DNA of 64,000 bases from Schmidtea polychroa (GCA_044892525.1 CM097887.1:107114397-107178396); one strand, 5' to 3'; shown: positions 1-64,000, counted from the first letter of the stretch. Translations and numbers: made by a program. The notes: generated from the sequence alone by a model not told the origin.

Positions 1-1369
1 CTCACCTCAAACTATTGGTATTATCCCAGGAGAGTGGATATTCCAAACGATTTCAAATTCGCAGGAGGGCCTCGAAAGCAAATGATGATAACGGTCTAAA
101 TAACCAAGGTAGATTAAAATTGGCGGAACTATGTAGAGATTATGGTTCATGTCCGAAATTGGAAAGCATTTGGATCCATGCGATCAATAGGCCATTCACT
201 GTGTTTATGGCGGGATTAGAGTTACCTGTTGAATTAGAAAAACAGTGTACTCTGGAGATATACCACGCTGATGGACGAGAACGGAATATTATGATCCAGG
301 CAGCAGCAGTTGATACCATAATCGCAGTAGAAATCTTGGATTTCAGGAAGCCATACTCTATAGTTAGCAAAAACGAGCCAACTTGGATTTACAATGTAAA
401 TAAAGTTGATATACAGCAGTGTAAATCATTTGTGAGGAAGAAGTTAACCAAAGCCGAGGAGGACGAGGCTACAATTTTCATATCGGCAGGTTTTGCCAAA
501 TCCCGAATCGAACTGAAGGAGACAATTATCCAAATCGCAATTATGGATATGAGGGGAAATAATTTATTGAGTGCGGTAGTGACTCCCAGAGACCCTGTAA
601 AACACTACCAAACGCACCAATACAAGTTAAAGGAACCTGATATTAGAGGAAACCTCGACGAAGATGATTGTTATCCTCTGATAAGATCTGCGATAAGAAA
701 ATACTTGTAGGTATTTTGCTTAAAGATCTGATCTCGGTAGCCAATCTACCAGTGCAGTGGATACTGAGTATTCGTGACCTTTCTGCAAATAAACTATTGG
801 AAACCAGAGGAGTCCCAATGATTCATGGTCATTACAGATTGGGATTCCCGACGAAAACTTTCCTGCGTACAGTTCTTGGAGAACCAAGGAATTTAGTGGT
901 CACCAATGAGGCACTGGCGATACGTGCGGTTTATTTACATTTCAGAAACGAATGGTTAGACCATATCACGAAACCCCAGGAGGAATTCATTTCCGTAACT
1001 ACAGCAGCGATAGTTGAGCAGGAAATGACGCAAAAGAGGAGATTACCCGAGCAACCATCTACATCAGGGCAACCCAAGCCTAAGAGAAAATCACCTGTGG
1101 ACTTACCACCGCCTCCAGCTATATCTATTGGAGAAGAAGATGAATATGAAACATGCGTTAGCGAAACGGAGACAGCAAAATCACCCAAACAATCATCGGG
1201 AGCTGCCTATCAGCCAAAGGATAAATCGGAAAATGCGGTCAGAAAAGAAAATCCAGAAGGAGGCAAGGTGAAAAAGATGTTAAAGAAAATATTACCCATA
1301 AAAAGACAATTTTTTCAAATTTGTCAGACTTCCCGCCAACGGAAATTCTTCAACGATGTCTTATTTTAA
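1..1369 (+). pseudogene. Unit 1 exonuclease-like gene, 5'-truncated by window edge, with an extra frameshift at ~96
   Basis: Copy of 2701..4235; GGTCTAAAT replaces GGTTATAAAT (net -1 nt); private R>W and P>L in ORF2. Confidence 0.7.
1268..1327 (+). other. Candidate 60-nt phase-0 intron near 3' end of ORF2 (present in every unit with ORF2)
   Basis: AAG|GTGAAA...TTTTTTCAAATTTGTCAG|ACT; A/T-rich; removal keeps frame (GGK|TSRQRKFFNDVLF*). No transcript evidence. Confidence 0.45.
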
Positions 1370-1690
1370 AGCTCATTGCAATACCTTTCGAATGTGGTAT
1401 AGAAATCCATATTATCAATATTATTGGTAAAGGTATTATTATTTTTTCAAAATATTATTTTTTCAAGGTCATTTATATTTTCAAGGTCAATCATATTTTC
1501 AAGGTCATATTTTAAAATTTAAATTTTTAGAGTTCCCACCAATGGAATTTATTGGCCGATGGCTAATTTTGAAGCCCACTGCAATACCTTTCGAATGACG
1601 TATAGATATTCATATTATCATTATTATTAATAAAGATATTATTTTTTCAAAATATTATTTTTCAAGGTCGTTTATTTTTTCAAGGTTCAA
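1318..1690 (+). repeat. Diverged internal direct duplication (~170-bp copies, offset ~203 bp) in the spacer; in every unit
   Basis: CAGACTTCCCGCCAACGGAAATT...TTTTAAAGCTCATTGCAATACCTTTCGAATG..GTATAGA aligns to TAGAGTTCCCACCAATGGAATTT...TTTTGAAGCCCACTGCAATACCTTTCGAATG..GTATAGA, through to TTTTCAAGGT. Confidence 0.92.
1463..1507 (+). promoter_or_regulatory. 18-bp minisatellite with three TCAAGGTCA motifs (NR5A/FTZ-F1/ERR-type site); fourth site TCAAGGTCG at 1662-1670; in every unit
   Basis: TCAAGGTCA at 1463, 1481, 1499 (period 18). Repeat is seen directly; regulatory function is inferred from the known YCAAGGYCR consensus. Confidence 0.45.
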
Positions 1691-1759
1691 AATCTGTTCA
1701 AAGCTACTGTTTTAGTCAATACGAACCAGATGAAATAATCGGTTCCATCGCCAAAAGTG

Positions 1760-2007
1760 ATGCTCATCCTATTTGAATATATGCCTGAAAGATTGAAAGA
1801 TTCAAGTTGAAAGACCTGAAATTAGAAGACAATCACAAGAAAATATTATCCGGACAATTGATGTCCGGACTGCAATACTTGCATAATTTGAATATCGCCC
1901 ACTGCAATATCAATCCAAAAGACATTTTCGATGATATGGCAGAATTAAGATTAAAGATTTCAAACTTTGGAGGACGAATAATAAAATTGCGCTTATCGTC
2001 ATATTAG
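1760..2007 (+). pseudogene. Degenerate protein kinase fragment (subdomains V-VII; CMGC/GSK3-like spacing); may extend to ~1682
   Basis: MLILFEYMPERLKD (1760-) then, after a -1 shift, QLMSGLQYLHNLNIAHCNINPKDIF...LKISNFG, matching QL..GL.YLH...I.HRDIKP.NI...LKI.DFG; no N-lobe, no APE; in-frame TAA at 1736. Confidence 0.82.
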
Positions 2008-2033
2008 AAAATGACCAGCGAGTCGAGAGATTA

Positions 2034-2501
2034 GTGCTCAACCATGCTTATCTAAGTAGAAGATGGACAATCAAACCAGATACCGTGACAAAGGCGAACA
2101 TTTCGTATTTGGAATTTACGGAGAGAACCGGTTGGTATATAATATATCAAGAAATAGTAAATCTAATACCTCCCACAAAAGGAGAACTAACTGGCAAAGA
2201 AGGAAAGGCTAGATTAGTGAGTATTCCTGGTTGTAAAGGAATAAAGGCTTTGAATTGGTTTAGTATCAGAAAGGTAGCGAGTGTAAACCAGCCCCGCATA
2301 AATAAATTAATTAATAATTGTAGAGTTCAAAATACGTTAAACGGGACAACGAGAGATAAAACCTCAACTTGGTTATTCTTAATCATGATAGGGGGAGTAA
2401 TTTGCATGATTTTAATTTTGATATTAACCACCCTATGGATGCTTAGATTAAATATGCGGGATATTCGTTATTGGGAAATTATTTACGAAACCGAGGTATA
2501 G
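2034..2501 (+). CDS. ORF3: uncharacterised ORF with C-terminal transmembrane helix; no ATG start (frame open from 1935)
   Basis: TWLFLIMIGGVICMILILILTTLWML hydrophobic run; NIS and NGT sequons upstream; frame intact in 21 of 22 copies. No family recognised. Confidence 0.45.
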   Translation: MLNHAYLSRRWTIKPDTVTKANISYLEFTERTGWYIIYQEIVNLIPPTKGELTGKEGKARLVSIPGCKGIKALNWFSIRKVASVNQPRINKLINNCRVQNTLNGTTRDKTSTWLFLIMIGGVICMILILILTTLWMLRLNMRDIRYWEIIYETEV

Positions 2502-2700
2502 GGGGAAAGTCTCACCATATACTAGGAAGTGTAAATATATATTTTATCTATTTTATATGTTATTTATATTAGTATGTAAACTAATGTGGGCTCAAATGAG
2601 CATCGGTAAAATCAGACATCAGCGTATGTCGACTTTGGTTACCCTGCGAGGGTCTATCACGAAAGTGATAAAAGCTGTTAATTATTTTATTTTTAGAAAA

Positions 2701-4235
2701 ATGAATTATAACAGAGAACCAAAACCACCAGTCAAAGCAAATCGACGACACCCATTGGCAACGTACAATTCCCAGACTCGAGTTGAAACTGAAGTATATA
2801 GTACATACAAAGAAGAGTACGTATACAGGTTCATCGGAACTACGGTCGCAGCAAAAATGAATCACCTCACCTCAAACTATTGGTATTATCCCAGGAGAGT
2901 GGATATTCCAAACGATTTCAAATTCGCAGGAGGGCCTCGAAAGCAAATGATGATAACGGTTATAAATAACCAAGGTAGATTAAAATTGGCGGAACTATGT
3001 AGAGATTATGGTTCATGTCCGAAATTGGAAAGCATTTGGATCCATGCGATCAATAGGCCATTCACTGTGTTTATGGCGGGATTAGAGTTACCTGTTGAAT
3101 TAGAAAAACAGTGTACTCTGGAGATATACCACGCTGATGGACGAGAACGGAATATTATGATCCAGGCAGCAGCAGTTGATACCATAATCGCAGTAGAAAT
3201 CTTGGATTTCAGGAAGCCATACTCTATAGTTAGCAAAAACGAGCCAACTTGGATTTACAATGTAAATAAAGTTGATATACAGCAGTGTAAATCATTTGTG
3301 AGGAAGAAGTTAACCAAAGCCGAGGAGGACGAGGCTACAATTTTCATATCGGCAGGTTTTGCCAAATCCCGAATCGAACTGAAGGAGACAATTATCCAAA
3401 TCGCAATTATGGATATGAGGGGAAATAATTTATTGAGTGCGGTAGTGACTCCCAGAGACCCTGTAAAACACTACCAAACGCACCAATACAAGTTAAAGGA
3501 ACCTGATATTAGAGGAAACCTCGACGAAGATGATTGTTATCCTCTGATAAGATCTGCGATAAGAAAATACTTGTAGGTATTTTGCTTAAAGATCTGATCT
3601 CGGTAGCCAATCTACCAGTGCAGCGGATACTGAGTATTCGTGACCTTTCTGCAAATAAACTATTGGAAACCAGAGGAGTCCCAATGATTCATGGTCATTA
3701 CAGATTGGGATTCCCGACGAAAACTTTCCTGCGTACAGTTCCCGGAGAACCAAGGAATTTAGTGGTCACCAATGAGGCACTGGCGATACGTGCGGTTTAT
3801 TTACATTTCAGAAACGAATGGTTAGACCATATCACGAAACCCCAGGAGGAATTCATTTCCGTAACTACAGCAGCGATAGTTGAGCAGGAAATGACGCAAA
3901 AGAGGAGATTACCCGAGCAACCATCTACATCAGGGCAACCCAAGCCTAAGAGAAAATCACCTGTGGACTTACCACCGCCTCCAGCTATATCTATTGGAGA
4001 AGAAGATGAATATGAAACATGCGTTAGCGAAACGGAGACAGCAAAATCACCCAAACAATCATCGGGAGCTGCCTATCAGCCAAAGGATAAATCGGAAAAT
4101 GCGGTCAGAAAAGAAAATCCAGAAGGAGGCAAGGTGAAAAAGATGTTAAAGAAAATATTACCCATAAAAAGACAATTTTTTCAAATTTGTCAGACTTCCC
4201 GCCAACGGAAATTCTTCAACGATGTCTTATTTTAA
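2701..4235 (+). CDS. Unit 2 (reference): unknown N-terminal domain + REX4/ISG20-like DEDDh exonuclease fold + NLS tail, split by frameshift into ORF1 (2701-3576) and ORF2 (3534-4235)
   Basis: ATG 2701 follows TTTTTAG acceptor-like site. IIQIAIMDMRGNNLLSAVVTPRDPVKHYQT...EPDI, KKILVGILLKDL, SIRDLS and NEALAIRAVYLHFRNEW match REX4-family blocks (RVSIVD..G..L....V.P..PV.DY.T, ILVGH.L.NDL, RDTS, EDARATM.LY....EW). Confidence 0.75.
3546..3599 (+). other. Stem-loop spanning the ORF1/ORF2 junction with the ORF1 stop codon in the loop; in every unit with the junction
   Basis: AGATCT(3550-55)/AGATCT(3590-95), TAAG/CTTA, AAAATAC/GTATTTT stems; loop TTGTAG 3571-3576. Confidence 0.6.
3900..3956 (+). other. 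Bipartite nuclear localisation signal in ORF2 tail
   Basis: KR-RLPEQPSTSGQP-KPKRK fits the classical KR-x(10-12)-basic cluster consensus. Confidence 0.55.
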
Positions 4236-4625
4236 AGCTCATTGCAATACCTTTCGAATGTGGTATAGAAATCCATATTATCAATATTATTGGTAAAGGT
4301 ATTATTATTTTTTCAAAATATTATTTTTTCAAGGTCATTTATATTTTCAAGGTCAATCATATTTTCAAGGTCATATTTTAAAATTTAAATTTTTAGAGTT
4401 CCCACCAATGGAATTTATTGGCCGATGGCTAATTTTGAAGCCCACTGCAATACCTTTCGAATGACGTATAGATATTCATATTATCATTATTATTAATAAA
4501 GATATTATTTTTTCAAAATATTATTTTTCAAGGTCGTTTATTTTTTCAAGGTTCAAAATCTGTTCAAAGCTACTGTTTTAGTCAATACGAACCAGATGAA
4601 ATAATCGGTTCCATCGCCAAAAGTG

Positions 4626-4873
4626 ATGCTCATCCTATTTGAATATATGCCTGAAAGATTGAAAGATTCAAGTTGAAAGACCTGAAATTAGAAGACAATC
4701 ACAAGAAAATATTATCCGGACAATTGATGTCCGGACTGCAATACTTGCATAATTTGAATATCGCCCACTGCAATATCAATCCAAAAGACATTTTCGATGA
4801 TATGGCAGAATTAAGATTAAAGATTTCAAACTTTGGAGGACGAATAATAAAATTGCGCTTATCGTCATATTAG
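4626..4873 (+). pseudogene. Kinase fragment copy
   Basis: Copy of 1760..2007. Confidence 0.8.
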
Positions 4874-4899
4874 AAAATGACCAGCGAGTCGAGAGATTA

Positions 4900-5367
4900 G
4901 TGCTCAACCATGCTTATCTAAGTAGAAGATGGACAATCAAACCAGATACCGTGACAAAGGCGAACATTTCGTATTTGGAATTTACGGAGAGAACCGGTTG
5001 GTATATAATATATCAAGAAATAGTAAATCTAATACCTCCCACAAAAGGAGAACTAACTGGCAAAGAAGGAAAGGCTAGATTAGTGAGTATTCCTGGTTGT
5101 AAAGGAATAAAGGCTTTGAATTGGTTTAGTATCAGAAAGGTAGCGAGTGTAAACCAGCCCCGCATAAATAAATTAATTAATAATTGTAGAGTTCAAAATA
5201 CGTTAAACGGGACAACGAGAGATAAAACCTCAACTTGGTTATTCTTAATCATGATAGGGGGAGTAATTTGCATGATTTTAATTTTGATATTAACCACCCT
5301 ATGGATGCTTAGATTAAATATGCGGGATATTCGTTATTGGGAAATTATTTACGAAACCGAGGTATAG
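4900..5367 (+). CDS. ORF3 TM ORF copy (I/N allele)
   Basis: Copy of 2034..2501. Confidence 0.45.
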   Translation: MLNHAYLSRRWTIKPDTVTKANISYLEFTERTGWYIIYQEIVNLIPPTKGELTGKEGKARLVSIPGCKGIKALNWFSIRKVASVNQPRINKLINNCRVQNTLNGTTRDKTSTWLFLIMIGGVICMILILILTTLWMLRLNMRDIRYWEIIYETEV

Positions 5368-5566
5368 GGGGAAAGTCTCACCATATACTAGGAAGTGTAA
5401 ATATATATTTTATCTATTTTATATGTTATTTATATTAGTATGTAAACTAATGTGGGCTCAAATGAGCATCGGTAAAATCAGACATCAGCGTATGTCGACT
5501 TTGGTTACCCTGCGAGGGTCTATCACGAAAGTGATAAAAGCTGTTAATTATTTTATTTTTAGAAAA

Positions 5567-7101
5567 ATGAATTATAACAGAGAACCAAAACCACCAGTCA
5601 AAGCAAATCGACGACACCCATTGGCAACGTACAATTCCCAGACTCGAGTTGAAACTGAAGTATATAGTACATACAAAGAAGAGTACGTATACAGGTTCAT
5701 CGGAACTACGGTCGCAGCAAAAATGAATCACCTCACCTCAAACTATTGGTATTATCCCAGGAGAGTGGATATTCCAAACGATTTCAAATTCGCAGGAGGG
5801 CCTCGAAAGCAAATGATGATAACGGTTATAAATAACCAAGGTAGATTAAAATTGGCGGAACTATGTAGAGATTATGGTTCATGTCCGAAATTAGAAAGCA
5901 TTTGGATCCATGCGATCAATAGGCCATTCACTGTGTTTATGGCGGGATTAGAGTTACCTGTTGAATTAGAAAAACAGTGTACTCTGGAGATATACCACGC
6001 TGATGGACGAGAACGGAATATTATGATCCAGGCAGCAGCAGTTGATACCATAATCGCAGTAGAAATCTTGGATTTCAGGAAGCCATACTCTATAGTTAGC
6101 AAAAACGAGCCAACTTGGATTTACAATGTAAATAAAGTTGATATACAGCAGTGTAAATCATTTGTGAGGAAGAAGTTAACCAAAGCCGAGGAGGACGAGA
6201 CTACAATTTTCATATCGGCAGGTTTTGCCAAATCCCGAATCGAACTGAAGGAGACAATTATCCAAATCGCAATTATGGATATGAGGGGAAATAATTTATT
6301 GAGTGCGGTAGTGACTCCCAGAGACCCTGTAAAACACTACCAAACGCACCAATACAAGTTAAAGGAACCTGATATTAGAGGAAACCTCGACGAAGATGAT
6401 TGTTATCCTCTGATAAGATCTGCGATAAGAAAATACTTGTAGGTATTTTGCTTAAAGATCTGATCTCGGTAGCCAATCTACCAGTGCAGCGGATACTGAG
6501 TATTCGTGACCTTTCTGCAAATAAACTATTGGAAACCAGAGGAGTCCCAATGATTCATGGTCATTACAGATTGGGATTCCCGACGAAAACTTTCCTGCGT
6601 ACAGTTCCCGGAGAACCAAGGAATTTAGTGGTCACCAATGAGGCACTGGCGATACGTGCGGTTTATTTACATTTCAGAAACGAATGGTTAGACCATATCA
6701 CGAAACCCCAGGAGGAATTCATTTCCGTAACTACAGCAGCGATAGTTGAGCAGGAAATGACGCAAAAGAGGAGATTACCCGAGCAACCATCTACATCAGG
6801 GCAACCCAAGCCTAAGAGAAAATCACCTGTGGACTTACCACCGCCTCCAGCTATATCTATTGGAGAAGAAGATGAATATGAAACATGCGTTAGCGAAACG
6901 GAGACAGCAAAATCACCCAAACAATCATCGGGAGCTACCTATCAGCCAAAGGATAAATCGGAAAATGCGGTCAGAAAAGAAAATCCAGAAGGAGGCAAGG
7001 TGAAAAAGATGTTAAAGAAAATATTACCCATAAAAAGACAATTTTTTCAAATTTGTCAGACTTCCCGCCAACGGAAATTCTTCAACGATGTCTTATTTTA
7101 A
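5567..7101 (+). CDS. Unit 3 exonuclease-like split gene (type A with B-type EDETT marker)
   Basis: Copy of 2701..4235. Confidence 0.72.
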
Positions 7102-7491
7102 AGCTCATTGCAATACCTTTCGAATGTGGTATAGAAATCCATATTATCAATATTATTGGTAAAGGTATTATTATTTTTTCAAAATATTATTTTTTCAAGG
7201 TCATTTATATTTTCAAGGTCAATCATATTTTCAAGGTCATATTTTAAAATTTAAATTTTTAGAGTTCCCACCAATGGAATTTATTGGCCGATGGCTAATT
7301 TTGAAGCCCACTGCAATACCTTTCGAATGACGTATAGATATTCATATTATCATTATTATTAATAAAGATATTATTTTTTCAAAATATTATTTTTCAAGGT
7401 CGTTTATTTTTTCAAGGTTCAAAATCTGTTCAAAGCTACTGTTTTAGTCAATACGAACCAGATGAAATAATCGGTTCCATCGCCAAAAGTG

Positions 7492-7739
7492 ATGCTCATC
7501 CTATTTGAATATATGCCTGAAAGATTGAAAGATTCAAGTTGAAAGACCTGAAATTAGAAGACAATCACAAGAAAATATTATCCGGACAATTGATGTCCGG
7601 ACTGCAATACTTGCATAATTTGAATATCGCCCACTGCAATATCAATCCAAAAGACATTTTCGATGATATGGCAGAATTAAGATTAAAGATTTCAAACTTT
7701 GGAGGACGAATAATAAAATTGCGCTTATCGTCATATTAG
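7492..7739 (+). pseudogene. Kinase fragment copy
   Basis: Copy of 1760..2007. Confidence 0.8.
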
Positions 7740-7765
7740 AAAATGACCAGCGAGTCGAGAGATTA

Positions 7766-8233
7766 GTGCTCAACCATGCTTATCTAAGTAGAAGATGGAC
7801 AATCAAACCAGATACCGTGACAAAGGCGAACATTTCGTATTTGGAATTTACGGAGAGAACCGGTTGGTATACAATATATCAAGAAATAGTAAATCTAATA
7901 CCTCCCACAAAAGGAGAACTAACTGGCAAAGAAGGAAAGGCTAGATTAGTGAGTATTCCTGGTTGTAAAGGAATAAAGGCTTTGGATTGGTTTAGTATCA
8001 GAAAGGTAGCGAGTGTAAACCAGCCCCGCATAAATAAATTAATTAATAATTGTAGAGTTCAAAATACGTTAAACGGGACAACGAGAGATAAAACCTCAAC
8101 TTGGTTATTCTTAATCATGATAGGGGGAGTAATTTGCATGATTTTAATTTTGATATTAACCACCCTATGGATGCTTAGATTAAATATGCGGGATATTCGT
8201 TATTGGGAAATTATTTACGAAACCGAGGTATAG
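7766..8233 (+). CDS. ORF3 TM ORF copy (T/D allele)
   Basis: Copy of 2034..2501 with I>T, N>D. Confidence 0.45.
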   Translation: MLNHAYLSRRWTIKPDTVTKANISYLEFTERTGWYTIYQEIVNLIPPTKGELTGKEGKARLVSIPGCKGIKALDWFSIRKVASVNQPRINKLINNCRVQNTLNGTTRDKTSTWLFLIMIGGVICMILILILTTLWMLRLNMRDIRYWEIIYETEV

Positions 8234-8432
8234 GGGGAAAGTCTCACCATATACTAGGAAGTGTAAATATATATTTTATCTATTTTATATGTTATTTATA
8301 TTAGTATGTAAACTAATGTGGGCTCAAATGAGCATCGGTAAAATCAGACATCAGCGTATGTCGACTTTGGTTACCCTGCGAGGGTCTATCACGAAAGTGA
8401 TAAAAGCTGTTAATTATTTTATTTTTAGAAAA

Positions 8433-9967
8433 ATGAATTATAACAGAGAACCAAAACCACCAGTCAAAGCAAATCGACGACACCCATTGGCAACGTACAA
8501 TTCCCAGACTCGAGTTGAAACTGAAGTATATAGTACATACAAAGAAGAGTACGTATACAGGTTCATCGGAACTACGGTCGCAGCAAAAATGAATCACCTC
8601 ACCTCAAACTATTGGTATTATCCCAGGAGAGTGGATATTCCAAACGATTTCAAATTCGCAGGAGGGCCTCGAAAGCAAATGATGATAACGGTTATAAATA
8701 ACCAAGGTAGATTAAAATTGGCGGAACTATGTAGAGATTATGGTTCATGTCCGAAATTGGAAAGCATTTGGATCCATGCGATCAATAGGCCATTCACTGT
8801 GTTTATGGCGGGATTAGAGTTACCTGTTGAATTAGAAAAACAGTGTACTCTGGAGATATACCACGCTGATGGACGAGAACGGAATATTATGATCCAGGCA
8901 GCAGCAGTTGATACCATAATCGCAGTAGAAATCTTGGATTTCAGGAAGCCATACTCTATAGTTAGCAAAAACGAGCCAACTTGGATTTACAATGTAAATA
9001 AAGTTGATATACAGCAGTGTAAATCATTTGTGAGGAAGAAGTTAACCAAAGCCGAGGAGGACGAGGCTACAATTTTCATATCGGCAGGTTTTGCCAAATC
9101 CCGAATCGAACTGAAGGAGACAATTATCCAAATCGCAATTATGGATATGAGGGGAAATAATTTATTGAGTGCGGTAGTGACTCCCAGAGACCCTGTAAAA
9201 CACTACCAAACGCACCAATACAAGTTAAAGGAACCTGATATTAGAGGAAACCTCGACGAAGATGATTGTTATCCTCTGATAAGATCTGCGATAAGAAAAT
9301 ACTTGTAGGTATTTTGCTTAAAGATCTGATCTCGGTAGCCAATCTACCAGTGCAGCGGATACTGAGTATTCGTGACCTTTCTGCAAATAAACTATTGGAA
9401 ACCAGAGGAGTCCCAATGATTCATGGTCATTACAGATTGGGATTCCCGACGAAAACTTTCCTGCGTACAGTTCCCGGAGAACCAAGGAATTTAGTGGTCA
9501 CCAATGAGGCACTGGCGATACGTGCGGTTTATTTACATTTCAGAAACGAATGGTTAGACCATATCACGAAACCCCAGGAGGAATTCATTTCCGTAACTAC
9601 AGCAGCGATAGTTGAGCAGGAAATGACGCAAAAGAGGAGATTACCCGAGCAACCATCTACATCAGGGCAACCCAAGCCTAAGAGAAAATCACCTGTGGAC
9701 TTACCACCGCCTCCAGCTATATCTATTGGAGAAGAAGATGAATATGAAACATGCGTTAGCGAAACGGAGACAGCAAAATCACCCAAACAATCATCGGGAG
9801 CTGCCTATCAGCCAAAGGATAAATCGGAAAATGCGGTCAGAAAAGAAAATCCAGAAGGAGGCAAGGTGAAAAAGATGTTAAAGAAAATATTACCCATAAA
9901 AAAACAATTTTTTCAAATTTGTCAGACTTCCCGCCAACGGAAATTCTTCAACGATGTCTTATTTTAA
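8433..9967 (+). CDS. Unit 4 exonuclease-like split gene (type A)
   Basis: Copy of 2701..4235. Confidence 0.72.
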
Positions 9968-10357
9968 AGCTCATTGCAATACCTTTCGAATGTGGTATAG
10001 AAATCCATATTATCAATATTATTGGTAAAGGTATTATTATTTTTTCAAAATATTATTTTTTCAAGGTCATTTATATTTTCAAGGTCAATCATATTTTCAA
10101 GGTCATATTTTAAAATTTAAATTTTTAGAGTTCCCACCAATGGAATTTATTGGCCGATGGCTAATTTTGAAGCCCACTGCAATACCTTTCGAATGACGTA
10201 TAGATATTCATATTATCATTATTATTAATAAAGATATTATTTTTTCAAAATATTATTTTTCAAGGTCGTTTATTTTTTCAAGGTTCAAAATCTGTTCAAA
10301 GCTACTGTTTTAGTCAATACGAACCAGATGAAATAATCGGTTCCATCGCCAAAAGTG

Positions 10358-10605
10358 ATGCTCATCCTATTTGAATATATGCCTGAAAGATTGAAAGATT
10401 CAAGTTGAAAGACCTGAAATTAGAAGACAATCACAAGAAAATATTATCCGGACAATTGATGTCCGGACTGCAATACTTGCATAATTTGAATATCGCCCAC
10501 TGCAATATCAATCCAAAAGACATTTTCGATGATATGGCAGAATTAAGATTAAAGATTTCAAACTTTGGAGGACGAATAATAAAATTGCGCTTATCGTCAT
10601 ATTAG
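10358..10605 (+). pseudogene. Kinase fragment copy
   Basis: Copy of 1760..2007. Confidence 0.8.
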
Positions 10606-10631
10606 AAAATGACCAGCGAGTCGAGAGATTA

Positions 10632-11099
10632 GTGCTCAACCATGCTTATCTAAGTAGAAGATGGACAATCAAACCAGATACCGTGACAAAGGCGAACATT
10701 TCGTATTTGGAATTTACGGAGAGAACCGGTTGGTATATAATATATCAAGAAATAGTAAATCTAATACCTCCCACAAAAGGAGAACTAACTGGCAAAGAAG
10801 GAAAGGCTAGATTAGTGAGTATTCCTGGTTGTAAAGGAATAAAGGCTTTGAATTGGTTTAGTATCAGAAAGGTAGCGAGTGTAAACCAGCCCCGCATAAA
10901 TAAATTAATTAATAATTGTAGAGTTCAAAATACGTTAAACGGGACAACGAGAGATAAAACCTCAACTTGGTTATTCTTAATCATGATAGGGGGAGTAATT
11001 TGCATGATTTTAATTTTGATATTAACCACCCTATGGATGCTTAGATTAAATATGCGGGATATTCGTTATTGGGAAATTATTTACGAAACCGAGGTATAG
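10632..11099 (+). CDS. ORF3 TM ORF copy (I/N allele)
   Basis: Copy of 2034..2501. Confidence 0.45.
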   Translation: MLNHAYLSRRWTIKPDTVTKANISYLEFTERTGWYIIYQEIVNLIPPTKGELTGKEGKARLVSIPGCKGIKALNWFSIRKVASVNQPRINKLINNCRVQNTLNGTTRDKTSTWLFLIMIGGVICMILILILTTLWMLRLNMRDIRYWEIIYETEV

Positions 11100-11298
11100 G
11101 GGGAAAGTCTCACCATATACTAGGAAGTGTAAATATATATTTTATCTATTTTATATGTTATTTATATTAGTATGTAAACTAATGTGGGCTCAAATGAGCA
11201 TCGGTAAAATCAGACATCAGCGTATGTCGACTTTGGTTACCCTGCGAGGGTCTATCACGAAAGTGATAAAAGCTGTTAATTATTTTATTTTTAGAAAA

Positions 11299-12833
11299 AT
11301 GAATTATAACAGAGAACCAAAACCACCAGTCAAAGCAAATCGACGACACCCATTGGCAACGTACAATTCCCAGACTCGAGTTGAAACTGAAGTATATAGT
11401 ACATACAAAGAAGAGTACGTATACAGGTTCATCGGAACTACGGTCGCAGCAAAAATGAATCACCTCACCTCAAACTATTGGTATTATCCCAGGAGAGTGG
11501 ATATTCCAAACGATTTCAAATTCGCAGGAGGGCCTCGAAAGCAAATGATGATAACGGTTATAAATAACCAAGGTAGATTAAAATTGGCGGAACTATGTAG
11601 AGATTATGGTTCATGTCCGAAATTGGAAAGCATTTGGATCCATGCGATCAATAGGCCATTCACTGTGTTTATGGCGGGATTAGAGTTACCTGTTGAATTA
11701 GAAAAACAGTGTACTCTGGAGATATACCACGCTGATGGACGAGAACGGAATATTATGATCCAGGCAGCAGCAGTTGATACCATAATCGCAGTAGAAATCT
11801 TGGATTTCAGGAAGCCATACTCTATAGTTAGCAAAAACGAGCCAACTTGGATTTACAATGTAAATAAAGTTGATATACAGCAGTGTAAATCATTTGTGAG
11901 GAAGAAGTTAACCAAAGCCGAGGAGGACGAGGCTACAATTTTCATATCGGCAGGTTTTGCCAAATCCCGAATCGAACTGAAGGAGACAATTATCCAAATC
12001 GCAATTATGGATATGAGGGGAAATAATTTATTGAGTGCGGTAGTGACTCCCAGAGACCCTGTAAAACACTACCAAACGCACCAATACAAGTTAAAGGAAC
12101 CTGATATTAGAGGAAACCTCGACGAAGATGATTGTTATCCTCTGATAAGATCTGCGATAAGAAAATACTTGTAGGTATTTTGCTTAAAGATCTGATCTCG
12201 GTAGCCAATCTACCAGTGCAGCGGATACTGAGTATTCGTGACCTTTCTGCAAATAAACTATTGGAAACCAGAGGAGTCCCAATGATTCATGGTCATTACA
12301 GATTGGGATTCCCGACGAAAACTTTCCTGCGTACAGTTCCCGGAGAACCAAGGAATTTAGTGGTCACCAATGAGGCACTGGCGATACGTGCGGTTTATTT
12401 ACATTTCAGAAACGAATGGTTAGACCATATCACGAAACCCCAGGAGGAATTCATTTCCGTAACTACAGCAGCGATAGTTGAGCAGGAAATGACGCAAAAG
12501 AGGAGATTACCCGAGCAACCATCTACATCAGGGCAACCCAAGCCTAAGAGAAAATCACCTGTGGACTTACCACCGCCTCCAGCTATATCTATTGGAGAAG
12601 AAGATGAATATGAAACATGCGTTAGCGAAACGGAGACAGCAAAATCACCCAAACAATCATCGGGAGCTGCCTATCAGCCAAAGGATAAATCGGAAAATGC
12701 GGTCAGAAAAGAAAATCCAGAAGGAGGCAAGGTGAAAAAGATGTTAAAGAAAATATTACCCATAAAAAGACAATTTTTTCAAATTTGTCAGACTTCCCGC
12801 CAACGGAAATTCTTCAACGATGTCTTATTTTAA
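11299..12833 (+). CDS. Unit 5 exonuclease-like split gene (type A)
   Basis: Copy of 2701..4235. Confidence 0.72.
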
Positions 12834-13223
12834 AGCTCATTGCAATACCTTTCGAATGTGGTATAGAAATCCATATTATCAATATTATTGGTAAAGGTAT
12901 TATTATTTTTTCAAAATATTATTTTTTCAAGGTCATTTATATTTTCAAGGTCAATCATATTTTCAAGGTCATATTTTAAAATTTAAATTTTTAGAGTTCC
13001 CACCAATGGAATTTATTGGCCGATGGCTAATTTTGAAGCCCACTGCAATACCTTTCGAATGACGTATAGATATTCATATTATCATTATTATTAATAAAGA
13101 TATTATTTTTTCAAAATATTATTTTTCAAGGTCGTTTATTTTTTCAAGGTTCAAAATCTGTTCAAAGCTACTGTTTTAGTCAATACGAACCAGATGAAAT
13201 AATCGGTTCCATCGCCAAAAGTG

Positions 13224-13471
13224 ATGCTCATCCTATTTGAATATATGCCTGAAAGATTGAAAGATTCAAGTTGAAAGACCTGAAATTAGAAGACAATCAC
13301 AAGAAAATATTATCCGGACAATTGATGTCCGGACTGCAATACTTGCATAATTTGAATATCGCCCACTGCAATATCAATCCAAAAGACATTTTCGATGATA
13401 TGGCAGAATTAAGATTAAAGATTTCAAACTTTGGAGGACGAATAATAAAATTGCGCTTATCGTCATATTAG
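13224..13471 (+). pseudogene. Kinase fragment copy
   Basis: Copy of 1760..2007. Confidence 0.8.
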
Positions 13472-13497
13472 AAAATGACCAGCGAGTCGAGAGATTA

Positions 13498-13965
13498 GTG
13501 CTCAACCATGCTTATCTAAGTAGAAGATGGACAATCAAACCAGATACCGTGACAAAGGCGAACATTTCGTATTTGGAATTTACGGAGAGAACCGGTTGGT
13601 ATATAATATATCAAGAAATAGTAAATCTAATACCTCCCACAAAAGGAGAACTAACTGGCAAAGAAGGAAAGGCTAGATTAGTGAGTATTCCTGGTTGTAA
13701 AGGAATAAAGGCTTTGAATTGGTTTAGTATCAGAAAGGTAGCGAGTGTAAACCAGCCCCGCATAAATAAATTAATTAATAATTGTAGAGTTCAAAATACG
13801 TTAAACGGGACAACGAGAGATAAAACCTCAACTTGGTTATTCTTAATCATGATAGGGGGAGTAATTTGCATGATTTTAATTTTGATATTAACCACCCTAT
13901 GGATGCTTAGATTAAATATGCGGGATATTCGTTATTGGGAAATTATTTACGAAACCGAGGTATAG
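13498..13965 (+). CDS. ORF3 TM ORF copy (I/N allele)
   Basis: Copy of 2034..2501. Confidence 0.45.
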   Translation: MLNHAYLSRRWTIKPDTVTKANISYLEFTERTGWYIIYQEIVNLIPPTKGELTGKEGKARLVSIPGCKGIKALNWFSIRKVASVNQPRINKLINNCRVQNTLNGTTRDKTSTWLFLIMIGGVICMILILILTTLWMLRLNMRDIRYWEIIYETEV

Positions 13966-14162
13966 GGGGAAAGTCTCACCATATACTAGGAAGTGTAAAT
14001 ATATATTTTATCTATTTTATGTTATTTATATTAGTATGTAAACTAATGTGGGCTCAAATGAGCATCGGTAAAATCAGACATCAGCGTATGTCGACTTTGG
14101 TTACCCTGCGAGGGTCTATCACGAAAGTGATAAAAGCTGTTAATTATTTTATTTTTAGAAAA

Positions 14163-15697
14163 ATGAATTATAACAGAGAACCAAAACCACCAGTCAAAGC
14201 AAATCGACGACACCCATTGGCAACGTACAATTCCCAGACTCGAGTTGAAACTGAAGTATATAGTACATACAAAGAAGAGTACGTATACAGGTTCATCGGA
14301 ACTACGGTCGCAGCAAAAATGAATCACCTCACCTCAAACTATTGGTATTATCCCAGGAGAGTGGATATTCCAAACGATTTCAAATTCGCAGGAGGGCCTC
14401 GAAAGCAAATGATGATAACGGTTATAAATAACCAAGGTAGATTAAAATTGGCGGAACTATGTAGAGATTATGGTTCATGTCCGAAATTGGAAAGCATTTG
14501 GATCCATGCGATCAATAGGCCATTCACTGTGTTTATGGCGGGATTAGAGTTACCTGTTGAATTAGAAAAACAGTGTACTCTGGAGATATACCACGCTGAT
14601 GGACGAGAACGGAATATTATGATCCAGGCAGCAGCAGTTGATACCATAATCGCAGTAGAAATCTTGGATTTCAGGAAGCCATACTCTATAGTTAGCAAAA
14701 ACGAGCCAACTTGGATTTACAATGTAAATAAAGTTGATATACAGCAGTGTAAATCATTTGTGAGGAAGAAGTTAACCAAAGCCGAGGAGGACGAGACTAC
14801 AATTTTCATATCGGCAGGTTTTGCCAAATCCCGAATCGAACTGAAGGAGACAATTATCCAAATCGCAATTATGGATATGAGGGGAAATAATTTATTGAGT
14901 GCGGTAGTGACTCCCAGAGACCCTGTAAAACACTACCAAACGCACCAATACAAGTTAAAGGAACCTGATATTAGAGGAAACCTCGACGAAGATGATTGTT
15001 ATCCTCTGATAAGATCTGCGATAAGAAAATACTTGTAGGTATTTTGCTTAAAGATCTGATCTCGGTAGCCAATCTACCAGTGCAGCGGATACTGAGTATT
15101 CGTGACCTTTCTGCAAATAAACTATTGGAAACCAGAGGAGTCCCAATGATTCATGGTCATTACAGATTGGGATTCATGACGAAAACTTTCCTGCGTACAG
15201 TTCCCGGAGAACCAAGGAATTTAGTGGTCACCAATGAGGCACTGGCGATACGTGCGGTTTATTTACATTTCAGAAACGAATGGTTAGACCATATCACGAA
15301 ACCCCAGGAGGAATTCATTTCCGTAACTACAGCAGCGATAGTTGAGCAGGAAATGACGCAAAAGAGGAGATTACCCGAGCAACCATCTACATCAGGGCAA
15401 CCCAAGCCTAAGAGAAAATCACCTGTGGACTTACCACCGCCTCCAGCTATATCTATTGGAGAAGAAGATGAATATGAAACATGCGTTAGCGAAACGGAGA
15501 CAGCAAAATCACCCAAACAATCATCGGGAGCTGCCTATCAGCCAAAGAATAAATCGGAAAATGCGGTCAGAAAAGAAAATCCAGAAGGAGGCAAGGTGAA
15601 AAAGATGTTAAAGAAAATATTACCCATAAAAAGACAATTTTTTCAAATTTATCAGACTTCCCGCCAACGGAAATTCTTCAACGATGTCTTATTTTAA
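14163..15697 (+). CDS. Unit 6 exonuclease-like split gene (type B)
   Basis: Copy of 2701..4235 with A>T, P>M, D>N, C>Y; upstream 2-nt deletion. Confidence 0.72.
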
Positions 15698-16087
15698 AGC
15701 TCATTGCAATACCTTTCGAATGTGGTATAGAAATCCATATTATCAATATTATTGGTAAAGGTATTATTATTTTTTCAAAATATTATTTTTTCAAGGTCAT
15801 TTATATTTTCAAGGTCAATCATATTTTCAAGGTCATATTTTAAAATTTAAATTTTTAGAGTTCCCACCAATGGAATTTATTGGCCGATGGCTAATTTTGA
15901 AGCCCACTGCAATACCTTTCGAATGACGTATAGATATTCATATTATCATTATTATTAATAAAGATATTATTTTTTCAAAATATTATTTTTCAAGGTCGTT
16001 TATTTTTTCAAGGTTCAAAATCTGTTCAAAGCTACTGTTTTAGTCAATACGAACCAGATGAAATAATCGGTTCCATCGCCAAAAGTG

Positions 16088-16335
16088 ATGCTCATCCTAT
16101 TTGAATATATGCCTGAAAGATTGAAAGATTCAAGTTGAAAGACCTGAAATTAGAAGACAATCACAAGAAAATATTATCCGGACAATTGATGTCCGGACTG
16201 CAATACTTGCATAATTTGAATATCGCCCACTGCAATATCAATCCAAAAGACATTTTCGATGATATGGCAGAATTAAGATTAAAGATTTCAAACTTTGGAG
16301 GACGAATAATAAAATTGCGCTTATCGTCATATTAG
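16088..16335 (+). pseudogene. Kinase fragment copy
   Basis: Copy of 1760..2007. Confidence 0.8.
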
Positions 16336-16361
16336 AAAATGACCAGCGAGTCGAGAGATTA

Positions 16362-16829
16362 GTGCTCAACCATGCTTATCTAAGTAGAAGATGGACAATC
16401 AAACCAGATACCGTGACAAAGGCGAACATTTCGTATTTGGAATTTACGGAGAGAACCGGTTGGTATATAATATATCAAGAAATAGTAAATCTAATACCTC
16501 CCACAAAAGGAGAACTAACTGGCAAAGAAGGAAAGGCTAGATTAGTGAGTATTCCTGGTTGTAAAGGAATAAAGGCTTTGAATTGGTTTAGTATCAGAAA
16601 GGTAGCGAGTGTAAACCAGCCCCGCATAAATAAATTAATTAATAATTGTAGAGTTCAAAATACGTTAAACGGGACAACGAGAGATAAAACCTCAACTTGG
16701 TTATTCTTAATCATGATAGGGGGAGTAATTTGCATGATTTTAATTTTGATATTAACCACCCTATGGATGCTTAGATTAAATATGCGGGATATTCGTTATT
16801 GGGAAATTATTTACGAAACCGAGGTATAG
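16362..16829 (+). CDS. ORF3 TM ORF copy (I/N allele)
   Basis: Copy of 2034..2501. Confidence 0.45.
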   Translation: MLNHAYLSRRWTIKPDTVTKANISYLEFTERTGWYIIYQEIVNLIPPTKGELTGKEGKARLVSIPGCKGIKALNWFSIRKVASVNQPRINKLINNCRVQNTLNGTTRDKTSTWLFLIMIGGVICMILILILTTLWMLRLNMRDIRYWEIIYETEV

Positions 16830-17026
16830 GGGGAAAGTCTCACCATATACTAGGAAGTGTAAATATATATTTTATCTATTTTATGTTATTTATATTAGTA
16901 TGTAAACTAATGTGGGCTCAAATGAGCATCGGTAAAATCAGACATCAGCGTATGTCGACTTTGGTTACCCTGCGAGGGTCTATCACGAAAGTGATAAAAG
17001 CTGTTAATTATTTTATTTTTAGAAAA

Positions 17027-18561
17027 ATGAATTATAACAGAGAACCAAAACCACCAGTCAAAGCAAATCGACGACACCCATTGGCAACGTACAATTCCCA
17101 GACTCGAGTTGAAACTGAAGTATATAGTACATACAAAGAAGAGTACGTATACAGGTTCATCGGAACTACGGTCGCAGCAAAAATGAATCACCTCACCTCA
17201 AACTATTGGTATTATCCCAGGAGAGTGGATATTCCAAACGATTTCAAATTCGCAGGAGGGCCTCGAAAGCAAATGATGATAACGGTTATAAATAACCAAG
17301 GTAGATTAAAATTGGCGGAACTATGTAGAGATTATGGTTCATGTCCGAAATTGGAAAGCATTTGGATCCATGCGATCAATAGGCCATTCACTGTGTTTAT
17401 GGCGGGATTAGAGTTACCTGTTGAATTAGAAAAACAGTGTACTCTGGAGATATACCACGCTGATGGACGAGAACGGAATATTATGATCCAGGCAGCAGCA
17501 GTTGATACCATAATCGCAGTAGAAATCTTGGATTTCAGGAAGCCATACTCTATAGTTAGCAAAAACGAGCCAACTTGGATTTACAATGTAAATAAAGTTG
17601 ATATACAGCAGTGTAAATCATTTGTGAGGAAGAAGTTAACCAAAGCCGAGGAGGACGAGACTACAATTTTCATATCGGCAGGTTTTGCCAAATCCCGAAT
17701 CGAACTGAAGGAGACAATTATCCAAATCGCAATTATGGATATGAGGGGAAATAATTTATTGAGTGCGGTAGTGACTCCCAGAGACCCTGTAAAACACTAC
17801 CAAACGCACCAATACAAGTTAAAGGAACCTGATATTAGAGGAAACCTCGACGAAGATGATTGTTATCCTCTGATAAGATCTGCGATAAGAAAATACTTGT
17901 AGGTATTTTGCTTAAAGATCTGATCTCGGTAGCCAATCTACCAGTGCAGCGGATACTGAGTATTCGTGACCTTTCTGCAAATAAACTATTGGAAACCAGA
18001 GGAGTCCCAATGATTCATGGTCATTACAGATTGGGATTCATGACGAAAACTTTCCTGCGTACAGTTCCCGGAGAACCAAGGAATTTAGTGGTCACCAATG
18101 AGGCACTGGCGATACGTGCGGTTTATTTACATTTCAGAAACGAATGGTTAGACCATATCACGAAACCCCAGGAGGAATTCATTTCCGTAACTACAGCAGC
18201 GATAGTTGAGCAGGAAATGACGCAAAAGAGGAGATTACCCGAGCAACCATCTACATCAGGGCAACCCAAGCCTAAGAGAAAATCACCTGTGGACTTACCA
18301 CCGCCTCCAGCTATATCTATTGGAGAAGAAGATGAATATGAAACATGCGTTAGCGAAACGGAGACAGCAAAATCACCCAAACAATCATCGGGAGCTGCCT
18401 ATCAGCCAAAGAATAAATCGGAAAATGCGGTCAGAAAAGAAAATCCAGAAGGAGGCAAGGTGAAAAAGATGTTAAAGAAAATATTACCCATAAAAAGACA
18501 ATTTTTTCAAATTTATCAGACTTCCCGCCAACGGAAATTCTTCAACGATGTCTTATTTTAA
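17027..18561 (+). CDS. Unit 7 exonuclease-like split gene (type B)
   Basis: Copy of 2701..4235, B markers. Confidence 0.72.
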
Positions 18562-18951
18562 AGCTCATTGCAATACCTTTCGAATGTGGTATAGAAATCC
18601 ATATTATCAATATTATTGGTAAAGGTATTATTATTTTTTCAAAATATTATTTTTTCAAGGTCATTTATATTTTCAAGGTCAATCATATTTTCAAGGTCAT
18701 ATTTTAAAATTTAAATTTTTAGAGTTCCCACCAATGGAATTTATTGGCCGATGGCTAATTTTGAAGCCCACTGCAATACCTTTCGAATGACGTATAGATA
18801 TTCATATTATCATTATTATTAATAAAGATATTATTTTTTCAAAATATTATTTTTCAAGGTCGTTTATTTTTTCAAGGTTCAAAATCTGTTCAAAGCTACT
18901 GTTTTAGTCAATACGAACCAGATGAAATAATCGGTTCCATCGCCAAAAGTG

Positions 18952-19199
18952 ATGCTCATCCTATTTGAATATATGCCTGAAAGATTGAAAGATTCAAGTT
19001 GAAAGACCTGAAATTAGAAGACAATCACAAGAAAATATTATCCGGACAATTGATGTCCGGACTGCAATACTTGCATAATTTGAATATCGCCCACTGCAAT
19101 ATCAATCCAAAAGACATTTTCGATGATATGGCAGAATTAAGATTAAAGATTTCAAACTTTGGAGGACGAATAATAAAATTGCGCTTATCGTCATATTAG
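18952..19199 (+). pseudogene. Kinase fragment copy
   Basis: Copy of 1760..2007. Confidence 0.8.
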
Positions 19200-19225
19200 A
19201 AAATGACCAGCGAGTCGAGAGATTA

Positions 19226-19693
19226 GTGCTCAACCATGCTTATCTAAGTAGAAGATGGACAATCAAACCAGATACCGTGACAAAGGCGAACATTTCGTAT
19301 TTGGAATTTACGGAGAGAACCGGTTGGTATACAATATATCAAGAAATAGTAAATCTAATACCTCCCACAAAAGGAGAACTAACTGGCAAAGAAGGAAAGG
19401 CTAGATTAGTGAGTATTCCTGGTTGTAAAGGAATAAAGGCTTTGGATTGGTTTAGTATCAGAAAGGTAGCGAGTGTAAACCAGCCCCGCATAAATAAATT
19501 AATTAATAATTGTAGAGTTCAAAATACGTTAAACGGGACAACGAGAGATAAAACCTCAACTTGGTTATTCTTAATCATGATAGGGGGAGTAATTTGCATG
19601 ATTTTAATTTTGATATTAACCACCCTATGGATGCTTAGATTAAATATGCGGGATATTCGTTATTGGGAAATTATTTACGAAACCGAGGTATAG
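19226..19693 (+). CDS. ORF3 TM ORF copy (T/D allele)
   Basis: Copy of 2034..2501 with I>T, N>D. Confidence 0.45.
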   Translation: MLNHAYLSRRWTIKPDTVTKANISYLEFTERTGWYTIYQEIVNLIPPTKGELTGKEGKARLVSIPGCKGIKALDWFSIRKVASVNQPRINKLINNCRVQNTLNGTTRDKTSTWLFLIMIGGVICMILILILTTLWMLRLNMRDIRYWEIIYETEV

Positions 19694-19892
19694 GGGGAAA
19701 GTCTCACCATATACTAGGAAGTGTAAATATATATTTTATCTATTTTATATGTTATTTATATTAGTATGTAAACTAATGTGGGCTCAAATGAGCATCGGTA
19801 AAATCAGACATCAGCGTATGTCGACTTTGGTTACCCTGCGAGGGTCTATCACGAAAGTGATAAAAGCTGTTAATTATTTTATTTTTAGAAAA

Positions 19893-21427
19893 ATGAATTA
19901 TAACAGAGAACCAAAACCACCAGTCAAAGCAAATCGACGACACCCATTGGCAACGTACAATTCCCAGACTCGAGTTGAAACTGAAGTATATAGTACATAC
20001 AAAGAAGAGTACGTATACAGGTTCATCGGAACTACGGTCGCAGCAAAAATGAATCACCTCACCTCAAACTATTGGTATTATCCCAGGAGAGTGGATATTC
20101 CAAACGATTTCAAATTCGCAGGAGGGCCTCGAAAGCAAATGATGATAACGGTTATAAATAACCAAGGTAGATTAAAATTGGCGGAACTATGTAGAGATTA
20201 TGGTTCATGTCCGAAATTGGAAAGCATTTGGATCCATGCGATCAATAGGCCATTCACTGTGTTTATGGCGGGATTAGAGTTACCTGTTGAATTAGAAAAA
20301 CAGTGTACTCTGGAGATATACCACGCTGATGGACGAGAACGGAATATTATGATCCAGGCAGCAGCAGTTGATACCATAATCGCAGTAGAAATCTTGGATT
20401 TCAGGAAGCCATACTCTATAGTTAGCAAAAACGAGCCAACTTGGATTTACAATGTAAATAAAGTTGATATACAGCAGTGTAAATCATTTGTGAGGAAGAA
20501 GTTAACCAAAGCCGAGGAGGACGAGGCTACAATTTTCATATCGGCAGGTTTTGCCAAATCCCGAATCGAACTGAAGGAGACAATTATCCAAATCGCAATT
20601 ATGGATATGAGGGGAAATAATTTATTGAGTGCGGTAGTGACTCCCAGAGACCCTGTAAAACACTACCAAACGCACCAATACAAGTTAAAGGAACCTGATA
20701 TTAGAGGAAACCTCGACGAAGATGATTGTTATCCTCTGATAAGATCTGCGATAAGAAAATACTTGTAGGTATTTTGCTTAAAGATCTGATCTCGGTAGCC
20801 AATCTACCAGTGCAGCGGATACTGAGTATTCGTGACCTTTCTGCAAATAAACTATTGGAAACCAGAGGAGTCCCAATGATTCATGGTCATTACAGATTGG
20901 GATTCCCGACGAAAACTTTCCTGCGTACAGTTCCCGGAGAACCAAGGAATTTAGTGGTCACCAATGAGGCACTGGCGATACGTGCGGTTTATTTACATTT
21001 CAGAAACGAATGGTTAGACCATATCACGAAACCCCAGGAGGAATTCATTTCCGTAACTACAGCAGCGATAGTTGAGCAGGAAATGACGCAAAAGAGGAGA
21101 TTACCCGAGCAACCATCTACATCAGGGCAACCCAAGCCTAAGAGAAAATCACCTGTGGACTTACCACCGCCTCCAGCTATATCTATTGGAGAAGAAGATG
21201 AATATGAAACATGCGTTAGCGAAACGGAGACAGCAAAATCACCCAAACAATCATCGGGAGCTGCCTATCAGCCAAAGGATAAATCGGAAAATGCGGTCAG
21301 AAAAGAAAATCCAGAAGGAGGCAAGGTGAAAAAGATGTTAAAGAAAATATTACCCATAAAAAGACAATTTTTTCAAATTTGTCAGACTTCCCGCCAACGG
21401 AAATTCTTCAACGATGTCTTATTTTAA
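19893..21427 (+). CDS. Unit 8 exonuclease-like split gene (type A island within B block)
   Basis: Copy of 2701..4235, A markers. Confidence 0.72.
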
Positions 21428-21817
21428 AGCTCATTGCAATACCTTTCGAATGTGGTATAGAAATCCATATTATCAATATTATTGGTAAAGGTATTATTAT
21501 TTTTTCAAAATATTATTTTTTCAAGGTCATTTATATTTTCAAGGTCAATCATATTTTCAAGGTCATATTTTAAAATTTAAATTTTTAGAGTTCCCACCAA
21601 TGGAATTTATTGGCCGATGGCTAATTTTGAAGCCCACTGCAATACCTTTCGAATGACGTATAGATATTCATATTATCATTATTATTAATAAAGATATTAT
21701 TTTTTCAAAATATTATTTTTCAAGGTCGTTTATTTTTTCAAGGTTCAAAATCTGTTCAAAGCTACTGTTTTAGTCAATACGAACCAGATGAAATAATCGG
21801 TTCCATCGCCAAAAGTG

Positions 21818-22065
21818 ATGCTCATCCTATTTGAATATATGCCTGAAAGATTGAAAGATTCAAGTTGAAAGACCTGAAATTAGAAGACAATCACAAGAAA
21901 ATATTATCCGGACAATTGATGTCCGGACTGCAATACTTGCATAATTTGAATATCGCCCACTGCAATATCAATCCAAAAGACATTTTCGATGATATGGCAG
22001 AATTAAGATTAAAGATTTCAAACTTTGGAGGACGAATAATAAAATTGCGCTTATCGTCATATTAG
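21818..22065 (+). pseudogene. Kinase fragment copy
   Basis: Copy of 1760..2007. Confidence 0.8.
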
Positions 22066-22091
22066 AAAATGACCAGCGAGTCGAGAGATTA

Positions 22092-22559
22092 GTGCTCAAC
22101 CATGCTTATCTAAGTAGAAGATGGACAATCAAACCAGATACCGTGACAAAGGCGAACATTTCGTATTTGGAATTTACGGAGAGAACCGGTTGGTATATAA
22201 TATATCAAGAAATAGTAAATCTAATACCTCCCACAAAAGGAGAACTAACTGGCAAAGAAGGAAAGGCTAGATTAGTGAGTATTCCTGGTTGTAAAGGAAT
22301 AAAGGCTTTGAATTGGTTTAGTATCAGAAAGGTAGCGAGTGTAAACCAGCCCCGCATAAATAAATTAATTAATAATTGTAGAGTTCAAAATACGTTAAAC
22401 GGGACAACGAGAGATAAAACCTCAACTTGGTTATTCTTAATCATGATAGGGGGAGTAATTTGCATGATTTTAATTTTGATATTAACCACCCTATGGATGC
22501 TTAGATTAAATATGCGGGATATTCGTTATTGGGAAATTATTTACGAAACCGAGGTATAG
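22092..22559 (+). CDS. ORF3 TM ORF copy (I/N allele)
   Basis: Copy of 2034..2501. Confidence 0.45.
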   Translation: MLNHAYLSRRWTIKPDTVTKANISYLEFTERTGWYIIYQEIVNLIPPTKGELTGKEGKARLVSIPGCKGIKALNWFSIRKVASVNQPRINKLINNCRVQNTLNGTTRDKTSTWLFLIMIGGVICMILILILTTLWMLRLNMRDIRYWEIIYETEV

Positions 22560-22756
22560 GGGGAAAGTCTCACCATATACTAGGAAGTGTAAATATATAT
22601 TTTATCTATTTTATGTTATTTATATTAGTATGTAAACTAATGTGGGCTCAAATAAGCATCGGTAAAATCAGACATCAGCGTATGTCGACTTTGGTTACCC
22701 TGCGAGGGTCTATCACGAAAGTGATAAAAGCTGTTAATTATTTTATTTTTAGAAAA

Positions 22757-24291
22757 ATGAATTATAACAGAGAACCAAAACCACCAGTCAAAGCAAATCG
22801 ACGACACCCATTGGCAACGTACAATTCCCAGACTCGAGTTGAAACTGAAGTATATAGTACATACAAAGAAGAGTACGTATACAGGTTCATCGGAACTACG
22901 GTCGCAGCAAAAATGAATCACCTCACCTCAAACTATTGGTATTATCCCAGGAGAGTGGATATTCCAAACGATTTCAAATTCGCAGGAGGGCCTCGAAAGC
23001 AAATGATGATAACGGTTATAAATAACCAAGGTAGATTAAAATTGGCGGAACTATGTAGAGATTATGGTTCATGTCCGAAATTGGAAAGCATTTGGATCCA
23101 TGCGATCAATAGGCCATTCACTGTGTTTATGGCGGGATTAGAGTTACCTGTTGAATTAGAAAAACAGTGTACTCTGGAGATATACCACGCTGATGGACGA
23201 GAACGGAATATTATGATCCAGGCAGCAGCAGTTGATACCATAATCGCAGTAGAAATCTTGGATTTCAGGAAGCCATACTCTATAGTTAGCAAAAACGAGC
23301 CAACTTGGATTTACAATGTAAATAAAGTTGATATACAGCAGTGTAAATCATTTGTGAGGAAGAAGTTAACCAAAGCCGAGGAGGACGAGACTACAATTTT
23401 CATATCGGCAGGTTTTGCCAAATCCCGAATCGAACTGAAGGAGACAATTATCCAAATCGCAATTATGGATATGAGGGGAAATAATTTATTGAGTGCGGTA
23501 GTGACTCCCAGAGACCCTGTAAAACACTACCAAACGCACCAATACAAGTTAAAGGAACCTGATATTAGAGGAAACCTCGACGAAGATGATTGTTATCCTC
23601 TGATAAGATCTGCGATAAGAAAATACTTGTAGGTATTTTGCTTAAAGATCTGATCTCGGTAGCCAATCTACCAGTGCAGCGGATACTGAGTATTCGTGAC
23701 CTTTCTGCAAATAAACTATTGGAAACCAGAGGAGTCCCAATGATTCATGGTCATTACAGATTGGGATTCATGACGAAAACTTTCCTGCGTACAGTTCCCG
23801 GAGAACCAAGGAATTTAGTGGTCACCAATGAGGCACTGGCGATACGTGCGGTTTATTTACATTTCAGAAACGAATGGTTAGACCATATCACGAAACCCCA
23901 GGAGGAATTCATTTCCGTAACTACAGCAGCGATAGTTGAGCAGGAAATGACGCAAAAGAGGAGATTACCCGAGCAACCATCTACATCAGGGCAACCCAAG
24001 CCTAAGAGAAAATCACCTGTGGACTTACCACCGCCTCCAGCTATATCTATTGGAGAAGAAGATGAATATGAAACATGCGTTAGCGAAACGGAGACAGCAA
24101 AATCACCCAAACAATCATCGGGAGCTGCCTATCAGCCAAAGAATAAATCGGAAAATGCGGTCAGAAAAGAAAATCCAGAAGGAGGCAAGGTGAAAAAGAT
24201 GTTAAAGAAAATATTACCCATAAAAAGACAATTTTTTCAAATTTATCAGACTTCCCGCCAACGGAAATTCTTCAACGATGTCTTATTTTAA
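22757..24291 (+). CDS. Unit 9 exonuclease-like split gene (type B)
   Basis: Copy of 2701..4235, B markers. Confidence 0.72.
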
Positions 24292-24681
24292 AGCTCATTG
24301 CAATACCTTTCGAATGTGGTATAGAAATCCATATTATCAATATTATTGGTAAAGGTATTATTATTTTTTCAAAATATTATTTTTTCAAGGTCATTTATAT
24401 TTTCAAGGTCAATCATATTTTCAAGGTCATATTTTAAAATTTAAATTTTTAGAGTTCCCACCAATGGAATTTATTGGCCGATGGCTAATTTTGAAGCCCA
24501 CTGCAATACCTTTCGAATGACGTATAGATATTCATATTATCATTATTATTAATAAAGATATTATTTTTTCAAAATATTATTTTTCAAGGTCGTTTATTTT
24601 TTCAAGGTTCAAAATCTGTTCAAAGCTACTGTTTTAGTCAATACGAACCAGATGAAATAATCGGTTCCATCGCCAAAAGTG

Positions 24682-24929
24682 ATGCTCATCCTATTTGAAT
24701 ATATGCCTGAAAGATTGAAAGATTCAAGTTGAAAGACCTGAAATTAGAAGACAATCACAAGAAAATATTATCCGGACAATTGATGTCCGGACTGCAATAC
24801 TTGCATAATTTGAATATCGCCCACTGCAATATCAATCCAAAAGACATTTTCGATGATATGGCAGAATTAAGATTAAAGATTTCAAACTTTGGAGGACGAA
24901 TAATAAAATTGCGCTTATCGTCATATTAG
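24682..24929 (+). pseudogene. Kinase fragment copy
   Basis: Copy of 1760..2007. Confidence 0.8.
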
Positions 24930-24955
24930 AAAATGACCAGCGAGTCGAGAGATTA

Positions 24956-25423
24956 GTGCTCAACCATGCTTATCTAAGTAGAAGATGGACAATCAAACCA
25001 GATACCGTGACAAAGGCGAACATTTCGTATTTGGAATTTACGGAGAGAACCGGTTGGTATATAATATATCAAGAAATAGTAAATCTAATACCTCCCACAA
25101 AAGGAGAACTAACTGGCAAAGAAGGAAAGGCTAGATTAGTGAGTATTCCTGGTTGTAAAGGAATAAAGGCTTTGAATTGGTTTAGTATCAGAAAGGTAGC
25201 GAGTGTAAACCAGCCCCGCATAAATAAATTAATTAATAATTGTAGAGTTCAAAATACGTTAAACGGGACAACGAGAGATAAAACCTCAACTTGGTTATTC
25301 TTAATCATGATAGGGGGAGTAATTTGCATGATTTTAATTTTGATATTAACCACCCTATGGATGCTTAGATTAAATATGCGGGATATTCGTTATTGGGAAA
25401 TTATTTACGAAACCGAGGTATAG
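24956..25423 (+). CDS. ORF3 TM ORF copy (I/N allele)
   Basis: Copy of 2034..2501. Confidence 0.45.
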   Translation: MLNHAYLSRRWTIKPDTVTKANISYLEFTERTGWYIIYQEIVNLIPPTKGELTGKEGKARLVSIPGCKGIKALNWFSIRKVASVNQPRINKLINNCRVQNTLNGTTRDKTSTWLFLIMIGGVICMILILILTTLWMLRLNMRDIRYWEIIYETEV

Positions 25424-25620
25424 GGGGAAAGTCTCACCATATACTAGGAAGTGTAAATATATATTTTATCTATTTTATGTTATTTATATTAGTATGTAAA
25501 CTAATGTGGGCTCAAATGAGCATCGGTAAAATCAGACATCAGCGTATGTCGACTTTGGTTACCCTGCGAGGGTCTATCACGAAAGTGATAAAAGCTGTTA
25601 ATTATTTTATTTTTAGAAAA

Positions 25621-27155
25621 ATGAATTATAACAGAGAACCAAAACCACCAGTCAAAGCAAATCGACGACACCCATTGGCAACGTACAATTCCCAGACTCG
25701 AGTTGAAACTGAAGTATATAGTACATACAAAGAAGAGTACGTATACAGGTTCATCGGAACTACGGTCGCAGCAAAAATGAATCACCTCACCTCAAACTAT
25801 TGGTATTATCCCAGGAGAGTGGATATTCCAAACGATTTCAAATTCGCAGGAGGGCCTCGAAAGCAAATGATGATAACGGTTATAAATAACCAAGGTAGAT
25901 TAAAATTGGCGGAACTATGTAGAGATTATGGTTCATGTCCGAAATTGGAAAGCATTTGGATCCATGCGATCAATAGGCCATTCACTGTGTTTATGGCGGG
26001 ATTAGAGTTACCTGTTGAATTAGAAAAACAGTGTACTCTGGAGATATACCACGCTGATGGACGAGAACGGAATATTATGATCCAGGCAGCAGCAGTTGAT
26101 ACCATAATCGCAGTAGAAATCTTGGATTTCAGGAAGCCATACTCTATAGTTAGCAAAAACGAGCCAACTTGGATTTACAATGTAAATAAAGTTGATATAC
26201 AGCAGTGTAAATCATTTGTGAGGAAGAAGTTAACCAAAGCCGAGGAGGACGAGACTACAATTTTCATATCGGCAGGTTTTGCCAAATCCCGAATCGAACT
26301 GAAGGAGACAATTATCCAAATCGCAATTATGGATATGAGGGGAAATAATTTATTGAGTGCGGTAGTGACTCCCAGAGACCCTGTAAAACACTACCAAACG
26401 CACCAATACAAGTTAAAGGAACCTGATATTAGAGGAAACCTCGACGAAGATGATTGTTATCCTCTGATAAGATCTGCGATAAGAAAATACTTGTAGGTAT
26501 TTTGCTTAAAGATCTGATCTCGGTAGCCAATCTACCAGTGCAGCGGATACTGAGTATTCGTGACCTTTCTGCAAATAAACTATTGGAAACCAGAGGAGTC
26601 CCAATGATTCATGGTCATTACAGATTGGGATTCATGACGAAAACTTTCCTGCGTACAGTTCCCGGAGAACCAAGGAATTTAGTGGTCACCAATGAGGCAC
26701 TGGCGATACGTGCGGTTTATTTACATTTCAGAAACGAATGGTTAGACCATATCACGAAACCCCAGGAGGAATTCATTTCCGTAACTACAGCAGCGATAGT
26801 TGAGCAGGAAATGACGCAAAAGAGGAGATTACCCGAGCAACCATCTACATCAGGGCAACCCAAGCCTAAGAGAAAATCACCTGTGGACTTACCACCGCCT
26901 CCAGCTATATCTATTGGAGAAGAAGATGAATATGAAACATGCGTTAGCGAAACGGAGACAGCAAAATCACCCAAACAATCATCGGGAGCTGCCTATCAGC
27001 CAAAGAATAAATCGGAAAATGCGGTCAGAAAAGAAAATCCAGAAGGAGGCAAGGTGAAAAAGATGTTAAAGAAAATATTACCCATAAAAAGACAATTTTT
27101 TCAAATTTATCAGACTTCCCGCCAACGGAAATTCTTCAACGATGTCTTATTTTAA
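25621..27155 (+). CDS. Unit 10 exonuclease-like split gene (type B)
   Basis: Copy of 2701..4235, B markers. Confidence 0.72.
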
Positions 27156-27545
27156 AGCTCATTGCAATACCTTTCGAATGTGGTATAGAAATCCATATTA
27201 TCAATATTATTGGTAAAGGTATTATTATTTTTTCAAAATATTATTTTTTCAAGGTCATTTATATTTTCAAGGTCAATCATATTTTCAAGGTCATATTTTA
27301 AAATTTAAATTTTTAGAGTTCCCACCAATGGAATTTATTGGCCGATGGCTAATTTTGAAGCCCACTGCAATACCTTTCGAATGACGTATAGATATTCATA
27401 TTATCATTATTATTAATAAAGATATTATTTTTTCAAAATATTATTTTTCAAGGTCGTTTATTTTTTCAAGGTTCAAAATCTGTTCAAAGCTACTGTTTTA
27501 GTCAATACGAACCAGATGAAATAATCGGTTCCATCGCCAAAAGTG

Positions 27546-27793
27546 ATGCTCATCCTATTTGAATATATGCCTGAAAGATTGAAAGATTCAAGTTGAAAGA
27601 CCTGAAATTAGAAGACAATCACAAGAAAATATTATCCGGACAATTGATGTCCGGACTGCAATACTTGCATAATTTGAATATCGCCCACTGCAATATCAAT
27701 CCAAAAGACATTTTCGATGATATGGCAGAATTAAGATTAAAGATTTCAAACTTTGGAGGACGAATAATAAAATTGCGCTTATCGTCATATTAG
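27546..27793 (+). pseudogene. Kinase fragment copy
   Basis: Copy of 1760..2007. Confidence 0.8.
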
Positions 27794-27819
27794 AAAATGA
27801 CCAGCGAGTCGAGAGATTA

Positions 27820-28287
27820 GTGCTCAACCATGCTTATCTAAGTAGAAGATGGACAATCAAACCAGATACCGTGACAAAGGCGAACATTTCGTATTTGGAA
27901 TTTACGGAGAGAACCGGTTGGTATATAATATATCAAGAAATAGTAAATCTAATACCTCCCACAAAAGGAGAACTAACTGGCAAAGAAGGAAAGGCTAGAT
28001 TAGTGAGTATTCCTGGTTGTAAAGGAATAAAGGCTTTGAATTGGTTTAGTATCAGAAAGGTAGCGAGTGTAAACCAGCCCCGCATAAATAAATTAATTAA
28101 TAATTGTAGAGTTCAAAATACGTTAAACGGGACAACGAGAGATAAAACCTCAACTTGGTTATTCTTAATCATGATAGGGGGAGTAATTTGCATGATTTTA
28201 ATTTTGATATTAACCACCCTATGGATGCTTAGATTAAATATGCGGGATATTCGTTATTGGGAAATTATTTACGAAACCGAGGTATAG
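27820..28287 (+). CDS. ORF3 TM ORF copy (I/N allele)
   Basis: Copy of 2034..2501. Confidence 0.45.
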   Translation: MLNHAYLSRRWTIKPDTVTKANISYLEFTERTGWYIIYQEIVNLIPPTKGELTGKEGKARLVSIPGCKGIKALNWFSIRKVASVNQPRINKLINNCRVQNTLNGTTRDKTSTWLFLIMIGGVICMILILILTTLWMLRLNMRDIRYWEIIYETEV

Positions 28288-28484
28288 GGGGAAAGTCTCA
28301 CCATATACTAGGAAGTGTAAATATATATTTTATCTATTTTATGTTATTTATATTAGTATGTAAACTAATGTGGGCTCAAATGAGCATCGGTAAAATCAGA
28401 CATCAGCGTATGTCGACTTTGGTTACCCTGCGAGGGTCTATCACGAAAGTGATAAAAGCTGTTAATTATTTTATTTTTAGAAAA

Positions 28485-30019
28485 ATGAATTATAACAGAG
28501 AACCAAAACCACCAGTCAAAGCAAATCGACGACACCCATTGGCAACGTACAATTCCCAGACTCGAGTTGAAACTGAAGTATATAGTACATACAAAGAAGA
28601 GTACGTATACAGGTTCATCGGAACTACGGTCGCAGCAAAAATGAATCACCTCACCTCAAACTATTGGTATTATCCCAGGAGAGTGGATATTCCAAACGAT
28701 TTCAAATTCGCAGGAGGGCCTCGAAAGCAAATGATGATAACGGTTATAAATAACCAAGGTAGATTAAAATTGGCGGAACTATGTAGAGATTATGGTTCAT
28801 GTCCGAAATTGGAAAGCATTTGGATCCATGCGATCAATAGGCCATTCACTGTGTTTATGGCGGGATTAGAGTTACCTGTTGAATTAGAAAAACAGTGTAC
28901 TCTGGAGATATACCACGCTGATGGACGAGAACGGAATATTATGATCCAGGCAGCAGCAGTTGATACCATAATCGCAGTAGAAATCTTGGATTTCAGGAAG
29001 CCATACTCTATAGTTAGCAAAAACGAGCCAACTTGGATTTACAATGTAAATAAAGTTGATATACAGCAGTGTAAATCATTTGTGAGGAAGAAGTTAACCA
29101 AAGCCGAGGAGGACGAGACTACAATTTTCATATCGGCAGGTTTTGCCAAATCCCGAATCGAACTGAAGGAGACAATTATCCAAATCGCAATTATGGATAT
29201 GAGGGGAAATAATTTATTGAGTGCGGTAGTGACTCCCAGAGACCCTGTAAAACACTACCAAACGCACCAATACAAGTTAAAGGAACCTGATATTAGAGGA
29301 AACCTCGACGAAGATGATTGTTATCCTCTGATAAGATCTGCGATAAGAAAATACTTGTAGGTATTTTGCTTAAAGATCTGATCTCGGTAGCCAATCTACC
29401 AGTGCAGCGGATACTGAGTATTCGTGACCTTTCTGCAAATAAACTATTGGAAACCAGAGGAGTCCCAATGATTCATGGTCATTACAGATTGGGATTCATG
29501 ACGAAAACTTTCCTGCGTACAGTTCCCGGAGAACCAAGGAATTTAGTGGTCACCAATGAGGCACTGGCGATACGTGCGGTTTATTTACATTTCAGAAACG
29601 AATGGTTAGACCATATCACGAAACCCCAGGAGGAATTCATTTCCGTAACTACAGCAGCGATAGTTGAGCAGGAAATGACGCAAAAGAGGAGATTACCCGA
29701 GCAACCATCTACATCAGGGCAACCCAAGCCTAAGAGAAAATCACCTGTGGACTTACCACCGCCTCCAGCTATATCTATTGGAGAAGAAGATGAATATGAA
29801 ACATGCGTTAGCGAAACGGAGACAGCAAAATCACCCAAACAATCATCGGGAGCTGCCTATCAGCCAAAGAATAAATCGGAAAATGCGGTCAGAAAAGAAA
29901 ATCCAGAAGGAGGCAAGGTGAAAAAGATGTTAAAGAAAATATTACCCATAAAAAGACAATTTTTTCAAATTTATCAGACTTCCCGCCAACGGAAATTCTT
30001 CAACGATGTCTTATTTTAA
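28485..30019 (+). CDS. Unit 11 exonuclease-like split gene (type B)
   Basis: Copy of 2701..4235, B markers. Confidence 0.72.
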
Positions 30020-30409
30020 AGCTCATTGCAATACCTTTCGAATGTGGTATAGAAATCCATATTATCAATATTATTGGTAAAGGTATTATTATTTTTTCAA
30101 AATATTATTTTTTCAAGGTCATTTATATTTTCAAGGTCAATCATATTTTCAAGGTCATATTTTAAAATTTAAATTTTTAGAGTTCCCACCAATGGAATTT
30201 ATTGGCCGATGGCTAATTTTGAAGCCCACTGCAATACCTTTCGAATGACGTATAGATATTCATATTATCATTATTATTAATAAAGATATTATTTTTTCAA
30301 AATATTATTTTTCAAGGTCGTTTATTTTTTCAAGGTTCAAAATCTGTTCAAAGCTACTGTTTTAGTCAATACGAACCAGATGAAATAATCGGTTCCATCG
30401 CCAAAAGTG

Positions 30410-30657
30410 ATGCTCATCCTATTTGAATATATGCCTGAAAGATTGAAAGATTCAAGTTGAAAGACCTGAAATTAGAAGACAATCACAAGAAAATATTATC
30501 CGGACAATTGATGTCCGGACTGCAATACTTGCATAATTTGAATATCGCCCACTGCAATATCAATCCAAAAGACATTTTCGATGATATGGCAGAATTAAGA
30601 TTAAAGATTTCAAACTTTGGAGGACGAATAATAAAATTGCGCTTATCGTCATATTAG
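30410..30657 (+). pseudogene. Kinase fragment copy
   Basis: Copy of 1760..2007. Confidence 0.8.
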
Positions 30658-30683
30658 AAAATGACCAGCGAGTCGAGAGATTA

Positions 30684-31151
30684 GTGCTCAACCATGCTTA
30701 TCTAAGTAGAAGATGGACAATCAAACCAGATACCGTGACAAAGGCGAACATTTCGTATTTGGAATTTACGGAGAGAACCGGTTGGTATATAATATATCAA
30801 GAAATAGTAAATCTAATACCTCCCACAAAAGGAGAACTAACTGGCAAAGAAGGAAAGGCTAGATTAGTGAGTATTCCTGGTTGTAAAGGAATAAAGGCTT
30901 TGAATTGGTTTAGTATCAGAAAGGTAGCGAGTGTAAACCAGCCCCGCATAAATAAATTAATTAATAATTGTAGAGTTCAAAATACGTTAAACGGGACAAC
31001 GAGAGATAAAACCTCAACTTGGTTATTCTTAATCATGATAGGGGGAGTAATTTGCATGATTTTAATTTTGATATTAACCACCCTATGGATGCTTAGATTA
31101 AATATGCGGGATATTCGTTATTGGGAAATTATTTACGAAACCGAGGTATAG
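30684..31151 (+). CDS. ORF3 TM ORF copy (I/N allele)
   Basis: Copy of 2034..2501. Confidence 0.45.
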   Translation: MLNHAYLSRRWTIKPDTVTKANISYLEFTERTGWYIIYQEIVNLIPPTKGELTGKEGKARLVSIPGCKGIKALNWFSIRKVASVNQPRINKLINNCRVQNTLNGTTRDKTSTWLFLIMIGGVICMILILILTTLWMLRLNMRDIRYWEIIYETEV

Positions 31152-31348
31152 GGGGAAAGTCTCACCATATACTAGGAAGTGTAAATATATATTTTATCTA
31201 TTTTATGTTATTTATATTAGTATGTAAACTAATGTGGGCTCAAATGAGCATCGGTAAAATCAGACATCAGCGTATGTCGACTTTGGTTACCCTGCGAGGG
31301 TCTATCACGAAAGTGATAAAAGCTGTTAATTATTTTATTTTTAGAAAA

Positions 31349-32883
31349 ATGAATTATAACAGAGAACCAAAACCACCAGTCAAAGCAAATCGACGACACC
31401 CATTGGCAACGTACAATTCCCAGACTCGAGTTGAAACTGAAGTATATAGTACATACAAAGAAGAGTACGTATACAGGTTCATCGGAACTACGGTCGCAGC
31501 AAAAATGAATCACCTCACCTCAAACTATTGGTATTATCCCAGGAGAGTGGATATTCCAAACGATTTCAAATTCGCAGGAGGGCCTCGAAAGCAAATGATG
31601 ATAACGGTTATAAATAACCAAGGTAGATTAAAATTGGCGGAACTATGTAGAGATTATGGTTCATGTCCGAAATTGGAAAGCATTTGGATCCATGCGATCA
31701 ATAGGCCATTCACTGTGTTTATGGCGGGATTAGAGTTACCTGTTGAATTAGAAAAACAGTGTACTCTGGAGATATACCACGCTGATGGACGAGAACGGAA
31801 TATTATGATCCAGGCAGCAGCAGTTGATACCATAATCGCAGTAGAAATCTTGGATTTCAGGAAGCCATACTCTATAGTTAGCAAAAACGAGCCAACTTGG
31901 ATTTACAATGTAAATAAAGTTGATATACAGCAGTGTAAATCATTTGTGAGGAAGAAGTTAACCAAAGCCGAGGAGGACGAGACTACAATTTTCATATCGG
32001 CAGGTTTTGCCAAATCCCGAATCGAACTGAAGGAGACAATTATCCAAATCGCAATTATGGATATGAGGGGAAATAATTTATTGAGTGCGGTAGTGACTCC
32101 CAGAGACCCTGTAAAACACTACCAAACGCACCAATACAAGTTAAAGGAACCTGATATTAGAGGAAACCTCGACGAAGATGATTGTTATCCTCTGATAAGA
32201 TCTGCGATAAGAAAATACTTGTAGGTATTTTGCTTAAAGATCTGATCTCGGTAGCCAATCTACCAGTGCAGCGGATACTGAGTATTCGTGACCTTTCTGC
32301 AAATAAACTATTGGAAACCAGAGGAGTCCCAATGATTCATGGTCATTACAGATTGGGATTCATGACGAAAACTTTCCTGCGTACAGTTCCCGGAGAACCA
32401 AGGAATTTAGTGGTCACCAATGAGGCACTGGCGATACGTGCGGTTTATTTACATTTCAGAAACGAATGGTTAGACCATATCACGAAACCCCAGGAGGAAT
32501 TCATTTCCGTAACTACAGCAGCGATAGTTGAGCAGGAAATGACGCAAAAGAGGAGATTACCCGAGCAACCATCTACATCAGGGCAACCCAAGCCTAAGAG
32601 AAAATCACCTGTGGACTTACCACCGCCTCCAGCTATATCTATTGGAGAAGAAGATGAATATGAAACATGCGTTAGCGAAACGGAGACAGCAAAATCACCC
32701 AAACAATCATCGGGAGCTGCCTATCAGCCAAAGAATAAATCGGAAAATGCGGTCAGAAAAGAAAATCCAGAAGGAGGCAAGGTGAAAAAGATGTTAAAGA
32801 AAATATTACCCATAAAAAGACAATTTTTTCAAATTTATCAGACTTCCCGCCAACGGAAATTCTTCAACGATGTCTTATTTTAA
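31349..32883 (+). CDS. Unit 12 exonuclease-like split gene (type B)
   Basis: Copy of 2701..4235, B markers. Confidence 0.72.
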
Positions 32884-33273
32884 AGCTCATTGCAATACCT
32901 TTCGAATGTGGTATAGAAATCCATATTATCAATATTATTGGTAAAGGTATTATTATTTTTTCAAAATATTATTTTTTCAAGGTCATTTATATTTTCAAGG
33001 TCAATCATATTTTCAAGGTCATATTTTAAAATTTAAATTTTTAGAGTTCCCACCAATGGAATTTATTGGCCGATGGCTAATTTTGAAGCCCACTGCAATA
33101 CCTTTCGAATGACGTATAGATATTCATATTATCATTATTATTAATAAAGATATTATTTTTTCAAAATATTATTTTTCAAGGTCGTTTATTTTTTCAAGGT
33201 TCAAAATCTGTTCAAAGCTACTGTTTTAGTCAATACGAACCAGATGAAATAATCGGTTCCATCGCCAAAAGTG

Positions 33274-33521
33274 ATGCTCATCCTATTTGAATATATGCCT
33301 GAAAGATTGAAAGATTCAAGTTGAAAGACCTGAAATTAGAAGACAATCACAAGAAAATATTATCCGGACAATTGATGTCCGGACTGCAATACTTGCATAA
33401 TTTGAATATCGCCCACTGCAATATCAATCCAAAAGACATTTTCGATGATATGGCAGAATTAAGATTAAAGATTTCAAACTTTGGAGGACGAATAATAAAA
33501 TTGCGCTTATCGTCATATTAG
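33274..33521 (+). pseudogene. Kinase fragment copy
   Basis: Copy of 1760..2007. Confidence 0.8.
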
Positions 33522-33547
33522 AAAATGACCAGCGAGTCGAGAGATTA

Positions 33548-34015
33548 GTGCTCAACCATGCTTATCTAAGTAGAAGATGGACAATCAAACCAGATACCGT
33601 GACAAAGGCGAACATTTCGTATTTGGAATTTACGGAGAGAACCGGTTGGTATATAATATATCAAGAAATAGTAAATCTAATACCTCCCACAAAAGGAGAA
33701 CTAACTGGCAAAGAAGGAAAGGCTAGATTAGTGAGTATTCCTGGTTGTAAAGGAATAAAGGCTTTGAATTGGTTTAGTATCAGAAAGGTAGCGAGTGTAA
33801 ACCAGCCCCGCATAAATAAATTAATTAATAATTGTAGAGTTCAAAATACGTTAAACGGGACAACGAGAGATAAAACCTCAACTTGGTTATTCTTAATCAT
33901 GATAGGGGGAGTAATTTGCATGATTTTAATTTTGATATTAACCACCCTATGGATGCTTAGATTAAATATGCGGGATATTCGTTATTGGGAAATTATTTAC
34001 GAAACCGAGGTATAG
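33548..34015 (+). CDS. ORF3 TM ORF copy (I/N allele)
   Basis: Copy of 2034..2501. Confidence 0.45.
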   Translation: MLNHAYLSRRWTIKPDTVTKANISYLEFTERTGWYIIYQEIVNLIPPTKGELTGKEGKARLVSIPGCKGIKALNWFSIRKVASVNQPRINKLINNCRVQNTLNGTTRDKTSTWLFLIMIGGVICMILILILTTLWMLRLNMRDIRYWEIIYETEV

Positions 34016-34212
34016 GGGGAAAGTCTCACCATATACTAGGAAGTGTAAATATATATTTTATCTATTTTATGTTATTTATATTAGTATGTAAACTAATGTG
34101 GGCTCAAATGAGCATCGGTAAAATCAGACATCAGCGTATGTCGACTTTGGTTACCCTGCGAGGGTCTATCACGAAAGTGATAAAAGCTGTTAATTATTTT
34201 ATTTTTAGAAAA

Positions 34213-35747
34213 ATGAATTATAACAGAGAACCAAAACCACCAGTCAAAGCAAATCGACGACACCCATTGGCAACGTACAATTCCCAGACTCGAGTTGAAA
34301 CTGAAGTATATAGTACATACAAAGAAGAGTACGTATACAGGTTCATCGGAACTACGGTCGCAGCAAAAATGAATCACCTCACCTCAAACTATTGGTATTA
34401 TCCCAGGAGAGTGGATATTCCAAACGATTTCAAATTCGCAGGAGGGCCTCGAAAGCAAATGATGATAACGGTTATAAATAACCAAGGTAGATTAAAATTG
34501 GCGGAACTATGTAGAGATTATGGTTCATGTCCGAAATTGGAAAGCATTTGGATCCATGCGATCAATAGGCCATTCACTGTGTTTATGGCGGGATTAGAGT
34601 TACCTGTTGAATTAGAAAAACAGTGTACTCTGGAGATATACCACGCTGATGGACGAGAACGGAATATTATGATCCAGGCAGCAGCAGTTGATACCATAAT
34701 CGCAGTAGAAATCTTGGATTTCAGGAAGCCATACTCTATAGTTAGCAAAAACGAGCCAACTTGGATTTACAATGTAAATAAAGTTGATATACAGCAGTGT
34801 AAATCATTTGTGAGGAAGAAGTTAACCAAAGCCGAGGAGGACGAGACTACAATTTTCATATCGGCAGGTTTTGCCAAATCCCGAATCGAACTGAAGGAGA
34901 CAATTATCCAAATCGCAATTATGGATATGAGGGGAAATAATTTATTGAGTGCGGTAGTGACTCCCAGAGACCCTGTAAAACACTACCAAACGCACCAATA
35001 CAAGTTAAAGGAACCTGATATTAGAGGAAACCTCGACGAAGATGATTGTTATCCTCTGATAAGATCTGCGATAAGAAAATACTTGTAGGTATTTTGCTTA
35101 AAGATCTGATCTCGGTAGCCAATCTACCAGTGCAGCGGATACTGAGTATTCGTGACCTTTCTGCAAATAAACTATTGGAAACCAGAGGAGTCCCAATGAT
35201 TCATGGTCATTACAGATTGGGATTCATGACGAAAACTTTCCTGCGTACAGTTCCCGGAGAACCAAGGAATTTAGTGGTCACCAATGAGGCACTGGCGATA
35301 CGTGCGGTTTATTTACATTTCAGAAACGAATGGTTAGACCATATCACGAAACCCCAGGAGGAATTCATTTCCGTAACTACAGCAGCGATAGTTGAGCAGG
35401 AAATGACGCAAAAGAGGAGATTACCCGAGCAACCATCTACATCAGGGCAACCCAAGCCTAAGAGAAAATCACCTGTGGACTTACCACCGCCTCCAGCTAT
35501 ATCTATTGGAGAAGAAGATGAATATGAAACATGCGTTAGCGAAACGGAGACAGCAAAATCACCCAAACAATCATCGGGAGCTGCCTATCAGCCAAAGAAT
35601 AAATCGGAAAATGCGGTCAGAAAAGAAAATCCAGAAGGAGGCAAGGTGAAAAAGATGTTAAAGAAAATATTACCCATAAAAAGACAATTTTTTCAAATTT
35701 ATCAGACTTCCCGCCAACGGAAATTCTTCAACGATGTCTTATTTTAA
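34213..35747 (+). CDS. Unit 13 exonuclease-like split gene (type B)
   Basis: Copy of 2701..4235, B markers. Confidence 0.72.
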
Positions 35748-36137
35748 AGCTCATTGCAATACCTTTCGAATGTGGTATAGAAATCCATATTATCAATATT
35801 ATTGGTAAAGGTATTATTATTTTTTCAAAATATTATTTTTTCAAGGTCATTTATATTTTCAAGGTCAATCATATTTTCAAGGTCATATTTTAAAATTTAA
35901 ATTTTTAGAGTTCCCACCAATGGAATTTATTGGCCGATGGCTAATTTTGAAGCCCACTGCAATACCTTTCGAATGACGTATAGATATTCATATTATCATT
36001 ATTATTAATAAAGATATTATTTTTTCAAAATATTATTTTTCAAGGTCGTTTATTTTTTCAAGGTTCAAAATCTGTTCAAAGCTACTGTTTTAGTCAATAC
36101 GAACCAGATGAAATAATCGGTTCCATCGCCAAAAGTG

Positions 36138-36391
36138 ATGCTCATCCTATTTGAATATATGCCTGAAAGATTGAAAGATTCAAGTTGAAAGACCTGAAAT
36201 TAGAAGACAATCACAAGAAAATATTATCCGGACAATTGATGTCCGGACTGCAATACTTGCATAATTTGAATATCGCCCACTGCAATATCAATCCAAAAGA
36301 CATTTTCGATGATATGGCAGAATTAAGATTAAAGATTTCAAACTTTGGAGGACGAATAATAAAATTGCGCTTATCGTCATATAGAAAATGA
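36138..36391 (+). pseudogene. Kinase fragment copy (1-nt deletion near 36381 shifts the stop)
   Basis: Copy of 1760..2007; TCATATAG instead of TCATATTAG. Confidence 0.78.
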
Positions 36392-36410
36392 CCAGCGAGT
36401 CGAGAGATTA

Positions 36411-36950
36411 GTGCTCAACCATGCTTATCTAAGTAGAAGATGGACAATCAAACCAGATACCGTGACAAAGGCGAACATTTCGTATTTGGAATTTACGGAG
36501 AGAACCGGTTGGTATACAATATATCAAGAAATAGTAAATCTAATACCTCCCACAAAAGGAGAACTAACTGGCAAAGAAGGAAAGGCTAGATTAGTGAGTA
36601 TTCCTGGTTGTAAAGGAATAAAGGCTTTGGATTGGTTTAGTATCAGAAAGGTAGCGAGTGTAAACCAGCCCCGCATAAATAAATTAATTAATAATTGTAG
36701 AGTTCAAAATACGTTAAACGGGACAACGAGAGATAAAACCTCAACTTGGTTATTCTTAATCATGATAGGGGGAGTAATTTGCATGATTTTAATTTTGATA
36801 TTAACCACCCTATGGATGCTTAGATTAAATATGCGGGATATTCGTTATTGGGAAATTATTTACGAAAACCGAGGTATAGGGGGAAAGTCTCACCATATAC
36901 TAGGAAGTGTAAATATATATTTTATCTATTTTATATGTTATTTATATTAG
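36411..36950 (+). CDS. ORF3 TM ORF copy (T/D allele) with 1-nt insertion near 36866 altering the C-terminus
   Basis: Copy of 2034..2501; TACGAAAACC instead of TACGAAACC, probably a consensus error near the contig end. Confidence 0.4.
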   Translation: MLNHAYLSRRWTIKPDTVTKANISYLEFTERTGWYTIYQEIVNLIPPTKGELTGKEGKARLVSIPGCKGIKALDWFSIRKVASVNQPRINKLINNCRVQNTLNGTTRDKTSTWLFLIMIGGVICMILILILTTLWMLRLNMRDIRYWEIIYENRGIGGKSHHILGSVNIYFIYFICYLY

Positions 36951-37078
36951 TATGTAAACTAATGTGGGCTCAAATGAGCATCGGTAAAATCAGACATCAG
37001 CGTATGTCGACTTTGGTTACCCTGCGAGGGTCTATCACGAAAGTGATAAAAGCTGTTAATTATTTTATTTTTAGAAAA

Positions 37079-37603
37079 ATGAATTATAACAGAGAACCAA
37101 AACCACCAGTCAAAGCAAATCGACGACACCCATTGGCAACGTACAATTCCCAGACTCGAGTTGAAACTGAAGTATATAGTACATACAAAGAAGAGTACGT
37201 ATACAGGTTCATCGGAACTACGGTCGCAGCAAAAATGAATCACCTCACCTCAAACTATTGGTATTATCCCAGGAGAGTGGATATTCCAAACGATTTCAAA
37301 TTCGCAGGAGGGCCTCGAAAGCAAATGATGATAACGGTTATAAATAACCAAGGTAGATTAAAATTGGCGGAACTATGTAGAGATTATGGTTCATGTCCGA
37401 AATTGGAAAGCATTTGGATCCATGCGATCAATAGGCCATTCACTGTGTTTATGGCGGGATTAGAGTTACCTGTTGAATTAGAAAAACAGTGTACTCTGGA
37501 GATATACCACGCTGATGGACGAGAACGGAATATTATGATCCAGGCAGCAGCAGTTGATACCATAATCGCAGTAGAAATCTTGGATTTCAGGAAGCCATAC
37601 TCT
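37079..37603 (+). CDS. Unit 14 exonuclease-like gene, 5' part only (runs into assembly gap)
   Basis: Copy of 2701..3225, ends at N run. Confidence 0.65.
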
Positions 37604-37843
37604 NNNNNNNNNNNNNNNNNNNNNNNNNNNNNNNNNNNNNNNNNNNNNNNNNNNNNNNNNNNNNNNNNNNNNNNNNNNNNNNNNNNNNNNNNNNNNNNNN
37701 NNNNNNNNNNNNNNNNNNNNNNNNNNNNNNNNNNNNNNNNNNNNNNNNNNNNNNNNNNNNNNNNNNNNNNNNNNNNNNNNNNNNNNNNNNNNNNNNNNNN
37801 NNNNNNNNNNNNNNNNNNNNNNNNNNNNNNNNNNNNNNNNNNN
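37604..37843. other. Assembly gap (240 N)
   Basis: N run; flanks correspond to unit positions 3225 and 4457. Confidence 0.99.
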
Positions 37844-38012
37844 TCGAATGACGTATAGATATTCATATTATCATTATTATTAATAAAGATATTATTTTTT
37901 CAAAATATTATTTTTCAAGGTCGTTTATTTTTTCAAGGTTCAAAATCTGTTCAAAGCTACTGTTTTAGTCAATACGAACCAGATGAAATAATCGGTTCCA
38001 TCGCCAAAAGTG

Positions 38013-38260
38013 ATGCTCATCCTATTTGAATATATGCCTGAAAGATTGAAAGATTCAAGTTGAAAGACCTGAAATTAGAAGACAATCACAAGAAAATATT
38101 ATCCGGACAATTGATGTCCGGACTGCAATACTTGCATAATTTGAATATCGCCCACTGCAATATCAATCCAAAAGACATTTTCGATGATATGGCAGAATTA
38201 AGATTAAAGATTTCAAACTTTGGAGGACGAATAATAAAATTGCGCTTATCGTCATATTAG
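38013..38260 (+). pseudogene. Kinase fragment copy
   Basis: Copy of 1760..2007. Confidence 0.8.
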
Positions 38261-38286
38261 AAAATGACCAGCGAGTCGAGAGATTA

Positions 38287-38754
38287 GTGCTCAACCATGC
38301 TTATCTAAGTAGAAGATGGACAATCAAACCAGATACCGTGACAAAGGCGAACATTTCGTATTTGGAATTTACGGAGAGAACCGGTTGGTATACAATATAT
38401 CAAGAAATAGTAAATCTAATACCTCCCACAAAAGGAGAACTAACTGGCAAAGAAGGAAAGGCTAGATTAGTGAGTATTCCTGGTTGTAAAGGAATAAAGG
38501 CTTTGGATTGGTTTAGTATCAGAAAGGTAGCGAGTGTAAACCAGCCCCGCATAAATAAATTAATTAATAATTGTAGAGTTCAAAATACGTTAAACGGGAC
38601 AACGAGAGATAAAACCTCAACTTGGTTATTCTTAATCATGATAGGGGGAGTAATTTGCATGATTTTAATTTTGATATTAACCACCCTATGGATGCTTAGA
38701 TTAAATATGCGGGATATTCGTTATTGGGAAATTATTTACGAAACCGAGGTATAG
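38287..38754 (+). CDS. ORF3 TM ORF copy (T/D allele)
   Basis: Copy of 2034..2501. Confidence 0.45.
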   Translation: MLNHAYLSRRWTIKPDTVTKANISYLEFTERTGWYTIYQEIVNLIPPTKGELTGKEGKARLVSIPGCKGIKALDWFSIRKVASVNQPRINKLINNCRVQNTLNGTTRDKTSTWLFLIMIGGVICMILILILTTLWMLRLNMRDIRYWEIIYETEV

Positions 38755-38953
38755 GGGGAAAGTCTCACCATATACTAGGAAGTGTAAATATATATTTTAT
38801 CTATTTTATATGTTATTTATATTAGTATGTAAACTAATGTGGGCTCAAATGAGCATCGGTAAAATCAGACATCAGCGTATGTCGACTTTGGTTACCCTGC
38901 GAGGGTCTATCACGAAAGTGATAAAAGCTGTTAATTATTTTATTTTTAGAAAA

Positions 38954-40488
38954 ATGAATTATAACAGAGAACCAAAACCACCAGTCAAAGCAAATCGACG
39001 ACACCCATTGGCAACGTACAATTCCCAGACTCGAGTTGAAACTGAAGTATATAGTACATACAAAGAAGAGTACGTATACAGGTTCATCGGAACTACGGTC
39101 GCAGCAAAAATGAATCACCTCACCTCAAACTATTGGTATTATCCCAGGAGAGTGGATATTCCAAATGATTTCAAATTCGCAGGAGGGCCTCGAAAGCAAA
39201 TGATGATAACGGTTATAAATAACCAAGGTAGATTAAAATTGGCGGAACTATGTAGAGATTATGGTTCATGTCCGAAATTGGAAAACATTTGGATCCATGC
39301 GATCAATAGGCCATTCACTGTGTTTATGGCGGGATTAGAGTTACCTGTTGAATTAGAAAAACAGTGTACCCTGGAGATATACCACGCTGATGGACGAGAA
39401 CGGAATATTATGATCCAGGCAGCAGCAGTTGATACCATAATCGCAGTAGAAATCTTGGATTTCAGGAAGCCATACTCTATAGTTAGCAAAAACGAGCCAA
39501 CTTGGATTTACAATGTAAATAAAGTTGATATACAGCAGTGTAAATCATTTGTGAGGAAGAAGTTAACCAAAGCCGAGGAGGACGAGGCTACAATTTTCAT
39601 ATCGGCAGGTTTTGCCAAATCCCGAATCGAACTGAAGGAGACAATTATCCAAATCGCAATTATGGATATGAGGGGAAATAATTTATTGAGTGCGGTAGTG
39701 ACTCCCAGAGACCCTGTAAAACACTACCAAACGCACCAATACAAGTTAAAGGAACCTGATATTAGAGGAAACCTCGACGAAGATGATTGTTATCCTCTGA
39801 TAAGATCTGCGATAAGAAAATACTTGTAGGTATTTTGCTTAAAGATCTGATCTCGGTAGCCAATCTACCAGTGCAGCGGATACTGAGTATTCGTGACCTT
39901 TCTGCAAATAAACTATTGGAAACCAGAGGAGTCCCAATGATTCATGGTCATTACAGATTGGGATTCCCGACGAAAACTTTCCTGCGTACGGTTCCCGGAG
40001 AACCAAGGAATTTAGTGGTCACCAATGAGGCACTGGCGATACGTGCGGTTTATTTACATCTCAGAAACGAATGGTTAGACCATATCACGAAACCCCAGGA
40101 GGAATTCATTTCCGTAACTACAGCAGCGATAGTTGAGCAGGAAATGACGCAAAAGAGGAGATTACCCGAGCAACCATCTACATCAGGGCAACCCAAGCCT
40201 AAGAGAAAATCACCTGTGGACTTACCACCGCCTCCAGCTATATCTATTGGAGAAGAAGATGAATATGAAACATGCGTTAGCGAAACGGAGACAGCAAAAT
40301 CACCCAAACAATCATCGGGAGCTGCCTATCAGCCAAAGGATAAATCGGAAAATGCGGTCAGAAAAGAAAATCCAGAAGGAGGCAAGGTGAAAAAGATGTT
40401 AAAGAAAATATTACCCATAAAAAGACAATTTTTTCAAATTTGTCAGACTTCCCGCCAACGGAAATTCTTCAACGATGTCTTATTTTAA
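38954..40488 (+). CDS. Unit 15 exonuclease-like split gene (type C)
   Basis: Copy of 2701..4235 with S>N, F>L and silent changes. Confidence 0.72.
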
Positions 40489-40578
40489 AGCTCATTGCAA
40501 TACCTTTCGAATGTGGTATAGAAATCCATATTATCAATATTATTGGTAAAGATATTATTTTTTCAAAATATTATTTTT

Positions 40579-40641
40579 TCAAGGTCATTTATATTTTCAA
40601 GGTCATTTATATTTTCAAGGTCATTCATATTTTCAAGGTCA
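40579..40641 (+). repeat. Expanded 18-bp minisatellite (four TCAAGGTCA) in type C units (also units 16, 17)
   Basis: TCAAGGTCA at 40579, 40597, 40615, 40633. Confidence 0.95.
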
Positions 40642-40893
40642 TATTTTAAAATTTAAATTTTTAGAGTTCCCACCAATGGAATTTATTGGCCGATGGCTAA
40701 TTTTGAAGCCCACTGCAATACCTTTCGAATGACGTATAGATATTCATATTATCATTATTATTAATAAAGATATTATTTTTTCAAAATATTATTTTTCAAG
40801 GTCGTTTATTTTTTCAAGGTTCAAAATCTGTTCAAAGCTACTGTTTTAGTCAATACGAACCAGATGAAATAATCGGTTCCATCGCCAAAAGTG

Positions 40894-41141
40894 ATGCTCA
40901 TCCTATTTGAATATATGCCTGAAAGATTGAAAGATTCAAGTTGAAAGACCTGAAATTAGAAGACAATCACAAGAAAATATTATCCGGACAATTGATGTCC
41001 GGACTGCAATACTTGCATAATTTGAATATCGCCCACTGCAATATCAATCCAAAAGACATTTTCGATGATATGGCAGAATTAAGATTAAAGATTTCAAACT
41101 TTGGAGGACGAATAATAAAATTGCGCTTATCGTCATATTAG
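40894..41141 (+). pseudogene. Kinase fragment copy
   Basis: Copy of 1760..2007. Confidence 0.8.
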
Positions 41142-41167
41142 AAAATGACCAGCGAGTCGAGAGATTA

Positions 41168-41635
41168 GTGCTCAACCATGCTTATCTAAGTAGAAGATGG
41201 ACAATCAAACCAGATACCGTGACAAAGGCGAACATTTCGTATTTGGAATTTACGGAGAGAACCGGTTGGTATACAATATATCAAGAAATAGTAAATCTAA
41301 TACCTCCCACAAAAGGAGAACTAACTGGCAAAGAAGGAAAGGCTAGATTAGTGAGTATTCCTGGTTGTAAAGGAATAAAGGCTTTGGATTGGTTTAGTAT
41401 CAGAAAGGTAGCGAGTGTAAACCAGCCCCGCATAAATAAATTAATTAATAATTGTAGAGTTCAAAATACGTTAAACGGGACAACGAGAGATAAAACCTCA
41501 ACTTGGTTATTCTTAATCATGATAGGGGGAGTAATTTGCATGATTTTAATTTTGATATTAACCACCCTATGGATGCTTAGATTAAATATGCGGGATATTC
41601 GTTATTGGGAAATTATTTACGAAACCGAGGTATAG
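41168..41635 (+). CDS. ORF3 TM ORF copy (T/D allele)
   Basis: Copy of 2034..2501. Confidence 0.45.
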   Translation: MLNHAYLSRRWTIKPDTVTKANISYLEFTERTGWYTIYQEIVNLIPPTKGELTGKEGKARLVSIPGCKGIKALDWFSIRKVASVNQPRINKLINNCRVQNTLNGTTRDKTSTWLFLIMIGGVICMILILILTTLWMLRLNMRDIRYWEIIYETEV

Positions 41636-41834
41636 GGGGAAAGTCTCACCATATACTAGGAAGTGTAAATATATATTTTATCTATTTTATATGTTATTTA
41701 TATTAGTATGTAAACTAATGTGGGCTCAAATGAGCATCGGTAAAATCAGACATCAGCGTATGTCGACTTTGGTTACCCTGCGAGGGTCTATCACGAAAGT
41801 GATAAAAGCTGTTAATTATTTTATTTTTAGAAAA

Positions 41835-43369
41835 ATGAATTATAACAGAGAACCAAAACCACCAGTCAAAGCAAATCGACGACACCCATTGGCAACGTAC
41901 AATTCCCAGACTCGAGTTGAAACTGAAGTATATAGTACATACAAAGAAGAGTACGTATACAGGTTCATCGGAACTACGGTCGCAGCAAAAATGAATCACC
42001 TCACCTCAAACTATTGGTATTATCCCAGGAGAGTGGATATTCCAAATGATTTCAAATTCGCAGGAGGGCCTCGAAAGCAAATGATGATAACGGTTATAAA
42101 TAACCAAGGTAGATTAAAATTGGCGGAACTATGTAGAGATTATGGTTCATGTCCGAAATTGGAAAACATTTGGATCCATGCGATCAATAGGCCATTCACT
42201 GTGTTTATGGCGGGATTAGAGTTACCTGTTGAATTAGAAAAACAGTGTACCCTGGAGATATACCACGCTGATGGACGAGAACGGAATATTATGATCCAGG
42301 CAGCAGCAGTTGATACCATAATCGCAGTAGAAATCTTGGATTTCAGGAAGCCATACTCTATAGTTAGCAAAAACGAGCCAACTTGGATTTACAATGTAAA
42401 TAAAGTTGATATACAGCAGTGTAAATCATTTGTGAGGAAGAAGTTAACCAAAGCCGAGGAGGACGAGGCTACAATTTTCATATCGGCAGGTTTTGCCAAA
42501 TCCCGAATCGAACTGAAGGAGACAATTATCCAAATCGCAATTATGGATATGAGGGGAAATAATTTATTGAGTGCGGTAGTGACTCCCAGAGACCCTGTAA
42601 AACACTACGAAACGCACCAATACAAGTTAATGGAACCTGATATTAGAGGAAACCTCGACGAAGATGATTGTTATCCTCTGATAAGATCTGCGATAAGAAA
42701 ATACTTGTAGGTATTTTGCTTAAAGATCTGATCTCGGTAGCCAATCTACCAGTGCAGCGGATACTGAGTATTCGTGACCTTTCTGCAAATAAACTATTGG
42801 AAACCAGAGGAGTCCCAATGATTCATGGTCATTACAGATTGGGATTCCCGACGAAAACTTTCCTGCGTACGGTTCCCGGAGAACCAAGGAATTTAGTGGT
42901 CACCAATGAGGCACTGGCGATACGTGCGGTTTATTTACATCTCAGAAACGAATGGTTAGACCATATCACGAAACCCCAGGAGGAATTCATTTCCGTAACT
43001 ACAGCAGCGATAGTTGAGCAGGAAATGACGCAAAAGAGGAGATTACCCGAGCAACCATCTACATCAGGGCAACCCAAGCCTAAGAGAAAATCACCTGTGG
43101 ACTTACCACCGCCTCCAGCTATATCTATTGGAGAAGAAGATGAATATGAAACATGCGTTAGCGAAACGGAGACAGCAAAATCACCCAAACAATCATCGGG
43201 AGCTGCCTATCAGCCAAAGGATAAATCGGAAAATGCGGTCAGAAAAGAAAATCCAGAAGGAGGCAAGGTGAAAAAGATGTTAAAGAAAATATTACCCATA
43301 AAAAGACAATTTTTTCAAATTTGTCAGACTTCCAGCCAACGGAAATTCTTCAACGATGTCTTATTTTAA
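41835..43369 (+). CDS. Unit 16 exonuclease-like split gene (type C)
   Basis: C markers plus private Q>E, K>M; R>S shared with unit 17. Confidence 0.72.
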
Positions 43370-43774
43370 AGCTCATTGCAATACCTTTCGAATGTGGTAT
43401 AGAAATCCATATTATCAATATTATTGGTAAAGATATTATTTTTTCAAAATATTATTTTTTCAAGGTCATTTATATTTTCAAGGTCATTTATATTTTCAAG
43501 GTCATTCATATTTTCAAGGTCATATTTTAAAATTTAAATTTTTAGAGTTCCCACCAATGGAATTTATTGGCCGATGGCTAATTTTGAAGCCCACTGCAAT
43601 ACCTTTCGAATGACGTATAGATATTCATATTATCATTATTATTAATAAAGATATTATTTTTTCAAAATATTATTTTTCAAGGTCGTTTATTTTTTCAAGG
43701 TTCAAAATCTGTTCAAAGCTACTGTTTTAGTCAATACGAACCAGATGAAATAATCGGTTCCATCGCCAAAAGTG

Positions 43775-44022
43775 ATGCTCATCCTATTTGAATATATGCC
43801 TGAAAGATTGAAAGATTCAAGTTGAAAGACCTGAAATTAGAAGACAATCACAAGAAAATATTATCCGGACAATTGATGTCCGGACTGCAATACTTGCATA
43901 ATTTGAATATCGCCCACTGCAATATCAATCCAAAAGACATTTTCGATGATATGGCAGAATTAAGATTAAAGATTTCAAACTTTGGAGGACGAATAATAAA
44001 ATTGCGCTTATCGTCATATTAG
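43775..44022 (+). pseudogene. Kinase fragment copy
   Basis: Copy of 1760..2007. Confidence 0.8.
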
Positions 44023-44048
44023 AAAATGACCAGCGAGTCGAGAGATTA

Positions 44049-44516
44049 GTGCTCAACCATGCTTATCTAAGTAGAAGATGGACAATCAAACCAGATACCG
44101 TGACAAAGGCGAACATTTCGTATTTGGAATTTACGGAGAGAACCGGTTGGTATACAATATATCAAGAAATAGTAAATCTAATACCTCCCACAAAAGGAGA
44201 ACTAACTGGCAAAGAAGGAAAGGCTAGATTAGTGAGTATTCCTGGTTGTAAAGGAATAAAGGCTTTGGATTGGTTTAGTATCAGAAAGGTAGCGAGTGTA
44301 AACCAGCCCCGCATAAATAAATTAATTAATAATTGTAGAGTTCAAAATACGTTAAACGGGACAACGAGAGATAAAACCTCAACTTGGTTATTCTTAATCA
44401 TGATAGGGGGAGTAATTTGCACGATTTTAATTTTGATATTAACCACCCTATGGATGCTTAGATTAAATATGCGGGATATTCGTTATTGGGAAATTATTTA
44501 CGAAACCGAGGTATAG
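44049..44516 (+). CDS. ORF3 TM ORF copy (T/D allele, M>T in TM)
   Basis: Copy of 2034..2501. Confidence 0.45.
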   Translation: MLNHAYLSRRWTIKPDTVTKANISYLEFTERTGWYTIYQEIVNLIPPTKGELTGKEGKARLVSIPGCKGIKALDWFSIRKVASVNQPRINKLINNCRVQNTLNGTTRDKTSTWLFLIMIGGVICTILILILTTLWMLRLNMRDIRYWEIIYETEV

Positions 44517-44715
44517 GGGGAAAGTCTCACCATATACTAGGAAGTGTAAATATATATTTTATCTATTTTATATGTTATTTATATTAGTATGTAAACTAAT
44601 GTGGGCTCAAATGAGCATCGGTAAAATCAGACATCAGCGTATGTCGACTTTGGTTACCCTGCGAGGGTCTATCACGAAAGTGATAAAAGCTGTTAATTAT
44701 TTTATTTTTAGAAAA

Positions 44716-46250
44716 ATGAATTATAACAGAGAACCAAAACCACCAGTCAAAGCAAATCGACGACACCCATTGGCAACGTACAATTCCCAGACTCGAGTTG
44801 AAACTGAAGTATATAGTACATACAAAGAAGAGTACGTATACAGGTTCATCGGAACTACGGTCGCAGCAAAAATGAATCACCTCACCTCAAACTATTGGTA
44901 TTATCCCAGGAGAGTGGATATTCCAAATGATTTCAAATTCGCAGGAGGGCCTCGAAAGCAAATGATGATAACGGTTATAAATAACCAAGGTAGATTAAAA
45001 TTGGCGGAACTATGTAGAGATTATGGTTCATGTCCGAAATTGGAAAACATTTGGATCCATGCGATCAATAGGCCATTCACTGTGTTTATGGCGGGATTAG
45101 AGTTACCTGTTGAATTAGAAAAACAGTGTACCCTGGAGATATACCACGCTGATGGACGAGAACGGAATATTATGATCCAGGCAGCAGCAGTTGATACCAT
45201 AATCGCAGTAGAAATCTTGGATTTCAGGAAGCCATACTCTATAGTTAGCAAAAACGAGCCAACTTGGATTTACAATGTAAATAAAGTTGATATACAGCAG
45301 TGTAAATCATTTGTGAGGAAGAAGTTAACCAAAGCCGAGGAGGACGAGGCTACAATTTTCATATCGGCAGGTTTTGCCAAATCCCGAATCGAACTGAAGG
45401 AGACAATTATCCAAATCGCAATTATGGATATGAGGGGAAATAATTTATTGAGTGCGGTAGTGACTCCCAGAGACCCTGTAAAACACTACCAAACGCACCA
45501 ATACAAGTTAAAGGAACCTGATATTAGAGGAAACCTCGACGAAGATGATTGTTATCCTCTGATAAGATCTGCGATAAGAAAATACTTGTAGGTATTTTGC
45601 TTAAAGATCTGATCTCGGTAGCCAATCTACCAGTGCAGCGGATACTGAGTATTCGTGACCTTTCTGCAAATAAACTATTGGAAACCAGAGGAGTCCCAAT
45701 GATTCATGGTCATTACAGATTGGGATTCCCGACGAAAACTTTCCTGCGTACGGTTCCCGGAGAACCAAGGAATTTAGTGGTCACCAATGAGGCACTGGCG
45801 ATACGTGCGGTTTATTTACATCTCAGAAACGAATGGTTAGACCATATCACGAAACCCCAGGAGGAATTCATTTCCGTAACTACAGCAGCGATAGTTGAGC
45901 AGGAAATGACGCAAAAGAGGAGATTACCCGAGCAACCATCTACATCAGGGCAACCCAAGCCTAAGAGAAAATCACCTGTGGACTTACCACCGCCTCCAGC
46001 TATATCTATTGGAGAAGAAGATGAATATGAAACATGCGTTAGCGAAACGGAGACAGCAAAATCACCCAAACAATCATCGGGAGCTGCCTATCAGCCAAAG
46101 GATAAATCGGAAAATGCGGTCAGAAAAGAAAATCCAGAAGGAGGCAAGGTGAAAAAGATGTTAAAGAAAATATTACCCATAAAAAGACAATTTTTTCAAA
46201 TTTGTCAGACTTCCAGCCAACGGAAATTCTTCAACGATGTCTTATTTTAA
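44716..46250 (+). CDS. Unit 17 exonuclease-like split gene (type C)
   Basis: Copy of 2701..4235, C markers. Confidence 0.72.
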
Positions 46251-46655
46251 AGCTCATTGCAATACCTTTCGAATGTGGTATAGAAATCCATATTATCAAT
46301 ATTATTGGTAAAGATATTATTTTTTCAAAATATTATTTTTTCAAGGTCATTTATATTTTCAAGGTCATTTATATTTTCAAGGTCATTCATATTTTCAAGG
46401 TCATATTTTAAAATTTAAATTTTTAGAGTTCCCACCAATGGAATTTATTGGCCGATGGCTAATTTTGAAGCCCACTGCAATACCTTTCGAATGACGTATA
46501 GATATTCATATTATCATTATTATTAATAAAGATATTATTTTTTCAAAATATTATTTTTCAAGGTCGTTTATTTTTTCAAGGTTCAAAATCTGTTCAAAGC
46601 TACTGTTTTAGTCAATACGAACCAGATGAAATAATCGGTTCCATCGCCAAAAGTG

Positions 46656-46903
46656 ATGCTCATCCTATTTGAATATATGCCTGAAAGATTGAAAGATTCA
46701 AGTTGAAAGACCTGAAATTAGAAGACAATCACAAGAAAATATTATCCGGACAATTGATGTCCGGACTGCAATACTTGCATAATTTGAATATCGCCCACTG
46801 CAATATCAATCCAAAAGACATTTTCGATGATATGGCAGAATTAAGATTAAAGATTTCAAACTTTGGAGGACGAATAATAAAATTGCGCTTATCGTCATAT
46901 TAG
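46656..46903 (+). pseudogene. Kinase fragment copy
   Basis: Copy of 1760..2007. Confidence 0.8.
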
Positions 46904-46929
46904 AAAATGACCAGCGAGTCGAGAGATTA

Positions 46930-47397
46930 GTGCTCAACCATGCTTATCTAAGTAGAAGATGGACAATCAAACCAGATACCGTGACAAAGGCGAACATTTC
47001 GTATTTGGAATTTACGGAGAGAACCGGTTGGTATACAATATATCAAGAAATAGTAAATCTAATACCTCCCACAAAAGGAGAACTAACTGGCAAAGAAGGA
47101 AAGGCTAGATTAGTGAGTATTCCTGGTTGTAAAGGAATAAAGGATTTGAATTGGTTTAGTATCAGAAAGGTAGCGAGTGTAAACCAGCCCCGCATAAATA
47201 AATTAATTAATAATTGTAGAGTTCAAAATACGTTAAACGGGACAACGAGAGATAAAACCTCAACTTGGTTATTCTTAATCATGATAGGGGGAGTAATTTG
47301 CATGATTTTAATTTTGATATTAACCACCCTATGGATGCTTAGATTAAATATGCGGGATATTCGTTATTGGGAAATTATTTACGAAACCGAGGTATAG
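46930..47397 (+). CDS. ORF3 TM ORF copy (recombinant T/N allele, private A>D)
   Basis: WYTIYQ but KDLNWF. Confidence 0.45.
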   Translation: MLNHAYLSRRWTIKPDTVTKANISYLEFTERTGWYTIYQEIVNLIPPTKGELTGKEGKARLVSIPGCKGIKDLNWFSIRKVASVNQPRINKLINNCRVQNTLNGTTRDKTSTWLFLIMIGGVICMILILILTTLWMLRLNMRDIRYWEIIYETEV

Positions 47398-47596
47398 GGG
47401 GAAAGTCTCACCATATACTAGGAAGTGTAAATATATATTTTATCTATTTTATATGTTATTTATATTAGTATGTAAACTAATGTGGGCTCAAATGAGCATC
47501 GGTAAAATCAGACATCAGCGTATGTCGACTTTGGTTACCCTGCGAGGGTCTATCACGAAAGTGATAAAAGCTGTTAATTATTTTATTTTTAGAAAA

Positions 47597-49130
47597 ATGA
47601 ATTATAACAGAGAACCAAAACCACCAGTCAAAGCAAATCGACGACACCCATTGGCAACGTACAATTCCCAGACTCGAGTTGAAACTGAAGTATATAGTAC
47701 ATACAAAGAAGAGTACGTATACAGGTTCATCGGAACTACGGTCGCAGCAAAAATGAATCACCTCACCTCAAACTATTGGTATTATCCCAGGAGAGTGGAT
47801 ATTCCAAACGATTTCAAATTCGCAGGAGGGCCTCGAAAGCAAATGATGATAACGGTCTAAATAACCAAGGTAGATTAAAATTGGCGGAACTATGTAGAGA
47901 TTATGGTTCATGTCCGAAATTGGAAAGCATTTGGATCCATGCGATCAATAGGCCATTCACTGTGTTTATGGCGGGATTAGAGTTACCTGTTGAATTAGAA
48001 AAACAGTGTACTCTGGAGATATACCACGCTGATGGACGAGAACGGAATATTATGATCCAGGCAGCAGCAGTTGATACCATAATCGCAGTAGAAATCTTGG
48101 ATTTCAGGAAGCCATACTCTATAGTTAGCAAAAACGAGCCAACTTGGATTTACAATGTAAATAAAGTTGATATACAGCAGTGTAAATCATTTGTGAGGAA
48201 GAAGTTAACCAAAGCCGAGGAGGACGAGGCTACAATTTTCATATCGGCAGGTTTTGCCAAATCCCGAATCGAACTGAAGGAGACAATTATCCAAATCGCA
48301 ATTATGGATATGAGGGGAAATAATTTATTGAGTGCGGTAGTGACTCCCAGAGACCCTGTAAAACACTACCAAACGCACCAATACAAGTTAAAGGAACCTG
48401 ATATTAGAGGAAACCTCGACGAAGATGATTGTTATCCTCTGATAAGATCTGCGATAAGAAAATACTTGTAGGTATTTTGCTTAAAGATCTGATCTCGGTA
48501 GCCAATCTACCAGTGCAGCGGATACTGAGTATTCGTGACCTTTCTGCAAATAAACTATTGGAAACCAGAGGAGTCCCAATGATTCATGGTCATTACAGAT
48601 TGGGATTCCCGACGAAAACTTTCCTGCGTACAGTTCCCGGAGAACCAAGGAATTTAGTGGTCACCAATGAGGCACTGGCGATACGTGCGGTTTATTTACA
48701 TTTCAGAAACGAATGGTTAGACCATATCACGAAACCCCAGGAGGAATTCATTTCCGTAACTACAGCAGCGATAGTTGAGCAGGAAATGACGCAAAAGAGG
48801 AGATTACCCGAGCAACCATCTACATCAGGGCAACCCAAGCCTAAGAGAAAATCACCTGTGGACTTACCACCGCCTCCAGCTATATCTATTGGAGAAGAAG
48901 ATGAATATGAAACATGCGTTAGCGAAACGGAGACAGCAAAATCACCCAAACAATCATCGGGAGCTGCCTATCAGCCAAAGGATAAATCGGAAAATGCGGT
49001 CAGAAAAGAAAATCCAGAAGGAGGCAAGGTGAAAAAGATGTTAAAGAAAATATTACCCATAAAAAGACAATTTTTTCAAATTTGTCAGACTTCCCGCCAA
49101 CGGAAATTCTTCAACGATGTCTTATTTTAA
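47597..49130 (+). pseudogene. Unit 18 exonuclease-like gene with extra frameshift at 47857 (premature TAA 47858-47860)
   Basis: Same GGTCTAAAT lesion as unit 1. Confidence 0.72.
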
Positions 49131-49520
49131 AGCTCATTGCAATACCTTTCGAATGTGGTATAGAAATCCATATTATCAATATTATTGGTAAAGGTATTAT
49201 TATTTTTTCAAAATATTATTTTTTCAAGGTCATTTATATTTTCAAGGTCAATCATATTTTCAAGGTCATATTTTAAAATTTAAATTTTTAGAGTTCCCAC
49301 CAATGGAATTTATTGGCCGATGGCTAATTTTGAAGCCCACTGCAATACCTTTCGAATGACGTATAGATATTCATATTATCATTATTATTAATAAAGATAT
49401 TATTTTTTCAAAATATTATTTTTCAAGGTCGTTTATTTTTTCAAGGTTCAAAATCTGTTCAAAGCTACTGTTTTAGTCAATACGAACCAGATGAAATAAT
49501 CGGTTCCATCGCCAAAAGTG

Positions 49521-49768
49521 ATGCTCATCCTATTTGAATATATGCCTGAAAGATTGAAAGATTCAAGTTGAAAGACCTGAAATTAGAAGACAATCACAAG
49601 AAAATATTATCCGGACAATTGATGTCCGGACTGCAATACTTGCATAATTTGAATATCGCCCACTGCAATATCAATCCAAAAGACATTTTCGATGATATGG
49701 CAGAATTAAGATTAAAGATTTCAAACTTTGGAGGACGAATAATAAAATTGCGCTTATCGTCATATTAG
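49521..49768 (+). pseudogene. Kinase fragment copy
   Basis: Copy of 1760..2007. Confidence 0.8.
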
Positions 49769-49794
49769 AAAATGACCAGCGAGTCGAGAGATTA

Positions 49795-50262
49795 GTGCTC
49801 AACCATGCTTATCTAAGTAGAAGATGGACAATCAAACCAGATACCGTGACAAAGGCGAACATTTCGTATTTGGAATTTACGGAGAGAACCGGTTGGTATA
49901 TAATATATCAAGAAATAGTAAATCTAATACCTCCCACAAAAGGAGAACTAACTGGCAAAGAAGGAAAGGCTAGATTAGTGAGTATTCCTGGTTGTAAAGG
50001 AATAAAGGCTTTGAATTGGTTTAGTATCAGAAAGGTAGCGAGTGTAAACCAGCCCCGCATAAATAAATTAATTAATAATTGTAGAGTTCAAAATACGTTA
50101 AACGGGACAACGAGAGATAAAACCTCAACTTGGTTATTCTTAATCATGATAGGGGGAGTAATTTGCATGATTTTAATTTTGATATTAACCACCCTATGGA
50201 TGCTTAGATTAAATATGCGGGATATTCGTTATTGGGAAATTATTTACGAAACCGAGGTATAG
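49795..50262 (+). CDS. ORF3 TM ORF copy (I/N allele)
   Basis: Copy of 2034..2501. Confidence 0.45.
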   Translation: MLNHAYLSRRWTIKPDTVTKANISYLEFTERTGWYIIYQEIVNLIPPTKGELTGKEGKARLVSIPGCKGIKALNWFSIRKVASVNQPRINKLINNCRVQNTLNGTTRDKTSTWLFLIMIGGVICMILILILTTLWMLRLNMRDIRYWEIIYETEV

Positions 50263-50461
50263 GGGGAAAGTCTCACCATATACTAGGAAGTGTAAATATA
50301 TATTTTATCTATTTTATATGTTATTTATATTAGTATGTAAACTAATGTGGGCTCAAATGAGCATCGGTAAAATCAGACATCAGCGTATGTCGACTTTGGT
50401 TACCCTGCGAGGGTCTATCACGAAAGTGATAAAAGCTGTTAATTATTTTATTTTTAGAAAA

Positions 50462-51996
50462 ATGAATTATAACAGAGAACCAAAACCACCAGTCAAAGCA
50501 AATCGACGACACCCATTGGCAACGTACAATTCCCAGACTCGAGTTGAAACTGAAGTATATAGTACATACAAAGAAGAGTACGTATACAGGTTCATCGGAA
50601 CTACGGTCGCAGCAAAAATGAATCACCTCACCTCAAACTATTGGTATTATCCCAGGAGAGTGGATATTCCAAACGATTTCAAATTCGCAGGAGGGCCTCG
50701 AAAGCAAATGATGATAACGGTTATAAATAACCAAGGTAGATTAAAATTGGCGGAACTATGTAGAGATTATGGTTCATGTCCGAAATTGGAAAGCATTTGG
50801 ATCCATGCGATCAATAGGCCATTCACTGTGTTTATGGCGGGATTAGAGTTACCTGTTGAATTAGAAAAACAGTGTACTCTGGAGATATACCACGCTGATG
50901 GACGAGAACGGAATATTATGATCCAGGCAGCAGCAGTTGATACCATAATCGCAGTAGAAATCTTGGATTTCAGGAAGCCATACTCTATAGTTAGCAAAAA
51001 CGAGCCAACTTGGATTTACAATGTAAATAAAGTTGATATACAGCAGTGTAAATCATTTGTGAGGAAGAAGTTAACCAAAGCCGAGGAGGACGAGGCTACA
51101 ATTTTCATATCGGCAGGTTTTGCCAAATCCCGAATCGAACTGAAGGAGACAATTATCCAAATCGCAATTATGGATATGAGGGGAAATAATTTATTGAGTG
51201 CGGTAGTGACTCCCAGAGACCCTGTAAAACACTACCAAACGCACCAATACAAGTTAAAGGAACCTGATATTAGAGGAAACCTCGACGAAGATGATTGCTA
51301 TCCTCTGATAAGATCTGCGATAAGAAAATACTTGTAGGTATTTTGCTTAAAGATCTGATCTCGGTAGCCAATCTACCAGTGCAGCGGATACTGAGTATTC
51401 GTGACCTTTCTGCAAATAAACTATTGGAAACCAGAGGAGTCCCAATGATTCATGGTCATTACAGATTGGGATTCCCGACGAAAACTTTCCTGCGTACAGT
51501 TCCCGGAGAACCAAGGAATTTAGTGGTCACCAATGAGGCACTGGCGATACGTGCGGTTTATTTACATTTCAGAAACGAATGGTTAGACCATATCACGAAA
51601 CCCCAGGAGGAATTCATTTCCGTAACTACAGCAGCGATAGTTGAGCAGGAAATGACGCAAAAGAGGAGATTACCCGAGCAACCATCTACATCAGGGCAAC
51701 CCAAGCCTAAGAGAAAATCACCTGTGGACTTACCACCGCCTCCAGCTATATCTATTGGAGAAGAAGATGAATATGAAACATGCGTTAGCGAAACGGAGAC
51801 AGCAAAATCACCCAAACAATCATCGGGAGCTGCCTATCAGCCAAAGGATAAATCGGAAAATGCGGTCAGAAAAGAAAATCCAGAAGGAGGCAAGGTGAAA
51901 AAGATGTTAAAGAAAATATTACCCATAAAAAGACAATTTTTTCAAATTTGTCAGACTTCCCGCCAACGGAAATTCTTCAACGATGTCTTATTTTAA
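50462..51996 (+). CDS. Unit 19 exonuclease-like split gene (type A)
   Basis: Copy of 2701..4235. Confidence 0.72.
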
Positions 51997-52386
51997 AGCT
52001 CATTGCAATACCTTTCGAATGTGGTATAGAAATCCATATTATCAATATTATTGGTAAAGGTATTATTATTTTTTCAAAATATTATTTTTTCAAGGTCATT
52101 TATATTTTCAAGGTCAATCATATTTTCAAGGTCATATTTTAAAATTTAAATTTTTAGAGTTCCCACCAATGGAATTTATTGGCCGATGGCTAATTTTGAA
52201 GCCCACTGCAATACCTTTCGAATGACGTATAGATATTCATATTATCATTATTATTAATAAAGATATTATTTTTTCAAAATATTATTTTTCAAGGTCGTTT
52301 ATTTTTTCAAGGTTCAAAATCTGTTCAAAGCTACTGTTTTAGTCAATACGAACCAGATGAAATAATCGGTTCCATCGCCAAAAGTG

Positions 52387-52634
52387 ATGCTCATCCTATT
52401 TGAATATATGCCTGAAAGATTGAAAGATTCAAGTTGAAAGACCTGAAATTAGAAGACAATCACAAGAAAATATTATCCGGACAATTGATGTCCGGACTGC
52501 AATACTTGCATAATTTGAATATCGCCCACTGCAATATCAATCCAAAAGACATTTTCGATGATATGGCAGAATTAAGATTAAAGATTTCAAACTTTGGAGG
52601 ACGAATAATAAAATTGCGCTTATCGTCATATTAG
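52387..52634 (+). pseudogene. Kinase fragment copy
   Basis: Copy of 1760..2007. Confidence 0.8.
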
Positions 52635-52660
52635 AAAATGACCAGCGAGTCGAGAGATTA

Positions 52661-53128
52661 GTGCTCAACCATGCTTATCTAAGTAGAAGATGGACAATCA
52701 AACCAGATACCGTGACAAAGGCGAACATTTCGTATTTGGAATTTACGGAGAGAACCGGTTGGTATATAATATATCAAGAAATAGTAAATCTAATACCTCC
52801 CACAAAAGGAGAACTAACTGGCAAAGAAGGAAAGGCTAGATTAGTGAGTATTCCTGGTTGTAAAGGAATAAAGGCTTTGAATTGGTTTAGTATCAGAAAG
52901 GTAGCGAGTGTAAACCAGCCCCGCATAAATAAATTAATTAATAATTGTAGAGTTCAAAATACGTTAAACGGGACAACGAGAGATAAAACCTCAACTTGGT
53001 TATTCTTAATCATGATAGGGGGAGTAATTTGCATGATTTTAATTTTGATATTAACCACCCTATGGATGCTTAGATTAAATATGCGGGATATTCGTTATTG
53101 GGAAATTATTTACGAAACCGAGGTATAG
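52661..53128 (+). CDS. ORF3 TM ORF copy (I/N allele)
   Basis: Copy of 2034..2501. Confidence 0.45.
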   Translation: MLNHAYLSRRWTIKPDTVTKANISYLEFTERTGWYIIYQEIVNLIPPTKGELTGKEGKARLVSIPGCKGIKALNWFSIRKVASVNQPRINKLINNCRVQNTLNGTTRDKTSTWLFLIMIGGVICMILILILTTLWMLRLNMRDIRYWEIIYETEV

Positions 53129-53327
53129 GGGGAAAGTCTCACCATATACTAGGAAGTGTAAATATATATTTTATCTATTTTATATGTTATTTATATTAGT
53201 ATGTAAACTAATGTGGGCTCAAATGAGCATCGGTAAAATCAGACATCAGCGTATGTCGACTTTGGTTACCCTGCGAGGGTCTATCACGAAAGTGATAAAA
53301 GCTGTTAATTATTTTATTTTTAGAAAA

Positions 53328-54862
53328 ATGAATTATAACAGAGAACCAAAACCACCAGTCAAAGCAAATCGACGACACCCATTGGCAACGTACAATTCCC
53401 AGACTCGAGTTGAAACTGAAGTATATAGTACATACAAAGAAGAGTACGTATACAGGTTCATCGGAACTACGGTCGCAGCAAAAATGAATCACCTCACCTC
53501 AAACTATTGGTATTATCCCAGGAGAGTGGATATTCCAAACGATTTCAAATTCGCAGGAGGGCCTCGAAAGCAAATGATGATAACGGTTATAAATAACCAA
53601 GGTAGATTAAAATTGGCGGAACTATGTAGAGATTATGGTTCATGTCCGAAATTGGAAAGCATTTGGATCCATGCGATCAATAGGCCATTCACTGTGTTTA
53701 TGGCGGGATTAGAGTTACCTGTTGAATTAGAAAAACAGTGTACTCTGGAGATATACCACGCTGATGGACGAGAACGGAATATTATGATCCAGGCAGCAGC
53801 AGTTGATACCATAATCGCAGTAGAAATCTTGGATTTCAGGAAGCCATACTCTATAGTTAGCAAAAACGAGCCAACTTGGATTTACAATGTAAATAAAGTT
53901 GATATACAGCAGTGTAAATCATTTGTGAGGAAGAAGTTAACCAAAGCCGAGGAGGACGAGGCTACAATTTTCATATCGGCAGGTTTTGCCAAATCCCGAA
54001 TCGAACTGAAGGAGACAATTATCCAAATCGCAATTATGGATATGAGGGGAAATAATTTATTGAGTGCGGTAGTGACTCCCAGAGACCCTGTAAAACACTA
54101 CCAAACGCACCAATACAAGTTAAAGGAACCTGATATTAGAGGAAACCTCGACGAAGATGATTGCTATCCTCTGATAAGATCTGCGATAAGAAAATACTTG
54201 TAGGTATTTTGCTTAAAGATCTGATCTCGGTAGCCAATCTACCAGTGCAGCGGATACTGAGTATTCGTGACCTTTCTGCAAATAAACTATTGGAAACCAG
54301 AGGAGTCCCAATGATTCATGGTCATTACAGATTGGGATTCCCGACGAAAACTTTCCTGCGTACAGTTCCCGGAGAACCAAGGAATTTAGTGGTCACCAAT
54401 GAGGCACTGGCGATACGTGCGGTTTATTTACATTTCAGAAACGAATGGTTAGACCATATCACGAAACCCCAGGAGGAATTCATTTCCGTAACTACAGCAG
54501 CGATAGTTGAGCAGGAAATGACGCAAAAGAGGAGATTACCCGAGCAACCATCTACATCAGGGCAACCCAAGCCTAAGAGAAAATCACCTGTGGACTTACC
54601 ACCGCCTCCAGCTATATCTATTGGAGAAGAAGATGAATATGAAACATGCGTTAGCGAAACGGAGACAGCAAAATCACCCAAACAATCATCGGGAGCTGCC
54701 TATCAGCCAAAGGATAAATCGGAAAATGCGGTCAGAAAAGAAAATCCAGAAGGAGGCAAGGTGAAAAAGATGTTAAAGAAAATATTACCCATAAAAAGAC
54801 AATTTTTTCAAATTTGTCAGACTTCCCGCCAACGGAAATTCTTCAACGATGTCTTATTTTAA
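53328..54862 (+). CDS. Unit 20 exonuclease-like split gene (type A)
   Basis: Copy of 2701..4235. Confidence 0.72.
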
Positions 54863-55252
54863 AGCTCATTGCAATACCTTTCGAATGTGGTATAGAAATC
54901 CATATTATCAATATTATTGGTAAAGGTATTATTATTTTTTCAAAATATTATTCTTTCAAGGTCATTTATATTTTCAAGGTCAATCATATTTTCAAGGTCA
55001 TATTTTAAAATTTAAATTTTTAGAGTTCCCACCAATGGAATTTATTGGCCGATGGCTAATTTTGAAGCCCACTGCAATACCTTTCGAATGACGTATAGAT
55101 ATTCATATTATCATTATTATTAATAAAGATATTATTTTTTCAAAATATTATTTTTCAAGGTCGTTTATTTTTTCAAGGTTCAAAATCTGTTCAAAGCTAC
55201 TGTTTTAGTCAATACGAACCAGATGAAATAATCGGTTCCATCGCCAAAAGTG

Positions 55253-55500
55253 ATGCTCATCCTATTTGAATATATGCCTGAAAGATTGAAAGATTCAAGT
55301 TGAAAGACCTGAAATTAGAAGACAATCACAAGAAAATATTATCCGGACAATTGATGTCCGGACTGCAATACTTGCATAATTTGAATATCGCCCACTGCAA
55401 TATCAATCCAAAAGACATTTTCGATGATATGGCAGAATTAAGATTAAAGATTTCAAACTTTGGAGGACGAATAATAAAATTGCGCTTATCGTCATATTAG
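55253..55500 (+). pseudogene. Kinase fragment copy
   Basis: Copy of 1760..2007. Confidence 0.8.
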
Positions 55501-55526
55501 AAAATGACCAGCGAGTCGAGAGATTA

Positions 55527-55994
55527 GTGCTCAACCATGCTTATCTAAGTAGAAGATGGACAATCAAACCAGATACCGTGACAAAGGCGAACATTTCGTA
55601 TTTGGAATTTACGGAGAGAACCGGTTGGTATACAATATATCAAGAAATAGTAAATCTAATACCTCCCACAAAAGGAGAACTAACTGGCAAAGAAGGAAAG
55701 GCTAGATTAGTGAGTATTCCTGGTTGTAAAGGAATAAAGGCTTTGGATTGGTTTAGTATCAGAAAGGTAGCGAGTGTAAACCAGCCCCGCATAAATAAAT
55801 TAATTAATAATTGTAGAGTTCAAAATACGTTAAACGGGACAACGAGAGATAAAACCTCAACTTGGTTATTCTTAATCATGATAGGGGGAGTAATTTGCAT
55901 GATTTTAATTTTGATATTAACCACCCTATGGATGCTTAGATTAAATATGCGGGATATTCGTTATTGGGAAATTATTTACGAAACCGAGGTATAG
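55527..55994 (+). CDS. ORF3 TM ORF copy (T/D allele)
   Basis: Copy of 2034..2501. Confidence 0.45.
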   Translation: MLNHAYLSRRWTIKPDTVTKANISYLEFTERTGWYTIYQEIVNLIPPTKGELTGKEGKARLVSIPGCKGIKALDWFSIRKVASVNQPRINKLINNCRVQNTLNGTTRDKTSTWLFLIMIGGVICMILILILTTLWMLRLNMRDIRYWEIIYETEV

Positions 55995-56193
55995 GGGGAA
56001 AGTCTCACCATATACTAGGAAGTGTAAATATATATTTTATCTATTTTATATGTTATTTATATTAGTATGTAAACTAATGTGGGCTCAAATGAGCATCGGT
56101 AAAATCAGACATCAGCGTATGTCGACTTTGGTTACCCTGCGAGGGTCTATCACGAAAGTGATAAAAGCTGTTAATTATTTTATTTTTAGAAAA

Positions 56194-57728
56194 ATGAATT
56201 ATAACAGAGAACCAAAACCACCAGTCAAAGCAAATCGACGACACCCATTGGCAACGTACAATTCCCAGACTCGAGTTGAAACTGAAGTATATAGTACATA
56301 CAAAGAAGAGTACGTATACAGGTTCATCGGAACTACGGTCGCAGCAAAAATGAATCACCTCACCTCAAACTATTGGTATTATCCCAGGAGAGTGGATATT
56401 CCAAACGATTTCAAATTCGCAGGAGGGCCTCGAAAGCAAATGATGATAACGGTTATAAATAACCGAGGTAGATTAAAATTGGCGGAACTATGTAGAGATT
56501 ATGGTTCATGTCCGAAATTGGAAAGCATTTGGATCCATGCGATCAATAGGCCATTCACTGTGTTTATGGCGGGATTAGAGTTACCTGTTGAATTAGAAAA
56601 ACAGTGTACTCTGGAGATATACCACGCTGATGGACGAGAACGGAATATTATGATCCAGGCAGCAGCAGTTGATACCATAATCGCAGTAGAAATCTTGGAT
56701 TTCAGGAAGCCATACTCTATAGTTAGCAAAAACGAGCCAACTTGGATTTACAATGTAAATAAAGTTGATATACAGCAGTGTAAATCATTTGTGAGGAAGA
56801 AGTTAACCAAAGCCGAGGAGGACGAGGCTACAATTTTCATATCGGCAGGTTTTGCCAAATCCCGAATCGAACTGAAGGAGACAATTATCCAAATCGCAAT
56901 TATGGATATGAGGGGAAATAATTTATTGAGTGCGGTAGTGACTCCCAGAGACCCTGTAAAACACTACCAAACGCACCAATACAAGTTAAAGGAACCTGAT
57001 ATTAGAGGAAACCTCGACGAAGATGATTGTTATCCTCTGATAAGATCTGCGATAAGAAAATACTTGTAGGTATTTTGCTTAAAGATCTGATCTCGGTAGC
57101 CAATCTACCAGTGCAGCGGATACTGAGTATTCGTGACCTTTCTGCAAATAAACTATTGGAAACCAGAGGAGTCCCAATGATTCAAGGTCATTACAGATTG
57201 GGATTCCCGACGAAAACTTTCCTGCGTACAGTTCCCGGAGAACCAAGGAATTTAGTGGTCACCAATGAGGCACTGGCGATACGTGCGGTTTATTTACATT
57301 TCAGAAACGAATGGTTAGACCATATCACGAAACCCCAGGAGGAATTCATTTCCGTAACTACAGCAGCGATAGTTGAGCAGGAAATGACGCAAAAGAGGAG
57401 ATTACCCGAGCAACCATCTACATCAGGGCAACCCAAGCCTAAGAGAAAATCACCTGTGGACTTACCACCGCCTCCAGCTATATCTATTGGAGAAGAAGAT
57501 GAATATGAAACATGCGTTAGCGAAACGGAGACAGCAAAATCACCCAAACAATCATCGGGAGCTGCCTATCAGCCAAAGGATAAATCGGAAAATGCGGTCA
57601 GAAAAGAAAATCCAGAAGGAGGCAAGGTGAAAAAGATGTTAAAGAAAATATTACCCATAAAAAGACAATTTTTTCAAATTTGTCAGACTTCCCGCCAACG
57701 GAAATTCTTCAACGATGTCTTATTTTAA
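56194..57728 (+). CDS. Unit 21 exonuclease-like split gene (type D, Q>R; private H>Q)
   Basis: Copy of 2701..4235. Confidence 0.72.
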
Positions 57729-58118
57729 AGCTCATTGCAATACCTTTCGAATGTGGTATAGAAATCCATATTATCAATATTATTGGTAAAGGTATTATTA
57801 TTTTTTCAAAATATTATTCTTTCAAGGTCATTTATATTTTCAAGGTCAATCATATTTTCAAGGTCATATTTTAAAATTTAAATTTTTAGAGTTCCCACCA
57901 ATGGAATTTATTGGCCGATGGCTAATTTTGAAGCCCACTGCAATACCTTTCGAATGACGTATAGATATTCATATTATCATTATTATTAATAAAGATATTA
58001 TTTTTTCAAAATATTATTTTTCAAGGTCGTTTATTTTTTCAAGGTTCAAAATCTGTTCAAAGCTACTGTTTTAGTCAATACGAACCAGATGAAATAATCG
58101 GTTCCATCGCCAAAAGTG

Positions 58119-58366
58119 ATGCTCATCCTATTTGAATATATGCCTGAAAGATTGAAAGATTCAAGTTGAAAGACCTGAAATTAGAAGACAATCACAAGAA
58201 AATATTATCCGGACAATTGATGTCCGGACTGCAATACTTGCATAATTTGAATATCGCCCACTGCAATATCAATCCAAAAGACATTTTCGATGATATGGCA
58301 GAATTAAGATTAAAGATTTCAAACTTTGGAGGACGAATAATAAAATTGCGCTTATCGTCATATTAG
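58119..58366 (+). pseudogene. Kinase fragment copy
   Basis: Copy of 1760..2007. Confidence 0.8.
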
Positions 58367-58392
58367 AAAATGACCAGCGAGTCGAGAGATTA

Positions 58393-58860
58393 GTGCTCAA
58401 CCATGCTTATCTAAGTAGAAGATGGACAATCAAACCAGATACCGTGACAAAGGCGAACATTTCGTATTTGGAATTTACGGAGAGAACCGGTTGGTATACA
58501 ATATATCAAGAAATAGTAAATCTAATACCTCCCACAAAAGGAGAACTAACTGGCAAAGAAGGAAAGGCTAGATTAGTGAGTATTCCTGGTTGTAAAGGAA
58601 TAAAGGCTTTGGATTGGTTTAGTATCAGAAAGGTAGCGAGTGTAAACCAGCCCCGCATAAATAAATTAATTAATAATTGTAGAGTTCAAAATACGTTAAA
58701 CGGGACAACGAGAGATAAAACCTCAACTTGGTTATTCTTAATCATGATAGGGGGAGTAATTTGCATGATTTTAATTTTGATATTAACCACCCTATGGATG
58801 CTTAGATTAAATATGCGGGATATTCGTTATTGGGAAATTATTTACGAAACCGAGGTATAG
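58393..58860 (+). CDS. ORF3 TM ORF copy (T/D allele)
   Basis: Copy of 2034..2501. Confidence 0.45.
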   Translation: MLNHAYLSRRWTIKPDTVTKANISYLEFTERTGWYTIYQEIVNLIPPTKGELTGKEGKARLVSIPGCKGIKALDWFSIRKVASVNQPRINKLINNCRVQNTLNGTTRDKTSTWLFLIMIGGVICMILILILTTLWMLRLNMRDIRYWEIIYETEV

Positions 58861-59059
58861 GGGGAAAGTCTCACCATATACTAGGAAGTGTAAATATATA
58901 TTTTATCTATTTTATATGTTATTTATATTAGTATGTAAACTAATGTGGGCTCAAATGAGCATCGGTAAAATCAGACATCAGCGTATGTCGACTTTGGTTA
59001 CCCTGCGAGGGTCTATCACGAAAGTGATAAAAGCTGTTAATTATTTTATTTTTAGAAAA

Positions 59060-60594
59060 ATGAATTATAACAGAGAACCAAAACCACCAGTCAAAGCAAA
59101 TCGACGACACCCATTGGCAACGTACAATTCCCAGACTCGAGTTGAAACTGAAGTATATAGTACATACAAAGAAGAGTACGTATACAGGTTCATCGGAACT
59201 ACGGTCGCAGCAAAAATGAATCACCTCACCTCAAACTATTGGTATTATCCCAGGAGAGTGGATATTCCAAACGATTTCAAATTCGCAGGAGGGCCTCGAA
59301 AGCAAATGATGATAACGGTTATAAATAACCGAGGTAGATTAAAATTGGCGGAACTATGTAGAGATTATGGTTCATGTCCGAAATTGGAAAGCATTTGGAT
59401 CCATGCGATCAATAGGCCATTCACTGTGTTTATGGCGGGATTAGAGTTACCTGTTGAATTAGAAAAACAGTGTACTCTGGAGATATACCACGCTGATGGA
59501 CGAGAACGGAATATTATGATCCAGGCAGCAGCAGTTGATACCATAATCGCAGTAGAAATCTTGGATTTCAGGAAGCCATACTCTATAGTTAGCAAAAACG
59601 AGCCAACTTGGATTTACAATGTAAATAAAGTTGATATACAGCAGTGTAAATCATTTGTGAGGAAGAAGTTAACCAAAGCCGAGGAGGACGAGGCTACAAT
59701 TTTCATATCGGCAGGTTTTGCCAAATCCCGAATCGAACTGAAGGAGACAATTATCCAAATCGCAATTATGGATATGAGGGGAAATAATTTATTGAGTGCG
59801 GTAGTGACTCCCAGAGACCCTGTAAAACACTACCAAACGCACCAATACAAGTTAAAGGAACCTGATATTAGAGGAAACCTCGACGAAGATGATTGTTATC
59901 CTCTGATAAGATCTGCGATAAGAAAATACTTGTAGGTATTTTGCTTAAAGATCTGATCTCGGTAGCCAATCTACCAGTGCAGCGGATACTGAGTATTCGT
60001 GACCTTTCTGCAAATAAACTATTGGAAACCAGAGGAGTCCCAATGATTCATGGTCATTACAGATTGGGATTCCCGACGAAAACTTTCCTGCGTACAGTTC
60101 CCGGAGAACCAAGGAATTTAGTGGTCACCAATGAGGCACTGGCGATACGTGCGGTTTATTTACATTTCAGAAACGAATGGTTAGACCATATCACGAAACC
60201 CCAGGAGGAATTCATTTCCGTAACTACAGCAGCGATAGTTGAGCAGGAAATGACGCAAAAGAGGAGATTACCCGAGCAACCATCTACATCAGGGCAACCC
60301 AAGCCTAAGAGAAAATCACCTGTGGACTTACCACCGCCTCCAGCTATATCTATTGGAGAAGAAGATGAATATGAAACATGCGTTAGCGAAACGGAGACAG
60401 CAAAATCACCCAAACAATCATCGGGAGCTGCCTATCAGCCAAAGGATAAATCGGAAAATGCGGTCAGAAAAGAAAATCCAGAAGGAGGCAAGGTGAAAAA
60501 GATGTTAAAGAAAATATTACCCATAAAAAGACAATTTTTTCAAGTTTGTCAGACTTCCCGCCAACGGAAATTCTTCAACGATGTCTTATTTTAA
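59060..60594 (+). CDS. Unit 22 exonuclease-like split gene (type D)
   Basis: Copy of 2701..4235. Confidence 0.72.
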
Positions 60595-60984
60595 AGCTCA
60601 TTGCAATACCTTTCGAATGTGGTATAGAAATCCATATTATCAATATTATTGGTAAAGGTATTATTATTTTTTCAAAATATTATTTTTTCAAGGTCATTTA
60701 TATTTTCAAGGTCAATCATATTTTCAAGGTCATATTTTAAAATTTAAATTTTTAGAGTTCCCACCAATGGAATTTATTGGCCGATGGCTAATTTTGAAGC
60801 CCACTGCAATACCTTTCGAATGACGTATAGATATTCATATTATCATTATTATTAATAAAGATATTATTTTTTCAAAATATTATTTTTCAAGGTCGTTTAT
60901 TTTTTCAAGGTTCAAAATCTGTTCAAAGCTACTGTTTTAGTCAATACGAACCAGATGAAATAATCGGTTCCATCGCCAAAAGTG

Positions 60985-61232
60985 ATGCTCATCCTATTTG
61001 AATATATGCCTGAAAGATTGAAAGATTCAAGTTGAAAGACCTGAAATTAGAAGACAATCACAAGAAAATATTATCCGGACAATTGATGTCCGGACTGCAA
61101 TACTTGCATAATTTGAATATCGCCCACTGCAATATCAATCCAAAAGACATTTTCGATGATATGGCAGAATTAAGATTAAAGATTTCAAACTTTGGAGGAC
61201 GAATAATAAAATTGCGCTTATCGTCATATTAG
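60985..61232 (+). pseudogene. Kinase fragment copy
   Basis: Copy of 1760..2007. Confidence 0.8.
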
Positions 61233-61258
61233 AAAATGACCAGCGAGTCGAGAGATTA

Positions 61259-61726
61259 GTGCTCAACCATGCTTATCTAAGTAGAAGATGGACAATCAAA
61301 CCAGATACCGTGACAAAGGCGAACATTTCGTATTTGGAATTTACGGAGAGAACCGGTTGGTATACAATATATCAAGAAATAGTAAATCTAATACCTCCCA
61401 CAAAAGGAGAACTAACTGGCAAAGAAGGAAAGGCTAGATTAGTGAGTATTCCTGGTTGTAAAGGAATAAAGGCTTTGGATTGGTTTAGTATCAGAAAGGT
61501 AGCGAGTGTAAACCAGCCCCGCATAAATAAATTAATTAATAATTGTAGAGTTCAAAATACGTTAAACGGGACAACGAGAGATAAAACCTCAACTTGGTTA
61601 TTCTTAATCATGATAGGGGGAGTAATTTGCATGATTTTAATTTTGATATTAACCACCCTATGGATGCTTAGATTAAATATGCGGGATATTCGTTATTGGG
61701 AAATTATTTACGAAACCGAGGTATAG
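61259..61726 (+). CDS. ORF3 TM ORF copy (T/D allele)
   Basis: Copy of 2034..2501. Confidence 0.45.
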   Translation: MLNHAYLSRRWTIKPDTVTKANISYLEFTERTGWYTIYQEIVNLIPPTKGELTGKEGKARLVSIPGCKGIKALDWFSIRKVASVNQPRINKLINNCRVQNTLNGTTRDKTSTWLFLIMIGGVICMILILILTTLWMLRLNMRDIRYWEIIYETEV

Positions 61727-61925
61727 GGGGAAAGTCTCACCATATACTAGGAAGTGTAAATATATATTTTATCTATTTTATATGTTATTTATATTAGTAT
61801 GTAAACTAATGTGGGCTCAAATGAGCATCGGTAAAATCAGACATCAGCGTATGTCGACTTTGGTTACCCTGCGAGGGTCTATCACGAAAGTGATAAAAGC
61901 TGTTAATTATTTTATTTTTAGAAAA

Positions 61926-63460
61926 ATGAATTATAACAGAGAACCAAAACCACCAGTCAAAGCAAATCGACGACACCCATTGGCAACGTACAATTCCCAG
62001 ACTCGAGTTGAAACTGAAGTATATAGTACATACAAAGAAGAGTACGTATACAGGTTCATCGGAACTACGGTCGCAGCAAAAATGAATCACCTCACCTCAA
62101 ACTATTGGTATTATCCCAGGAGAGTGGATATTCCAAACGATTTCAAATTCGCAGGAGGGCCTCGAAAGCAAATGATGATAACGGTTATAAATAACCGAGG
62201 TAGATTAAAATTGGCGGAACTATGTAGAGATTATGGTTCATGTCCGAAATTGGAAAGCATTTGGATCCATGCGATCAATAGGCCATTCACTGTGTTTATG
62301 GCGGGATTAGAGTTACCTGTTGAATTAGAAAAACAGTGTACTCTGGAGATATACCACGCTGATGGACGAGAACGGAATATTATGATCCAGGCAGCAGCAG
62401 TTGATACCATAATCGCAGTAGAAATCTTGGATTTCAGGAAGCCATACTCTATAGTTAGCAAAAACGAGCCAACTTGGATTTACAATGTAAATAAAGTTGA
62501 TATACAGCAGTGTAAATCATTTGTGAGGAAGAAGTTAACCAAAGCCGAGGAGGACGAGGCTACAATTTTCATATCGGCAGGTTTTGCCAAATCCCGAATC
62601 GAACTGAAGGAGACAATTATCCAAATCGCAATTATGGATATGAGGGGAAATAATTTATTGAGTGCGGTAGTGACTCCCAGAGACCCTGTAAAACACTACC
62701 AAACGCACCAATACAAGTTAAAGGAACCTGATATTAGAGGAAACCTCGACGAAGATGATTGTTATCCTCTGATAAGATCTGCGATAAGAAAATACTTGTA
62801 GGTATTTTGCTTAAAGATCTGATCTCGGTAGCCAATCTACCAGTGCAGCGGATACTGAGTATTCGTGACCTTTCTGCAAATAAACTATTGGAAACCAGAG
62901 GAGTCCCAATGATTCATGGTCATTACAGATTGGGATTCCCGACGAAAACTTTCCTGCGTACAGTTCCCGGAGAACCAAGGAATTTAGTGGTCACCAATGA
63001 GGCACTGGCGATACGTGCGGTTTATTTACATTTCAGAAACGAATGGTTAGACCATATCACGAAACCCCAGGAGGAATTCATTTCCGTAACTACAGCAGCG
63101 ATAGTTGAGCAGGAAATGACGCAAAAGAGGAGATTACCCGAGCAACCATCTACATCAGGGCAACCCAAGCCTAAGAGAAAATCACCTGTGGACTTACCAC
63201 CGCCTCCAGCTATATCTATTGGAGAAGAAGATGAATATGAAACATGCGTTAGCGAAACGGAGACAGCAAAATCACCCAAACAATCATCGGGAGCTGCCTA
63301 TCAGCCAAAGGATAAATCGGAAAATGCGGTCAGAAAAGAAAATCCAGAAGGAGGCAAGGTGAAAAAGATGTTAAAGAAAATATTACCCATAAAAAGACAA
63401 TTTTTTCAAGTTTGTCAGACTTCCCGCCAACGGAAATTCTTCAACGATGTCTTATTTTAA
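61926..63460 (+). CDS. Unit 23 exonuclease-like split gene (type D)
   Basis: Copy of 2701..4235. Confidence 0.72.
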
Positions 63461-63850
63461 AGCTCATTGCAATACCTTTCGAATGTGGTATAGAAATCCA
63501 TATTATCAATATTATTGGTAAAGGTATTATTATTTTTTCAAAATATTATTTTTTCAAGGTCATTTATATTTTCAAGGTCAATCATATTTTCAAGGTCATA
63601 TTTTAAAATTTAAATTTTTAGAGTTCCCACCAATGGAATTTATTGGCCGATGGCTAATTTTGAAGCCCACTGCAATACCTTTCGAATGACGTATAGATAT
63701 TCATATTATCATTATTATTAATAAAGATATTATTTTTTCAAAATATTATTTTTCAAGGTCGTTTATTTTTTCAAGGTTCAAAATCTGTTCAAAGCTACTG
63801 TTTTAGTCAATACGAACCAGATGAAATAATCGGTTCCATCGCCAAAAGTG

Positions 63851-64000
63851 ATGCTCATCCTATTTGAATATATGCCTGAAAGATTGAAAGATTCAAGTTG
63901 AAAGACCTGAAATTAGAAGACAATCACAAGAAAATATTATCCGGACAATTGATGTCCGGACTGCAATACTTGCATAATTTGAATATCGCCCACTGCAATA
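63851..64000 (+). pseudogene. Kinase fragment copy, truncated by window end
   Basis: Copy of 1760..1909. Confidence 0.78.

What the first reader, a model, noticed from the sequence alone, without database searches (positions are those of the whole stretch)
1..64000. Recently amplified chimeric cassette: pseudo-exonuclease + kinase relic + TM ORF + nuclear-receptor motif cluster, in >=22 tandem copies
Seen: a ~2.87 kb unit made of three unrelated coding relics, all on the + strand, plus a motif-rich spacer, with near-identical copies over at least 64 kb. It matches no standard tandem gene class (rDNA, 5S, SL, histone) and has no transposase, RT or Rep motifs that I can see. Established: ampliconic arrays of gene-derived units are typical of genetic-conflict loci, e.g. 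Drosophila Stellate/Su(Ste), where a kinase-subunit-derived array is silenced by a paralogous small-RNA-producing array. Inference: this could be a selfish or driver-type amplicon, a small-RNA source against parental kinase/exonuclease genes, a rolling-circle (Helitron-type) capture product, or a neutral gene-derived macrosatellite.
Basis: partly seen in the sequence, partly recalled or inferred. Interest (0 to 1): 0.85.

Follow-up and report, generated by a model that had tools for sequence, protein, structure and literature searches.

The report
Macrosatellite built from retroelement fragments
The window is one long tandem array of a 2.87-kb unit stitched together from the tail end of a giant virus-like (Burro-type Gypsy) retroelement, a dead MAP-kinase gene scrap and a common minisatellite; it looks like decaying satellite DNA born from a transposon, a known kind of thing, not a new gene system.

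Summary
There are 23 unit starts with periods of 2864, 2866 or 2881 bp. The 21 full units differ at 0-41 positions. The tandem junction and an array-private segment appear in runs from three studies.

The N gap is not continuous. The left flank stops at unit position 360 and the right resumes at about 1607 of another unit variant.

The interpretation needs correcting on one point. The TM ORF and the "pseudo-exonuclease" are not unrelated relics.
- ORF A plus ORF B is a frame-broken copy of a 430-640 aa protein family. The family has a jelly-roll-like N-domain and an ISG20-like DEDDh domain.
- In public contigs this gene lies 3' of a gag / env-like / RT / integrase polyprotein that ends in a TM tail.
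- Read depth shows the TM-to-exonuclease block is a dispersed, diverged family.
- The MAPK-like kinase relic is private to the array.
- The TCAAGGTCA "nuclear-receptor cluster" is the core of an 18-bp minisatellite far more abundant than the array.

Differences among copies look neutral: 18 nonsynonymous to 7 synonymous, plus new 1-bp indels. Only one of eight RNA runs holds the private segment, at low depth.

Best reading: a chimeric, transposon-derived macrosatellite, amplified and homogenised by unequal exchange. Neighbouring windows of this scan noted the same array.

The parts
1..64000 (+). Tandem array: 23 unit starts, 21 complete units of 2864, 2866 or 2881 bp, running off both window ends
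   Evidence: junction contigs in X1, X2 and X5
37604..37843 (.). Assembly gap (240 N). It joins unit position 360 of one variant to position 1607 of the 2881-bp variant, so it is neither continuous nor in phase
39119..47761 (+). Sub-array of three 2881-bp units (u15-u17) with one extra 18-bp minisatellite copy and about 10 private substitutions
4184..4575 (+). Spacer of a representative unit: two copies (4184-4386 and 4387-4575; 87% mean column identity in the alignment, 77% over 142 nt without gaps) of a roughly 200-bp element. Each ends in 18-bp repeats with core TTTTCAAGGTCA
   Evidence: 100-1000 times higher read depth
4576..4899 (+). MAPK-like protein-kinase relic (subdomains about IV-VII). 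HRD and DFG are degenerate, there are internal frame breaks, and it is cut off after the DFG position. This segment is private to the array
   Evidence: a single identical lowest-depth contig 4506-4908 in X1 and X2
4900..5367 (+). 155-aa ORF: the C-terminal tail of a type-I membrane protein (N-glycosylation site, TM helix, short tail). Read as the end of the retroelement's second surface protein
   Evidence: synteny in L003 and L006; diverged copies in reads. No sequence similarity was found
5368..5566 (+). Intergenic stretch with a T-rich tract plus AG (splice-acceptor-like) just before the ATG, as in relatives L001 and L004
5567..6442 (+). ORF A (291 aa): jelly-roll-like N-terminal domain plus the first half of an ISG20-like DEDDh domain whose catalytic residues are replaced
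6400..6442 (+). Overlap of ORF A and ORF B: the frame break in the middle of the exonuclease domain, present in every copy
   Evidence: a length difference at this place in other family copies
6400..7101 (+). ORF B (233 aa, -1 frame relative to A): second half of the ISG20-like domain plus an acidic/basic tail. Homology to other family copies stops near 7038
   Evidence: loose ends at 7038

Best explanation
The window is part of a macrosatellite whose 2.87-kb founder unit was a chimera of three sources.

(1) About 2.1 kb comes from the 3' accessory region of a Burro-like giant Gypsy (endogenous-retrovirus-like) element. It comprises the TM tail of the element's second surface protein, the intergenic stretch, and its last gene. 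That gene is a jelly-roll plus ISG20-like pseudo-exonuclease. The shared break in every copy implies it was already frame-broken in the founder.

(2) Two copies of a roughly 200-bp element carry an 18-bp minisatellite that is very abundant elsewhere in the genome.

(3) About 0.3-0.4 kb is a fragment of a MAPK-like kinase gene.

The unit holds no LTR, gag or pol and cannot move by itself. It was multiplied head-to-tail by unequal exchange, gene conversion or replication slippage (inferred). It is kept homogeneous by the same processes and otherwise decays neutrally. It most likely makes no functional protein.

Shown: array, chimeric anatomy, homology, retroelement context of relatives, dispersed versus private parts, neutral pattern. 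Inferred: amplification mechanism, lack of function.
For: Array. Periodicity and near-identity. The junction contig appears in runs from three studies.

Homology.
- ORF A has 28 relatives, all single ORFs when intact.
- ORF A matches P0001 residues 3-265 (6e-44) and ORF B matches residues 272-371 (4e-14).
- tblastx shows the unit changes frame where L001 and L002 do not.
- The family profile hits ISG20L2 (7e-22) and ISG20 (2e-10). The model of P0001 superposes on ISG20 with TM 0.81.
- Catalytic D-x-E, D and H-x4-D are kept in P0009/10/16/18/19/21 and lost in the window copy and P0001/3/4/5.

Retroelement context.
- P0009 and P0030 lie downstream of a polyprotein called at 3700 aa (the largest open frame inside L003 is 3006 aa). 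It carries zf-CCHC, Monjiviricetes_fusion, RVT_1, RNaseH and rve, and it ends in a TM tail.
- In L006 a TM-tailed ORF directly precedes the gene.
- In L001 and L005 the ORF is followed within about 100-220 nt by TGTTGGGG. That is the LTR start motif reported in earlier notes of this scan.

Reads.
- Region 4908-7038 has many 85-99% identical contigs and raised depth.
- Region 4506-4908 is one identical contig of lowest depth in X1 and X2. In X5 it is one near-identical contig.
- The minisatellite region is 100-1000 times deeper.

Neutrality. 18 nonsynonymous to 7 synonymous differences, dN/dS about 0.7, not different from 1 (p = 0.47). New 1-bp indels occur in ORF A (u01, u18), the TM ORF and the kinase relic (u13).

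Concerted evolution. In run X5 the single array-private contig carries fixed differences from the window, including a 13-nt length difference.

Expression. The private segment is held by only 1 of 8 RNA-labelled runs of the species, at depth about 5.
Against: - The parent retroelement copy in this genome was not retrieved. The link rests on 25-32% identical relatives in public contigs, on synteny and on read-depth logic.
- The TM ORF has no detectable sequence relative.
- With only 25 coding substitutions, the neutrality test has little power.
- ORF A alone (291 aa, intact in most units) could still be translated.
- Absence of small RNAs or of chromatin function was not tested.
- Contig depth is not a calibrated copy number.
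Confidence: 0.72

Rival explanations
1. The array is a small-RNA (piRNA) source locus. Transcripts of the retroelement-derived block would feed PIWI proteins that silence Burro-like elements, and perhaps the parental kinase gene. This would be analogous to Su(Ste) or flamenco-type clusters.
For: - About 2.1 kb of each unit is 85-99% similar to many dispersed retroelement copies, which would be suitable targets.
- One RNA-labelled run holds parts of the unit, including the private segment.
- Planarian PIWI proteins are known to control transposons (PMC8532177, title and abstract only).
Against: - Seven other RNA-labelled runs of the same species hold none of the private segment.
- The depth in X8 is about 5 and could be DNA carry-over.
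- No small-RNA data were examined.
- All relics are in one orientation, so antisense RNA would need minus-strand transcription, for which there is no evidence.
Confidence: 0.12
2. The array is a dosage-amplified protein-coding family. ORF A (jelly-roll domain plus half an exonuclease domain) and/or the TM ORF would be expressed from many copies, for instance as a dominant-negative restriction factor against the parent retroelement.
For: - ORF A is open in 19 of 21 complete units, with a splice-acceptor-like tract before its ATG as in intact relatives.
- The pseudo-exonuclease subclade keeps long intact ORFs elsewhere, so the protein has some non-catalytic use.
Against: - The domain is cut in the middle by the frame break in every copy.
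- Differences among copies are about as often nonsynonymous as chance predicts, and include fresh frameshifts.
- Evidence of RNA is weak.
Confidence: 0.05
3. The amplification went through a circular or rolling-circle intermediate rather than unequal exchange. This could be a Helitron-type capture, or an extrachromosomal circle replicated and re-integrated.
For: - Runs of fully identical units: u06 and u09-u12.
- The unit is a patchwork of unrelated fragments, as Helitron captures often are.
Against: - No Rep/helicase or any mobilisation enzyme in the unit.
- Neighbouring units are more alike than distant ones, and variant blocks (2864, 2866, 2881) are contiguous, as local unequal exchange predicts.
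- Helitron ends were not specifically searched for.
Confidence: 0.07
4. The array is an assembly artefact: the true locus has one or two copies.
For: - There is an assembly gap inside the array with a phase jump.
- Several units are letter-for-letter identical.
Against: - Contigs that cross the unit-to-unit junction occur in X1, X2 and X5.
- The array-private contig has 7-25 times the depth of the thinnest diverged family contigs in the same runs.
- Units carry ordered, distinct variants.
Confidence: 0.02

Closest known systems
Tandem repeats / satellites derived from LTR retrotransposons (for example maize CRM1TR and CRM4TR; Sharma et al. 2013, PMC3648361; review PMC12628747)
   Same: A head-to-tail array whose monomer is an internal or 3' piece of a Ty3/Gypsy element, without a complete element. 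Homogenisation is local and variant blocks are distinct. The proposed origin is illegitimate recombination followed by unequal exchange or gene conversion.
   Different: Here the monomer is much longer (2.87 kb) and includes coding accessory genes (TM tail, pseudo-exonuclease) rather than LTR/UTR. It is also chimeric, with a host kinase fragment and a foreign minisatellite element. Chromosomal role (centromeric or not) is unknown.
Burro / GYPSM1 giant Gypsy-like LTR retroelements of planarians (Grohme et al. 2018; Arkhipova and Yushenova 2019, PMC6431247)
   Same: Relatives of the unit's main gene sit at the 3' end of elements with a gag / in-frame env-like fusion protein / pol polyprotein and extra ORFs. 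This is the architecture described for Burro-like proviruses.
   Different: The unit has no LTR, gag, protease, RT or integrase, so it is a fragment and not an element. The review does not list an ISG20-like exonuclease among Burro motifs.
ISG20 / ISG20L2 / REX4 DEDDh 3'-5' exonucleases
   Same: Same fold by profile (7yw5 at 7e-22, 1wlj at 2e-10) and by model superposition (TM 0.80-0.81).
   Different: The window copy and its nearest relatives have lost the D-x-E, D and H-x4-D residues. They carry an extra roughly 170-aa N-terminal jelly-roll-like domain and a long tail. The window copy is also frame-broken.
Drosophila Stellate / Su(Ste) ampliconic conflict arrays
   Same: A tandem array containing a kinase-related gene fragment, highly homogeneous.
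   Different: No paired target array, sex linkage or small RNAs are shown. The kinase piece is a minor, decayed passenger, not the core of the unit.

Membership tests
Transposon-derived satellite / macrosatellite | Head-to-tail tandem copies of one monomer, many copies | tested here: met
   23 unit starts; periods 2864-2881 bp; junction contigs in three runs
Transposon-derived satellite / macrosatellite | The monomer is homologous to part of a transposable element but is not a complete element | tested here: met
   The ORF A/B family lies 3' of a gag-env-pol polyprotein. The unit lacks RT, integrase and LTR ends.
Transposon-derived satellite / macrosatellite | Concerted evolution: copies within the array are more alike than copies between strains or loci | tested here: met
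   0-41 differences within the array. There are fixed differences, including a 13-nt indel, in the single private contig of run X5. Strain identity of X5 is not known.
Burro-like giant Gypsy LTR retroelement (as an element) | LTRs, gag, protease-RT-RNase H-integrase | tested here: not met
   No such ORFs or Pfam hits in the unit. No TGTTGG...CCAACA ends.
ISG20/REX4-like DEDDh exonuclease | DEDDh (DnaQ-like) fold | tested here: met
   Tested for the family: profile against PDB, Pfam RNase_T in 6 of 18 members, Foldseek TM 0.81 to ISG20. The window copy aligns over the domain in two frames.
ISG20/REX4-like DEDDh exonuclease | Catalytic D-x-E, D, and H-x4-D residues | tested here: not met
   All are replaced in the window copy and in P0001/3/4/5. 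They are kept in P0009/10/16/18/19/21.
Eukaryotic protein kinase | Complete catalytic domain with HRD and DFG motifs | tested here: not met
   Only subdomains about IV-VII are present. HRD reads H-C-N and DFG reads N-F-G. The Pfam score of 25.9 is below the cut-off of 31.7, and there are internal frame breaks.
Stellate/Su(Ste)-type conflict amplicon | Paired target and suppressor arrays, small RNAs, sex or germline linkage | not testable with these tools
   No small-RNA or sex-specific data were available. Only weak RNA presence was seen.
Helitron capture | Rep/helicase or Helitron termini flanking the captured fragments | tested here: inconclusive
   No Rep/Hel ORF. Termini were not searched for, and the array ends lie outside the window.
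Standard tandem gene arrays (rDNA, 5S, SL RNA, snRNA, tRNA, histone) | The unit contains the corresponding RNA or histone gene | tested here: not met
   No Rfam match at E <= 1 and no tRNA. No histone Pfam hit.

The most novel reading that the evidence does not exclude
The array is not junk but a domesticated piece of a Burro-like provirus. It would act either as a dedicated piRNA-generating trap that keeps the giant retroelements silent in planarian stem cells, or as a (peri)centromeric macrosatellite seeded by the retroelement. The amplified truncated ORF A might act as a decoy.
Probability: 0.1. Interest if true: 0.6.

Novelty: new member of a known kind. Interest (0 to 1): 0.33.

Why it matters
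The array is a clean, datable example of how satellite DNA is born. A single illegitimate junction between a retroelement's 3' end, a host gene scrap and a minisatellite was amplified to at least 22 copies in this window. Unverified notes on neighbouring windows suggest well over 50.

It also exposes a gene family that appears undescribed. The family fuses a jelly-roll domain to an ISG20-like (pseudo)exonuclease and is carried as the last gene of giant virus-like Gypsy elements. ISG20 is an antiviral nuclease in vertebrates, so the family may be worth study in its own right.

For genome annotation, these ORFs should be masked as repeat-derived pseudogenes, not called as genes.

Tried and rejected
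- TRF returned nothing because its longest period is 500. Periodicity was measured by script instead.
- Pfam on the unit's ORFs gave only the partial kinase hit.
- Word-index protein searches with ORF A, ORF B and the TM ORF found nothing. Only the exhaustive HMMER search found relatives.
- The single-sequence AlphaFold model of ORF A was useless, with pLDDT 33.
- Exact look-up of the 339-aa ORF in public assemblies found nothing on record.
- The Atlas gave weak leads only.
- Comparing the TM ORF with the TM tails in L003 and L006 showed no sequence similarity. That link therefore rests on synteny and read depth.
- LTR hallmarks (TGTTGG/CCAACA, tRNA-type primer site, polypurine tract next to an LTR start) were not found in the unit.
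- Programmed -1 ribosomal frameshifting between ORF A and ORF B was considered. My own reading of the letters found no X-XXY-YYZ slippery site in the 43-nt overlap. Other copies of the family differ in length exactly at this place. It is therefore a mutation, not a signal.
- A multi-unit higher-order repeat (u01-u05 against u18-u22) was considered. The in-register comparison is no better than the shifted one, apart from a 1-bp deletion shared by u01 and u18.
- Copy number could not be calibrated, because the whole window is repeat and read laying allows only one call.
Full report
**1. The observation**

A 30-nt anchor from the first unit recurs 23 times. Its spacings are 2864, 2866 and 2881 bp, once 2865, and 1875 across the gap. 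Five other 16-mers give the same periods.

MAFFT of the 21 complete units gives 2885 columns, of which 58 vary. Pairwise differences run from 0 to 41. Units u06, u09, u10, u11 and u12 are identical. Units u15-u17 form a 2881-bp variant with one extra 18-bp repeat and about ten private substitutions. Variant types sit in contiguous blocks.

TRF reported nothing only because its longest period is 500. GC content is 0.34-0.38, with constant positive GC and AT skew on the + strand. Rfam at E <= 1 and ARAGORN find nothing, so this is not an rDNA, 5S, SL, snRNA or tRNA array.

**2. The gap**

The 360 bases left of the N run are identical to the start of the preceding unit type. The 1275 bases to the right are identical to the tail of the 2881-bp variant and begin at its position 1607.

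At least about 1.25 kb of a unit, plus an unknown number of whole units, is represented by 240 N. The two sides also belong to different variants. Nothing is continuous or in frame across the gap, and I did not try to fill it.

**3. Anatomy of a unit (coordinates of the unit from 4184 to 7101)**

*Spacer, 4184-4575.* This holds two copies of a roughly 200-bp element. Mean column identity in the alignment is 87%, or 77% over 142 nt without gaps. Each copy ends in 18-bp repeats with core TTTTCAAGGTCA.

TCAAGGTCA occurs 70 times in the window against 0.5 expected. All but one occurrence are these repeats, at 3-4 per unit.

*Kinase relic, 4576-4899.* One frame reads a typical hinge (..LILFEYMPE..). 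Another reads the catalytic loop through the DFG position, with HRD and DFG degenerate. The relic then stops.

Pfam Pkinase gives E = 8e-6, below the curated cut-off. The best solved relatives are MAPK6 and p38.

*TM ORF, 4900-5367.* This 155-aa ORF ends in a glycosylation site, a TM helix and a short tail.

*Intergenic stretch and ORF A/B.* The intergenic stretch 5368-5566 has a T-tract plus AG just before an ATG. ORF A (5567-6442, 291 aa) and ORF B (6400-7101, 233 aa) overlap by 43 nt, with B in the -1 frame.

**4. What ORF A and ORF B are**

Word-index searches found nothing. The exhaustive HMMER search found 28 relatives, best E = 1e-35. Intact relatives are single ORFs of 430-640 aa.

ORF A aligns to P0001 residues 3-265 (6e-44) and ORF B to residues 272-371 (4e-14). 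In tblastx the unit switches frame where L001 and L002 stay in one. Every copy in the window therefore carries the same frame break in the middle of the gene.

A profile of the family hits ISG20L2 (7yw5, 7e-22), ISG20 (1wlj, 2e-10) and SDN1. Six of 18 members hit Pfam RNase_T.

An AlphaFold model of the intact relative P0001, built with the family alignment, has high confidence over residues 12-370. Its C-terminal domain superposes on ISG20 with TM 0.81. Its N-terminal domain of about 170 residues weakly resembles double-stranded beta-helix (AlkB/PHD-like) folds, with TM about 0.45.

In the alignment, P0009/10/16/18/19/21 keep D-x-E, D and H-x4-D. The window copy and P0001/3/4/5 have lost them. 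An old pseudo-exonuclease subclade therefore exists with intact ORFs, and the window's copy is a broken member of it.

**5. Where that gene lives**

P0009 and its near-twin P0030 lie on 14-17 kb contigs immediately downstream of a large polyprotein. The gene call there runs 3700 aa, and the largest open frame inside locus L003 is 3006 aa. It carries zf-CCHC, two Monjiviricetes_fusion hits, RVT_1, RNase H and integrase.

The polyprotein itself ends in a signal-peptide-to-TM surface protein. This is the gag / in-frame env / pol layout described for Burro-like giant Gypsy proviruses of planarians (PMC6431247).

In L006 an ORF ending in a TM helix and a basic tail directly precedes the gene. In L001 and L005 the ORF is followed within about 100-220 nt by TGTTGGGG. 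Earlier notes of this scan give that motif as the LTR start in this genome.

L001 and L004 also have the T-tract plus AG just before the ATG, as the window does.

So a TM tail, a short gap and then the exonuclease-like gene is the 3' end of such elements. The unit reproduces that order.

**6. Reads**

The four runs laid on one unit came from three studies.

- All three DNA-type runs contain a contig that goes back 2866 bp, which is the tandem junction.
- Region 4506-4908 (end of spacer plus kinase relic) is covered by one contig per run with the lowest depth: 22, 366 and 598. That contig is identical to the window in X1 and X2.
- Region about 4830-7038 carries extra depth and hundreds of contigs at 85-99% identity.
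- At 7038 several contigs continue with other sequence.
- The minisatellite region reaches depths of 2e5 to 9e5.

My reading is that the TM-to-exonuclease block belongs to a dispersed, diverged family. The kinase piece is private to this array. The minisatellite element is a separate, hugely abundant repeat.

In X5 the only private contig differs from the window by fixed changes. These include a 13-nt length difference that coincides with one of the kinase relic's frame breaks. Whole-array fixation of this kind is typical of concerted evolution.

At the ORF A/B break, many other family copies differ in length (table 4). This fits an ordinary mutation in the founder unit.

**7. Selection and expression**

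Among the 21 units, the ORFs show 18 nonsynonymous and 7 synonymous differences. dN/dS is about 0.7 and not different from 1 (p = 0.47). New 1-bp indels break ORF A in u01 and u18, and hit the TM ORF and the kinase relic in u13.

Substitution density is similar in ORFs and spacer. The private segment is held by one of eight RNA-labelled runs of the species (share 0.34, depth about 5) and by none of the other seven. This is weak evidence of transcription and could be DNA carry-over.

**8. Interpretation**

The founder unit arose by illegitimate joining of three pieces:
- a retroelement 3' fragment whose exonuclease-like gene already carried the break;
- a duplicated minisatellite-bearing element;
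- a MAPK-like gene fragment.

It was then multiplied and homogenised locally. Contiguous variant blocks and runs of identical units fit unequal exchange or gene conversion. A rolling-circle step cannot be excluded.

Retrotransposon-derived tandem repeats are a known kind (PMC3648361; PMC12628747). Large nested tandem-repeat regions are reported in planarian assemblies (PMC11410931). Earlier notes guess a planarian, and the Burro-like relatives fit that.

**9. Relation to earlier notes of this scan**

The scan has seen this array before, on the two neighbouring windows. Their notes put it from about 62 kb before to about 40 kb after this window, which I did not verify.

One neighbour's reader independently called the TM ORF a 'retroelement-linked membrane-protein tail'. 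Several notes on other pieces of the genome describe Gypsy elements carrying an ISG20-like (pseudo)exonuclease. That was the lead I tested with public contigs.

**10. Limits**

- The parental element and the parental kinase gene in this genome were not retrieved, because no tool searches the host genome.
- Copy number is uncalibrated.
- Small RNAs, chromatin state and sex or germline linkage are untested.
The raw read laying row is cited only by call number. My first notebook entry copied that row before I had recognised the proviral origin.

Noticed in passing
P0001 model residues 12-180 (relative of window 5567-6250): The N-terminal domain of the retroelement accessory protein family folds as a beta jelly-roll. 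It gives weak Foldseek matches to AlkB/PHD-type 2OG oxygenases (TM about 0.45). No obvious H-x-D...H triad appears in the alignment. A jelly-roll fused to an ISG20-like domain seems undescribed for Burro-like elements.
   Followed up: partly
Alignment A2 (relatives of window 5567-7101): The family splits into members that keep the DEDDh catalytic residues (P0009/10/16/18/19/21) and members that lost them but keep long intact ORFs (P0001/3/4/5). The dead version therefore appears to be selected for a non-catalytic role.
   Followed up: partly
window 4290-4410 (and each unit): The 18-bp TTTTCAAGGTCA minisatellite and about 40 bp after it have 100-1000 times the read depth of the rest of the unit in all runs, and other copies diverge after 4408. 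This is a very abundant dispersed repeat or satellite in its own right.
   Followed up: partly
window 4604-4656: In run X5 the only contig covering the array-private kinase relic has two substitutions and a 13-nt length difference relative to the window, at full depth. This looks like array-wide fixed differences between strains (concerted evolution).
   Followed up: no
window 96 and 47857: Units u01 and u18, 17 units apart and on opposite sides of the gap, share a substitution plus a 1-bp deletion that breaks ORF A. This could reflect a long-range duplication, gene conversion or a scaffolding redundancy.
   Followed up: partly
window 5540-5566; L001:35-60; L004:85-100: A T-rich tract ending in AG lies just upstream of the start codon in the window and in two relatives. 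This suggests the accessory gene is expressed from a spliced subgenomic mRNA of the retroelement.
   Followed up: no
L001:1940-1972; L005:1720-1740: The exonuclease-like ORF is followed by TGTTGGGG, preceded in L005 by a purine-rich tract. This looks like a polypurine tract plus LTR start, making this the last gene before the 3' LTR.
   Followed up: partly
window 57182-57190: Unit u21 has one extra TCAAGGTCA outside the minisatellite, created by a single substitution inside ORF B.
   Followed up: no
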